The position numbers and the translations under genes are program-made. From the NCBI GenBank assembly GCA_035637315.1, contig DASPXK010000294.1, positions 1 to 50,824 on the forward strand: DNA of 50,824 bases. Direction: 5' to 3'. Shown piece after piece: positions 1 through 50,824 of the stretch (within the stretch, counting starts at the first letter, position 1; each line of letters begins with the position of its first letter). The DNA comes from Chloroflexota bacterium. GTDB lineage: Bacteria; Chloroflexota; UBA6077; JACCZL01. Below the pieces are notes generated by a model, which ran no database searches, was not told the DNA's origin, and saw only the letters and a program-made list of their open reading frames with translations.

Positions 1-113
1 CAGAGACGCGGCGAGGCGTGATGACAGAGGAGGCATGCAAGAACGTGCAGGGGCACGATATCCCGTGCGCCACAATGATACCTGCGTCGATTCCGGAACC
101 AGGGTTCCAACGA

Positions 114-133
114 GGGCACGGCATGCCGTGCCC
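114..133. terminator. Perfect 20-bp GC-rich palindrome GGGCACGGCATGCCGTGCCC just 3' of the PNP gene; candidate hairpin terminator or REP-like element
   Basis: Read directly: 114-133 is self-complementary and lies 18 nt beyond the minus-strand stop at 152-154. A second hairpin GGAACC-AG-GGTTCC sits at 95-108, and a related GCACG..CGTGC hairpin at about 53-68. No U-tract. Confidence 0.4.
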
Positions 134-151
134 CTACCGTCCCCGCGGGAC

Positions 152-1006
152 TCAATCCTCGAAGGTCAGCTCTCGGATGACGCCTCGGATGATGCCCTGG
201 AGGCCGGGCGCGGCGCGCTCGGCTACGGCCAGGACAGTTGCGTGGCTCACTTCCAAGCTCGGCGGCGCGAGCCCGGTCGCCGCGTTGGTGATCACTGACA
301 TCGCGAGCACGCGCATGCGCTCGTGCCGCGCGACGATCACCTCGGGCGCCGTCGACATGCCGACGGCGTCCGCGCCGGTCAGGCGAAGGTAGCGGACCTC
401 GGCCGCGGTCTCGAAACTCGGGCCCGCCACGCCGACGTACACACCCTCGTGAACTCGAACCCCCAGGTCGGCTCCGATCTGGAGCGCCCGAGCCCGCAGC
501 TCGGCGTCGTAGGCGTCGGCCAGGTCCAGGAAGCGGACCCCAAGCTCCGGCTCGTCTGGGCCCACGAGCGGATTGAGGCCCGCCAGGCCCATCAGGTTGA
601 CGTGATCGCGCAGAACCATCAGGTCGCCCGGCTGGTATCCGTCGTTCAGCCCGCCGGCGGCGTTGGTGATGATGAAGACCTCGGCTCCCAGGCGGCGGAG
701 GGTGCGAACGGGAAAGGTGACCTGCTGCAGGCTGTAGCCCTCGTAGTAGTGGACGCGACCCCGCATCACGACCACCGGAACGCCCTCCAGCGTCCCCGAG
801 ACCAGCTGCCCGCTGTGGCCTGGAACGGTTGAGACCGCGAAATGGGGGATCTCAGGGTACGGCACGACGACGGCATCGGCGACCTCGTCCGCGAGCGGTC
901 CGAGCCCGGAGCCGAGGATGATGCCGACCTTGGGAAGCGTCTGCAGGCGGCCGCGCAGACTCGAGGCCGCCTCGCGCACGCGATACGCTAGCGATGGAAC
1001 ACTCAT
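152..1006 (-). CDS. punA: Purine nucleoside phosphorylase (trimeric PNP/MTAP family, inosine/guanosine type)
   Basis: ORF 152..1105 trimmed to the ATG at 1004-1006 (MSVPSLAYRV...), because the 33 upstream codons only translate the tandem repeat. Motifs: GIILGSGLG, VPGHSGQLV, RVHYYEGY, ITNAAGGLN, MSTAPEV. Confidence 0.85.
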   Translation of the reverse strand: MSVPSLAYRVREAASSLRGRLQTLPKVGIILGSGLGPLADEVADAVVVPYPEIPHFAVSTVPGHSGQLVSGTLEGVPVVVMRGRVHYYEGYSLQQVTFPVRTLRRLGAEVFIITNAAGGLNDGYQPGDLMVLRDHVNLMGLAGLNPLVGPDEPELGVRFLDLADAYDAELRARALQIGADLGVRVHEGVYVGVAGPSFETAAEVRYLRLTGADAVGMSTAPEVIVARHERMRVLAMSVITNAATGLAPPSLEVSHATVLAVAERAAPGLQGIIRGVIRELTFED

Positions 1007-1007
1007 C

Positions 1008-1126
1008 CGAGTAGGAAGTCGCGAGTAGGAAGTCGCGAGTAGGAAGTCGCGAGTAGGGAGTCGCGAGGGAGGAGCAACGCGTCGAACGCGCTCGTCACTC
1101 GCCACTGGCTACTCGCTGCTCGTTGT
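1008..1126. repeat. Stop-bearing tandem repeat hairpin A: 14-bp unit CGAGTAGGAAGTCG x4.7 (1008-1073), with a partly complementary heptamer tract (CTCGTCA CTCGCCA CTGGCTA CTCGCTG...) at 1093-1126
   Basis: Read directly. TAG recurs at 1012, 1026, 1040 and 1054 (14-nt spacing, so all three plus-strand frames). The right arm gives TAG and TGA on the minus strand. Lies between the recombinase stop and the PNP start. Confidence 0.85.
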
Positions 1127-2068
1127 TCAGCGTCGGCTAGCTGCGGTGAGGGTCCTGGTCCGTCCGATCTTGACCTGCGTGTAGATCTGGGTGGTGGAGA
1201 TGTTGGCGTGGCCGAGCAGCTCGCGCAGGCGAGGTAGGGTAAAGCCATCGCTCAGGCGGTGAGTCGCGAAGGAGTGGCGGAGTGTGTGCGGTGTCACCTC
1301 AGCGCGAACCCCACTGTCTCGTGCGACTGACTTCATGATCAGCCAGAAACCCTGGCGAGTGAGTCGCTGGCCGCGATGATTCAAGAACAGGGCTGGCTGG
1401 GGTAGGCCTGACCGCAGCAGCGCTGGCCGCCCGCGGTCCAGGTAATCCTGGAGCGCCGCCCAGGCCCGTTCGTCCACGGGCAGTTGGCGCGCTCGAGCGC
1501 CTCGACCAATGCAGCGAACGGTCTGGCCCGCTGCATCGATGTCGGAGACGTCGAGGGAGACGAGCTCCGTGACGCGCATCCCAGTCGCGTACAGCAGATG
1601 CAGCATCGCCCTATCGCGCAGGCCCTCCGGTGTGGTCCGCTTGTCCGCCTGCCGGATGAGCAAATCCACATCGCCAACGGAGATCGCTCTAGGGAGCGGC
1701 TTCTTCACTTCGGGCGAGCCCAGCTCGGCCGTGGGGTTGTGGGAGATCACTCCCTGGCGAAGCAGGAACTGAAACAGGGACTTGACGGCCGCCATCTTTC
1801 GGGCGATGGTGGCCGCGGAGTAGCCCTTGTCCACGCGCAGATTCAAGAAGAAGCCTGCCACGGTCTCGCGGGACAGCTCGGACTGGCCGACCTGCCCGTT
1901 GCCGCTGCCAGTCAGATGGTGGACGCCGTTGCCAAGTGGGCCGGCGTGGCGACTGCTCAGATACGCCTCGAACTGGCGGAGATCGTTCTTGTACGCGGCC
2001 AGGGTGTTGGGGGACAGCCGACGTTCGGCAGCCAGAAACTCGAGGAACTCCTCGATCTTCTGTTTCAT
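1127..2068 (-). CDS. Tyrosine site-specific recombinase, XerC/XerD family
   Basis: 313 aa. N-terminal SAM-like region (FLEFLAAERRLSPNTLAAYKNDLRQF). C-terminal catalytic motifs HTLRHSFATH and LGHANISTTQIYTQV. Confidence 0.85.
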   Translation of the reverse strand: MKQKIEEFLEFLAAERRLSPNTLAAYKNDLRQFEAYLSSRHAGPLGNGVHHLTGSGNGQVGQSELSRETVAGFFLNLRVDKGYSAATIARKMAAVKSLFQFLLRQGVISHNPTAELGSPEVKKPLPRAISVGDVDLLIRQADKRTTPEGLRDRAMLHLLYATGMRVTELVSLDVSDIDAAGQTVRCIGRGARARQLPVDERAWAALQDYLDRGRPALLRSGLPQPALFLNHRGQRLTRQGFWLIMKSVARDSGVRAEVTPHTLRHSFATHRLSDGFTLPRLRELLGHANISTTQIYTQVKIGRTRTLTAASRR

Positions 2069-2163
2069 GGCCCGCCTCCTCAGCGTTCTGGCCAGGCTAG
2101 ACGCCCGACCAGAACTCGTTGTGAGTGTAACACAGGAAATTTCGACTCATCGCGGGTAGGCGA

Positions 2164-2697
2164 TCAGGGCCGGCGACCCGGCGTGGCGCGGCTGGGGGGA
2201 CGACCGCGCCCAAGCTGACGCTGAGCCTGGCGCGCCAGCTCTGGCGACCATTTCCAGACGTTGTAGTAGTGCGGCCGGCGATACTCCGGCGGCCCTTCCA
2301 CGAAAAACCCAGGGATGCTGTCCAGAATCTCGTTCCAGACCTCGGAGTCGCGGCGAACCACGGCCGTGGCCGCCAGCGGCGAGAGTGAACGCAGAAGCTC
2401 GCTCAGGAGATGCTTGACGATCCCAGCGTGAGGCGCCTCGCCCACGGACCCGACATCGCGAAGCGTCAACGTGTCGTCCACCCGCATGTGCCACTCGACG
2501 AATCCGCCGAGGACCCATGCCTTCTCGCGGGGGTCGTAGCGTTCGAGCAAGAGCAGCTCGTCGCGCTGCTGGGCTGTCCGCAGGCTGCCGCTCCGAGTTC
2601 GACCGTCGGGATGCGCCAGGCTGACCTTCATCGCCGCCTGCAGCGGCTTGAGGTCTTCCGGCTCGGCGGAACGTATCCGAAAGGCGAGCTCGTCCAC
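2164..2697 (-). CDS. Hypothetical protein (possibly GNAT-fold acetyltransferase-like)
   Basis: 177-aa ORF with protein-like composition (MDELAFRIRSAEPEDLKPLQ...). No firm motif recognised. Competing overlapping ORFs are Arg/Pro/Gly-rich GC artefacts. Confidence 0.5.
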   Translation of the reverse strand: MDELAFRIRSAEPEDLKPLQAAMKVSLAHPDGRTRSGSLRTAQQRDELLLLERYDPREKAWVLGGFVEWHMRVDDTLTLRDVGSVGEAPHAGIVKHLLSELLRSLSPLAATAVVRRDSEVWNEILDSIPGFFVEGPPEYRRPHYYNVWKWSPELARQAQRQLGRGRPPSRATPGRRP

Positions 2698-2784
2698 GCG
2701 GCCGCATCCACTGCCCGGGTATTTCGACCCAGGTGGAGAATAGGGTAGCGATTGCGCTCCAGGTGGGCAAGCTGGCCAATTCGC

Positions 2785-3000
2785 TCAGCCCCGAACGGCG
2801 TCGTTCGCGTACAGCCACTTCAAGAAGATGAGCTGGCCGACCTGCCTGGCGGTGAAGCCGGACGACTCGAGCGCGTAGCGCCACTTGTACAGAGTCAAGC
2901 GGCGGACATCCTCTGACGTGAGCGGGTGTCGAGTGGCGGCCCGAGGCGCCGGGCGCGATTGACCAATTGAGCGGCGTGGGACCGGACGATGATCTGTCAT
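2785..3000 (-). CDS. Small hypothetical protein (71 aa)
   Basis: ORF 2785..3180 trimmed to the ATG at 2998-3000 (MTDHRPVP...LTLYKWRYALESSGFTARQVGQLIFLKWLYANDAVRG). The C-terminal half looks like genuine protein; the upstream part is Arg/Pro-rich. Confidence 0.4.
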   Translation of the reverse strand: MTDHRPVPRRSIGQSRPAPRAATRHPLTSEDVRRLTLYKWRYALESSGFTARQVGQLIFLKWLYANDAVRG

Positions 3001-3298
3001 AGGCTGGTCTCCCTGAACGCAAGGGGCGACGGCCGGGACGGGGGCACGCACTTCTGAAACCTGCCCCGACCGCCGCCGCTTGTCCATCCTCCTGACACGG
3101 GGGGTCTTTTTGGCACACCCCCGAGGGCTGGCCAAGCCGCGCGACTGCCAGACTGCCTCCCCACGGCCTGGTCGCGGCACACGCGAGACTCCTCACCCCC
3201 CTGTCTCACGCGACAGCGGCCGCACCGCGAACGAGCCAAAGCTCGGCGTTGACCTGGGCACGCCAGCGACGGCTAGGCGGAAACGGCTCAGCCGAGAC

Positions 3299-3320
3299 GG
3301 CACGGCATGAATGACGTGCC
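3299..3320. repeat. GGCACG-N10-CGTGCC palindromic element, related to the palindromes at 53-68 and 114-133
   Basis: Read directly: GGCACGGCATGAATGACGTGCC shares the GGCACGGCATG core with 114-133. Lies in a roughly 400-nt noncoding gap. Confidence 0.5.
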
Positions 3321-3407
3321 TGCTGGCTCCCTTGAGGCTGCTATCTTACGTCTGGGAGCGTTACAACGACGTCTCGGGGCCTGGCGATTCTGTCACGAAA
3401 ACATAAC

Positions 3408-3490
3408 GAGTGGGCAGTGAGCAGTGGGCAGTGCACGCACTTGGCCGCTGCCTACTGCCCACTGGCTACTGGCTACTGGCTACTGGCTGG
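3408..3490. repeat. Stop-bearing heptamer hairpin B: (AGTGGGC/AGTGAGC) tract 3408-3437 opposite a (CTACTGC CCACTGG CTACTGG x3) tract 3448-3490
   Basis: Read directly. The plus-strand CTA (TAG on the minus strand) occurs at 3452, 3466, 3473 and 3480. The last is the response regulator stop codon. Confidence 0.85.
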
Positions 3491-4208
3491 TGGCCGGCTC
3501 GGTTTCGGGCAGCTTGTTAAGGGTGTAGCCGATGCCCGGGCGAGTGGTGACGAAGCGCGGATTGCTGGGGTCGAGCTCGATCTTACCGCGCAAACGGGCA
3601 ATGTTGACTCGCAGCAGGTGGGCCTCATCCTTGTATTCGGGCCCCCAGACCTTGGTCAGCAGGTCAGCCTGGGTGACCACGCGGCCGGCATTGCGCGCCA
3701 AGAAACTCACTATCCTGAACTCCGTAGGCGTCAGATTGACCTGCTGGCCGCTGACGCGCGCGACTTGTTGCGCGAAGTCCACCTCCAGCTCGCCGGTCTG
3801 GAAGACCGGCTGGCCTTGGTCAGGGCTGGAGAATTGGGCGCGGCGGAGCGCAGCCCGCACGCGCGCCAGCAGCTCCATTGAGCCAAACGGCTTGGTCAGA
3901 TAGTCGTCCGCACCGGCGTCCAGGCCCGATACCTTGTCCTCCTCTGCCTCGCGAGCAGTCAGGATGATGATCGGCACGGTCGAGAACTCGCGCACCCGGC
4001 GACAGACGTCGCGGCCGTCCATGCCAGGCATCATGATGTCCAGCAGCAGCAGGTCTAGCTCCTCGGCCTCGGCCATTTTGAGCGCGTTGTGGCCGTCCAT
4101 GGCGGTCAGCACGCGGTAGCCGTTCAGCTCCAAGTTGCGCTGGACCAGCTTGAGCAGGCGCGGATCGTCATCCGCTACCAGCACCGAAGTCTTGCGGGTC
4201 GTATTCAT
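3480..4208 (-). CDS. OmpR/PhoB-family response regulator (REC plus winged-helix)
   Basis: 242 aa. Receiver motifs VLVADDD, LLLLDIMMPGMDG and KPF. C-terminal trans_reg_C-like segment LTPTEFRIVSFLARNAG...GIGYTL. Confidence 0.9.
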   Translation of the reverse strand: MNTTRKTSVLVADDDPRLLKLVQRNLELNGYRVLTAMDGHNALKMAEAEELDLLLLDIMMPGMDGRDVCRRVREFSTVPIIILTAREAEEDKVSGLDAGADDYLTKPFGSMELLARVRAALRRAQFSSPDQGQPVFQTGELEVDFAQQVARVSGQQVNLTPTEFRIVSFLARNAGRVVTQADLLTKVWGPEYKDEAHLLRVNIARLRGKIELDPSNPRFVTTRPGIGYTLNKLPETEPATSQ

Positions 4209-4231
4209 CGATCCTCCATCTCGTTCAAGCC

Positions 4232-4329
4232 GTCAGCTGTCAGCCTTCAGCTGTCAGCCTTCAGCTGTCAGCCTTCAGCTATCAGCTATCGCCTGCACGT
4301 GCTGACGGCTGACTGCTGACCGCTGATCG
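4232..4329. repeat. Stop-bearing heptamer hairpin C: (TCAGCTG/TCAGCCT) x8 at 4232-4290 opposite (CTGACGG CTGACTG CTGACCG CTGATCG) at 4301-4329
   Basis: Read directly. TCA (minus-strand TGA) recurs every 7 nt from 4233 to 4282, eight times. TGA on the plus strand occurs at 4303, 4310, 4317 and 4324. The kinase stop (4282-4284) is the first of the minus-strand TGAs. Confidence 0.9.
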
Positions 4330-7300
4330 CTCGTAAAGTGGCAGCGTGAAGAAGAAGGTGCTGCCCTTGCCCAGCCGACTCTCTGCCCAGATCTTGCCTC
4401 CGTGTGCCTCGACCAGGCGCTGGCAGATCGCCAGGCCGAGGCCAGTCCCTCCCACTCGCTTCGAGATCTCGCCCTCCACTCGGTGAAAGCGGTCGAAGAC
4501 TCGGTTCAGGTCACGGGTTGGGATGCCCACCCCCTGGTCGGTCACGCTCACGACCAGCGTGTCGCCCTGGATCTGCCCCCCGACCACGATCTCGCCGCCG
4601 TCGGGCGAGTACTTGACCGCATTCTCCAGGAGGTTCGTGGCGACCTGCGCGATGCGGCGCGGGTCAGCCTCCACGAGCTGATCACAGCTCCAGGCCATCA
4701 TGATCCGGTGTCGGTCGGTCAGGCGTTGGACCCGCTGGGCACAGGATTCGACGACCTCGGCCATCTGGATCGGCTCGCGGTCCATCTTCAGAACGCCCGC
4801 CTCCAGGCGCGACATGTCGAGCAGGTTTCGGATCATCTCGTCCAGTCGATCGCTCTCACTGTCGATGGTCTCCAGGAACTCGCGGGTCTCGGCGCGACTG
4901 AGCACCCTGTCGTGCTCGAGCAGCGTGGTCGCGTAGCCCTTGATCGAGCTGAGGGGGGTGCGCAGCTCGTGGGAGACGGTTGAGAGCAGCTCGGTCTTGA
5001 GCCGATCGATCTTCTTGAGTGCAGCGACTTCGCGGGCGTGCTCCGCGAGCTGGAGGTTGTTGATTGCTAGCGCGACGTGGTTGGCCAGGACCACGACGAT
5101 CCGCTCGTCCGCGTCGCTGAAGGGACGTTCGGCCCGCTCCAACTCGACCACGCCAATCGCGCCATCCTTGAGCGGCAGCGGGATAGCCATCAGCGCCGGA
5201 GGAGGCACGATGTGCACCGAGCGCTCAGGAGAGCGGCCGTCCGCCGGCTGCTCGTCAATTAGCATCGAGTCGCCCGGCCCGCTTCGTGCGGGATGCCCGG
5301 ACCGAAAGGCCAGACTGGCCAGCGACGAGGGCAGCAGCCCTGGCGGCCGGCTGGCCCGGGGCACGGTGCTGCCGCGCAGTCCGTTTCCTCCGGTCGGCGC
5401 CCGGACCCGCTCGTCCGTCACTACCGGCCGAAGGACCGGCGAGTTTGCCTCGCACAGCAGGACCGAGGCCCGATCGTAGCCGATCCGCTCGCGGATGATT
5501 TCGAGTAGGCGCTGACCGATCTCTTCCGGAGTGACCACGGTGTTGGCCGCGTTCGCGATCTCGTACAGCGCCTTGGTCTCTTCGAGCTGGCTGCGGACCT
5601 CGCCGTACAGACGCGCGCTCTCGAGCGCAACCACGGCCTGGGCGGCCAACAGCTCGGCCTTGGCGAGATCTCGGCCCTGGAAGGCCTCGGGGTGGCGCGA
5701 GCTACCAAATATGATTGCGCCGATGGTCTCGCGGTGGCGGACGAGTGGCACGGCCAGCAGGCATTGCTGGCGCAGCATGACGGTGAGGCGCGGGTTGCTC
5801 TGCCGGGCCGTGGCGGCATGCTGGACGATCTCGGGCGCCTGCGTGCGCACGACTCTGGCGGTGAGGGAGATCGGATCATTCAGCGACAGTCGCCTGTCTT
5901 GTAAGATGTCGCGGCGGACGCCGGCCGACTCAACCAGGCGCAGCTCACCAGCCTCCTGGTCGACCAGCCACACCACGGCCGAGTCAGCGCGCAGGGCGGC
6001 ACGACCCTGGCGGCAGACTAAATCCATGACGCGCTCCATCTCCAGGCTAGCCTGGAGGTTGAGCGCCAGTCCGAGGTCTCGCAGGCGCTCTTCAGCGTAG
6101 CCGGCCGTCTCCAGGCGCCGCAGCAGCCAGCCGTTCTCGGCAAGACTGAGGATCAAGCGGATTACCAGCAGCACAGACAGACCGAGCGTCCCGACGAACA
6201 GCTCCGTCTTGGGAGCGTTTTCGGACAGGAGCTGCGCGGCGAGCGCCAAGCACACCAGGCCCCCGGCCGCCGTGGCTGGTACCAGCCGGAGTCGGCTGTC
6301 GTCGCGGGCGTCTCCCTCGGGCGGGCTGTGAGCCAGCTCGGCGTCGGGCGCGAGGGCCACGACCAGCCCGCCCAGTGCGACTCCGGCGAGCCCGACGGTC
6401 CAGAAAGGCTGGCCCAGCCCGAGCTGCCAGCCCGGCAGGTGGAGCAGTCGCCCGGCGTGGAGGGCGGCACCGGCCGCGACAGCCAGTGTCCCCCATGCCA
6501 GCAGTCCCTGGGGTGACGCTGGGCGCGCCAACGCCGTTCGTCTGGTGACCCAGACCATGGCGTAGGCTGTGGCGACGTACGCCGACAGGTACAGCAGACC
6601 GCCCGGCGTGAGCGACTCTTCGCGCGGACCCAGGACGTCGGTGTGAATCGTGATCAGCAGGCCCATGACGGGCGGCGCCAGGCTCAGGATCGCGACGTCG
6701 AGCAGGAGCTTCGCCCGCCGCGGGTTCACCCGCTCGCCATCCAGGCGGGCTAGCGCAGCGACCAGGAAGAACACGACGGCCGCCACGAAGCCAGCGTCAT
6801 CGCGGCCGAACGCCGCTGGCCCGGCTGCCGGGTCGAAGCTCTGGTAGCCGCGTGCCAGCATGCCGACCAGGATCAAGGCCGCCGCCGCGCCGGCCAGCAG
6901 CCAGGTGAGGCGAGTTCGCGCGCGCGCTGCGTGCGCGGCGCAGACGCCGGCCATGGCCGCGCCGAGCGCGACCACCAGGCAGGCGCCCCAGGCGATCGGC
7001 CGAAGGCCTGGCAAGAGCGCCAGGAGCGCTTCCAGCCCCAGCACGACGGCGATGGCGACGCCAACGACCAGGCCGGCCCTTGGCTGCGCCGAGGCTCGCC
7101 CGGCCGCCAGGCGGTCCGCGGCAATCGCCTGGACCGGAAGATGGGCGGACTCGCGCGCCAAGCGTGCCGGCGGGCTACCCTTGGCGCGGAGATCGGCGAT
7201 GCCCGTTGGGACGAGTGGGCGAACGCGCCCGGCGACGCCACGGCGGCCGCGCCGCGCCGGGGCGTGCGCCACGCTCACGACGTGCACCTGCGAGGCCAGC

Positions 7301-7374
7301 GTCCCCCCAGATCGAACAGCACGTGCCATGGTACGGCCGAAGGCCGACAACAGGCAAGAGGTTTGGCCCGCCAT
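4282..7374 (-). CDS. Sensor histidine kinase: multi-TM N-terminal region, two GAF-like domains, HisKA, HATPase_c
   Basis: 1030-aa ORF. Long hydrophobic N-terminal third. H-box [15 protein letters not shown]-box [12 protein letters not shown]-boxes DQGVGIP and GGTGLGLAI. Directly upstream of the regulator on the same strand. The exact start (7374 or 7329) is uncertain. Confidence 0.85.
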
Positions 7375-7451
7375 TTCGGGCGCTTTTCGGGAACGGTCGG
7401 GGGTCTGGGCCCGAGGCCAGCGGCCAGGCTTCAGGGAATTGGAGCACTCGC

Positions 7452-7476
7452 CTCTGACTCCCGACCCCTGACCCCT
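7452..7476. repeat. Heptamer tract D (CTCTGAC TCCCGAC CCCTGAC CCCTCTAG)
   Basis: Read directly. Plus-strand TGA, TGA and TAG just 3' of the diiron gene stop (7477). Partly complementary to GGTCGGGGGTCTGGG at about 7397-7411. Confidence 0.6.
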
Positions 7477-8574
7477 CTAGAAGACGGGAATGATATCCGT
7501 CGGGTCGACGTCGGTCACTTCGTGACCACTGATTCCGACCTCGGGCATCGCCGGGAACGCGATCCCGTAGCGTTCGACGACCGCCTTGACCTTGAACATC
7601 GCCTGGCGCCAGACCTCACGCTTGACGTCGAGAGTGGCCACCCCTAGTCCAGCCTGGCGAGCGATCGATTCCAGCTCACGATGGGTCGCCAGGAACTCGG
7701 GCGGTAACTGCCAGAACTGCTCCGGCGGCTCGTACAGGATCATCGACAGGAAGACGAAGCCGGCTCGAAGCTGCTTAGTGATCATGGCCTTCTCGTCGTC
7801 GGACAGGCTGGGGAACGACTTCTCGAGCATGGCCAGGCAGATGGCCATGTGGCGGGCCTCGTCTTTGCCGACGTTGCGCAGGGCGTGCTGGAAGACGGGA
7901 TGGGTTGCCTGCTTGCTCATCGTGTGAAAGAGCGTTGTCGCCGCGACCTCGCCCATCATGAAACTGGAGAAGAGGACCGACAGCGGGTATTTGTTCAGCG
8001 CCTGGCTGTAGCCTTTCCAGTAGCGGGCCCCGTTGTAGTACAGCCAGCGCAGGTTCCTGAGTGCCAGAGCCTCCAGCTCGGTCTCCGGCTCCCAGCCCTC
8101 GGTTGGCGTGGCCGACCAGAGTCGGCTCACCGTCCGTTGGCAGACCTCCTCGTGGTTGACCTCGTCGCGCGTGATCGAGAAGAACGCCTTGCGGACCGGG
8201 TCCTCCTCATGGTGCTCGTACGAGTGGATCATCGCTTTGGCGAAAACAGGCGGGCCCGAGCCGTCGAAATTCGCCAGCACGGCGTACCAGTACATCACGG
8301 CCAGGCGCTGCTCTCGCGTGAAGTCGAGCGGGTCTAGCTCGGCCCAGGGCAGGTCGGCGGGATTCCAGACCTCGCGCTTGGCGCGCTCGTACAAGCTGGC
8401 AAGCTTGCCCTCCTGGTCGCCGTGCCACTCCATGGGGTAGATGTTCGGCTGGTCGATCGACGGGACGTCGGCGAGGAGATCCCGAACGAGCTGGCGGATG
8501 TTCTCGTGCTGCGTAACCACGATCGGTACCCAACGTAGAGGCGGACCCACGTGTCCGCCCTGGGGCGCGCACAC
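7477..8574 (-). CDS. Ferritin-like diiron-carboxylate protein (AurF/diiron-oxygenase-like; exact family unresolved)
   Basis: 365-aa ORF. Two EXXH motifs (RDEVNHEE and KDEARHMA); the second follows GEVAAT by 30 residues, the classic E-x29-E-x2-H spacing. The start may be an internal GTG (IVVTQHEN), because the first roughly 20 codons are GC-biased. Confidence 0.65.
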   Translation of the reverse strand: MCAPQGGHVGPPLRWVPIVVTQHENIRQLVRDLLADVPSIDQPNIYPMEWHGDQEGKLASLYERAKREVWNPADLPWAELDPLDFTREQRLAVMYWYAVLANFDGSGPPVFAKAMIHSYEHHEEDPVRKAFFSITRDEVNHEEVCQRTVSRLWSATPTEGWEPETELEALALRNLRWLYYNGARYWKGYSQALNKYPLSVLFSSFMMGEVAATTLFHTMSKQATHPVFQHALRNVGKDEARHMAICLAMLEKSFPSLSDDEKAMITKQLRAGFVFLSMILYEPPEQFWQLPPEFLATHRELESIARQAGLGVATLDVKREVWRQAMFKVKAVVERYGIAFPAMPEVGISGHEVTDVDPTDIIPVF

Positions 8575-8594
8575 GGTGCGCGCCTACAATCATA

Positions 8595-8625
8595 CTGGCT
8601 ACTGATTACTGACTACTTCGGTCAG
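8595..8625. repeat. Heptamer tract E (CTGGCTA CTGATTA CTGACTA CTTCGGT)
   Basis: Read directly. The minus strand reads GTAGTCA GTAATCA GTAGCCA, giving TAG, TAA and TAG 7 nt apart. The E1-alpha stop (8599-8601) is one of them, and its tail TEVVSNQ is repeat-encoded. Confidence 0.75.
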
Positions 8626-9687
8626 GACCGTTCCCGGTGCGGGCTCAGCCGCCGCGCGCGCGAATTCCACGGCGTCCGTCACCTCGGCCGCGGCGCGAGC
8701 TTGTAGCTCGGATTCGCCGGCTTCGTCCAGGAGCCCTTGAGTGCGCAGGTAGCCGGCCAGTCGCGGCAGCGGGTCGCGGGCCCGTTCGGCGGCTAGCTCC
8801 TCCGCGGGCCTCGAGTCCGCCACCTGGTTCGTGTGCTGGCCCAGGCGAGCTACACGCGCCTCGACGAGAGTTGGACCCTGGCCGCGCCGGGCTCGCTCGA
8901 GAGCTGCGCAAGTGGCCGCGTACACCGCCAGGGCGTCGGCCCCGTCAACCGCCTCAGCCGGTATGCCGTAGCCCGATGCTCGCGCGGCAACGCTCGGGAC
9001 GGGCGACTGTGATCGGAACGGGACAGTGATCGCGAGGCCGTTGTTCTCGCAAAAGACGACGACCGGCAGCTTGTGGATCGCGGCGTAGCTCACACCCTCG
9101 TGAAAGTCGCCCTTGCTGACGGCGCCATCGCCAAAGTAGACGATCGTGACGTCGTCCTCACCCCGCAATTTGCTCGCGAGGGCCACGCCAACGGCGTGCG
9201 GGATCTGCGTCGCGACAGAGCCCGAGATGGTCATCAACGCCAGCGCTCGCTTCGCCCAGTGGCCAGGCAGATTCCGGCCCCCCGACGACGGACTGTCGGC
9301 CCGCCTGAAGTGATCCAGCATCAACTCACGGGCCGTCATCCCGCGAGCGTAGGCCGCAGCGAGGCTCCGATAGAACAGAAATACTTTGTCGCGCGGACGC
9401 AGCGCCCAGATGCTGGCCGCCTGGGCCGCCTCATGCCCGTCGCTCGGGATCGCCACGTCAAAAGCGCCTTGCGTCGCGAGCCCCAAACATTGCTTGCTGA
9501 GCAGGCGCGAGACGAGCATCGCGTAGTACAGGTCAGTGGCGGACCGATCGGACAATCCAAGCTGCCGATGCGGGGCCGATGATGGCCTCTGCGCGACGCG
9601 GCTGGCGGCAGGGGCGGAGGTCGAGCTGGTCTGAATCGTGCGGAGGTCTGGTCCTTCAACTGGCGGCCGCTCGATCAAGCTTTTCAT
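8599..9687 (-). CDS. TPP-dependent 2-oxoacid dehydrogenase E1 component, alpha subunit (PDH/BCKDH/acetoin type)
   Basis: Motifs GHEAAQ, GSVATQIPHAVGVA, the TPP-binding YFGDGAVSKGDFHEG, and VVVFCENNGLAITVP. Start set at ATG 9685-9687, which has a GGAG 5 nt upstream. The track ORF extends to a GTG at 9714. Confidence 0.8.
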   Translation of the reverse strand: MKSLIERPPVEGPDLRTIQTSSTSAPAASRVAQRPSSAPHRQLGLSDRSATDLYYAMLVSRLLSKQCLGLATQGAFDVAIPSDGHEAAQAASIWALRPRDKVFLFYRSLAAAYARGMTARELMLDHFRRADSPSSGGRNLPGHWAKRALALMTISGSVATQIPHAVGVALASKLRGEDDVTIVYFGDGAVSKGDFHEGVSYAAIHKLPVVVFCENNGLAITVPFRSQSPVPSVAARASGYGIPAEAVDGADALAVYAATCAALERARRGQGPTLVEARVARLGQHTNQVADSRPAEELAAERARDPLPRLAGYLRTQGLLDEAGESELQARAAAEVTDAVEFARAAAEPAPGTVLTEVVSNQ

Positions 9688-9767
9688 CGGCTCTCCATCC
9701 CAAAACGGAGACACTGCAGGCCCGATGCCAAGCGTAAGAGATTGGCATCAGGCATGGCATATTTGGC

Positions 9768-9785
9768 AATTCTAAAGTTAGAATT
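9768..9785. promoter_or_regulatory. AT-rich palindrome AATTCTAA-AG-TTAGAATT in the divergent E1-alpha/Lrp intergenic region; candidate Lrp/AsnC operator
   Basis: Read directly: 8+2+8 perfect inverted repeat in the only AT-rich patch of the 99-bp divergent promoter region. A second inverted repeat, TGCCAA-N10-TTGGCA, lies at 9726-9747. Confidence 0.4.
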
Positions 9786-9813
9786 CCGAGATTCGTCGGA
9801 AGAGTAGGCGGCG

Positions 9814-10362
9814 ATGGTGAAAGATCTTCGCCAACTAGCGCCCGTCCGACCGCGCGCGCCGAAGGGTCGTCGGCCGTATGAGCCGGACCCGCTGGATCAA
9901 CGTATTCTGGCCATGCTTCGCGACGATGGTCGGGCCCCGCTGGCCGCCATCGCGCGGGCCCTGCACTTGAGCCATCCAGCGGTCCATGAACGGCTCCAAC
10001 GCCTGACCAAGGCGGGCTACATTCTGGGCTACCACGCCGACCTCGATTACGCGAAGCTGGGCCTGGGCTTGACGGCTTACGTCGGCGTGCAGATCCAACA
10101 GGCTGAGGCGACACGCTCTCGGATGGCCGAGGCCTTACGCCAGATGCCGGAGGTTGAGACGATGGCCTGGCTGACCGGCGACTTCGACGTCTTACTACGG
10201 GTCCACACGAGGGACCCGGCCCACCTCCAGGACGTCATCTTCCGCATCATCAATGCGGGCGATGGCCGCGTGCGAAGTCGGACGATGGTCGTAATGTCAG
10301 TCCCGTTCAGAAAGCCAGGCCCAGCCTTCGAGGCCATCCCGGACGCAGGCCCAACGGCCTGA
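9814..10362 (+). CDS. Lrp/AsnC-family transcriptional regulator
   Basis: 182 aa. HTH segment LDQRILAMLRDDGRAPLAAIARALHLSHPAVHERLQRLTKAGYI, followed by an RAM/ACT-like domain (AYVGVQI...DFDVLLRV). Confidence 0.85.
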   Translation: MVKDLRQLAPVRPRAPKGRRPYEPDPLDQRILAMLRDDGRAPLAAIARALHLSHPAVHERLQRLTKAGYILGYHADLDYAKLGLGLTAYVGVQIQQAEATRSRMAEALRQMPEVETMAWLTGDFDVLLRVHTRDPAHLQDVIFRIINAGDGRVRSRTMVVMSVPFRKPGPAFEAIPDAGPTA

Positions 10363-10399
10363 TTCGAACGCCCGCGGTTCCAGCCGCAAGGAGCTCAAC

Positions 10400-11194
10400 A
10401 TGGGAATGGTGGACACGCATTGTCACGCTTCGCCCGTCTGGTACGAGCCGGTCGAGAGCTTGCTTCACCAGATGGACCGCAATGATGTCGAGCGGGCCGT
10501 CCTGATCCAGATCAGAGGCCAGACCAACAATCGGTACCAATTCGAGTGCGTCGAGCGTTACCCTGACCGCTTGGTCTCGGTGGTCGTCGTGGGTTCGGAC
10601 GGGCCAGATGCGCCCCGGGAATTGGAACGGCTGGCCGAGCGAGGCGCGCGCGGAGTTCGCCTCTGGGCCGACACGCGCTCGCCGGGCGACGATTCGCTCG
10701 CCATCTGGAGAAAGGCGGCCGAGCTGGGCCTGCCGGTCAGCTGTGGGGGCACGAGTCGAGAATTCGCCTCAACCGAGTTCGCGGAGCTGGTCGAGGCGCT
10801 CCCAAACCTGACGCTGATCGTGGAGCATCTAGGCTCGGTCGGCACACCCGATGGTGAGGTGGCGCCGTACGAAGTCCGTCAGAGAGTGTTCTCGCTGGCT
10901 CGTTATCCGAACGTTTTCATCAAGGTCCACGGTCTGGGCGAGTTCGCCAAGCGGGCGATGCCCGTCACGGAGCCTTTTCCGTTTGAGACGCCGATACCGC
11001 CGCTACTCGAGCTGGCGTACGAAGCGTTTGGACCGAAGCGGATGATGTGGGGCAGCGACTACCCACCTGTCAGCCGGCGTGAGGGCTATCGAAACGCGCT
11101 GCGCTTGACCATGGATCAGCTCGCCACAAAGAGCCAGGCCGACCGCGATCTGATCTTCGGCGGCGTCGCCTCCGCGGTCTTTCGGTTGCCTTAG
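10400..11194 (+). CDS. Amidohydrolase-2 family metal-dependent hydrolase (TIM-barrel; lactonase/decarboxylase-like)
   Basis: 264 aa. N-terminal VDTHCH metal motif and C-terminal MWGSDYPP motif. AAGGAG lies 6 nt upstream of the ATG. Confidence 0.75.
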   Translation: MGMVDTHCHASPVWYEPVESLLHQMDRNDVERAVLIQIRGQTNNRYQFECVERYPDRLVSVVVVGSDGPDAPRELERLAERGARGVRLWADTRSPGDDSLAIWRKAAELGLPVSCGGTSREFASTEFAELVEALPNLTLIVEHLGSVGTPDGEVAPYEVRQRVFSLARYPNVFIKVHGLGEFAKRAMPVTEPFPFETPIPPLLELAYEAFGPKRMMWGSDYPPVSRREGYRNALRLTMDQLATKSQADRDLIFGGVASAVFRLP

Positions 11195-11236
11195 CGAGAG
11201 CCGGGCGCGGCAGTCGCAACGTGTGAGAGGGAGTGG

Positions 11237-11716
11237 ATGATGGACGACGCTCAACTGGTCCAGCGGTGCATCGAGCTGGCGCGAGCAGCGGCGCAGCGCG
11301 GAAACGCGCCGTTCGGGTCTCTGATCGTCCGGGAGGGCAGGGTGGTGGCCGAGGGTGAGAACAGCGTCAACACGGACCTCGACCCGACCGCTCACGCTGA
11401 GGTCGTTGCCATCCGCAACGCATGTCGAGCCATCGGGCGCCTGGACCTGTCGGGCTGTTCTTTGTACACCAGCTGTGAGCCCTGCTGGATCTGCTCGACT
11501 GCGATCCGCGAGACACACATCTCGCGGGTGGTCTTCGCCGCGCCAGGCCCGACGATTGGTGGCTATTCGTCCCCTCACCCGATCCTGCGCGAGGAGGGGA
11601 TCGCGCGCTTCGGCCCGCCGCCAGTCGTGGTTGCCGGGGTGCTCGCCGATCGCTCGGAGGCATTGTTCGCAGAGGTCGGCTGGCCACGGACCAGTGCCGG
11701 GCTCCCGGCTGATTGA
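11237..11716 (+). CDS. CMP/dCMP-type zinc deaminase (guanine deaminase/TadA-like nucleoside deaminase)
   Basis: 159 aa. HAEVVAIR and SCEPCWICSTAI (H-A-E ... P-C-x-x-C zinc signature). Confidence 0.8.
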   Translation: MMDDAQLVQRCIELARAAAQRGNAPFGSLIVREGRVVAEGENSVNTDLDPTAHAEVVAIRNACRAIGRLDLSGCSLYTSCEPCWICSTAIRETHISRVVFAAPGPTIGGYSSPHPILREEGIARFGPPPVVVAGVLADRSEALFAEVGWPRTSAGLPAD

Positions 11717-11721
11717 AGCCG

Positions 11722-13257
11722 TTAACTTCCCGCGAGAGCGCGGAGCGGGATGGCGACCCAGTCCGGGCGGTTGTCCAGCTCGTACTCAAGCTCGTAGACC
11801 GCCTTCTCCAGCTCGAGGGCGGCCAGCACGCTTCGGACCCCAGCGCGCGAGCGCGGCAGGAAGGTCGCGCCGGCCGACCGGGCCTTCCCAAGATAGGCGT
11901 CGAGGAAGGCGCGGCGGGCCCGGCGCTCCCATGTGCGCAGGCGCGAACCGAAAGCAGCCCGCGGCGAGGAACCAGTAGAGAGTGGCCGTTCTCGGGCCGC
12001 GACGGCGGCCGCGTAGCTAAGGGAGCGCAGCATTCCCGCCACATCCTTGAGCGGTGTGTGGCGGGCGCGCCGCTCGGCGATCGGGCGGAGCGGCTCGCCC
12101 TCAAAGTCGATGACGACCCAGCTGTCGGCCGTCTTGAGGACCTGGCCAAGGTGATAGTCGCCGTGGTGGCGGGTTTTAGTCAATGTTCCGTCCGCCAGCC
12201 ACATCAGCCCGTCGACCGTGTCCCGCAAGTGCGGCAAGGTCGGGATCATGTCCAGGCCGCGCATCGCTTCGGGATGCGCGGCGAAATGCTGGTCGAGTCG
12301 GATGAACATTCGCTTCACGCGGCCCGCTATGGCGCGCTCCCATTCCAAAACGTCCTCTCGCGTGATCGGCGTCGGCGCGAAATCCGCCACGTGCGGTGCC
12401 GAGGCGAACGCGAGGTGAAGGTCTGCCGTGACATGTCCTAGATCCGTGGTGCTGGCCAGATAGCCGCTAGCCAGCCCGGCGGTCGCTTCCTCTCCAGACG
12501 ACAAGCGCTCCAACTCGCGCAGCGTATGGCTCCATCCGTCGCCTTCATTGGCGACGAAGTCCTGGAGCACGCCGAGCGCGAGGCGGCCGCCATCCGGAGC
12601 TCGGTACTCGATGACGCCGGCGAGCTCGGGGACGTGCGCGAAGTCGGTGTGGTTAGTAAGAAACGCCAGCACCTCGAGCTCGGGATTCGGCCCCTCCTGC
12701 AGCCGCCGAAACGCTTTGAGGATGAACTTCTGATCGAAGAACACCGAGGAGTTACTCTGCTCGGCGGTCGAGAATCGAACGCTCACAGACCGGTGGTGGG
12801 CGGCGAATCCCGCCAGTCGAGAGCGCGGACGGAAGAGGATTTGGCCGCCCAGCTCGGTCGTCAGCTCAGGGCCGCGAGCGAGCGTCGCCAGCATGGAGCG
12901 GCAGAAGCCAGGATCGGTCAACGCGTCGACGACGACCGACTCGCCGGTCCGGGCGATGGCGGCGCCGCCAGCTGCCCGGTCGCCCGCGGCCGCCAGCAGC
13001 GGGACGAAGTACCGTTCGTGATCGCCGTCGACATAGACGACGTCGATCATCGCCAGCAGCGCAGCCTCGACGTCGTCGAGACTCGCGTGGTCGGCGATGG
13101 CGGTCGATGCGATCGGGCGGCCCTTCCCGCCGAACCAGCGCTGTCCGGCCAGGAAATCGGGCAGGCTGGCGCAGACCCGGGGCAGCTCGTCAAGGAGCGT
13201 TCCGGTCGCCGTCACGATGCTGCTCCGCGCGACCTCCAAGGGCGAGTGAGGATACAA
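11722..13257 (-). CDS. mak: Maltokinase (maltose 1-phosphate forming; Pep2/Mak)
   Basis: 511 aa. Aminoglycoside-phosphotransferase-like core HGDYHLGQVL...VIDFEGEP. Immediately downstream of treS on the same strand, the canonical TreS-Mak arrangement. Confidence 0.8.
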   Translation of the reverse strand: MYPHSPLEVARSSIVTATGTLLDELPRVCASLPDFLAGQRWFGGKGRPIASTAIADHASLDDVEAALLAMIDVVYVDGDHERYFVPLLAAAGDRAAGGAAIARTGESVVVDALTDPGFCRSMLATLARGPELTTELGGQILFRPRSRLAGFAAHHRSVSVRFSTAEQSNSSVFFDQKFILKAFRRLQEGPNPELEVLAFLTNHTDFAHVPELAGVIEYRAPDGGRLALGVLQDFVANEGDGWSHTLRELERLSSGEEATAGLASGYLASTTDLGHVTADLHLAFASAPHVADFAPTPITREDVLEWERAIAGRVKRMFIRLDQHFAAHPEAMRGLDMIPTLPHLRDTVDGLMWLADGTLTKTRHHGDYHLGQVLKTADSWVVIDFEGEPLRPIAERRARHTPLKDVAGMLRSLSYAAAVAARERPLSTGSSPRAAFGSRLRTWERRARRAFLDAYLGKARSAGATFLPRSRAGVRSVLAALELEKAVYELEYELDNRPDWVAIPLRALAGS

Positions 13258-13275
13258 GAAGGCCTGGGAGAAGGC

Positions 13276-14955
<1,680 letters not shown>

Positions 14956-15014
14956 TATTTCGTCACCGCTGGAGCACCACTTGCTGCGCCACGCTGGTCA
15001 GGGCATGCCCCGCC

Positions 15015-17054
15015 CTACGGTGCCGGGTTCACCCGAAGGATGTGGGCCGGCCAGACCTGGGGGTCCAGGCGGACCCAGTTGTGGCGGCCGCGCCAGGAGT
15101 AACGGGCACCGCTCAGCAAATCGTGGACCTCGTACGGCTCGTCGTCGGCGATGCCCAACTCAGCGGCCGGCAGGTGGACCCACGAGTCGTGTGGCCCGAA
15201 CGGGTCCAGGTTGAGCGCCACCAAGATGACGTTGTCCAGGTCTGGCGTGGCTTTGCCGTAAAAGAGAATGTGTGGATCGTCGGAGTCGTAGAAGCGCAGA
15301 TTCGTGTACAGCTGGAGGGCAGGGTTCTCGCGGCGGATGCGGTTGACCGTCGCCACGATGTCGACGATGTTGCCCGCGCGGTCCCAGTCCCAGACCTTGT
15401 GCTGGTACATCTCCGAGTCGGCATAGACCTCGGTACCTGGCCGAGCCCGCGCCTCGCACAGCTCGAAGCCGTTGTAGATGCCGTAGACCGACGAGCAGGT
15501 CGCCGCCAGGATCAGCCGCATGATGAAGGCCGGACGACCGCCCGTCTGAAGGACGTCGGTCAGGATGTCCGGGGTGTTGGTGAAGAGGTTGCCGCGCAGG
15601 TACTCGGCAACTGGCGGGCTGGTGATCTCGGTCAAGTACTCGGCCAGCTCGAGCTTCTCGTTTCGCCACGTAAAGTACGTGTATGACTGGGTAAACCCCA
15701 GCTTGGCCAACGCCTTCATGACCTTAGGGCGAGTGAACGCTTCGGACAGGAAGATCACGTCCGGGTGCTCGCGCTGGACCTGCCGGATCAGCCAGGCCCA
15801 GAAGTCGAACGGCTTGGTGTGAGGATTGTCGACCCGGAAGATCCGGACCCCGCGAGCCACCCAGAAGTCGATCACCCCCTTTAGCTCGCGCCACAGGCTG
15901 CGCCACTCCGGGTTGGAGAAGTTGAGCGGATAGATGTCCTCGTACTTCTTGGGCGGGTTCTCGGCGAACTTGATGCTGCCGTCCTGGCGCCGGTAGAACC
16001 AGTGCGGGTGCTCCCTGACCCACGGGTGGTCCGGGGAGACCTGGAGCGCGAAGTCCAGCGCTAGCTCCAAGCCATGGGCGCGGACGGCCTGCTGGAAGTG
16101 GTCGAAATGTTCGAGCGTTCCCAGGCTCGGCTCGACTGCCGTGTGGCCACCGGCTCGGCTGCCGATGGCGTACGGGCTGCCGGGGTCATTGGGACGGGCC
16201 GCCAGGCTGTTGTTGGGACCCTTGCGATTCGTGGCCCCGATCGGGTGAATCGGGGTGAGGTAGAGCACGTCGAAGCCCATCGCCTGGATCGCCGGAAGCC
16301 GCCTCTCGGCATCGCGGAACGTCCCGCTCCTTCCCGCCTCGGTGCCCTGCGAGCGCGGGAAGATCTCGTACCAGGCCGCGAAGCGGGCCCTCGGGCGGTC
16401 GACGATTACTTCGAGCTGCCGATCGTAACGCACGACGAGAGCCGAGTCGCGATGGCGCGAGGCCAGCTCGACCAGGGCTGGGTCCGCGGCCGCCTTGAGC
16501 GCCCCAGCCTGATCGCGGGGCCTCCGCAACACGTGAGCCGCGTCGAGCAGGGCGACTCGCTCAGCGCCGTGGGCGCGCTCGGCCGCCTCGGACAGCAGGC
16601 GGGCCCCCTCTAGCAGGTCGGCAGCCAGGTCCTGGCCGGCGGCTGCCTTCTTTTCAGTGTCGGTAACCCAGGACCGGTACATGTCCGGCATCGCTTCGAT
16701 CGTGTACAGGTAGCGACCGATCTCGTCCAGCGCGAAGGCGGCCCGCCAGCGGTCGTTGTCGACGTGGGACATCGGTGTCTCACGCCAGTCGGCGGCCGCG
16801 GGCCCACGGTACTTCAAGTGGGCCATGATCGCGTCATGGCCCTCCGTGAAGATGTCGGCCTCCACCACGAGCTGGTCACCCACGACGCGTTTGACCGGGT
16901 GGCGGCCGCCGTCTAGCTCGGGCCAGACATTCTCGATGAGGACCGTTCGGAAACCGAATGGCCCGCGCCGCACCAGCTCCTCAGCGCCAGTCGGTGCCTC
17001 GAGCCGAATGGCTCGCTTACCGTCCCTCGTGGAGGGTCGGGCTCGGATAGCCAT
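15015..17054 (-). CDS. glgE: Alpha-1,4-glucan:maltose-1-phosphate maltosyltransferase
   Basis: 679 aa. N-terminal IENVWPELDGGRHPVKRVVGD signature. GH13 core YLTPIHPIG, GVRIFRVDNPHTKP, FLSEAFTRP. Confidence 0.9.
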   Translation of the reverse strand: MAIRARPSTRDGKRAIRLEAPTGAEELVRRGPFGFRTVLIENVWPELDGGRHPVKRVVGDQLVVEADIFTEGHDAIMAHLKYRGPAAADWRETPMSHVDNDRWRAAFALDEIGRYLYTIEAMPDMYRSWVTDTEKKAAAGQDLAADLLEGARLLSEAAERAHGAERVALLDAAHVLRRPRDQAGALKAAADPALVELASRHRDSALVVRYDRQLEVIVDRPRARFAAWYEIFPRSQGTEAGRSGTFRDAERRLPAIQAMGFDVLYLTPIHPIGATNRKGPNNSLAARPNDPGSPYAIGSRAGGHTAVEPSLGTLEHFDHFQQAVRAHGLELALDFALQVSPDHPWVREHPHWFYRRQDGSIKFAENPPKKYEDIYPLNFSNPEWRSLWRELKGVIDFWVARGVRIFRVDNPHTKPFDFWAWLIRQVQREHPDVIFLSEAFTRPKVMKALAKLGFTQSYTYFTWRNEKLELAEYLTEITSPPVAEYLRGNLFTNTPDILTDVLQTGGRPAFIMRLILAATCSSVYGIYNGFELCEARARPGTEVYADSEMYQHKVWDWDRAGNIVDIVATVNRIRRENPALQLYTNLRFYDSDDPHILFYGKATPDLDNVILVALNLDPFGPHDSWVHLPAAELGIADDEPYEVHDLLSGARYSWRGRHNWVRLDPQVWPAHILRVNPAP

Positions 17055-17063
17055 ATGAATAGG

Positions 17064-18533
17064 TTACACCGCTAGGGGCAGATCTTCACTCCGGACTTCC
17101 CCCAGCGGACCGGGGCCCATCTGGTAAAGGCTGGGCACACGGGCCGCCACCTCGTGGAGGAGGTCAAACCCGGTGCGTCCTGTTCGCCAGCTCGTGGCCT
17201 TTCGCAAGGCGCTCGCATAATCGCTAATCAGGTCCACCCGATGGAGGAGCTCAGCTTGCCGCAGAGCCCATAGGCCATTGGCGATCGCGTAGCGCGGCTC
17301 GATGCGGTCGAGGTCATCGAAGAACCAGGCGCAGCTGGCAAACATCAGATGACGGTGGTGCTGCGACTGGAGGAGCGCGAACACCTGGCGACGGCCGACG
17401 TCAGCTCGGAGAGTGTGACGCTCCCAGAATCGGTCGCCCGCCTCGACGCCAAGTAGCACCCTAATGTACTCCTCCTCGGCGACCCAGGGATCGCGCAGCC
17501 ACGCTGCGCTCGTCGCTTCGTACAACGCGTCGAGTCTGGCCGCCAGATCGACCAACGCCTGCCGAAGATGGGATTTCCATGTCCCGTCGCCCTCGCAGCA
17601 CGCGCAGTCCCCGCTCCAGCGGTCGACGCCGTGATGGCAGCTCCAGGATGTCCGGCCTGACAACGTTACCTCTCGTCGCGGCGGGTTGGCATCCAGGTAG
17701 CGGCCGAGGCCGGTAATCTGGAAACCCTGATCGGGCGCACTGACCGTGAGAAGCTGCGAAAGGAACTTGTCGCGGTTTGGCTGGTGATGTCCGTACAGCT
17801 CGCCGTCCGAGGCGACCAGGATGAGCTGCGACTCCCCGCTGGCCTCCTTGTCCGGCTGCAAGTAGCCGGGCAGGGCGTGGTGACCGAAGGTGTCGGCGTC
17901 CGTTGTCGCCCGGTAATCAAAGGACACTTTGCCGGACAGCTCGGCGTGGAAGAAGAAGGCGACGATCCGCCGACCGTCGGCCAGGCGGACCCAATGCGGC
18001 TCGGAGGCATCGACCGCCTCGATCGCCTGCCAGGGCGCCAGCACGGTGAAGCGTACGCCGTAATCCGCCAGAACTCCAAGCGTAGCCTCGTCGGCGGCCG
18101 TTTCCGCCAGCCACATGCCCTCCGCCTGGCGGCCGAAGCGGTGGGCGAAGTCGGCCAACCCCCAGACGACCTGGATGCGTTTCTCGCGGTCCGTCGCAAG
18201 CGGCATGATGGCATGCCCGTACACCTGCGCCAGGCCGTTGCCGTGGCCATCTCGACGGTGCGCCGCGCGCTCGTCGGCGATGATGGTCTGATACGTATCA
18301 GGATCCCAGCGCTCGAGCCAGGAGGCGAGAGTTGGGCCCAGGTCGAAGCTCATCCGCCCGAAATTGCCCAGCTTCGCATTGGGCCGGTAGCAGTCGGCCG
18401 CGATCTTCTCGTTGAAGTCGTGGGACGGCTCGGCACCGGGCTCACGCGGCACCGAGCCCGTGAAGGGATCCTCGCGCGGCGGCTGATAGAAGTGGCCGTG
18501 CACGCATAGAAAGCTGTGACCGTCGATGGTCAT
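17064..18533 (-). CDS. GH57-family glycoside hydrolase with DUF3536-like C-terminal domain
   Basis: FLCVHGHFYQPPREDPF N-terminal GH57 signature. Start set at ATG 18531-18533 (GAGGTG about 6 nt upstream); the track ORF begins 3 codons earlier at a GTG. Confidence 0.75.
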   Translation of the reverse strand: MTIDGHSFLCVHGHFYQPPREDPFTGSVPREPGAEPSHDFNEKIAADCYRPNAKLGNFGRMSFDLGPTLASWLERWDPDTYQTIIADERAAHRRDGHGNGLAQVYGHAIMPLATDREKRIQVVWGLADFAHRFGRQAEGMWLAETAADEATLGVLADYGVRFTVLAPWQAIEAVDASEPHWVRLADGRRIVAFFFHAELSGKVSFDYRATTDADTFGHHALPGYLQPDKEASGESQLILVASDGELYGHHQPNRDKFLSQLLTVSAPDQGFQITGLGRYLDANPPRREVTLSGRTSWSCHHGVDRWSGDCACCEGDGTWKSHLRQALVDLAARLDALYEATSAAWLRDPWVAEEEYIRVLLGVEAGDRFWERHTLRADVGRRQVFALLQSQHHRHLMFASCAWFFDDLDRIEPRYAIANGLWALRQAELLHRVDLISDYASALRKATSWRTGRTGFDLLHEVAARVPSLYQMGPGPLGEVRSEDLPLAV

Positions 18534-18806
18534 CCGTTGCACCTCGCGTCGTCGAAAGATGCTTAGCAGGATTCGGGCCGGAGCGGCCTGACGTTATGAC
18601 CTCATCTATTAGTCTTAACGCCCGGCCACCACCAAAGGGTCCAACTACAGATGCGAGCCCTTTGCCCGCCCTTAATTATCGCTTTTGGGAGCCCCGGGAG
18701 CATAGGGTAGCAGGAAAGGCGCGAAAATGAAATAGGCGCTCGCGCGCGTGTCGCGGCTGTGAGTCCACTGAAGTCAGGTCTCCGGCGATCCTGTCAAGGC
18801 GCGATC

Positions 18807-20468
18807 TTACCGCGCCGTCCAGTCGCGATAGTCGACGTCGGCAAACACCTTGTCACGCTCATACAGCTCGGCCGCGAGCTGGCCCACTGATTCGTCCGCG
18901 GGGCCCGCTTCGACGAGGGCGGCCAGGCGTTCGAAGCGCTCGTGATGGTCGTTGAACCGCTCGATCGCGTATTCGCCGGCTTGGCCGGTTGTGATCAGGA
19001 ACGGCCAGTCGCTCGACTGGAGCAGCAGCAGCTCACGCGCGGCCTGCTTCAGCACCTCCAGAGTCGGTCCGCTGGCAGTCGAGTCGCGGGCAACCAGGCG
19101 CTCCATGCGCGTCTCGGCCTCGTGAATGAGCGGCCACATCCAGTCCGTGTCGACATTTTCCCACGTGAAGTGGTTGCCGCCCATGCCCCAGGAACTCTCC
19201 GGCAGGGCGACGACATTCTCGGGCGGATGCCTTTCGAGGTAGCCGGAGGCGGTGGACAGCTCAACGCTCTGGCTCGCGGCCAGGCGCCTCAGCACCTCAC
19301 CCAGCCAGCGGACGCCCTCAAACCACCAGTGGCCAAACAGCTCGGTGTCGTAGACGGCCGCGACGATGCCGTACCGGCCGGTCCTGGCGTGATAGTCGCC
19401 GATAAGCTCCTCGACCAGCTCAGCGAAGTGGTCCGCCTGCAAGCCGATCTTCCCCTCAGCCCAGTCCGGGTGGTAGTAGTCCTTGTCGCCCAGGTCGACT
19501 CGCGGGCCGGTTACCCGCCAGTACTGCAGCCCAGACACGCCATCCTTCTTGTGAAACTCGCGGTAGTCGAAGTCCCCTGGGTAGCCGTGCTCGGCCGACC
19601 AGACCTGGAGCCCGGTGCGGTTGTTGCGGCCCATTACCGCCACGTCCGCACGGGCAACGTTGTAGGCCTCGAAGGTGCTGCGCTCCGAGACCGGGATGCT
19701 CTCGCTGACCGGCACGACGTAGCGGCGGGGGATGTCGCCGTATGGGCCGATGACCTCCTCCATCGCTTTGCCGACCGGCCGACCTCCCTCCACGGTGTGC
19801 GTCTCGGCGAAGAAGAGCCGCAGCCCCGCCTGGGCCAGGAAATCCTCGAGACCAGGCCGGATGGCGGCCCCCTCATGGTAGGCGGGACGGTATGCGCACT
19901 CGGGCAGCCAGACCGCCCTGGGTGCGCGGCCGAAGTGGCGGCGGTACGTGCGGACGCCGGTCTGGAGTTGGGCCGAAATCGACGAGTCGCGGGACAGCAG
20001 GGGCAGGTAACCGTGGGTCGCGGCCGATGTCAGGACCTCGAGATGTCCGCTTTCCTGGAGCTGGCGAGCGGCGCCCATCAGGGAGCGTTGGAATCGGTCG
20101 GTGAAGGTCGCCAGCACGTGGCGGTAGAAACTCTCGTACCAGCTCGCCAGATACGCCGCGTGGCGATCGCCAAGCTTCTCGAAGCGTCCGACGTCGCGCC
20201 CCGCACGCTCGGCCCGGTCACGCGTGTACCACGCGAAGTGCTCGACGACGAGCGGATCGGCCAATTGCTCGGCCAGGACCGGCGTGATGCCGAGCGTGAG
20301 CCGAGCTGGAACGCCACTCTCGGCCAGGTCGGCGAGCACCTCGAGGAGCGGGACGTAGGTCTCGGCGGCGGCCTCGTGGATCCACTCCTCGCCGTGCGGC
20401 CAGCGCCCGGCCTGGCGGCAGTAGGGCAAGTGGCTGTGCAAAACGAAGGTAAAAGCGCCCAGTTTCAC
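18807..20468 (-). CDS. GH57-type 1,4-alpha-glucan branching enzyme
   Basis: 553 aa. FTFVLHSHLPYCRQAGRWPHGEEWIHEAAAETYVPLL resembles the characterised Thermus/Thermococcus GH57 branching enzymes. GTG start. Confidence 0.8.
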   Translation of the reverse strand: MKLGAFTFVLHSHLPYCRQAGRWPHGEEWIHEAAAETYVPLLEVLADLAESGVPARLTLGITPVLAEQLADPLVVEHFAWYTRDRAERAGRDVGRFEKLGDRHAAYLASWYESFYRHVLATFTDRFQRSLMGAARQLQESGHLEVLTSAATHGYLPLLSRDSSISAQLQTGVRTYRRHFGRAPRAVWLPECAYRPAYHEGAAIRPGLEDFLAQAGLRLFFAETHTVEGGRPVGKAMEEVIGPYGDIPRRYVVPVSESIPVSERSTFEAYNVARADVAVMGRNNRTGLQVWSAEHGYPGDFDYREFHKKDGVSGLQYWRVTGPRVDLGDKDYYHPDWAEGKIGLQADHFAELVEELIGDYHARTGRYGIVAAVYDTELFGHWWFEGVRWLGEVLRRLAASQSVELSTASGYLERHPPENVVALPESSWGMGGNHFTWENVDTDWMWPLIHEAETRMERLVARDSTASGPTLEVLKQAARELLLLQSSDWPFLITTGQAGEYAIERFNDHHERFERLAALVEAGPADESVGQLAAELYERDKVFADVDYRDWTAR

Positions 20469-20538
20469 AAGTGGCCTCGCGCCATACCGGATGACGGCTA
20501 GTGTACCCAGTTCGTGCCTGCAGGAAGCGTGCCCGGAC

Positions 20539-21095
20539 CTAGTCTCGCGCCAGCCGCTCGCGGACGAGGGGCTCTGCCATCAGCAGCGCGAGGGCGCTCT
20601 GACCCTCGTTGATTCGGCCATCGCGAGCCCGCGCGAACGCCTCTTTGGGATCGAGCAGGACAACTTTCATGAGCTCGGTCGGCTCGCGATTGGTCGCGCC
20701 CAGTCGACGTCGAGCGCCAGGAAGGCATGGGCCCGGTGCGAGGCTTGTCCGGGCGAGGGGTAGAACGAGCCCAGGAAGATCAGCTCGCCGCAGCTACCGC
20801 CCACCTCCTCGGCAAGCTCGCGGCGGGCGGTCGCTTCGATAGACTCGCCGTCCGGCGAGCCGGCCGGAACCTCCCACGCCCAGTCACGGGCGGGGTGGCG
20901 GTACTGGCGGATGAGCACGACCTGACGATCCTTTGTCAGCGGTACCACGAACACCGCTGCAGGCGCCTCGAGATACGTGTAGGTGATCTCGTCGCCAGTG
21001 TGCAGTTTGAGCCGGTCCTCCCGCACATCCCGCCATGGGCTGCGCCGCAGATATGCGGTGTCGAGGACCGTCCAGGGCTCGGGCTGATCGTTCAA
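20539..21095 (-). pseudogene. NUDIX hydrolase (ADP-ribose/ADP-sugar pyrophosphatase-like) interrupted by a 1-nt frame disruption near 20690-20710
   Basis: Frame 1 (21095..20667) carries the Nudix box GSPDGESIEATARRELAEEVGG and ends prematurely after FLALDVDWA. A different frame continues with NREPTELMKVVLLDPKEAFARARDGRINEGQSALALLMAEPLVRERLARD to a TAG at 20539-20541, the expected Nudix C-terminus. Joined length is about 185 aa. Confidence 0.6.
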
Positions 21096-21157
21096 CGTTC
21101 AACCTCGACGTTCAACGATCGGGACCCACGTTGAACACTGAACGCCCAACGTTGAAC
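21089..21157. repeat. Stop-bearing heptamer hairpin F: (GTTCAAC)n 21089-21117 opposite (GTTGAAC)n 21129-21157
   Basis: Read directly. TCA occurs at 21092, 21099 and 21112. TGA occurs at 21132, 21139 and 21153. Lies between the aconitase stop and the Nudix TTG start, which sits inside the left arm. Confidence 0.85.
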
Positions 21158-21158
21158 C

Positions 21159-23978
21159 TCAGTTCGCGGCCAATCGGCGGAGCACCATGGGGAGGATCCC
21201 GCCCTGGCGGTAGTACTCCCACTCGATCGGCGCGTCGATCCGCACCCGCGTCTCAAAGCTCAAGGCGGACCCATCGCTCCGCCTGGCCTGGACGGTCAGT
21301 TTCTGGCCAGGCTTGAGGCCGTCGGCGATTCCGCGAATGGTGTACGTCTCCGTCCCGTCCAGGCCGAGCGAGGCCCGCCCCTCGCCCTCCTGGAACTGGA
21401 GTGGCAGGACGCCCATCATCACCAGGTTGCTGCGGTGGATCCGCTCGTAGCTCTCGGCAATGACGGCTCGAACGCCCAGCAAGAGCGGACCCTTGGCGGC
21501 CCAATCCCGCGAGCTGCCCGAGCCGTACTCGCGGCCAGCGATAACGATCAGCGGAGTGCCGTCTCGCTGGTATCGCTGCGAGACGTCGTAGATCGTGTCG
21601 ACCTCTCCACTCGGCAGGTAGACCGTCCAGCTCCCCTCCCGATCCGGCGCCAGCTCGTTGCGCAGGCGGATGTTTCCAAATGTCCCGCGCACCATCACTT
21701 CGTGGTTGCCGCGGCGGGCACCGTAACTGTTGAAGTCGCGCGGCTCGACGCCGTGCTCGATCAGATAGCGGCCCGCGGCGCCGGAGGCCGAGATCGAGCC
21801 GGCCGGCGAGATATGGTCGGTCGTGATCGAATCGCCCAGCATCACCAAAACCCGCGCGTCTGCGATGTCGGCGGGCACCGTCGGCTTGGCCTTGAGGTCC
21901 TCGAAGAAGGTTGGCTCGCGGACGTACGTGGAGCCTGGGTCCCAGGCGTACAGGTTACCCGTCGGGATCTCCAGATCTCGCCACTGTTCATCGCCCTCGA
22001 AGACGGAGGCGTAGTTCTTGCGGAAGACGTCGGGACTGACCGTGGCGTCCACCGCCTGGCGCACCTCGTCTGGCGAGGGCCAGATGTCACGCAAGTAGAT
22101 GTCAAGCTGGCTGGCATCCCGACCGATCGGCTCGCGCAAAAGGTCGACGTCGACCGTTCCGGCCAGCGCGTAGGCGACCACCAGGGGGGGCGAGGCCAGG
22201 AAGCTGGCCCTCACCTGCGGGTGAATGCGCCCCTCAAAGTTCCTGTTGCCGCTGAGCACCGCCGCAACGACCAGGTTGTTCTCGTCGACCGCCGCGGCAA
22301 CGGCCGGGATGAGCGGCCCACTGTTGCCGATGCAGGTGGTACAGCCGTAGCCGACGAGCTGGAACCCCAGCGCTTCCAGATACGGCATCAGCCCGGCGTC
22401 CCTGAGGTAGTCGGTGACGGCGCGGGACCCAGGAGCGAGGCTGGTCTTGACGTACGGCTTTGCCCTCAAGCCTCGCTCGACGGCTTTCTTGGCGAGCAGG
22501 CCGGCCCCAAGCATGACCGATGGATTGGAGGTGTTGGTGCAGCTTGTGATGGCCGCGATGACGACCGAGCCATGCCCGACCTTAGTGGTCTCGGACTCGC
22601 TCAGCCGCGTCTCAGCGGGTGGTTCCGACAGATCGGCGGCCACGACCGGCTGGCCCAGCTCCTGCTCCGAGCCACCGGGCTGTTTGGACTGTGCCGGGAG
22701 AGCGTCGCTGGCCGGGAACGTGGCGGCCAGGGCGGAATTGACGGCTGCCTCGGCGTGCTCGACGCCGTTGCCGATCCGGCCCTCGAAGGCCGCGCGGAAG
22801 GCGCGCCCCACCTCGCTCAGGCCAACGCGGTCCTGCGGACGACGCGGACCGGCCAGGCTCGGCTCGACGCTGGCCAGGTCCAGCTCCAGCAGCTCGTCGA
22901 AGATCGGGTCGGCCGTCTCGTCCGTCCGGAACAACCCCTGCTCTTTGGTGTACCGCTCGACCAGGTCGAGCAGCTCGGGTGGCCTACCCGTGACGCGCAG
23001 GTAGTTCAGGGTCTCGGCGTCGACCGGGAAGAAGCCGGCCGTGGCGCCATACTCTGGCGACATGTTGCCGATCGTGGCCCGATCCGCCACCGGCAGACGA
23101 CTGAGGCCCGGCCCACAGTACTCGACGAAGCGCCCGACCACGCCGTGCTTCCGCAGCATTTGCGTCACGGTCAGGACGAGGTCGGTGGCGGTCGCCCCCT
23201 CTCGGAGCTGGCCGCTGAACCGCACCCCCACCACCTCGGGCAGCAGCATGTAAAGCGGCTGGCCGAGCATGGCGCCCTCGGCTTCGATGCCACCCACGCC
23301 CCAGGCGAGGACGCCCAGGCCGTTGACCATCGTGGTGTGCGAGTCCGCCCCAACCAGCGTGTCTGGAAGCGCCACCATCTCGCCGTCTACCGGTCGCGCC
23401 TGAACGACCTTGGCCAAGAACTCCAGGTTGACCTGATGGCAGATCCCAGTTCCTGGCGGTACGACGCTCAGGCCGTCGAAAGCCTGCTGGGCCCAGCGCA
23501 GCAGCGCGTAGCGCTCCACGTTGCGCTCGTACTCGCGCCTGACGTTGGCGGTGAACGCCTCAGTGGAGCCGAACAGGTCGATCTGAACTGAATGGTCGAT
23601 TACCAGGTCGGCCGGCAGCAGCGGGTTGACCTTCGCCGGATCGCGCCCGAGCCGCTGCATAGCGGAGCGCATGGCGGCCAGGTCCACGACGGCCGGTACG
23701 CCGGTGTAGTCCTGGAGAAGGACGCGGGCTGGTAGGAAGGGCAGCTCGGCATCGCGGGCCTGCTCCGGTGACCAGCGCGCCAGCACCTCGACGTGGCCCG
23801 GCTCGAAGCTCTCGCGGCCGCAGTTGCGCAGCACGTTCTCCAGCAGAATCTTGACCGTGTGTGGCAGCCGCTCGACGTCCGCGAGATCACGGAGAGCGGC
23901 GAGGCTGTAGTAGCTGACGCTTTGGCCAGCGACGCTAAGACTGGCACGCGCCCCGAATGGGTTGTCCGCATACTCCAT
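21159..23978 (-). CDS. acnA: Aconitate hydratase A
   Basis: 939 aa. Full-length aconitase with IAAITSCTNTSNP, GCTTCIGNSGP and NFEGRIHP cluster-ligand motifs and a typical AcnA N-terminus. Confidence 0.95.
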   Translation of the reverse strand: MEYADNPFGARASLSVAGQSVSYYSLAALRDLADVERLPHTVKILLENVLRNCGRESFEPGHVEVLARWSPEQARDAELPFLPARVLLQDYTGVPAVVDLAAMRSAMQRLGRDPAKVNPLLPADLVIDHSVQIDLFGSTEAFTANVRREYERNVERYALLRWAQQAFDGLSVVPPGTGICHQVNLEFLAKVVQARPVDGEMVALPDTLVGADSHTTMVNGLGVLAWGVGGIEAEGAMLGQPLYMLLPEVVGVRFSGQLREGATATDLVLTVTQMLRKHGVVGRFVEYCGPGLSRLPVADRATIGNMSPEYGATAGFFPVDAETLNYLRVTGRPPELLDLVERYTKEQGLFRTDETADPIFDELLELDLASVEPSLAGPRRPQDRVGLSEVGRAFRAAFEGRIGNGVEHAEAAVNSALAATFPASDALPAQSKQPGGSEQELGQPVVAADLSEPPAETRLSESETTKVGHGSVVIAAITSCTNTSNPSVMLGAGLLAKKAVERGLRAKPYVKTSLAPGSRAVTDYLRDAGLMPYLEALGFQLVGYGCTTCIGNSGPLIPAVAAAVDENNLVVAAVLSGNRNFEGRIHPQVRASFLASPPLVVAYALAGTVDVDLLREPIGRDASQLDIYLRDIWPSPDEVRQAVDATVSPDVFRKNYASVFEGDEQWRDLEIPTGNLYAWDPGSTYVREPTFFEDLKAKPTVPADIADARVLVMLGDSITTDHISPAGSISASGAAGRYLIEHGVEPRDFNSYGARRGNHEVMVRGTFGNIRLRNELAPDREGSWTVYLPSGEVDTIYDVSQRYQRDGTPLIVIAGREYGSGSSRDWAAKGPLLLGVRAVIAESYERIHRSNLVMMGVLPLQFQEGEGRASLGLDGTETYTIRGIADGLKPGQKLTVQARRSDGSALSFETRVRIDAPIEWEYYRQGGILPMVLRRLAAN

Positions 23979-24043
23979 GAGCGACCCCCTGACTCTATCT
24001 TACTACGAGCGAAGTGTGGCGCTCTGCGGCCTATACTCGCGCC

Positions 24044-24607
24044 ATGACGGAGGCCACACCCGACAGGCTTCGCGCGGAAGCCGACCGACTAATAATCGAG
24101 GCGGCAACGGGAGCCCATACACTCAGACCCGACGAGCTCGGGCGCGTCTTGGAGCACGTGGCGAGAGCCGGCTTCGACCCGGACGCCGTCGAAGAGGTGC
24201 GCGGTCGCCTGGCGGGCGTAAGTTGGCGGGGGACGAGACTCAAGGGAGGCGACAGGCTTCCGCCGTCCGAACTGAAATATCTGTGGCACGCCGTCGAGCG
24301 CCAGGAGTGGCCTAGCGGCACAACCCTGGACGAGTATCTCGAGAGCCTTAGGGCTGTCGTGCTGGACGACAGGAGCGGCGTGTTTGCCAGCCGGGTATCA
24401 GGGTGAATGGCAGTCCGGTGTCGTGCGGCGGTCCGGTGACCTCCGTGGCCCGCGAGGCTTCGAGTGGGTTCTTGTAGAATATCGGCTAACAAGGGAAGAT
24501 GGATTACAGCGTACCAGCCACAGTTGGGTCTCCAGGAGATCCAAAGCCCGAGAAGGAGCGACGTACGATGGTTGCGCCGGCCAGGCCGGATCAGGGAATC
24601 GAGATAG
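24044..24607 (+). pseudogene. Conserved-looking hypothetical gene that appears to need two compensating frameshifts
   Basis: Segment 1 (24044-24406) ends ...LRAVVLDDRSGVFASRVSG*. The +1 frame then reads YQGEWQSGVVRRSGDLRGPRGFEWVLVEYRL (about 24396-24490). The original frame then resumes as ITAYQPQLGLQEIQSPRRSDVRWLRR... to a TAG at 24605-24607. All three pieces look like real protein; the joins are inferred. Confidence 0.35.
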
Positions 24608-24879
24608 GGCTAAAGTCCTTGCGTTTGATGCTCGACGACTTGCCAGAGGTTGCGCGGGACTGGCCTCAGATGAGCGATGCTGAGCGCGCCTCGTGGAGCT
24701 TGGATTGGGACCAGGTAATCGGTGGCGACGTGCGCTTGCTGGAGCGTCAGCGCCGCTCCGACCAGATGACGCCGGACCAGCAGGCCCGCTATCGCGACCT
24801 GCTCTGTAAGCTGAAGGAAGCACTGCCGATCATCGAGCGACTGGGCCTGTACCGGCCGCCCGTCCAGCTCGAGGACTGA
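24568..24879 (+). CDS. Hypothetical protein (103 aa)
   Basis: ORF 24499..24879 trimmed to ATG 24568, which has GAAGGAG 10 nt upstream. Translation MVAPARPDQGIEIGLKSLRLMLDDLPEVARDWPQMSDAERASWSLDW... has balanced composition. Confidence 0.55.
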   Translation: MVAPARPDQGIEIGLKSLRLMLDDLPEVARDWPQMSDAERASWSLDWDQVIGGDVRLLERQRRSDQMTPDQQARYRDLLCKLKEALPIIERLGLYRPPVQLED

Positions 24880-24898
24880 GGTCAACCGCAGCCCTGAC

Positions 24899-26614
24899 AT
24901 GGCGCTCGGGGCCATGCGCGAGCGCTTACGCTTTCTTTACGGCGATCGGCTCGGGGACCAGACCTACGCTGAGCTCCAGCGCTTGCTCGCCGAGTTTGGT
25001 GCGCCCGTCTCGTCGGGCACGTCTAGTCGGTCGCCCTTCCACCAGAGTGACGTGATCCTAATCAGCTACGGCGACTCGGTCCTGTCGAATGAGCTGAGGC
25101 CGCTGGCTGCCTTACGGGCTTTTGCCGAGCGCCACCTGCAGGACCTGGTCTCGACGATCCACATCCTCCCGTTCTTCCCGTACTCGTCGGATTACGGCTT
25201 CTCGGTCGTCGACTACCTCCAGGTTGACCCCGAGCTGGGCAACTGGGGCGACATAGCCACCCTTCACGCCCGGTTCAAGCTGATGTTCGACTTCGTCCTC
25301 AACCACGTCTCAGCCGGGAGCGCCTGGTTCGCGAAGTTCTTGCGCGGCGATTCGCCGTACGACGAGTACTTCATCACCGTCGACCCGCGGACCGATCTCT
25401 CCAGCGTCACGCGCCCGCGCACCAGCCCGCTCCTGACTCGCTATCAGACGTCCCGAGGCGAGCGACACGTCTGGACCACGTTCAGTAGCGACCAGGTGGA
25501 CCTGAACTACGCCAATCCACGGGCCCTGCTCCAGATGATCGAGGTGATGCTGAGATATGTGGAACGTGGCGCCGATCTGCTCCGCATGGACGCGGTCGGT
25601 TACCTCTGGAAGGAAGTCGGGACCTCCTGTATTCACCTGCCCCAGACCCACGAAGTCGTCAAGCTTTTGAGGGACATCCTGGACGAGGTTGCGCCGCAGG
25701 TAGCAATCGTGACCGAGACCAACGTCCCGCATCGGGACAACGTCAGCTATTTCGGCGACGGGTACGATGAAGCCCAGTTGGTCTACCAGTTCCCGCTCGC
25801 GCCGCTCGTCTTCGATGCCTTCGCACGCCGCGACGCCGGCCAGCTCACCACCTGGGCCGCCGCGCTCGAAATACCATCCGAGAGTGCTACCTTCTTCAAC
25901 TTCCTGGCCTCGCACGATGGGATCGGGCTCGTGCCCGCCAGAGGCATCCTGAACGACTCCCAGATCGCGAACCTCGTCCAACGGACGTTCGCCCACGGTG
26001 GTCAGGTCTCGTACAAAACCGATCCGGACGGCCGTGAGAGCCCCTACGAGCTGAACGCCACGTTTTTCGATGCTCTCTCGGACCCACGTGACGAGCGCGA
26101 GGGCTGGCCGACGAAGCTGGACCGCTTCATCTGCTCACAGGCGATCATGCTGGCGCTGGCCGGCGTGCCGGGCATCTACATCCACAGCCTGCTCGGATCC
26201 CACAATGACTACGTCGGCTATGCAAGGTCCGGCTGGAAGCGCGACCTGAACCACGAGCGTCTCGGCCTGGATCACGTGGAGCGGCGGCTGGCCGACCCGG
26301 CCGACGAGGCCAGCCAGGTGTTCGCTCGGTACGCCCGTCTGCTGGCCACCCGCGCCGCCCAGCCGGCCTTCGACCCCGGCTCCCCCCAACAAGTGCTCGA
26401 GGTCGGCGGCCAGGTCTTCGCGCTGCGGCGTGGCCCGCGTGGAGGCCAGACCATCCACGCGCTCCACAGCGTCAGCGAAGAGCCGCAAGTCGTTGACCTT
26501 GGACAGCTCGGCGAACCTCGCTCTGCCGAGCTCGAGGACCTGATCGGCGGGCGGAGGGTCGCGGCAGACGGACTGCTGGACCTGGCGCCTTACGAGGTCG
26601 TCTGGCTAGCGTAG
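24899..26614 (+). CDS. Sucrose-phosphorylase-family sugar phosphorylase (GH13_18; substrate unknown)
   Basis: 571 aa. HILPFFPYSSDYGFSVVDY, FDFVLNHVS, LRMDAVGYLWKE, VTETNVPH, FLASHDGIG. Confidence 0.8.
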   Translation: MALGAMRERLRFLYGDRLGDQTYAELQRLLAEFGAPVSSGTSSRSPFHQSDVILISYGDSVLSNELRPLAALRAFAERHLQDLVSTIHILPFFPYSSDYGFSVVDYLQVDPELGNWGDIATLHARFKLMFDFVLNHVSAGSAWFAKFLRGDSPYDEYFITVDPRTDLSSVTRPRTSPLLTRYQTSRGERHVWTTFSSDQVDLNYANPRALLQMIEVMLRYVERGADLLRMDAVGYLWKEVGTSCIHLPQTHEVVKLLRDILDEVAPQVAIVTETNVPHRDNVSYFGDGYDEAQLVYQFPLAPLVFDAFARRDAGQLTTWAAALEIPSESATFFNFLASHDGIGLVPARGILNDSQIANLVQRTFAHGGQVSYKTDPDGRESPYELNATFFDALSDPRDEREGWPTKLDRFICSQAIMLALAGVPGIYIHSLLGSHNDYVGYARSGWKRDLNHERLGLDHVERRLADPADEASQVFARYARLLATRAAQPAFDPGSPQQVLEVGGQVFALRRGPRGGQTIHALHSVSEEPQVVDLGQLGEPRSAELEDLIGGRRVAADGLLDLAPYEVVWLA

Positions 26615-26628
26615 CTGGGAGCGCGGGG

Positions 26629-27105
26629 TTAACCAGCCCCTGCCCGATCCACTCGATACACGTGGGCCGGCCAGTATTGGGCCCGGGCGGACAGGTCCAG
26701 GCTGCTCTGGGCCAACTGGACGATGGTGCCATGCGCGCTGCGGGGTGAGATGAAGGCCTCCTGCCAGGCCGGGTCGTCGTAGCTCTCGCCAACCACGCGC
26801 ACGCCGGCCGCCCGCGCCTCAGCTACGCACGCTGCCAGGTCACCTAACATGAAGGTGATGTGGTGGACCCCCTCACCCCGGCTGGCCAGGAAGTCCTGGA
26901 CGAAGCCGGCCTCGCCGATCGGCGCGATCAGCTCGATCCCGCCCGCGCCAGGGTATCGGAGTGTGAGGGTCCGAAAGGCGCGCTCAGGCTTCTCGTACAG
27001 CTCTTGGGGATCCCCGCCCAGCAGGTCACGGTAGAAGGGGAGCGCATCCTCGATGCTGTGGACGGCGACGGCGGTATGATCGAGCGAACGGATGGCGAGC
27101 GTCAT
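26629..27105 (-). CDS. VOC/glyoxalase-family protein (methylmalonyl-CoA epimerase-like)
   Basis: ORF trimmed to MTLAIRSLDHTAVAVHSIEDALPFYRDLLG...GVHHITF. Its ATG overlaps the MFS stop (ATGA, 27102-27105), which suggests translational coupling. Confidence 0.75.
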   Translation of the reverse strand: MTLAIRSLDHTAVAVHSIEDALPFYRDLLGGDPQELYEKPERAFRTLTLRYPGAGGIELIAPIGEAGFVQDFLASRGEGVHHITFMLGDLAACVAEARAAGVRVVGESYDDPAWQEAFISPRSAHGTIVQLAQSSLDLSARAQYWPAHVYRVDRAGAG

Positions 27106-28364
27106 ATCGACTCCCGTGCTGGCGTTGGCACTCGAGCCGGCGGTCTCGCGCCCTTGCCCAGTACGAGGGCTGAGGCCAGCGAGAAGGCGAGGCTCGAGTA
27201 GAAGAGCCACTGGTAGCCAAGCGCGGCAACGACCTGGCCACCGATGAGCGGGGCGATGGCCGCTACCAGCCCGAGCAGGCCCATGCCCAGCGCAACGTAG
27301 CTCGGGCGTCGGTCAGGCGGCGCGAACTCGATCGGCCCAGTTATCTTGCTGAGCATCCCGCCGGCCTGCGCCAGGCCCAGGAAAACAAAGGAGACCGCCA
27401 GCCAGATCGGGCCGGGCGCCGCGAGCGCCGAAACGGCCATCGCGGCGACGGCGAGCGCGCTGATCCGCGCGACGGTGGTGAAGCCGGCTCGATCTGCCAG
27501 CCAGCCAAACCCGAGGTTACCCAGCCCCTCGGCGACGAGCAGGGCCACCGTGTACCAGGCCGCCAGCTCGTCCTCGGCACCCAGGCGTTCCGCCGCGTAG
27601 ACGACCAGGAAGCTGGCGCTCATGCCACTGAGCGCGCCGAGTGCCATCCCGCCCAGAAAGCGTCTGAACGGCTTGTCGGCCGCGAGCACCGTGGGCAGCT
27701 CGCCGAGCTGGCGATCGAGGCGCCTCGGTTCGCGGGGCGGCGGCCCGGGTGGCTCGACGACCAGGAAGAGTGGAACGTATCCGACCAGCAGGATCAGGAA
27801 CGCCAGCCCGAAGCAGGCCGCGAACCCGTACGGGAAGCCGAGCCAATCCAGCAGCGGAGCGGCCAGCAGGGCTGAGGCGGCCCCGAAGAGGTTGCCCAGC
27901 GTTGTGAAGCCGCCCATGAACCGGCCGCGGCGGCGCGGTGACACAGCTCGGGCGACTAGGTCCAGCCAGGACGTCGCCGCCAGACCCCCGGCCAGGCTTT
28001 GCCCAAAGCGGCAGACGTAGAGGAAGGCCAGCACGATTGGCGCGGCGACGCTCGGCGCCGCCAGGGCGCACAGGACGAGCCCCAACGCCGGCAACCGTTC
28101 CAGGCCGCTGGCGACCACCAGCCAGGGAAGCTTACGCGAGCTGCGCTCGACGTAGCCGACCGCGAAGAGCTGAGGCAGCCAGCCGATCTGGAACGCTGCC
28201 GTCGACGCCCCGATCGCCAGCGGATTGTCGGTCAGCTTGCTGATGAATAACGGGACCAGTGTCGTGGGCGCTAGCAGTCCCACGGCCGCCATGAACAGCG
28301 CCAGGTCCGCGCCCAGGAACAGGACGTTCCGACGCTGCTGGCGTGGCGAAAGCTGGGCGATCAT
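27102..28364 (-). CDS. MFS transporter
   Basis: 420 aa with about 12 hydrophobic segments and a central cytoplasmic loop (VEPPGPPPREPRRLDRQ). Confidence 0.8.
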   Translation of the reverse strand: MIAQLSPRQQRRNVLFLGADLALFMAAVGLLAPTTLVPLFISKLTDNPLAIGASTAAFQIGWLPQLFAVGYVERSSRKLPWLVVASGLERLPALGLVLCALAAPSVAAPIVLAFLYVCRFGQSLAGGLAATSWLDLVARAVSPRRRGRFMGGFTTLGNLFGAASALLAAPLLDWLGFPYGFAACFGLAFLILLVGYVPLFLVVEPPGPPPREPRRLDRQLGELPTVLAADKPFRRFLGGMALGALSGMSASFLVVYAAERLGAEDELAAWYTVALLVAEGLGNLGFGWLADRAGFTTVARISALAVAAMAVSALAAPGPIWLAVSFVFLGLAQAGGMLSKITGPIEFAPPDRRPSYVALGMGLLGLVAAIAPLIGGQVVAALGYQWLFYSSLAFSLASALVLGKGARPPARVPTPARESI

Positions 28365-28373
28365 TTGGGCTGG

Positions 28374-29918
28374 CTATGGTACCCCGGGGCCTCGGGCGTC
28401 TCCCAACCACGCGGGCCAGCCTCCCCAGCGCACCAGTTGGGGTTGGGGCCGAATGGTGGTCGCCACGATGTCTGTGTGAACGGGCTCACGGCCCGGCCGA
28501 TTCTGAACGAAGACGGCCAGAAACCCGCTATCGAGGCCCGCCAGGCCTTGATATTCGCCGACGAAATAGCCGCCCGCGTCGGGAGCGGCGCGTAGGTCGA
28601 ATGGCTGCCCGAGGCGAATCGCATCGCCGAAGCTGGCGCCGTCATCGGCCGAGACGGTGAGCCAGTAGTCGGTCAACGATCCCTCCGTTTCGGCGGCCGG
28701 ACTCCGAAAGGCGTAGTACGTGGCTCCCAGCAAGCCCGCGCGGCCGATGCTCAACGAGGGTACGAAAGCCGCCCCACCGTTCGAGGCACTGACCCGCACA
28801 GGTGGGGTCCAGCTAGCTCCACCATCGTCTGAGCTGCAGATCAGGACCTCGTCATATTGTCCCGCGTTGAGGCGAGCGTCCTGCCACGCGACGTACAGCC
28901 GGCCGGTCCGGCCGTCGATGGCGGGACTCGGAATCCGACTCGCGGTCCGTACGGCGGCGCCGGTACCCGAATCGACCACGCCGACCGTCTGCAAGGGCGT
29001 AATGATGAGCGGCTCCGACCACGTCTCGCCGCCATCGGTCGACTTCTGGAAAGCAACGTTGTTCTCGTGCTCCGGGCTCGGCCTGACGCCGCTCCGGATG
29101 ATCCAATTGAAGACGTTGTACAGGGTGCCGGTCCGCGGGTCGATCAGGATCCGGTTGCCGAACGCTTCGTTGTACGGGCCGGGCCGGGCTACGACCCTCG
29201 GCTCGCTCCAGCTCCCGCCGCCGTCTTCTGTCTCCGACAGCCAGGCCGCGACGGTAAAGAAGCCGGGATCGCTCGCGTCGAGCCGCTGCCAGATGACGTA
29301 GGCGACGCCAGGCCTGGCGGGGTCGGCGGTGACAGTCGCCTTGTCGTTGAAGAACTGGCTCGTACCGCGGTCGGCTCCGATAACTCGCAGGTTCCGCCAG
29401 GTCCGCCCACCGTCGGTCGAGGTAGCGGCGGCGACGGCGCTGTCGTTGGGGAGAAGGTCTGGGCCGGGTACCGAGAGCGAGATCGCGACGGCGTAGGCGG
29501 TGCCGTCCGGCCCAAATGAGACCCAGGGGTCGGTCGCGCGCGGGAACGGCAGCCCCCCGGGTGCGCAGGCGCTGAACGGTAGCGGCGTCTGGGCCCATCT
29601 TGAGCCGCCGTCGAATGAATAACCCGCGACGAGGCCCCGAGCGCCCATATTGGACCAGCGATCCTGCTGCCAGACCGCGACGACATTGGCGGCGCTCCCT
29701 CCGGCGGTCGGATTGACCGCCACCCACGGCTCCACCGCCGCGTCCACGTAGCTGATACCCGGCCCATCGGCTACGCAAGCCGCGAATGGGCTGGAGCCCG
29801 AAACGCGGATCGGTCTGGGCGTCCCGGCGATGTCGGGGCCGGCGACGCCGATGGCCAGCCCGGCTGACCACGCAAGCAGCGCCAGGCAGACCAGCGCGAC
29901 CAGCCTCGACTTCCGCAT
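28374..29918 (-). CDS. Secreted BNR/Asp-box repeat protein (sialidase/exo-alpha-sialidase-like beta-propeller)
   Basis: 514 aa. Signal peptide MRKSRLVALVCLALLAWSAGLA. Asp-boxes SFDGGSRW, STDGGRTW, TEDGGGSW, STDGGETW, SDDGGASW. Confidence 0.8.
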   Translation of the reverse strand: MRKSRLVALVCLALLAWSAGLAIGVAGPDIAGTPRPIRVSGSSPFAACVADGPGISYVDAAVEPWVAVNPTAGGSAANVVAVWQQDRWSNMGARGLVAGYSFDGGSRWAQTPLPFSACAPGGLPFPRATDPWVSFGPDGTAYAVAISLSVPGPDLLPNDSAVAAATSTDGGRTWRNLRVIGADRGTSQFFNDKATVTADPARPGVAYVIWQRLDASDPGFFTVAAWLSETEDGGGSWSEPRVVARPGPYNEAFGNRILIDPRTGTLYNVFNWIIRSGVRPSPEHENNVAFQKSTDGGETWSEPLIITPLQTVGVVDSGTGAAVRTASRIPSPAIDGRTGRLYVAWQDARLNAGQYDEVLICSSDDGGASWTPPVRVSASNGGAAFVPSLSIGRAGLLGATYYAFRSPAAETEGSLTDYWLTVSADDGASFGDAIRLGQPFDLRAAPDAGGYFVGEYQGLAGLDSGFLAVFVQNRPGREPVHTDIVATTIRPQPQLVRWGGWPAWLGDARGPGVP

Positions 29919-30067
29919 CGCGGCCGCAATTATCGCCGCGTCTGAACTCGCCCGCGGCGGCTTGGAATGCTATGAGGCCTACCCACGACTTGCGAGCGCT
30001 GGTACAGTTCGTGCACCCGGCTTCTGGCGCCGGTAGCGGCACAGCTGATGGAGCGTGGAGGACGCCG

Positions 30068-30736
30068 ATGGAAGAGCACGACCAGATACCTGGAACTTCA
30101 ACTCGGCCGCCTGAGCGGAGGTTCTGGACCGAAGAGGCCGAGGGCGCTGAGGGCGCGACGGAGGCGAAAGCTGATCCCTGGTCGGGCGGGACCCAATCTC
30201 ACCGCTGGGCTCCGTGGGACGAGCCGAGCGGCACGCCTGTCGCCACCACCGCCGCCTGGTGGGGCGCGGCGGGCGCCGGACTGGCCGCCGTGGCGTGCGG
30301 GGCTAGCGCATACGCCTGGTGGCGCCGCCAGCAGGCCCGTCGAACGGGGCTGGCCAGACTTCGTTACGCTTTGTCCCGGACGAGCCTGGCGCCGCGCGTC
30401 AGCCTGCCGGAAGCCGCCCGGGCGTGCGGCCGCGCCGCGGACAAGACGAAGTCGCAGTGGCTCCCATTCGCGATGGTGCCGATCGCGCTCTGGCTGCAGA
30501 CACGGGGCCGCCAGGGCCGCAAAGCCAGCGAGGAGATGTTGAAGCCCCTCAAGCTTGAGAAGCGGTCCGTGCAGCTCGCCCGCCGCAGCGCCAAGCTGGT
30601 CGAGACGTCGGGCCGCCGATGGGTTCGGCGGGCCGTGCCGGCGAGAAATCGCGGCTGGAGCTGGCGGCGCAGACTGATCGCGATGCCGGCCTTCGTCGGC
30701 CTGTGCCTCGGCGCCATCTGGTGGACGAGACGGTAG
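30068..30736 (+). CDS. Hypothetical Arg/Trp-rich membrane protein
   Basis: ORF 29786..30736 trimmed to ATG 30068, because the upstream part overlaps the BNR gene. Three hydrophobic stretches (AAWWGAAGAGLAAVACGASAYAWW, WLPFAMVPIALWL, LIAMPAFVGLCLGAIWW). Confidence 0.4.
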   Translation: MEEHDQIPGTSTRPPERRFWTEEAEGAEGATEAKADPWSGGTQSHRWAPWDEPSGTPVATTAAWWGAAGAGLAAVACGASAYAWWRRQQARRTGLARLRYALSRTSLAPRVSLPEAARACGRAADKTKSQWLPFAMVPIALWLQTRGRQGRKASEEMLKPLKLEKRSVQLARRSAKLVETSGRRWVRRAVPARNRGWSWRRRLIAMPAFVGLCLGAIWWTRR

Positions 30737-30742
30737 GGGGCA

Positions 30743-32848
30743 TCAGCCGGCCGCGATGCTCCGCTCGAGCAGCTCGGCCACGTCGGAGACCGGCAGCTCT
30801 TCGTATGCGCCCTTCCCGCGCGTGCCATCCTCCAGCATGATCATGCAGTAGGGACAGGCCACCGCGATCCGGTCCGGGTGCTCGGCCTGGATCTGCTCGA
30901 CGCGCAGGTGGTTCATCCGGCTCCCACGGCGCTCCTCAAAGAAGATCTTGGCGCCGCCCGCGCCACAGCACAACGCCTTGTTGCGGCAGCCGGCTCGAAC
31001 CTCCCGCAGATCGAGCCCCGGGATCGCTCCGAGCGCCTCGCGCGGCTGATCGTAGATATCCTGGTAGCGCCCCAAGTAGCAGGAGTCGTGATAGGCCACA
31101 CTCTCCTCCAGCCGCGCGCTCGGCTTCAGCCTGCCCTGCCGGACCAGCTCGGCCAGGTACTCCGCGTGGTGGCGGACCACGTAGTTGCCGCCCAACTGCG
31201 GGTATTCGTCCTTCAAGCTGTTGAAGCAGTGCGGGCACGACGCGAGGATCGTCTTGACTGCGAGCTCGTTCAGCGTCTGGACGTTCTCCCCGGCCAGCAG
31301 CTGGTAGAGGTATTCATGTCCAGCCCGACGCGCCGGATCGCCGGTACAGGTCTCACGCGTCCCAAGGATCGCGAAGCGAACCCCGGCCGAGCGCAGCACG
31401 CGAGCCAGCGAACGGGCGACCTTCTGGTTCCGCTCGTCGTACGAGGCGGCGCAGCCGACCCAGTAGATCAGGTCGACGTCCGCGATGGCCACGTCCTGGC
31501 CGAGGACTGGAACGTCGAGGCCGTCGGCCCATTTGGCGCGGTCGGCGCGCGGGAAGCGCCAGGGATTGCCGGCCGCTTCGAGATTATCGAACAAGCGCTG
31601 CAGCTCGGGCTCGAAGCGGTTCTCGACCATCACCAGGTGGCGCCGCATGTCGACGATCTTGGGAACGTGCTCGATAAAGACCGGGCAAGCCTCCATACAG
31701 GCCCGACAGGTGGTGCAGTCCCAGAGGACCTCGTCGGCGATGACGTCGCCAACCAGCCTGGGCGGCGCGTGCTCGCCGCGCGAACCCGACTCGGCCGAGC
31801 CACCATTTGTGGGCGGGCCGGGCCCGTCGCGCCGTCGCCGACGGGTCAGCGGACCGGCTTGCTGGAGGAGCTGATTTCGTAAGTCCAGGATGACGAGCAT
31901 CGGCGAGAGCGGCTTGCCGGTCCGGCTGGCTGGGCAGGCCGCCTCGCAGCGCGCGCACTCGGTGCACGCCTGGGCGTCGAAAAGACCTTTCCAGGTCAGG
32001 TCGCTGAGCTTCCCCACGCCGACGGCCGGGGGGTCCTGCTCGAAGGCCTTCTCCACGTCGATGTAGCTGAGCTGGCCGCGCGGCGCCAGCGAGCGCAGGT
32101 AGATGTTGGCTGGGGAGAAGAAGATGTGGCGAAGCTTCGAGTAGGGGACGTAGGAGATGAATACGAACGCGAGGACGAGATGAAACCACCACGAGAAGCC
32201 GTGGATCGCGAGCAAGAGTGGGATGCTCAGCCCCAGGCCTTGAAGCGCCAACCCGGTCGCCTTGCCGACTGGCGACCAGTCGCCCCACGGGTCGCCGGTG
32301 GCGACGATCCGGATGCCCTCCAACACGAAGCCGGTCACGAGGATCAGCAGGAACAGGCCAAGGATTACGCCATCGTCGAGCGCGGTCCGAGGATCGAGCG
32401 GGTGGTACAGACGATCCGGCCGGCGGCCGAAGCGTTTGAAGATCGCCATCAGGACGCCGACGATCGCGAGCAGCCCGAAGACGTCCAGAGCGAGCGACTG
32501 GAACCACAGATAGAACTGGCCCTGCATGATTCGCAGGCCGAGGTCCTCGTGGATGAAGACCACGACGGTCCCGACGAAGAGGACCACGAATCCAACCGAG
32601 AACAGCAGGTGCATGGTGCCCGAATAGCGCTCGCGCAACGTCCGACCCTGTCCAACGGCGTGGGCGAAGAAGTAGCGGGCGCGCTCGGCGGGGTGGTCCA
32701 AGCGGTCCTCGGGCTTGCCGAGCGCCAGAGCCCGGTAGTACTGGTAGACGCCGTAAGCCAGCACTGCCAGGGCGATAGCCAGCAGCACGTACATCAGCCA
32801 GACGCCCTGGATGTTCCAGTAGACTGCGCGGGTTGGCACGTCGTTCAC
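30743..32848 (-). CDS. Membrane-anchored Fe-S oxidoreductase (NarI/DsrM-like TM domain, 2x[4Fe-4S], CCG domains; HdrD/GlpC/Rv0338c-like)
   Basis: CTECARCEAACP and CTTCRACMEACP ferredoxin motifs. C-terminal CCG motifs (ALCCGAGG). 5-6 N-terminal TM helices. Start set at GTG 32846-32848 to avoid overlap with the divergent nitroreductase. Confidence 0.8.
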   Translation of the reverse strand: MNDVPTRAVYWNIQGVWLMYVLLAIALAVLAYGVYQYYRALALGKPEDRLDHPAERARYFFAHAVGQGRTLRERYSGTMHLLFSVGFVVLFVGTVVVFIHEDLGLRIMQGQFYLWFQSLALDVFGLLAIVGVLMAIFKRFGRRPDRLYHPLDPRTALDDGVILGLFLLILVTGFVLEGIRIVATGDPWGDWSPVGKATGLALQGLGLSIPLLLAIHGFSWWFHLVLAFVFISYVPYSKLRHIFFSPANIYLRSLAPRGQLSYIDVEKAFEQDPPAVGVGKLSDLTWKGLFDAQACTECARCEAACPASRTGKPLSPMLVILDLRNQLLQQAGPLTRRRRRDGPGPPTNGGSAESGSRGEHAPPRLVGDVIADEVLWDCTTCRACMEACPVFIEHVPKIVDMRRHLVMVENRFEPELQRLFDNLEAAGNPWRFPRADRAKWADGLDVPVLGQDVAIADVDLIYWVGCAASYDERNQKVARSLARVLRSAGVRFAILGTRETCTGDPARRAGHEYLYQLLAGENVQTLNELAVKTILASCPHCFNSLKDEYPQLGGNYVVRHHAEYLAELVRQGRLKPSARLEESVAYHDSCYLGRYQDIYDQPREALGAIPGLDLREVRAGCRNKALCCGAGGAKIFFEERRGSRMNHLRVEQIQAEHPDRIAVACPYCMIMLEDGTRGKGAYEELPVSDVAELLERSIAAG

Positions 32849-32924
32849 GGCTTTGCCATCGCCCTGCCGATGAGAGGTTAGGCGGCGGGTGGCCGAATGG
32901 TACCATCCAGTGTCAGGAGCTCGA

Positions 32925-33527
32925 ATGATGGACGTTATGGAGGCGATTCGGACCCGGCGGAGTATCGCCAAGACGCAGCCGCGGTTGCCCTCGCGCGAGC
33001 TGATCGAGGAGGTCCTCGAGGCGGCCACCTGGGCCCCGAACCACTACCTCAACCAGCCGTGGCGGTTCTTCGTTCTGGGCGGCGCGGCGCGCGAGCGGTT
33101 TGGCGAGGTGCTCGCCGAGGATGCCTGCCGAGCGCTGAGCAATCTCAGCCCTGAACAGCGGGAGGCGGTGGCCGAAGCGCAGCGGGCCAAGGCCGTCCGG
33201 GCGCCGGTCATCGTGACCGTCGCGGTCGAGCCGCCAGTCGGCCCCAAGATCGTGGACGTCGAGAACGTCTGCGCAGCCGCGTGCGCTATCCAGAACCTGC
33301 TGCTGGCCGCCCACGCCCGCGGCCTGGCGATCAAATGGAGCACCGGTCCGGCGGCTCGCTCCGAGCTGGTCAAGCGCTTTTTCGGACTGTCGCCGGAGCA
33401 CCAGATCCTGGCCTTCCTCTACCTCGGCTACCCAGCCGAGGAGCCGCCCGCCGCGAGCCGCGCAGCCGTCCACGAAAAGACGACCTGGCTCGGCTGGTCA
33501 GCGGATGGCCAGCATCACTCTAGCTAG
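32925..33527 (+). CDS. Nitroreductase-family protein
   Basis: MMDVMEAIRTRRSI...WAPNHYLNQPWRFFVL...AIQNLLLAAHARGLA. AGGAG lies 6 nt upstream of ATG 32925. Confidence 0.85.
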   Translation: MMDVMEAIRTRRSIAKTQPRLPSRELIEEVLEAATWAPNHYLNQPWRFFVLGGAARERFGEVLAEDACRALSNLSPEQREAVAEAQRAKAVRAPVIVTVAVEPPVGPKIVDVENVCAAACAIQNLLLAAHARGLAIKWSTGPAARSELVKRFFGLSPEHQILAFLYLGYPAEEPPAASRAAVHEKTTWLGWSADGQHHSS

Positions 33528-33661
33528 AGGCGCTGCCGGAGGGCCTGCAGGGCGGGGCTTGTCCCCGCGAAGCGCACTTGTTCCCGCCGGTTGGGCCTCG
33601 GGGTGGCCCGGCACCCAGAAATCTTGACAGCGTAACGTCTCACTGTTATGATTCTGCCACG

Positions 33662-34219
33662 ATGATGAGATCGAGCACGGGTGGCTACACGGTGAAGGGC
33701 CTCGCCGAGCGGGCAGGCGTGACCCCGAGGACGATCTACTACTACGTTAGTGAGGGACTTCTGCCGCGCCCGGAGGGAGGCGGCCCGACGACCAGCTACC
33801 GTGCCGAGCACCTGGCGCGGCTGCGGTTGATTCGCCGCCTGAAGGAGGAATACCTGCCCCTGGCCGAGATCCGTCGCCGACTCGCCGAGCTATCGGCGGT
33901 CGAGGTGGAGTCGCTGCTCGCAAGGCCATCTCCATCATCGCCAGCCGAGAGCGCCCGCGAGTACCTGGCGCGCGTCCTGGACACCGAGGGCCCGCCTCCC
34001 CAGGTGGCGCTGGCTGGCCGCTCGCTAAGCGCGGCGCGCCGGCCGAGGCTGGGGCGGATAGCGGACCCGGATTCGATGGGGCGCGAGGCGATCTCGGACT
34101 GGCGCCGGCTCCAGATCGACCCTGACATGGAGCTCCACATCAGGCGCGACGCCCGTTCAGCCGTGCGCAAGAGCTTGCCAAGGATCGTCGCGGCGCTCCG
34201 TGGCGTCCTGGAAGCGTAG
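33662..34219 (+). CDS. MerR-family transcriptional regulator
   Basis: YTVKGLAERAGVTPRTIYYYVSEGLLPRPEG...YRAEHLARLRLIRRLKEEYLPLAEIRRRL. The C-terminal roughly 100 aa are of unknown type. Confidence 0.8.
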   Translation: MMRSSTGGYTVKGLAERAGVTPRTIYYYVSEGLLPRPEGGGPTTSYRAEHLARLRLIRRLKEEYLPLAEIRRRLAELSAVEVESLLARPSPSSPAESAREYLARVLDTEGPPPQVALAGRSLSAARRPRLGRIADPDSMGREAISDWRRLQIDPDMELHIRRDARSAVRKSLPRIVAALRGVLEA

Positions 34220-34264
34220 ACAGTCACGGTGCATCCGCCGGTGGCTGGGAGAAAGGATACCCCG

Positions 34265-35512
34265 ATGCAGCTCAAAGCCCGTTTCGACCGCCCGCTGGCG
34301 CGGACCCACTCCGCCTCGAGCCGGTACCTGTTGCTGGAGATCACTGCGCCCGATCGGCCGCGCAGGCAGCCGCGGCAGCCGCTCAACCTGGCCATCGTTT
34401 TGGACCGCAGCGGCTCGATGGCCGGCGAGAAGCTGGCCCTGGCTCGCCAGGCCGCGGCGATGTTGGTCCGCCAGCTCGACGATGCCGACAGGGCTTGTGT
34501 CATCGCATACGACGACGAGGTGAGCCGTGTCTCGCCATCCCGGCCGGCGACGCCCACGGCCAAGGCCGAGCTGGAAAGACTGATCCGGGGGATCCAGAGT
34601 GGTGGCTCGACCAACTTGAGTGGTGGGTGGCTGGAAGGCTGCCGTGAGGTGGCCAACCACCAGGTCGAGGCTCGCCGGGGCATCGATCGCGCGCTGCTGC
34701 TTACTGATGGGCTGGCCAACGTGGGGATCGTCGATCAGGAGGAGCTGTGCACCCACGCCGGCGAGCTGCGGGCGCGCGGGATCTCCACCTCCACCTTCGG
34801 GATTGGCGCGGACTTTAACGAGGATCTGCTCCAGGCGATGGCCGACAAGGGCGGCGGCCATTACTTCTACTTGCGCGGACCGGACGATCTCGCGCCCAGT
34901 TTTCGCCGCGAGCTGGGTGAGCTGATGGAGATCGTCGCCCGCGACGCGGTGGTGGAGGTGCGCATGGCCGTCGCAGTCGAGCTGTTGAACGACCAGCCGG
35001 TCGAGCGACTTCCGGATGGGGTTCGAGTCCCACTCGGCGACCTGTGCGCCCGCGAGCAGATACCGCTGGCCTTTCAGGTCACGACCGTCCCAGCGGCCAC
35101 CGGCAGCGAGGTTCCGATACACGCGCTGGTGATGTATCGCGAACCACACCTCGGCCGAGGCCGCGAGCTACGCTTCCCTGACGTTGCCTTGCGGCACGCG
35201 GCGGATCGCCAGGTGGACGGCCAGAAGCGTGACTTCGAGGTGACCAAACAGGTCGGCCTGCTCTACGCTGCGCGTGCCAAACGCGAGGCGGCCGCACTCA
35301 ACCGCGAGGGTCGCTTCGACGAGGCGCGTCGGCTTCTGGAGCGCACGGCCGAGAGGATCGAGAGCTACGCGGGTTCGGACCCCGAGCTGCGCGAGGCGAT
35401 CCGCCAGCTCCGCGAGCTTGCCCCCCAGGCCGCGCTCCCGATGGCAGCACCTGCCGTCAAGGAGATGACCTACGCCGCCTACCTGACGGCCCGCAACCGG
35501 TCCGACTATTGA
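34265..35512 (+). CDS. Cytoplasmic von Willebrand factor A (vWA) domain protein with helical C-terminal extension
   Basis: MIDAS motif LDRSGSM plus GGSTNL and LLLTDGLANVG. No signal peptide or TM segment seen. Confidence 0.8.
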   Translation: MQLKARFDRPLARTHSASSRYLLLEITAPDRPRRQPRQPLNLAIVLDRSGSMAGEKLALARQAAAMLVRQLDDADRACVIAYDDEVSRVSPSRPATPTAKAELERLIRGIQSGGSTNLSGGWLEGCREVANHQVEARRGIDRALLLTDGLANVGIVDQEELCTHAGELRARGISTSTFGIGADFNEDLLQAMADKGGGHYFYLRGPDDLAPSFRRELGELMEIVARDAVVEVRMAVAVELLNDQPVERLPDGVRVPLGDLCAREQIPLAFQVTTVPAATGSEVPIHALVMYREPHLGRGRELRFPDVALRHAADRQVDGQKRDFEVTKQVGLLYAARAKREAAALNREGRFDEARRLLERTAERIESYAGSDPELREAIRQLRELAPQAALPMAAPAVKEMTYAAYLTARNRSDY

Positions 35513-35600
35513 TAGCGTCACGAGTGGCCGGGAAAAGGGGGCCCGCTCGTCCGCGCCCTGCACGCAGCGCCCCGAGGCGTATAGAATTATAAGGCTATGC

Positions 35601-35631
35601 TTGCCAGAATTATTAGTAGGTGCTAATCTCA
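35601..35631 (+). promoter_or_regulatory. Candidate sigma-70 promoter TTGCCA-N17-TAATCT, overlapped by an IdeR/DtxR-like box TTAGTAGGTGCTAATCTCA (35613-35631)
   Basis: Read directly in the AT-rich patch 35581-35631, upstream of the FTR1 permease. The box matches 11 of 19 positions of the TTAGGTTAGCCTAACCTAA consensus, with a TTAG-N6-CTAA core. A direct repeat AGAATTAT occurs at 35583 and 35607. Confidence 0.35.
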
Positions 35632-35687
35632 GCGGGCGGCTGCGTCTCAAGCCTGGACCGCGGCCGCGGACAGCTCGAATCAGTAGG

Positions 35688-37187
35688 ATGCGAATGAGAG
35701 TTTTTAGCCGTCTCGCCCTCTCGCTTGTGCTGTTAGCGCTGCCTGGGCTGGCTTTGGCCGCGACACCCGCGGAGCAGGTCGCGGAGCTTGCCACGCACGT
35801 GGATACCGCCCTTGCGCGGCTGGACGCTGGGGACCTGGCCGGCGCGCGCGCCGAATACGACGCGTTCCAGAAGGGATGGCCAGGCATCGAAGACGGTGTT
35901 CGGGCTCAGTCGCGCTCCAGCTACCGGGCGATCGAAGACGCGATGGGCGGGACCAGGCGTGCGCTGCAAGCGGAGTCGGTCAATCCCGACGCGGCCCGCG
36001 TGGCACTCCGAAAGCTGCGCTCCGAGTGTGACGCTTTTATTGGGGCACCGGCCGCCGGCAAGCCGGTAGCGCCGCAGCCGGCGGCGCGCGGCGCCACGTT
36101 AGCCGGCCTGCTGGCTCACGTCGACTCTGCGCAGGCCAGGTTGGACGCAAACGACCCGGCCGGCGCCGCGGCCGAGGTCGACGCGTTTCGTCGTGACTGG
36201 CCCGAGGTCGAAGGGCTGGTGAAGGCCAGGTCGGACCGGGTCTACCGAGATACCGAGAACAACTTCGGCGATGCCTATGCGTCCCTGAGCCGGCGACCGC
36301 CGGACGAGGCCGCGGCCCGGAAGGCGTTGACGCAGATGAGGGCCGATCTCACGCCGTTTGTCGAAGGCAGCACGCGGTATGGGGTCTCAGACGCCGCCAT
36401 CATCATGTTGCGCGAGGGGCTCGAGGCGTTGCTTGTGGTCGCGGCCCTGCTGGCGTTCTTGAAGAAGACCGGGAACGGCACGAAGGGGCGCTGGATCTGG
36501 GCTGGCAGCGCTGGCGGCGTCGTCGCCAGCGTTGGGGTAGCCGTGCTGGTCAATCTCCTCTTCTCGCGGGCGGCCGGAGTCAATCGTGAGCTGCTGGAGG
36601 GGGTAACCAGTCTGGCGGCCGCGGCGATGCTCGTATACGTGAGCTACTGGCTCCACTCCCAGGCGCGCCTCGGTGCCTGGCAGCGCTACATCGAGGACAA
36701 GAGCACCGCCGCTCTGGCTCGCAACAGCCTCCTATCGCTCGCCCTCGTCGCATTCCTGGCCGTCTTCCGCGAGGGCGCCGAGACAGTCCTCTTCTACGTC
36801 GGCATCGCACCCTCGATCAGCCTGCGCGACCTAGCCCTCGGTATTGGCATGGGCGTGGCCGGGCTGGGGGCGGTGGGAGTGCTGATGCTGGTTGCTGGTG
36901 TGAAGCTGCCGGTTCGCCCATTCTTCCTGGTCACCGGCACGTTGCTGTACTACCTGGCTTTCAAGTTCGTCGGGACCGGCATCCATGCGCTACAGGTTGC
37001 GGGCGTGCTGCCTGCCACGCCGGCCGCGTATCTGCCCGCCAACGGCTTCCTGGGCCTGTTCCCGACCTGGGAGACAACGCTTCTCCAGGCCGCGCTGCTG
37101 CTGGCCGGGGCAGCCGCCGTCACAGTAGTGTGGCTGCGCCGCCCGGGGCAGCCGCATCCGAGCGGGTCCGCCTCGACGGCCGCCTGA
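35688..37187 (+). CDS. FTR1/EfeU-family iron permease fused to a duplicated extracytoplasmic helical N-terminal domain
   Basis: Signal peptide MRMRVFSRLALSLVLLALPGLALA. Two homologous roughly 100-aa modules (HVDTALARLDAGDLAGARAEYDAFQKGWP... and HVDSAQARLDANDPAGAAAEVDAFRRDWP...). REGLE and REGAE (REXXE) motifs in the TM domain. Confidence 0.8.
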   Translation: MRMRVFSRLALSLVLLALPGLALAATPAEQVAELATHVDTALARLDAGDLAGARAEYDAFQKGWPGIEDGVRAQSRSSYRAIEDAMGGTRRALQAESVNPDAARVALRKLRSECDAFIGAPAAGKPVAPQPAARGATLAGLLAHVDSAQARLDANDPAGAAAEVDAFRRDWPEVEGLVKARSDRVYRDTENNFGDAYASLSRRPPDEAAARKALTQMRADLTPFVEGSTRYGVSDAAIIMLREGLEALLVVAALLAFLKKTGNGTKGRWIWAGSAGGVVASVGVAVLVNLLFSRAAGVNRELLEGVTSLAAAAMLVYVSYWLHSQARLGAWQRYIEDKSTAALARNSLLSLALVAFLAVFREGAETVLFYVGIAPSISLRDLALGIGMGVAGLGAVGVLMLVAGVKLPVRPFFLVTGTLLYYLAFKFVGTGIHALQVAGVLPATPAAYLPANGFLGLFPTWETTLLQAALLLAGAAAVTVVWLRRPGQPHPSGSASTAA

Positions 37188-37291
37188 CCGCGCCCGAGCG
37201 GCCCCTCGCTCATCTCACGTTCTGTTGCTGGGTACAATCCGAACCGAGGCCTCGGCCGAGCCGGCGGCCACCCTGACCCGAGGGTCACATA

Positions 37292-38206
37292 ATGGACCTG
37301 CCCCAGTTTGTGACGATGCGCGAGGTGGGTACCCGCGACGGCATCCAGAGCCTCGGTGCGTTCATCGCCACCGCGCAGAAAATCGAGATCGCCAATGCCC
37401 TGGCCCGCACGGGTCTCAGGCGAATCGAGGTTACCTCATTCGTTCATCCCAAGGCGGTGCCCCAGCTGGCCGATGCGGCGGAGGTCATGGCCGGCGTCGA
37501 GCGCCCGCCCGGTGTCTCCTGGGAGGCCCTAGTTCCGAACCTGGTCGGAGCCCGCCGCGCCATCGATGCCAGGTCTGACCGCCTGTTCGTCGTGCTGGCC
37601 GCGAGCGACACCTTCAACCTGAAGAATATCCGCATGACCATCGCCGACTCCCTCAAGGGTGTCGAGGAGATCGTGCCCCTGGTGCGCGAGGTCGGGACAG
37701 CGGTCGGGGCCGGAATCGCTACTAGCTTCGGCTGTCCTTACGCGGGTGAGGTGCCGGAGGCGCGCGTCCACGACATCGTCGCGCGCCTGCTGGAGCTGGG
37801 GATCGATGAGATCGGCCTGGCCGATACGACCGGGATGGCGAACCCACTGCAAGTGGAACGGGTGGTGGGGCGGATCCGCGAACGCTGGCCCGACGTGACC
37901 TTCAGCCTGCATTTCCACAACACCCGCGGGATGGGGCTGGCGAATGTAGTGGCTGGCCTTGGCGTGGGCGTGACGAAATACGACGCCTCAATCGGCGGGA
38001 TTGGCGGCTGTCCGTTCGCACCCAGGGCGACCGGCAACGTCTCGACCGAGGACGTGGTCCACATGCTCCACGAGATGGGAGTCCAGACCGGGATCGACCT
38101 GGAAGCCTTGATCCGCTGCGCGCAGCGGATGGCCGAGGTCCTCGGCCGTGAGCTGCCCGGCCAGGTCATGAAGGCCGGCCCGCGCAGCGTCCGCCACGCC
38201 GCGTGA
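37292..38206 (+). CDS. Hydroxymethylglutaryl-CoA lyase (HMGL-like aldolase)
   Basis: 304 aa. EVGTRDGIQS, HFHNTRGMGLANV, GGIGGCPFAP. Confidence 0.85.
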   Translation: MDLPQFVTMREVGTRDGIQSLGAFIATAQKIEIANALARTGLRRIEVTSFVHPKAVPQLADAAEVMAGVERPPGVSWEALVPNLVGARRAIDARSDRLFVVLAASDTFNLKNIRMTIADSLKGVEEIVPLVREVGTAVGAGIATSFGCPYAGEVPEARVHDIVARLLELGIDEIGLADTTGMANPLQVERVVGRIRERWPDVTFSLHFHNTRGMGLANVVAGLGVGVTKYDASIGGIGGCPFAPRATGNVSTEDVVHMLHEMGVQTGIDLEALIRCAQRMAEVLGRELPGQVMKAGPRSVRHAA

Positions 38207-38284
38207 TTGTCACGATGACGGTGGTGCTGAGGCCGGAGGCAGCTCCGTAGCGCACTTCAAAGCGCCTTTGCGCATAGGGAGGAA

Positions 38285-38530
38285 ATGGTGACGACCAAGG
38301 ATAGGCTGCACCGACTCATCGACGAGTTGCCAGAAAGCGAGCTAGTCGCGGCTGAGCGTCTCCTTGAGCGACTCCGCAATGGTGCGCGGGGAACGGTGGT
38401 CGCCGATGGGACGGTCGATGACGAGCCCCTATCGATGGAGGATCTCGTTGCCGTTCAGGAGGGCATTGACGCGATTGGACGCGGTGACTTCGTGACATTG
38501 AGGGAGTATGAGGCTCGGCGCAAGGGGTGA
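38285..38530 (+). CDS. Type II antitoxin (partner of the RelE/ParE toxin)
   Basis: 81 aa. GGGAGG upstream. 4-nt GTGA overlap with the downstream toxin. DELPESEL helical N-terminus, as in many antitoxins. Confidence 0.65.
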   Translation: MVTTKDRLHRLIDELPESELVAAERLLERLRNGARGTVVADGTVDDEPLSMEDLVAVQEGIDAIGRGDFVTLREYEARRKG

Positions 38531-38793
38531 GTTACACCGTCCGCTTGGCGGGCCCAGCGGAGAAGGCGCTCCAACGCCTGGACGTCCGAACCGAGCGCCG
38601 AATTGTGAGCCGACTTCGGCAACTGGAAGCCGACCCGCATGACCCGCGCTTGTCAAAGACGTTGACCGGCGTAAGAGGGCTCCGCTCCTCAAGAGTTGGA
38701 GGATGGCGAATCCTGTTTACGGTGAACCAAATCGAACGCGCGGTCTACGTCACCGCGATGCGGCCGCGAGGCCCAGCCTACCGTCGCCTTTGA
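38527..38793 (+). CDS. RelE/ParE-family type II toxin
   Basis: 88 aa. ...LRQLEADPHDPRLSKTLTGVRGLRSSRVGGWRILFTVNQIERAVYVTAMRPRGPAY matches the RelE/StbE pattern. Confidence 0.8.
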   Translation: MSYTVRLAGPAEKALQRLDVRTERRIVSRLRQLEADPHDPRLSKTLTGVRGLRSSRVGGWRILFTVNQIERAVYVTAMRPRGPAYRRL

Positions 38794-38895
38794 AGGTCAA
38801 GCCGAGCTTTTTTCAATCGGCGAAATCGCCAGCACCTGAGCTCCCGAGCACCTCCCTTGACGCCCCGCGTCCCCGCGCGGTACACCACGCGGGCT

Positions 38896-40251
38896 ATGTC
38901 CCGCCTTCGGCGCGCGCTCACCTGGCTGCCGCTCGCCCTGGCCGTCCTCGCGGTGCCCCACTTGGCAGCGGCGTCGCCTGGCTGGCAGCAGCCGCTCGAC
39001 CCGCGTGGCCTGGCGCTTACCCTGGCCGATCTACCGCCGGGCTTCGCGCCAGTCCCGAGCCGAACGGCGTACGAAGAGCGGCCTGACGGCGTGGCCGTGT
39101 TCGAGACGGTCTTCGCCCGTGAGCAGACGCCCCAGAATCTGGGGGCCGGCCCGATCGAGGTCCGTAGTGGCGTCGCCCGTACACCCGACCAGGCCGAGGC
39201 CGCGCGCCAGTGGGCCGGCTCGCGCGAAGCCTTGGTGGGCAGCCGCTACGTGTCGAGCGTGGTCCCCCCGCTTGGCGACGAGGCGGTCGGCCTGTCGAAA
39301 CCGGTCGACCTGGCTAGCGCACAGGGTGTGGCCCACCTGTACCTGTTCCGCAAGGGGCCCTGGGTCCTGCTGGTCGGCGTGAGCGGCCGCCCGGACGTGG
39401 TCGGCCTGGGCGACACGGTCGGCCTCGCCCTCGTGGTCTCGTCTCGGCTCGACAGCGCGCTTGCGAGTGGCCAATCAACTCCGGCGACGCCCTCACCGCC
39501 GCCAAGCGGCCAACCACCGCCGGTGGGAGCCTCGCCCCCGCCCAGCGCGCAAGCCGCACCCCCTCCAGCCTCCCCGCCGACCGAACGCGTCCGGATCGCC
39601 AACGCCGACGGCTCGAGCGTCAACGTTCGGGCCGAGCCGTCCACCAGCGCGCAGGTCCTGGCGGAGTTGCCGGAAGGGACGGAACTGGATCTGGCGGGCC
39701 CTGACCGCCAGGTCGATGGTCGGGCCTGGCGGAACGTGAAGCTGCCCGGCGGCCAGGCGGGCTGGATCGCGGCAGCCTTCCTGGTCTCGATCTCCCCGCC
39801 CGCCACGCCGGTGCCCGGCGGAGGGCCGCCTGCGGGGCTGACCCAACCGCCCGGCGCCTCGCCGCCCGCCGCTGCCGCGGCACCGGCCTCGTCGCCCGAA
39901 GCGAATGCGACTCCCACGCCGACCACCACGACGCCCTCAGCCAACCCCGCCGGCCTCGTCGTGGAGGTCACCCCGCGCCAGGCGGCGCTGTCGTCGGGCG
40001 AGCAGGCGATCAAAGTGACGGTCACGCGCGACGGCCAGCCGGTCGTGGACGCGCGCGTCGACGTCACCGCCCGTCTCGATCGGGACCAGTACATCGCCAT
40101 CAACGCGCCAAGAACCGGCCCAGACGGGAAGAGCGAGGTCGTCTGGACGATGGAGGGCCCAGCGGGCACCTATCAGGTGCTGGTGGAGGTCAGACAGTCG
40201 GACGATAGCCCGGTCCTGGGCCAGGGCGCCGCGTCGTTCCGCTGGAAATGA
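38896..40251 (+). CDS. Secreted protein with SH3b domain, Pro-rich linkers and a C-terminal Ig-like domain
   Basis: Signal peptide MSRLRRALTWLPLALAVLAVPHLAAA. SH3b-like segment VRIANADGSSVNVRAEPSTSAQVLAELPEGTELDL...AWRNVKLPGGQAGWIAAAFL. The linkers are P/A/S/T-rich. Confidence 0.7.
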   Translation: MSRLRRALTWLPLALAVLAVPHLAAASPGWQQPLDPRGLALTLADLPPGFAPVPSRTAYEERPDGVAVFETVFAREQTPQNLGAGPIEVRSGVARTPDQAEAARQWAGSREALVGSRYVSSVVPPLGDEAVGLSKPVDLASAQGVAHLYLFRKGPWVLLVGVSGRPDVVGLGDTVGLALVVSSRLDSALASGQSTPATPSPPPSGQPPPVGASPPPSAQAAPPPASPPTERVRIANADGSSVNVRAEPSTSAQVLAELPEGTELDLAGPDRQVDGRAWRNVKLPGGQAGWIAAAFLVSISPPATPVPGGGPPAGLTQPPGASPPAAAAAPASSPEANATPTPTTTTPSANPAGLVVEVTPRQAALSSGEQAIKVTVTRDGQPVVDARVDVTARLDRDQYIAINAPRTGPDGKSEVVWTMEGPAGTYQVLVEVRQSDDSPVLGQGAASFRWK

Positions 40252-40254
40252 GAT

Positions 40255-40331
40255 GCGAGGAATGAGGAATGAGGTATGAGGCACGAGTCGAACTTGGCTC
40301 GTCGCTCATCCCTCATTCCTCATCCCTCGTC
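40255..40331. repeat. Stop-bearing heptamer hairpin G: (GAATGAG)n 40255-40287 opposite (CTCATCC/CTCATTC)n 40298-40331; probable terminator of the SH3b gene
   Basis: Read directly. TGA occurs at 40263, 40270 and 40277 (three frames). TCA occurs at 40306, 40313 and 40320. The loop is 10 nt. Confidence 0.85.
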
Positions 40332-40360
40332 TTGAAATCGGCGCGCCGAACCCCTACGCT
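40332..40360 (+). promoter_or_regulatory. Candidate sigma-70 promoter TTGAAA-N17-TACGCT for livHMGF
   Basis: Read directly between hairpin G and the livH GTG start at 40397. Weak -10 element. Confidence 0.3.
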
Positions 40361-40396
40361 CTAATCTCTGATCCTAATCAGCCTGGAGCTCCGGCG

Positions 40397-41359
40397 GTGA
40401 CCTGGTACGAGACTGTCATCCAGATCCTGCTCATCGGGCTCGCCAACGGCGCGATCATCGCCCTCGTCGCACTGGGCTACACCCTGGTGTACGGGATCAT
40501 CGAGCTGATCAACTTCGCCCATGGCGACGTCTTCATGCTCGGCACGATGACCTCGCTCACGCTCATGACCTGGGTGCCCGGCCTGATGGGGATGCGGCGT
40601 GCCTCGCAGATGGCCGAGCCGACGATCGTGCTCTTGCTCGTCGGGACACTCGTCACGGCCATGGTCGGCTGTGCGCTGTTGAACGTCGTCATCGAGCGGC
40701 TGGCCTATCGACCCTTGCGACGCGCGCCGCGGCTGGCGCCGCTGATCTCCGCGATCGGTGTTTCATTCATTCTGGTGAACGTTGGCCTGCATTGGAAGGG
40801 CGCCTCGCCAGTCAACTTCCCCGACCTTCACCCCGTCGCCAGCGTCGACATCTTCCGGGACGTGCTGGGCCTGAACACGCCGCTCTTCTTCACGGTCAAG
40901 GACATCTTCGTGATGGCGGTGGCAGTGCCGCTGATGCTGGCCCTGAACCTCTTTGTCGCACGCACGCGCTTGGGCAAGGCGATGCGCGCCACGGCCCAGG
41001 ACCGCGAGGCGGCCGCGATGATGGGCATCGACATCAATCAGACCATCGCCTTGACCTTCCTGCTCGGTGGCGCACTGGCCGGCGCGGCCGGCCTGATCTA
41101 CGGCCTGTACAACAACAGCGCCTGGTTCTTTCAGGGCTTTCGCAATGGCCTGATGGCGTTTACGGCGGCCGTGCTAGGCGGGATCGGCAATATATCGGGG
41201 GCTTTCCTCGGCGGCTTGATGATCGGCGTCGTGGCCGCCGCCAGCGATTTCTTGTTCGATCCGCGCTGGACGCAGGCGGTTGTCTTCGGGATGCTGATCC
41301 TGATCCTGGTCTTCAAACCGACCGGCTTGCTGGGCGAGGCGACGCCGGAGCGCTCCTGA
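40397..41359 (+). CDS. livH: Branched-chain amino acid ABC transporter permease
   Basis: 320 aa. LANGAIIALVALGYTLVYG and the LivH-type TM pattern. GTG start with GGAG upstream. Confidence 0.85.
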   Translation: MTWYETVIQILLIGLANGAIIALVALGYTLVYGIIELINFAHGDVFMLGTMTSLTLMTWVPGLMGMRRASQMAEPTIVLLLVGTLVTAMVGCALLNVVIERLAYRPLRRAPRLAPLISAIGVSFILVNVGLHWKGASPVNFPDLHPVASVDIFRDVLGLNTPLFFTVKDIFVMAVAVPLMLALNLFVARTRLGKAMRATAQDREAAAMMGIDINQTIALTFLLGGALAGAAGLIYGLYNNSAWFFQGFRNGLMAFTAAVLGGIGNISGAFLGGLMIGVVAAASDFLFDPRWTQAVVFGMLILILVFKPTGLLGEATPERS

Positions 41360-41362
41360 GCG

Positions 41363-42631
41363 ATGCCCGAACAGGCGAGTCGCGAGCCTGCCCTCGAGCG
41401 AAGCGAAGGGCCTGCCCTCGAGCGAAGCGAAGGGTCGCGAGTCGCGAGTCAACAGGCGGGCGGCTCGGTCGCGGCGGTCAGCCGCGATGAGTTGTTGTCC
41501 CGCCGCGCGCAGTCAGTCCAGCGCTGGACCGAGCTGACCGAGCGGCGACGAAACCAGGTCCTGTTCGGGATCTTCGCCGCGTTCGTGCTGCTGTATCCGC
41601 TGCTAGACCGCACACTCGGCTGGAACCGCATGGGCAGTATGAACCCGATCCTGATCTTCGTGCTTCTCGCGCTCGGGCTCAACATCGTGGTCGGGTTTGC
41701 CGGCCTGCTCGACCTCGGGTACGCGGCGTTCTTCGCCATTGGCGGGTACACCGCCGCGTTCCTGACGGCACCTCAGAGCCCGCTACCGTTCCGCACCGAC
41801 TTCTGGCTGGCCCTGATCGTGAGCTTCTTCGTGGCGGCGGTCTTTGGCGTCATCCTGGGCATGCCCACGCTGAGGCTGCGCGGAGACTACCTGGCGATCG
41901 TCACACTGGCATTCGGCGAAATCGTTCCGCGCGCCTTTCTGAACCTCGAGAAGCTCACCAACGGCTCCAAGGGCATGAACCCGATCGGCCGCCCACACGC
42001 GGCCCAATATGAGCTGCTCGCCTCTGATCAGGTTCCCTGGTACTACCTGATCGTCGCCATCAGTGCCTTCTCGGTCTTCGTCATCATGCGTCTGTACGAT
42101 TCTCGCCTCGGCCGTGCCTGGATGGCCATGCGTGAGGACGAGATCGCGGCCGCGAGTATGGGCATCGACCTGGTCAAGACCAAGCTGCTGGCCTTTTCCC
42201 TCGGAGCCTCGTTCTCCGGTTTTGGCGGCGCGCTGTACGCCTCGATGCTCCAGTTTATCGATCCGTTCCAGTTCGATTTCAGCATCTCGATCATGCTGCT
42301 CTCGATGATCATCCTGGGCGGGATTGGGAACATCTGGGGCGTGATGTTCGGCGGACTGCTGATGGGCGCCTTCAACTTCATCTGGGTCGAGACGGCCACT
42401 CCCTGGGTGCGCGGCTTCGGCTCGGCGCTCGGCTTGCCGTTCCTCGAGTCGGTCGATCTGTCGAACTCCAAGTTGATGCTGTTCGGTCTGGCCCTGGTGC
42501 TGATGATGCTGATTCGCCCCGAGGGGATCTTCCCAAGCGCCCAGCGAAGAGCCGAGCTCAAGGGCGCCAAGCCCGCTTCCGCCACGGCCGTAGCCGGCCT
42601 CGAGGAAACGCTCCACGACGCGCGGGCCTGA
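41363..42631 (+). CDS. livM: Branched-chain amino acid ABC transporter permease
   Basis: 422 aa. LGLNIVVGFAGLLDLGYAAFFAIGGY and GMPTLRLRGDYLAIVTLAFGEI. The N-terminal roughly 30 codons are a tandem repeat, so the true start is uncertain. Confidence 0.8.
   Translation: MPEQASREPALERSEGPALERSEGSRVASQQAGGSVAAVSRDELLSRRAQSVQRWTELTERRRNQVLFGIFAAFVLLYPLLDRTLGWNRMGSMNPILIFVLLALGLNIVVGFAGLLDLGYAAFFAIGGYTAAFLTAPQSPLPFRTDFWLALIVSFFVAAVFGVILGMPTLRLRGDYLAIVTLAFGEIVPRAFLNLEKLTNGSKGMNPIGRPHAAQYELLASDQVPWYYLIVAISAFSVFVIMRLYDSRLGRAWMAMREDEIAAASMGIDLVKTKLLAFSLGASFSGFGGALYASMLQFIDPFQFDFSISIMLLSMIILGGIGNIWGVMFGGLLMGAFNFIWVETATPWVRGFGSALGLPFLESVDLSNSKLMLFGLALVLMMLIRPEGIFPSAQRRAELKGAKPASATAVAGLEETLHDARA
41377..41450. 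repeat. 24-bp direct duplication (CCTGCCCTCGAGCGAAGCGAAGGG x2) flanked by GAGTCGC heptamers, inside the 5' end of livM
   Basis: Read directly. Translates in frame as EPALERSEG-PALERSEG-SRVASQ. Unlike the other tracts it contains no stop trinucleotides. Confidence 0.8.
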
Positions 42632-42633
42632 CG

Positions 42634-43407
42634 ATGGCGCTGATTCTGCAGGCGACGAAAGTCACTAAGCGGTTTGGGGGGCTAGTCGCGGTCAACGACC
42701 TCGACTTCACCATCGAAGAGCGCGCGATCGTGAGCCTGATCGGCCCGAACGGGGCCGGCAAAACCACTTTCTTCAACATGGTTGCCGGGCTGTATCGGAC
42801 GACGGCCGGTGAGATCGCCTTCCGCGGCCACCGCCTCGACGACGCCAAGCCGAACGAGATCACGGCTCTTGGCATCGCGCGAACGTTTCAGAACATCCGC
42901 CTTTTCAACAACATGAGCGCCCTGGACAACGTCCTGGTCGGCATGCATTGCCGGCTGAGGGGCACGGCGCTTGGGGCGGTGCTGCGAACTCCAGCCGTCG
43001 TGGCCGAGGAGCGCCGGGCTCGCGAACGAGCCGTCGAGCTGCTCGGTTTCGTGGGCTTGCCAGGCCGCGACGAGACGTGGGCCCGCTACCTTCCGTACGG
43101 AGACCAGCGGCGCCTGGAGATCGCCCGCGCCCTGGCCACCCAGCCGAGCCTGTTGCTCCTGGACGAGCCAACGGCCGGCATGAACCCTCAGGAGACCAAA
43201 GCCCTGACCGATCTGATCCGTCGCCTGCGCGCCGACCTCGGCCTGACGATCCTGCTGATCGAGCACCACATGCGAGTGGTGATGGACATCTCAGACCGGG
43301 TAACCGTCCTGGACTACGGCCTCAAGATCTCCGAGGGCACCCCGCGCGAGATCCAGCACGACCCGAAAGTGATCGAAGCGTATCTCGGCCGCGCGGCCAC
43401 CGCCTAA
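42634..43407 (+). CDS. livG: Branched-chain amino acid ABC transporter ATP-binding protein
   Basis: 257 aa. Walker A GPNGAGKTT, signature YGDQRRLEIARAL, Walker B LLLLDEP. Confidence 0.9.
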   Translation: MALILQATKVTKRFGGLVAVNDLDFTIEERAIVSLIGPNGAGKTTFFNMVAGLYRTTAGEIAFRGHRLDDAKPNEITALGIARTFQNIRLFNNMSALDNVLVGMHCRLRGTALGAVLRTPAVVAEERRARERAVELLGFVGLPGRDETWARYLPYGDQRRLEIARALATQPSLLLLDEPTAGMNPQETKALTDLIRRLRADLGLTILLIEHHMRVVMDISDRVTVLDYGLKISEGTPREIQHDPKVIEAYLGRAATA

Positions 43408-43408
43408 C

Positions 43409-43498
43409 GGAATGAAAAATCGAGAGTGAAGAATGAAGAATACTTCTTGCACGTCGTCGTCCCTCATTCTTCATTCTTCACTCTTCACTCTTCATTCC
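43409..43498. repeat. Stop-bearing heptamer hairpin I: (GAATGAA/GAGTGAA)n 43409-43443 opposite (TTCATTC/TTCACTC)n 43463-43498, between livG and livF
   Basis: Read directly. TGA occurs at 43413, 43427 and 43434. TCA recurs every 7 nt at 43464, 43471, 43478, 43485 and 43492. The track ORF 43426.. reads through it, but livF homology begins at MATLEVQDV (43504). Confidence 0.85.
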
Positions 43499-43503
43499 GT
43501 CTA

Positions 43504-44217
43504 ATGGCTACGCTCGAGGTCCAGGATGTCCATACCTACTATGGCAACATCCACGCCTTGCGCGGCGTGTCGCTGTCGGTCAAAGACGGCGAGATCGTCA
43601 CGCTCATCGGTGCCAACGGGGCCGGCAAGAGCACGACTCTGCGGACGATCTCTGGCATCTTGCAGCCCCGCGAGGGGCAAGTCGTGCTCGACGGACAGCC
43701 GATTACCGGACTACCGCCCCACGAGATCGTCGCCCGCGGGGTATGCCAGGTCCCGGAGGGCCGCCGGATCTTTTCGCGCATGTCGGTACTCGAGAACCTG
43801 GAGATGGGTGCCTTCGCCCGCAAGGACCGGGCGCAGGTGCCATCCGACATCGAGCGCGTATTCGAGTTGTTTCCGCGCCTGAAAGAGCGGATCAGCCAGA
43901 AAGGCGGCACGCTCTCAGGCGGCGAGCAGCAGATGCTGGCGATCGGGCGAGCCCTCATGTCCAGGCCCAAGATCCTGCTGCTGGATGAGCCTTCGATGGG
44001 CCTGTCGCCGATCCTGGTTGAAACGATCTTCCAGACGATCCAGGAGATCAATCAGCAGGGGGTCACCGTGCTGCTCGTCGAGCAGAACGCGCTCATGGCA
44101 CTCCAGGTGGCGAACCGCGGCTTCGTGCTCGAAACCGGCACGATCGTCCTAGACGACACGGCCGCCAAGCTGCGCGAGAACGAGACCGTCCAGAAGGCGT
44201 ATCTGGGCATCGAGTGA
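43504..44217 (+). CDS. livF: Branched-chain amino acid ABC transporter ATP-binding protein
   Basis: 237 aa from ATG 43504. Walker A GANGAGKST, signature LSGGEQQMLAIGRAL, Walker B ILLLDEPS. Confidence 0.9.
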   Translation: MATLEVQDVHTYYGNIHALRGVSLSVKDGEIVTLIGANGAGKSTTLRTISGILQPREGQVVLDGQPITGLPPHEIVARGVCQVPEGRRIFSRMSVLENLEMGAFARKDRAQVPSDIERVFELFPRLKERISQKGGTLSGGEQQMLAIGRALMSRPKILLLDEPSMGLSPILVETIFQTIQEINQQGVTVLLVEQNALMALQVANRGFVLETGTIVLDDTAAKLRENETVQKAYLGIE

Positions 44218-44263
44218 CGCGCGGAAGCGCGCCGACTGTGGGGGGTTGAGCTACGCGTCTAGG

Positions 44264-44527
44264 TTATCGCAGGCTGGGTCGCCCATGCCCGAAAAGCCGG
44301 GCAAGCAGTTCCTCCCGGCTCACGCCGAAGTGCTCGCCAACGTCGGCGAGGATCCCGGCCAGGGTTCCGATGCGCAGCGGGCTGTGCTGGGGGACGGTGA
44401 TGTGGTGCTCGCCCTGCTCCGTCGTGGTCAGGCGGAGGTGGCTCCCGGTCTGACGAGTGACGCGGTAGCCGAGCGCGCTGAGCGCTCGGGCGAGTTCCCT
44501 TCCTGACAGGTCGCGAGGAAGCCTCAC
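44264..44527 (-). CDS. hicA: HicA-family type II toxin (YcfA-like mRNA interferase)
   Basis: 87 aa. LSGRELARALSALGYRVTRQTGSHLRL fits the HicA pattern. GTG start overlaps the hicB stop (GTGA). Confidence 0.75.
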   Translation of the reverse strand: MRLPRDLSGRELARALSALGYRVTRQTGSHLRLTTTEQGEHHITVPQHSPLRIGTLAGILADVGEHFGVSREELLARLFGHGRPSLR

Positions 44528-44730
44528 ATCGCGATCACTTCTTCTCGCACGAAGTGCAGCCGAATCACCTTCGGCCGTTCATCTTCCTCGAAGTGGCAAC
44601 GGACCGCGTCGCGGACCTGGACATGGAGGTCGCCCATGTCGTCGGCCTCCGTGAAGATCGAGGCGCCAAGCGCCCGAGCCGTGTAGCCTCCCTCGGCTGC
44701 CTCTTCTACGAGGAAGATCAATTCATTCAT
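44524..44730 (-). CDS. hicB: HicB-family antitoxin (UPF0150-like)
   Basis: 68 aa from ATG 44730 (MNELIFLVEEAAEGGYTARALGASIFTEADDMGDL...). Upstream of and overlapping hicA. Confidence 0.7.
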   Translation of the reverse strand: MNELIFLVEEAAEGGYTARALGASIFTEADDMGDLHVQVRDAVRCHFEEDERPKVIRLHFVREEVIAM

Positions 44731-44954
44731 CGCTTTAACCTCGATGCGGCATCGCTGTTCCATGGGCCTCGACGACCGACGCCCCGCGCCTTGAGAATAC
44801 CCGATTGGCCTGATTGTGGTACCTGATTGTGCTACGACGCCAGGCCCCAGCAACGAACTGCGGCCTGAGTCGAAAGCGTGGATCGACCGGCGCTGCGCCC
44901 GCCTATAATTGCTTATCCCAACGGAGGTTTGCTGGGGACGGCGGAGCGGACCAA

Positions 44955-46074
44955 ATGGCGGTCAAACAGAAAAAGTCGATTCGGTGCACTGAGCGGGCGG
45001 CGGCTACGAGCGCTGCAAAACCGCGTGCCTACCTGAGGCAATCCGACATTCCAAAGTTGACGCTTTCCGAAGCCCTGCGGCTCCCCCAGAGTCTCTACGA
45101 TGACTTCGCGGGGCGATCGGCCGCACCCCATCAACTCGCCATGGCCGTCGACATCTCTCCAACCAGTAGCGCCTGGGAGACCTGTGCGGTGCTGCCATTG
45201 CCTATGGCCTGACCGATGGTGGATCAAAGGCGACTGCCATCGCCCTCACCGACCTGGGGCGGCGGATGGTTGCGCCGACGGAGGAAGGGCAGGATGTGTC
45301 GGCAAGAGTGGACGCCGCCTTGAAGCCCTCGATCGCTGGGCGCTTCTTCGACCGGTACAACCGAGCCAAGTTTCCTCAGGAGCGGATCGCCAAGAACGTG
45401 CTAGCAGAGATGGGCGTGCCGGTGGACCGACTTGACAAGGTCCTCCAGATCCTCACGCGAAACGGCGAGTTCGTCGGCATCATACATCAGACGAAAACCG
45501 GCCCATTTGTTGCCACCGACACGCCCGCACAGCGAAGCGTTGGCCTCACAGCGTCGGATCTCTCCTTGGATAACGCCCAGGGCGACCCAGGTGCCCCCAC
45601 GCACGCCCCAGCGGTAACTGAGACGGCGGGAATGCCCATACAGAAGCGCGAGGCAAACCAGAGGGTCTTCATCACGCACGGTAAAAACAAGCAAGTGGTC
45701 GCGCAACTAAAGGAGCTACTGGCGTTTGGGAAATTTGATCCCGTGGTCGCCCAAGAGCACGAGACCACCTCAAAGCCGGTACCAGACAAGGTTCTGGATG
45801 ACATGCATACCTGCTTTGCAGGCATCATTCACGTCGCGGGCGAGGAGGAATTGTTCGACGGTTCAGGAAGCGTGCATCACAAAATCAACGAGAATGTCCT
45901 GATCGAGATAGGCGCCGCCATGGCGCTTTACGGAAGGAACTTATACTTCTCGTTCAGAAAGGCATCCATCTTCCGTCCAATCTGCAGGGGCTGTATGTGT
46001 GTTACTACGAAGGAGAGCACCTAGACTACGAAGCAACTATGAAGCTGCTCAAAGCTTTCAACGAATTTAGGTGA
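44955..46074 (+). pseudogene. TIR-like (CAP12/PCTIR-type 'nucleotide-binding protein containing TIR-like domain') gene with an uncharacterised N-terminal domain, broken by two 1-nt frame disruptions
   Basis: Three consecutive frames join sensibly. Join 1: ...ISPTSSAW | DLCGAAIAYGLTDGGSKATAIALTDLGRRMVAPTEEG..., near 45175-45180. Join 2: ...RVFITHGKNKQVVAQLKELLAFGKFDPVV...INENVLIEIGAAMALYGRN | LILLVQKGIHLPSNLQGLYVCYYEGEHLDYEATMKLLKAFNEFR*, near 45938-45942. The stop is at 46072-46074. The region has visibly lower GC. Confidence 0.6.
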
Positions 46075-46272
46075 CTGGCGGCACTGGAACATAGCACCGA
46101 GGAGCGGAGCCAACGGCGCTGCGGACGAGTCCCTCCCACGTTGGTCGGGGCGAGAACCATCGAGGGCCCAGAAATGTGCAGATCCGTCTTGGAGGGCACC
46201 CTGCTCGGGAGTCCGGCTCACCCCCGTTCCCGCTCTCGGCGAGCAGCGCACGACGCCGGCCCGCCTGTCCTG

Positions 46273-47259
46273 CTATGACGCGAGCCGGAACCGCGGATCG
46301 AGCGTGTCGCGGAGCCAGTCGCCGAGCAGGTTGATGCTGAGGACGACCACGGTGATGGTGACGCCGGGGATGGTGGAGACCCACCAGGCGTTGCGGAGGT
46401 AGAGCTTGCCGTCGGCCAGCATGCCGCCCCAGGTCGGCGTAGGCGGCTGGATGCCGACGCCCAGAAAGCTCAGCGTCGCCTCGGCGATGATGACGGTCGC
46501 AACTTCCAGAGTGGCCAGCACGATGACCGGCGTCATGACGTTCGGCAGGACGTGGCGAAAGATGATCCGCGGGTCGCGCGCGCCGATCGCGTGGGCGGCG
46601 GCGATGAACTCCGTCTCTTTGACCGACAGCACGCGCCCGCGCACCACCCGCGCGTAGACGACCCACCCGGTCACGCCCAGGACCAGGACGACGTTGAAGG
46701 CGCTCGGCCCGAGGATGCCCACCAGAGCCAGGGCCAGCAGGATGGCCGGGAATGACAACTGGATATCGGCCACGCGCATGATCCCGTCACCCACACGCCC
46801 AGCGTAGAAGCCGGCCACCAACCCGGCCAGGACACCGATCAGAGCCGAGATTGCGACGGCTGTCAGCCCGACAGCCACGGAGATGCGAGCGCCGTAGATC
46901 AGGCGGCTCAGGATATCGCGGCCCTGCAGATCGGTACCGAGCAGATTGCGCTCATTGCCCGCCCAGAAGCCCGGCTTCAGGCTCTGGCCCGTTTCCTGGA
47001 GCGTGGGCTCGTATGGTGCGATGAGCGGCGCGGCGGCGGCCGCGGCGGCCACCACGATGAGGACGACCAGTCCGATCATCGCCGCCCGATTTCGCCGCAA
47101 CAGCTCGACCGCCCGCGACCGAAGGACCGAGGACTGAGGACTGAGGACTAAGTAGGGACGCGCCGGATCGAGGCCTGAGGGCTGGGCCGCGGGGACCCGG
47201 CTCGCGCGTCGGTCCCCCTGGTCAAACGGTGCCGGCCGCGACTGCGTCCCTTCTACCAC
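46273..47259 (-). CDS. Peptide/nickel ABC transporter permease (DppC/OppC type)
   Basis: Conserved core LGTDLQGRDILSRLIYGARISV and EFIAAAHAIGA. The maximal ORF starts at GTG 47259, but its first roughly 53 codons cover hairpin J. TTG 47100 or ATG 47079 are alternative starts. Confidence 0.75.
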   Translation of the reverse strand: MVEGTQSRPAPFDQGDRRASRVPAAQPSGLDPARPYLVLSPQSSVLRSRAVELLRRNRAAMIGLVVLIVVAAAAAAAPLIAPYEPTLQETGQSLKPGFWAGNERNLLGTDLQGRDILSRLIYGARISVAVGLTAVAISALIGVLAGLVAGFYAGRVGDGIMRVADIQLSFPAILLALALVGILGPSAFNVVLVLGVTGWVVYARVVRGRVLSVKETEFIAAAHAIGARDPRIIFRHVLPNVMTPVIVLATLEVATVIIAEATLSFLGVGIQPPTPTWGGMLADGKLYLRNAWWVSTIPGVTITVVVLSINLLGDWLRDTLDPRFRLAS

Positions 47260-47285
47260 CCCTCAGTCCTCAGTCCTCAGTCCTG
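47121..47285. repeat. Stop-bearing heptamer hairpin J: (GAGGACT)3 at 47121-47152 and (AGTCCTC)3 at 47261-47285, flanking a roughly 108-nt GC-rich structured core
   Basis: Read directly. The stem extends through GTAGGGACGC / GCGTCCCTTCTAC. There is an inner hairpin GGGGACC-N12-GGTCCCC. The right arm gives three minus-strand TGAs immediately after the dppB-type TAA stop (47286-47288). Confidence 0.8.
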
Positions 47286-48203
47286 TTATTGCCGCCTGAT
47301 CCGTGGGTCGAGGAAGGCGTAGAGGACGTCGACCAGCAGGTTCATGGCTACGAAGACGGTCGCGAAGAAGAGCGTGGCACCCTGGATCAGGGGCAGGTCG
47401 CGGTCGTAGATCGCGCGAACGGTCAACAGCCCCAGGCCAGGCCAGGCGAAGACGCTCTCGGTCACCAGCGCGCCGCCCAGGAGGGTCGCGAACTGGAGGC
47501 CGGCCACCGTGATAATGGGAATCCAAGCGTTTCGAAGGCCGTGCGCGTAGACCACCACGCGTTCGGCCAAACCCTTGGCTCGCGCCGTTCGCAAGTAGTC
47601 CTGGCCCATCTCGTCGAGCAGCGACGAACGGGTCAGCCGAGTGAGTGTCGCCATCGCGGCCGTCCCCAGCGTGACGCTCGGCAGCGCGAGCTGCCTCCAA
47701 TCGCCCCGCCCGGACGGAGGCACCCAGCCGAGCTGGACGGCGAAGATCAGGATCAGCAGCAGCCCGAGCCAGAACACGGGCATCGAACGGCCGCTGAGCG
47801 CCAGGACCGTGGCCAGGTTGTCCCAGACCGAGTACGGCCGAATCGCCGAGAACACGCCGACGGGGATCGCCACCGCCAGCGCGAACAGCATCGCCAGCAC
47901 GGCCAGCTCCGTCGTCGCGCGCAGCCGCTCGCCGATCAATTTGTCGACCGGCTGGCTGTGTTTCATGGAGGTCCCAAGATCGCCGCGGACGACTCGAGCA
48001 ATGAAGCGCCCGTACTGCATTGGCAGCGGATCGTCCAGCCCCCAGTACGCGCGGGTCTGGCTGATCTGTTCCGGCGAAGCGTCGAACGGGAGCATCAGCT
48101 TGATCGGATCGCCGCTCAGATGGACAAGCATGAAGGCCACCAGCGAAACGCCGAGCATGACGAAGACGCTCTGGACCAACCGGCGCAGGATGAAGGTGGT
48201 CAC
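47286..48203 (-). CDS. Peptide/nickel ABC transporter permease (DppB/OppB type)
   Basis: 305 aa. MTTFILRRLVQSVFVMLGVSLVAFML... and DYLRTARAKGL. GTG start overlaps the cyclase stop (GTGA). Confidence 0.85.
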   Translation of the reverse strand: MTTFILRRLVQSVFVMLGVSLVAFMLVHLSGDPIKLMLPFDASPEQISQTRAYWGLDDPLPMQYGRFIARVVRGDLGTSMKHSQPVDKLIGERLRATTELAVLAMLFALAVAIPVGVFSAIRPYSVWDNLATVLALSGRSMPVFWLGLLLILIFAVQLGWVPPSGRGDWRQLALPSVTLGTAAMATLTRLTRSSLLDEMGQDYLRTARAKGLAERVVVYAHGLRNAWIPIITVAGLQFATLLGGALVTESVFAWPGLGLLTVRAIYDRDLPLIQGATLFFATVFVAMNLLVDVLYAFLDPRIRRQ

Positions 48204-50290
48204 TGCCGACCGTCTACTATTTCATAGACCCGAACCGGCCTGGCGCTTCCCTCGACCGTCACTTCCCCGTGCTCTCGGGACTGAGCGACCTCCCTGACCT
48301 GGACCATCGTTCGTTCGGTGACCAGGATCTGGCCCGGGCCGGCCATGTCGGCCAGGCGGGAGGCCAGATTGACGTTGTTACCGATGACCGTGTATTCGAG
48401 GCGCGCCGCGGACCCGATGTTGCCGACCGTGACGTAGCCCGTGCTGATCCCGATCCCGATGTTCAGCGTCTCCTTCTCCTCCATGAACCACTGCTTCTGA
48501 AGCTCAGGCAGCTTCGCCAGCATCTCCGCGGCCATTCTTACCGCCCGTTCGGCGTGATCGTTGTAGGGCACCGGGTCGCCAAAGAAGACCATCATCCCAT
48601 CGCCCAGGTACTTATCCAGGGTGCCGCCATGTTTGAAGACGACGTCCGTCATGGCCGCGAAGTACTCGTTCAAGAGGTCGATCAGCTCCTCTGGCTCCAT
48701 TCGCTCGGATAGCCCCGTGAAGCCGCGGATGTCCGCGAAGCAGACGGTCAGGTTCTTGCGCGTCGTGGCCAGCTTCACGTCGCTCTGGCCTGCGATGATC
48801 GAGTCGGCGACCTGAGGCGAGAGGTAGCGCTTGAGCACGCGTGCTTGTTCGATCTCCTGAAGCTGTTCTTCCACCTTTTGTTCAAGGTTCTCGTTCAGGC
48901 CCCGCAGCTCGGTGTAGAGCCGGTCCAGCTCCCCGCTCATCCGGTTGACCCGCCCCGCCAGCTCGCCCAGTTCATCCCGGTTTTCAACCTGCACGCGCGA
49001 GGCGAAGTCGCCCGCCCCAATGTGCTCCAGGCCGTCGCTAATCGCGTTGACCGGCCGCACCACGATCTGCGAGAAGACGTAGCCCAGCGGGAAGGCCAGA
49101 CCCGTAGCTACGAGCACCAGCAGCATCGTGGCGAACTGCTCGGTGTGGCTGCCGCGATCGGTCTCGGTCGCCCACTCCACCAGGTCGGCGTTCAAGTTGC
49201 TGGTCAGCTCCCACAGCGGGGCATCGACCGCTCTCAACAGCGGATCAAGCGAGGGCAGCAGCGCCTGGGCCTCCGCGGCGCTGCCGGCTCGGTACAGGTC
49301 GACTACGCGGCTGGCGGTCCTGTTGAAGTCGGCGAAGCGACTGTCCGCTTCCCGCACCTCAGGCAAGCGCTTTTCGGCTTCTCGCCGCAGCGAGACGCCG
49401 ATCGCCCCAACCGACTCGGCCGGGTGGGCCGGCGGCGGGATCGTCTTCAGGTGAGTAAGGTCAGCGCTGATCTTCTGTCCCAGCCCAGAAACCACCTCCA
49501 AGGCGGCTTCGTCGGGGCCGGAAGCCAGGCGAGCGAGTGCGTCGCTCTGAGCTCGCAGATTTGTCTGGATAGCCAGGGCGTGGTCGAGCAAGTGCTGCAT
49601 TGCGCGGCCGGCGTGAACCTGGAAGTGCATCTGCTCGGTCGCGGCCCAGCCCAGCCAGCCAACCGCGAAGATCATTGCGGTCAGGATCAAGAAGCCGGCC
49701 AGGAGCTTGGTTTGAAATCCACTCCGGAGAGTCGCCATACGCGCCGCGACCCGGTCCGCGAGATTGGCTTGCCGAGCGAGCCCGTAATACGCCCAGCCCT
49801 GGATCGCGGACAGCAGCACGCCAAGCGGGATCCAAAGCGGCAACGTCCAGGGGATGCGCGCGGCCAGGACGCCGCCCGCGGCTACCCTGGTATGCGGCCA
49901 TGGCACCGGCAGCGACCCAGGCAGGTCGTAAAAGAGGACGGTCGGGGGAACGAAGAAGGGGCTGTCGAGCAGTACTGGCACGAGGGTGTACTGGAAGGGG
50001 AAGGGCGGGTTGCCGTAAGCGCCCGACAGGATCTCGATGGCCAACACGGCAAGCAGCGTGACCGCCGCGGCCGCCAGACCAGCGACCCCGCCGCTGACAG
50101 CGGCCTGGCGTGAGGTAGCGACCGAGCTTGCCCCACGGCGTACGGCGTACACGCCCGCTAGGAAGAGCGGAACGTATGCTACCGGCCACACGACCCGAAG
50201 CTGGGCCCAGAAGAACTCGATAACCAGCATCAGCGCCGCGGACAGCGCGCCCGTGATCAGCCCTGCCTTGAGCGATCGTCTGATCAACAT
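48200..50290 (-). CDS. Membrane-bound class III adenylate/guanylate cyclase with extracytoplasmic helical sensor and HAMP domain
   Basis: 696 aa. Multi-TM N-terminus, then TM, a roughly 170-aa helical domain, TM, HAMP (VRPVNAISDGLEHIGAGDFASRV) and a coiled coil. Cyclase motifs VCFADIRGFTGLSE, GDGMMVFFGDP, GNNVNLASRL. Confidence 0.85.
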   Translation of the reverse strand: MLIRRSLKAGLITGALSAALMLVIEFFWAQLRVVWPVAYVPLFLAGVYAVRRGASSVATSRQAAVSGGVAGLAAAAVTLLAVLAIEILSGAYGNPPFPFQYTLVPVLLDSPFFVPPTVLFYDLPGSLPVPWPHTRVAAGGVLAARIPWTLPLWIPLGVLLSAIQGWAYYGLARQANLADRVAARMATLRSGFQTKLLAGFLILTAMIFAVGWLGWAATEQMHFQVHAGRAMQHLLDHALAIQTNLRAQSDALARLASGPDEAALEVVSGLGQKISADLTHLKTIPPPAHPAESVGAIGVSLRREAEKRLPEVREADSRFADFNRTASRVVDLYRAGSAAEAQALLPSLDPLLRAVDAPLWELTSNLNADLVEWATETDRGSHTEQFATMLLVLVATGLAFPLGYVFSQIVVRPVNAISDGLEHIGAGDFASRVQVENRDELGELAGRVNRMSGELDRLYTELRGLNENLEQKVEEQLQEIEQARVLKRYLSPQVADSIIAGQSDVKLATTRKNLTVCFADIRGFTGLSERMEPEELIDLLNEYFAAMTDVVFKHGGTLDKYLGDGMMVFFGDPVPYNDHAERAVRMAAEMLAKLPELQKQWFMEEKETLNIGIGISTGYVTVGNIGSAARLEYTVIGNNVNLASRLADMAGPGQILVTERTMVQVREVAQSREHGEVTVEGSARPVRVYEIVDGRQ

Positions 50291-50314
50291 CGCCCTCCTC
50301 CCTCATAGCCTCCG

Positions 50315-50527
50315 TCAGGTGCGCTGCCGCTCGTCCTGTTCAGGCACGAGCGACTCGGCGATGATCGCCAGCGCCAGTCGGTGCACGAGGGCCGTCAGGC
50401 GCGGGTCCACGTCGCTCCGGACGTATGGGTTTGCCCCGAGCTCGCGAAGCCGCTCTCGCTGCTCCAGGAGCCCGTGACGCTCCGCCAGGGCGTCCAGGGC
50501 TGGCAGGAGCCGGTCGGTTGCCTCCAT
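50315..50527 (-). CDS. Small helical hypothetical protein (70 aa)
   Basis: ATG 50527 has GAGGAG 7 nt upstream. MEATDRLLPALDALAERHGLLEQRERLRELGANPYV.... Lies between the binding-protein gene and the cyclase. Confidence 0.5.
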   Translation of the reverse strand: MEATDRLLPALDALAERHGLLEQRERLRELGANPYVRSDVDPRLTALVHRLALAIIAESLVPEQDERQRT

Positions 50528-50668
50528 GAACTGCTCCTCGACGCCGCCCGGGTCCACGCTCGCACCTCCGGCTCCTGGCCGCCCGACTGGTTGCTGAGGT
50601 GTCGTCAGTCCGGCCAGAGTCTAGGGCACAGCGGCCCGGTGCTGGCCAGGCAGCATCGTCCTGATCGC

Positions 50669-50699
50669 AGGCCCCTGGCCCCTGACCCTGACCCCTGAC
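50669..50699. repeat. Heptamer tract K (CCCCTGG CCCCTGA CCCTGAC CCCTGAC), same unit as tract D
   Basis: Read directly. Three plus-strand TGAs lie just 3' of the binding-protein stop at 50702-50704. Confidence 0.65.
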
Positions 50700-50701
50700 G
50701 C

Positions 50702-50824
50702 CTATTTCGTGACTTGCGACTTCTCCAAGTGCATGAACTCGTCGGGGGTCGGCTCGAACTGCAGCCGGTTGCGGAAGCCGTAGATGTCCATCTGCTCGTA
50801 CAGGTAGGCCCAGTGCGCCTTGTC
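50702..50824 (-). CDS. C-terminal fragment of a family-5 (peptide/nickel) ABC substrate-binding protein; partial at the window edge
   Basis: Open frame from the window end: DKAHWAYLYEQMDIYGFRNRLQFEPTPDEFMHLEKSQVTK*. Position upstream of the dppB/C-type permeases supports the call; only 40 aa are visible. Confidence 0.5.
   Translation of the reverse strand, partial: DKAHWAYLYEQMDIYGFRNRLQFEPTPDEFMHLEKSQVTK

Follow-up and report, generated by a model that had tools for sequence, protein, structure and literature searches.

The window analysed here, a 50,824-nt stretch of a Chloroflexota contig (DASPXK010000294.1), raises the question of what the tandem repeats of 7-nt units at its gene junctions are, and whether the stop trinucleotides that many of the units carry point to a function in ending translation. 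At least ten junctions had been reported in a first-pass annotation to carry tracts of heptamers or 14-mers, and Tandem Repeats Finder (TRF) detected period-7 or period-14 arrays at every one of these loci. They are listed below, with a strand only where one was assigned; loci from other assemblies and genomes are designated by L numbers.

Tract A, left arm, 1008-1067: 4.3 copies of the 14-mer CGAGTAGGAAGTCG (TRF score 113), ending 1 nt from the ATG (1004-1006, minus strand) of a purine-nucleoside-phosphorylase-family gene, a start anchored by 284-aa gene calls in L085-L089.
Tract A, right arm, 1091-1126: heptamers of the CTCGNCA type, adjoining the stop codon (1127-1129) of an XerC-like integrase gene.
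Tract B, left arm, 3409-3433: 3.6 copies of AGTGGGC/AGTGAGC.
Tract B, right arm, 3442-3488: 6 copies of CTGCCTA/CTGGCTA, with the stop codon TAG (3480-3482, minus strand) of a response regulator gene inside it.
Tract C, left arm, 4228-4287: GTCAGCT/GTCAGCC (4.2 copies of a 14-mer), with the stop codon TGA (4282-4284, minus strand) of a histidine kinase gene inside it, followed by GGAGG and then by the regulator ATG at 4206-4208.
Tract C, right arm, 4300-4331: 4.4 copies of GCTGACN within the histidine kinase ORF, coding for part of the 16-residue tail of the kinase.
Tract D, 7452-7476: single array of 3.3 copies of CTGACCC, adjoining the stop codon (7477-7479) of an AurF-like gene.
Tract E, 8593-8625: single array of TACTGAC/CTGGCTA that holds the stop codon TAG (8599-8601, minus strand) of an E1 dehydrogenase gene and codes for its tail, ...VVSNQ.
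Tract F, 21089-21157: hairpin of CGTTCAA and GTTGAAC, flanked by a stop codon (21159-21161) and the next minus-strand gene.
Tract G, 40256-40329, plus strand: hairpin of 3.6 copies of GAGGAAT and 3.4 copies of CTCATCC, starting 4 nt past the stop codon (40249-40251) of an SH3-domain gene.
Tract I, 43407-43500, plus strand: hairpin of GAATGAA and TCATTCT, filling the spacer between livG (stop codon 43405-43407) and livF (ATG at 43504).
Tract J, 47123-47284, minus strand: arms of 3.9 copies of AGGACTG (47123-47152) and 3.4 copies of CCTCAGT (47261-47284) around a structured core of 108 nt, between the stop codon of oppB (47286-47288) and oppC.
Tract K, 50672-50703: single array of 4.7 copies of CCCCTGA, located 2 nt downstream of the stop codon TAG of a solute-binding-protein gene (minus strand) that exits the window.

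All ten tracts are confined to spacers or to the final 3-16 codons of an ORF, in a window that the gene model makes 88.5% coding. The stop codons of the response regulator, histidine kinase and E1 genes lie within repeat units, and the last 3-16 residues of these proteins are repeat-encoded, as the first-pass annotation had stated. Several tracts stand inside operons (livG-livF, oppB-oppC and kinase-regulator), and the flanking genes are functionally unrelated to one another. The statement that the unit sequence differs between loci is too strong, as a few families recur: tracts A, B and E have CAGT(A/G)GC, D and K have CCCCTGA, and G, I and J have GGAATGA/GAGGACT; CAGT(A/G)GC units are also found at 17855-17960 of L084 and in L009. 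Beside the GGAATGA units of tract G stands the native sequence GGAAATGA.

The abundance of these arrays is well above chance. Fifteen period-7 and four period-14 arrays are present in the window, whereas 100 dinucleotide-preserving shuffles of it contain 1.84 and 0.47 on average. Across 1.3 Mb of Chloroflexota DNA, period 7 is by far the commonest non-triplet period, with 147 arrays found by TRF against 59 of period 8; a stricter detector applied to Chloroflexota DNA gave 45 and 3, respectively. Loci of the closest relatives (L001, L006 and L010) hold 0-2 arrays each, compared with the 19 of the window. Head-to-tail 7-nt units in at least three copies, a mainly non-coding position, copy-number change by whole units between close strains and the recurrence of unit families across loci and related taxa are all observed, as in heptanucleotide SSRs.

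The level of variation within the species was studied through other assemblies. Nine tracts, with identical flanks, were recovered unchanged or nearly so in 1-10 independent assemblies each (from NCBI, JGI, ENA and Logan). Tract F falls outside this check, as exact-protein look-ups for both of its flanking genes, like that for LivM, returned no record. Contigs of several assemblies start close to tract C, at approximately 120-190 nt upstream of the regulator gene, which could be taken to mean that the tracts are products of assembly. The first-pass annotation had named absence from independently sequenced isolates as the sign of such an artefact; since all but one of the ten tracts are recovered in assemblies made independently for this species, we reject it for these nine, and regard it as virtually inconceivable in general.

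Four tracts differ in length between assemblies that are 99-100% identical in the flanks. The left arm of A has one 14-nt unit fewer in other assemblies of the species, and the left arm of B has one extra 7-nt unit in four independent assemblies (L086, L091-L093). The left arm of C lacks 28 nt (two 14-mers) in five of eight other assemblies, and J has one extra CCTCAGT unit in three of six. All of these changes comprise whole units in one arm only, which degrades the pairing between arms; the polymorphism is always by unit steps, and never by presence or absence. By comparison, tracts D and E are identical in L084, K in L094 and G in five assemblies, while I shows substitutions within the tract in L094 and L097.

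Comparison of orthologous junctions in related genomes had been proposed as a check on conservation, and the tracts are absent from the junctions of relatives at about 80% protein identity. In two of these (L003 and L010) the orthologous livG-livF spacer is 4-8 nt long, which implies that the tracts are recent, lineage-specific gains. Just downstream of tract G lies a TTGAAA-N17-TACGCT stretch that looks like a putative liv promoter and has a counterpart ahead of livH in relatives; L001, L010, L006 and L003 retain this promoter-like stretch near livH without the tract G hairpin. The livG stop codon of L001 bears the two-unit sequence GCTGACC GCTGATG.

The claim that most tracts pair into hairpins held for seven of the ten loci. 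The predicted folds are -51.4 kcal/mol for A (z = -4.05; arms of 27 nt, 81% complementary), -39.7 for B (z = -2.4), -59 for C (z = -6.5), -31.3 for F (z = -3.1), -52.5 for G (z = -8.4), -42 for I (z = -9.65; inverted repeat of 35 nt, 89%) and -105.5 for J (z = -6.9; inverted repeat 96%), and these loci account for the longest inverted repeats of the window. Neither a partner arm nor a hairpin was found at D (z = +0.33), E (z = +0.40) or K (z = +0.84), which are single arrays. Sense and antisense folds, compared as a test for selection at the RNA level, showed no consistent difference in stability, the antisense fold being better by 10-14 kcal/mol in B and I, and an Rfam scan of the whole window gave no match at the gathering score. 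Pairing extends well beyond this contig: of 183 arrays in other Chloroflexota, 52 are accompanied by a reverse-complement partner, the corresponding figure for a reversed-sequence control being 9 of 183, and an independent livG-livF junction hairpin occurs in a Roseiflexaceae MAG (L031 5584-5639). An exact array of three CCAGTAG units was found in at least 120 metagenome contigs, with a partner arm in 51 of the 120 matches listed.

The order of the arms is unexpectedly strict. The 5' arm contains more G than C in 27 of 29 hairpins, the exceptions being tracts C and F of the window, and the CCAGTAG arm comes first in 51 of 51 paired arrays among the metagenome matches listed. This is the arrangement of Xanthomonas-type inverted pairs, in which complementary arrays lie close together and converge with the G-rich arm first; seven of the ten window loci are paired. 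A seeding of arrays from a stop codon and Shine-Dalgarno sequence predicted G-rich single arrays on the sense strand and was not supported, as the counts were 8 against 11; the native sequence beside the GGAATGA units of G and the two-unit sequence at the L001 livG stop are anecdotal cases that would suit it. The arm polarity is explained neither by stops, nor by thermodynamics, nor by a sense-strand bias of single arrays. It may be that the polarity arises through a specific mode of generation, by fold-back of a G-rich nascent strand, or through selection against untranslated spacer RNA in which a C-rich arm that loads Rho is exposed first. A tentative further reading, to which we give limited credence, is that the hairpins form a cross-phylum intercistronic class, spanning Chloroflexota, Xanthomonas and many uncultured soil and sediment bacteria, in which the G-rich (AGT/GT-bearing) arm would always be 5', on both strands, and a TGA core would be favoured by the generating mechanism or a binding factor.

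The stop content was the basis on which the first-pass annotation saw in the tracts a dedicated translation stop for all frames, combined with a terminator or mRNA-end protector. The positions it gave are exact, with TGA at 40263, 40270 and 40277 in tract G, eight TCA 7 nt apart from 4233 to 4282 in C, and TCA from 43464 to 43492 in I. TGA is present at nine of the ten window loci, but only B, C, E, F, G and J have all three sense frames closed; one is left open in A, and likewise in I, while the TGA of D and K lies solely on the antisense strand of both flanking genes, leaving no sense-strand stop. In Chloroflexota heptamer arrays generally, TGA/TCA occurs in 45%, against 22% expected from GC-matched non-ORF heptamers, and in 37% of unique units against 21%. 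TGA is the most enriched trinucleotide in the units, whereas TAA is depleted and the enrichment of TAG is not significant. A core of TGA, GTCA/TGAC and CTGA/TCAG is enriched across taxa while the other unit positions vary. Within arrays, which are not independent of one another, TGA positions are about half as variable as the rest, a difference significant overall; in these same non-independent arrays the effect is inconsistent between those with and without CTGA, and absent for TAG. Stops are enriched but dispensable: 38% of paired arrays elsewhere are stop-free, as are the sense strands of D and K. Clean junction hairpins without stops include the Roseiflexaceae example (GTTGTGC) and others in L079 and L037. 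Among the paired arrays of 80 Chloroflexota loci, the unit includes a stop of any kind in only 62%, and three frames of one strand are closed in only 42%.

A selected device that halts ribosomes in three frames on both strands, and also ends transcription or protects mRNA 3' ends, could account for the roughly two-fold enrichment of TGA, for the six loci with all sense frames closed, for the three ORFs that end inside arrays and for the lower variability of TGA positions. However, a stop falls in every frame arithmetically whenever the period is not divisible by three, and as an in-frame stop already ends each upstream gene, closing the remaining frames would bring very little benefit. Fewer than half of paired arrays close three frames, the Xanthomonas GGGAATC arrays are stop-free (PMC4692102), and the enrichment does not extend to TAA or TAG. 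Arm order follows G against C (27:2) rather than stops (15:10 in a strand-free count), and stops did not favour the arm nearest the upstream gene (9 against 9). The proposed termination fares no better: no intrinsic-terminator match coincides with any tract, no T-run follows one, a GC-rich stem-loop with an immediate U-tract was not found at the tracts, several of them lie within operons and the sense folds are not the more stable. A precisely selected device also fits poorly with the lack of conservation of the tracts at orthologous junctions and with their copy-number variation inside the species, the one-arm changes weakening the pairing. A purpose-built translation stop is thus not supported, and the combined device seems very unlikely.

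Some features are suggestive of non-autonomous mobile elements of REPIN or MITE type, with heptamer arms, spread by a transposase such as RAYT and then diverging by slippage. Tract I resembles a clean insertion into a spacer of 9 nt; ACG(C/A)GTCGAAC..GCTCGTC(A/G)CTC is common to the centres of A and G; about ten CCAGTAG hairpins among the metagenomic matches listed have one loop sequence between different flanks; the arm order is fixed as in terminal inverted repeats; and arms enclose unrelated internal elements in J, L037 (4304-4485) and L041 (11997-12245). Yet tract I shows no target-site duplication when compared with the empty orthologous junctions, and internal sequences differ by locus, unlike those of a MITE. 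No single conserved palindrome of the REP/REPIN kind exists, as similarity between centres stays at the null level in 19 of 21 pairs, only the A-G pair is clearly similar and loops and units mostly differ, in agreement with the earlier view that this is not one simple mobile sequence. Further arguments against mobility are the single-arm arrays D, E and K, the confinement of polymorphism to unit steps and the lack of a linked transposase in the roughly 60 kb of this genome covered: a Pfam scan of 20 window proteins found no transposase family, and only an XerC-like integrase gene stands beside A. Transposition as the general explanation is accordingly unlikely. HutP reads three UAG triplets with 4-nt spacing, and heptamers are bound by cold-shock proteins. 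Periodic sites for a protein that binds RNA or DNA, recognises a trinucleotide at 7-nt intervals and regulates the neighbouring genes would suit the enriched and less variable TGA/GTCA/CTGA core. Regulatory effects of heptamer repeats have been claimed in Nostoc (bioRxiv 10.1101/2022.06.06.494920), and a cold-shock-protein idea is discussed in PMC4679880. As most arrays are held in a stable duplex with a partner arm, many lack the core, copy number is not fixed and the flanking genes share no function, such sites appear extremely improbable.

On balance it seems likely, although far from certain, that the tracts are slippage-driven heptanucleotide SSRs (LSSRs of the STRR type), tolerated only in spacers and with REP-like side effects on mRNA. 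Replication slippage would both give birth to arrays and change their length. Persistence would be restricted to very short spacers and the extreme 3' ends of ORFs, because a 7-nt period frameshifts any gene, and it is owing to this restriction that arrays would abut or overlap stop codons. Most tracts of this lineage would then have gained a second, complementary arm, giving the long imperfect hairpins; the likely routes are fold-back, template switching or the occasional copying of a whole hairpin. The similar centres of A and G, together with the common loop of the metagenomic subfamily, suggest that some hairpins have spread as units. The all-frame stop would reflect the arithmetic of period 7 combined with TGA over-representation, and would act at most as a filter of tolerance, arrays at ORF ends surviving only if translation ends quickly. 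REP elements have a role in mRNA stabilisation, and the transcribed hairpins probably have comparable effects, as barriers to 3' exonucleases or processing sites, or may modify translational coupling, rather than serving as intrinsic terminators.

The unit-step polymorphism, rapid turnover of junctions and period-7 excess favour slippage. The two-fold excess of TGA/TCA over the GC-matched expectation argues against a purely neutral process, and the strict G-rich-first order requires an additional mechanism or selection.

These tracts extend a poorly understood class of bacterial repeats to Chloroflexota and reveal no new translation-stop device, while the paired form is common in environmental genomes. 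Length variants between strains and the strict arm order provide handles on why 7-nt units predominate and how pairs form. In practical terms, the tracts disrupt short-read assemblies, mislead gene callers (as at the starts of oppC and livF and the kinase tail) and could serve as strain markers.

Repeats of this kind have already been described in cyanobacteria, Xanthomonas and Beggiatoa, and Chloroflexota are a new example; literature searches on heptamer repeats in Chloroflexi and on the CCAGTAG array turned up no relevant description. STRR units reportedly include CCCCAGT, TTGGTCA and CAACAGT, which are said to go back to work by Mazel in 1990. The first-pass annotation knew of no named family of this design, but heptanucleotide long SSRs (STRR), frame closure and inverted pairs have all been published (PMC4679880, PMC4692102). 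Heptanucleotide repeats are, as Mrazek 2007 is reported in PMC4679880, the most abundant long-SSR class in most genomes, and the same account puts forward polymerase slippage as the cause. The TAACTGA arrays of Beggiatoaceae and cyanobacteria close all frames and overlap ORF ends (PMC4679880). The present tracts share with the STRR and TAACTGA repeats their intergenic 7-nt tandems, a (C)TGA(C)/CAGT flavour, the overlap with ORF ends and length variation between strains; they differ in their host, a high-GC soil member of the Chloroflexota, and in that most arrays are paired into hairpins, whereas those of TAACTGA are nearly always direct repeats located upstream of start codons.

Within a REPIN family the copies share a single conserved sequence, and a RAYT transposase is associated with them (PMC3116915). 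Like REP, BIME and REPIN elements, the tracts are imperfect hairpins in many copies at gene 3' ends and in operons, with plausible effects on mRNA decay and coupling, but in place of a family-wide sequence and RAYT they have locus-specific heptamer arms that change by slippage. Their resemblance to Rho-independent terminators is limited to a stable stem-loop just downstream of a stop codon (by position, G, B and K), as they have no U-tract, have much longer stems (24-35 bp) and in several cases lie within operons. The best-studied family of inverted heptamers is that of Xanthomonas, in whose high-GC genome approximately 180 GGGAATC arrays stand mostly between co-directional genes, 70-75 pairs are convergent, G-rich arm first and capable of forming stem-loops, and array lengths vary between related species and strains (Rehm et al. 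2015, PMC4692102). Convergent heptamer pairs, the leading G-rich arm, a high-GC host and length variation are common to both systems. In Xanthomonas, however, one G-tract unit that is stop-free and capable of forming G-quadruplexes dominates, while here there are many unit families, enriched in TGA and mostly without GGG, which occurs only in D and K (GGGGTCA, minus strand).

Tandem Repeats Finder returned period-7 or period-14 arrays at all ten tracts listed by the first-pass annotation (A-G and I-K), whose specific positions were exact. The window (G+C 66%) contains 15 non-overlapping period-7 and four period-14 arrays, against means of 1.84 and 0.47 in 100 dinucleotide-preserving shuffles. 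Each tract adjoins or overlaps the upstream gene's stop codon and takes up nearly the entire spacer up to the next gene or promoter, with co-directional flanking genes throughout; those at the kinase-regulator, livG-livF (I) and oppB-oppC (J) junctions are plainly intra-operon. As previously described, the response regulator, histidine kinase and E1 subunit genes have their stop codons within repeat units, which encode 3-16 C-terminal residues. The hairpin architecture stands for seven of the ten tracts: A, B, C, F, G, I and J form long imperfect hairpins (-31 to -105 kcal/mol, z -2.4 to -9.7), whereas the same calculation gave no folding for D, E and K, each of which consists of one array. 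The longest inverted repeats of the window are heptamer hairpins. A previously unlisted 14-mer array (GACGGCTAAGCCGA, 2.4 copies, 3268-3301), lacking a partner arm, sits downstream of tract B in a spacer of roughly 200 nt.

Such arrays are widespread. Across 1.3 Mb from 80 Chloroflexota loci, period 7 dominates among the non-triplet periods (147 arrays, against 59 of period 8; a stricter detector gave 45 and 3, respectively). A reverse-complement partner lies no more than 250 nt away for 52 of 183 arrays, compared with 9 in a reversed-sequence control. Clear junction hairpins also occur in Thermomicrobiales, Roseiflexaceae, Herpetosiphon and others, including an independent one, again at the livG-livF junction, in a Roseiflexaceae MAG (L031 5584-5639). 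The exact array of tract B, CCAGTAG repeated three times, is present in at least 120 metagenome contigs; among the matches listed, G+C spans 34-72% and a partner arm accompanies 51 of 120. No account of such repeats in Chloroflexota turned up in a literature search. Just outside the window, the same-species contig L084 carries a further junction hairpin (17855-17960), flanked by a solute-binding-protein gene and by one resembling oppB, with strongly unequal arms (three GGTAG-type units, seven CTACTGC).

Exact-protein look-ups retrieved 28 same-species contigs from NCBI, JGI, ENA and Logan assemblies, which match the window at 99-100% identity. The presence check covered nine tracts, A-E, G, I, J and K, and all were recovered, so these nine are not the assembly artefact envisaged earlier. 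Four tracts vary in steps of complete units, each in a single arm and between identical flanks:

Tract A: one 14-mer fewer in other assemblies
Tract B: one 7-mer more in other assemblies
Tract C: two 14-mers fewer in other assemblies
Tract J: one 7-mer more in other assemblies

Such differences are characteristic of simple-sequence repeats that change by strand slippage, and show that exact pairing between the arms is not maintained. In independent short-read assemblies, contigs L086-L089 start near tract C and L085 and L091 end near 5388-5396, suggesting that metagenome assemblies break up at these repeats. Relative to the window, contig L081 lacks about 133 bp inside livF (43629-43763) and L084 about 106 bp inside the histidine kinase gene (5390-5495), splitting the ORF; neither indel is a multiple of 7 or has obvious flanking direct repeats, and both may be assembly errors. 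The gene at 44264-46024, with a CAP12/Pycsar-type TIR effector domain (45266-46024), is called at differing lengths among the species' assemblies (252, 278 and 356 aa).

The nearest relatives of the window's LivM, in uncultured Chloroflexota genomes, reach at most 82% identity. In two relatives at about 80% protein identity (L010 and L003), the livG-livF spacer is 4-8 nt and repeat-free, against 96 nt made up of hairpin I in the window; comparison with these short spacers reveals no target-site duplication at hairpin I. Arrays number 19 in the window but 0-2 per locus in the three closest relatives. Given these repeat-free spacers and low counts, the tracts are recent gains; conservation at orthologous junctions, for which the first-pass annotation had proposed a comparison, is not observed. 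Directly downstream of hairpin G, TTGAAA-N17-TACGCT precedes livH (40333-40365), and similar TTGCA(A/T)-N17-TAC(G/C)CT stretches occupy this position in L001, L010, L006 and L003, where the hairpin is absent; this is read as a conserved liv promoter. In livM, a 24-mer (GCCTGCCCTCGAGCGAAGCGAAGG) is perfectly duplicated in tandem within the ORF's variable 5' end (41386-41434), and its GAGCGAAGCGAAGG core resembles a GTCATCCCGAGCGAAGCGAAGAATCTC-type inverted element in an oppB-oppC-like spacer (L084 18940-19260).

The proposal that the tracts are dedicated all-frame translation stops, built from stop-carrying units, is unsupported. Units are indeed enriched for TGA/TCA, which occurs in 45% of arrays but in 22% of GC-matched non-ORF heptamers (37% and 21%, respectively, for unique units), and an unbiased scan ranked TGA top among trinucleotides and GTCA/TGAC and CTGA/TCAG top among tetranucleotides, but TAG enrichment is not significant, TAA is depleted, and D and K have no sense-strand stop. 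TGA positions are less variable within arrays overall, an effect not robust on subdividing the arrays. Tracts A and I leave one frame open, and all-frame closure is a property of any non-triplet period, already observed for TAACTGA repeats as a constraint on array placement (PMC4679880). The architecture does not include stops as a component: of the paired arrays outside the window, only 62% carry one in the unit, and only 42% close all three frames of a strand. We suggest that arrays bearing TGA are more readily tolerated where they encroach on ORF ends (B, C and E); the TGA excess may also reflect a sequence preference of the generating mechanism.

The suggested terminator role fares no better, with no T-runs at the tracts in a terminator scan of the window and tracts lying inside operons. 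The window has no Rfam match, and sense-strand folds of its hairpins are no more stable than antisense folds. Together with the intra-operon sites, one-arm variation and lack of orthologous conservation, this speaks against an RNA element under precise selection; putative side effects on mRNA decay and coupling are plausible by analogy with REP sequences.

Since an X-loop-X' hairpin reads alike on both strands, arm order is an intrinsic property. G exceeds C in the 5' arm of 27 of 29 heptamer hairpins (p = 1.6 × 10-6; window C and F are the exceptions), a set including window hairpins A, B, G, I and J and loci L009, L021, L031 and L037, among others. The 5' arm also favours GT over AC (23:4) and AG over CT (21:5), while ordinary inverted repeats in the same DNA give only 286:214. 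Among the matches listed, the CCAGTAG arm comes first in 51 of 51 paired CCAGTAG hairpins. Neither stops (only 15:10) nor a sense-strand G bias of single arrays (8:11) accounts for this order. It could stem from a G-rich nascent strand folding back on itself, or from selection against presenting a C-rich, Rho-loading arm first.

The centres of A and G align locally over 26 columns, and about ten metagenomic CCAGTAG hairpins with differing flanks, among the matches listed, have one loop in common, hinting that some hairpins may have spread as units; such similarity is missing from most loci. Another kind of spacer element comprises palindromes (CCCTCACCCC...CCCTC / GGGGAGAGG...GGGGTGAGGG), at L084 15965-16175 and 20125-20255, L037 4304-4485 and L041 11997-12245; those in L037 and L041 are nested between two heptamer arms, like the 108-nt core of tract J.

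The first-pass observation is hence largely right, its proposed function aside. With no sequence common to the loci, the tracts do not qualify as REP/REPIN elements; nor do they pass as MITEs, intrinsic terminators or members of Rfam families. They share every defining feature tested of heptanucleotide simple-sequence repeats and are paired as in Xanthomonas; they therefore fit this known class, new for Chloroflexota as far as descriptions were found. In Xanthomonas, GGGAATC pairs are described as convergently oriented, each strand carrying one array (PMC4692102), in line with the arm order seen here; the tracts match this inverted arrangement, but not its G-quadruplex potential.
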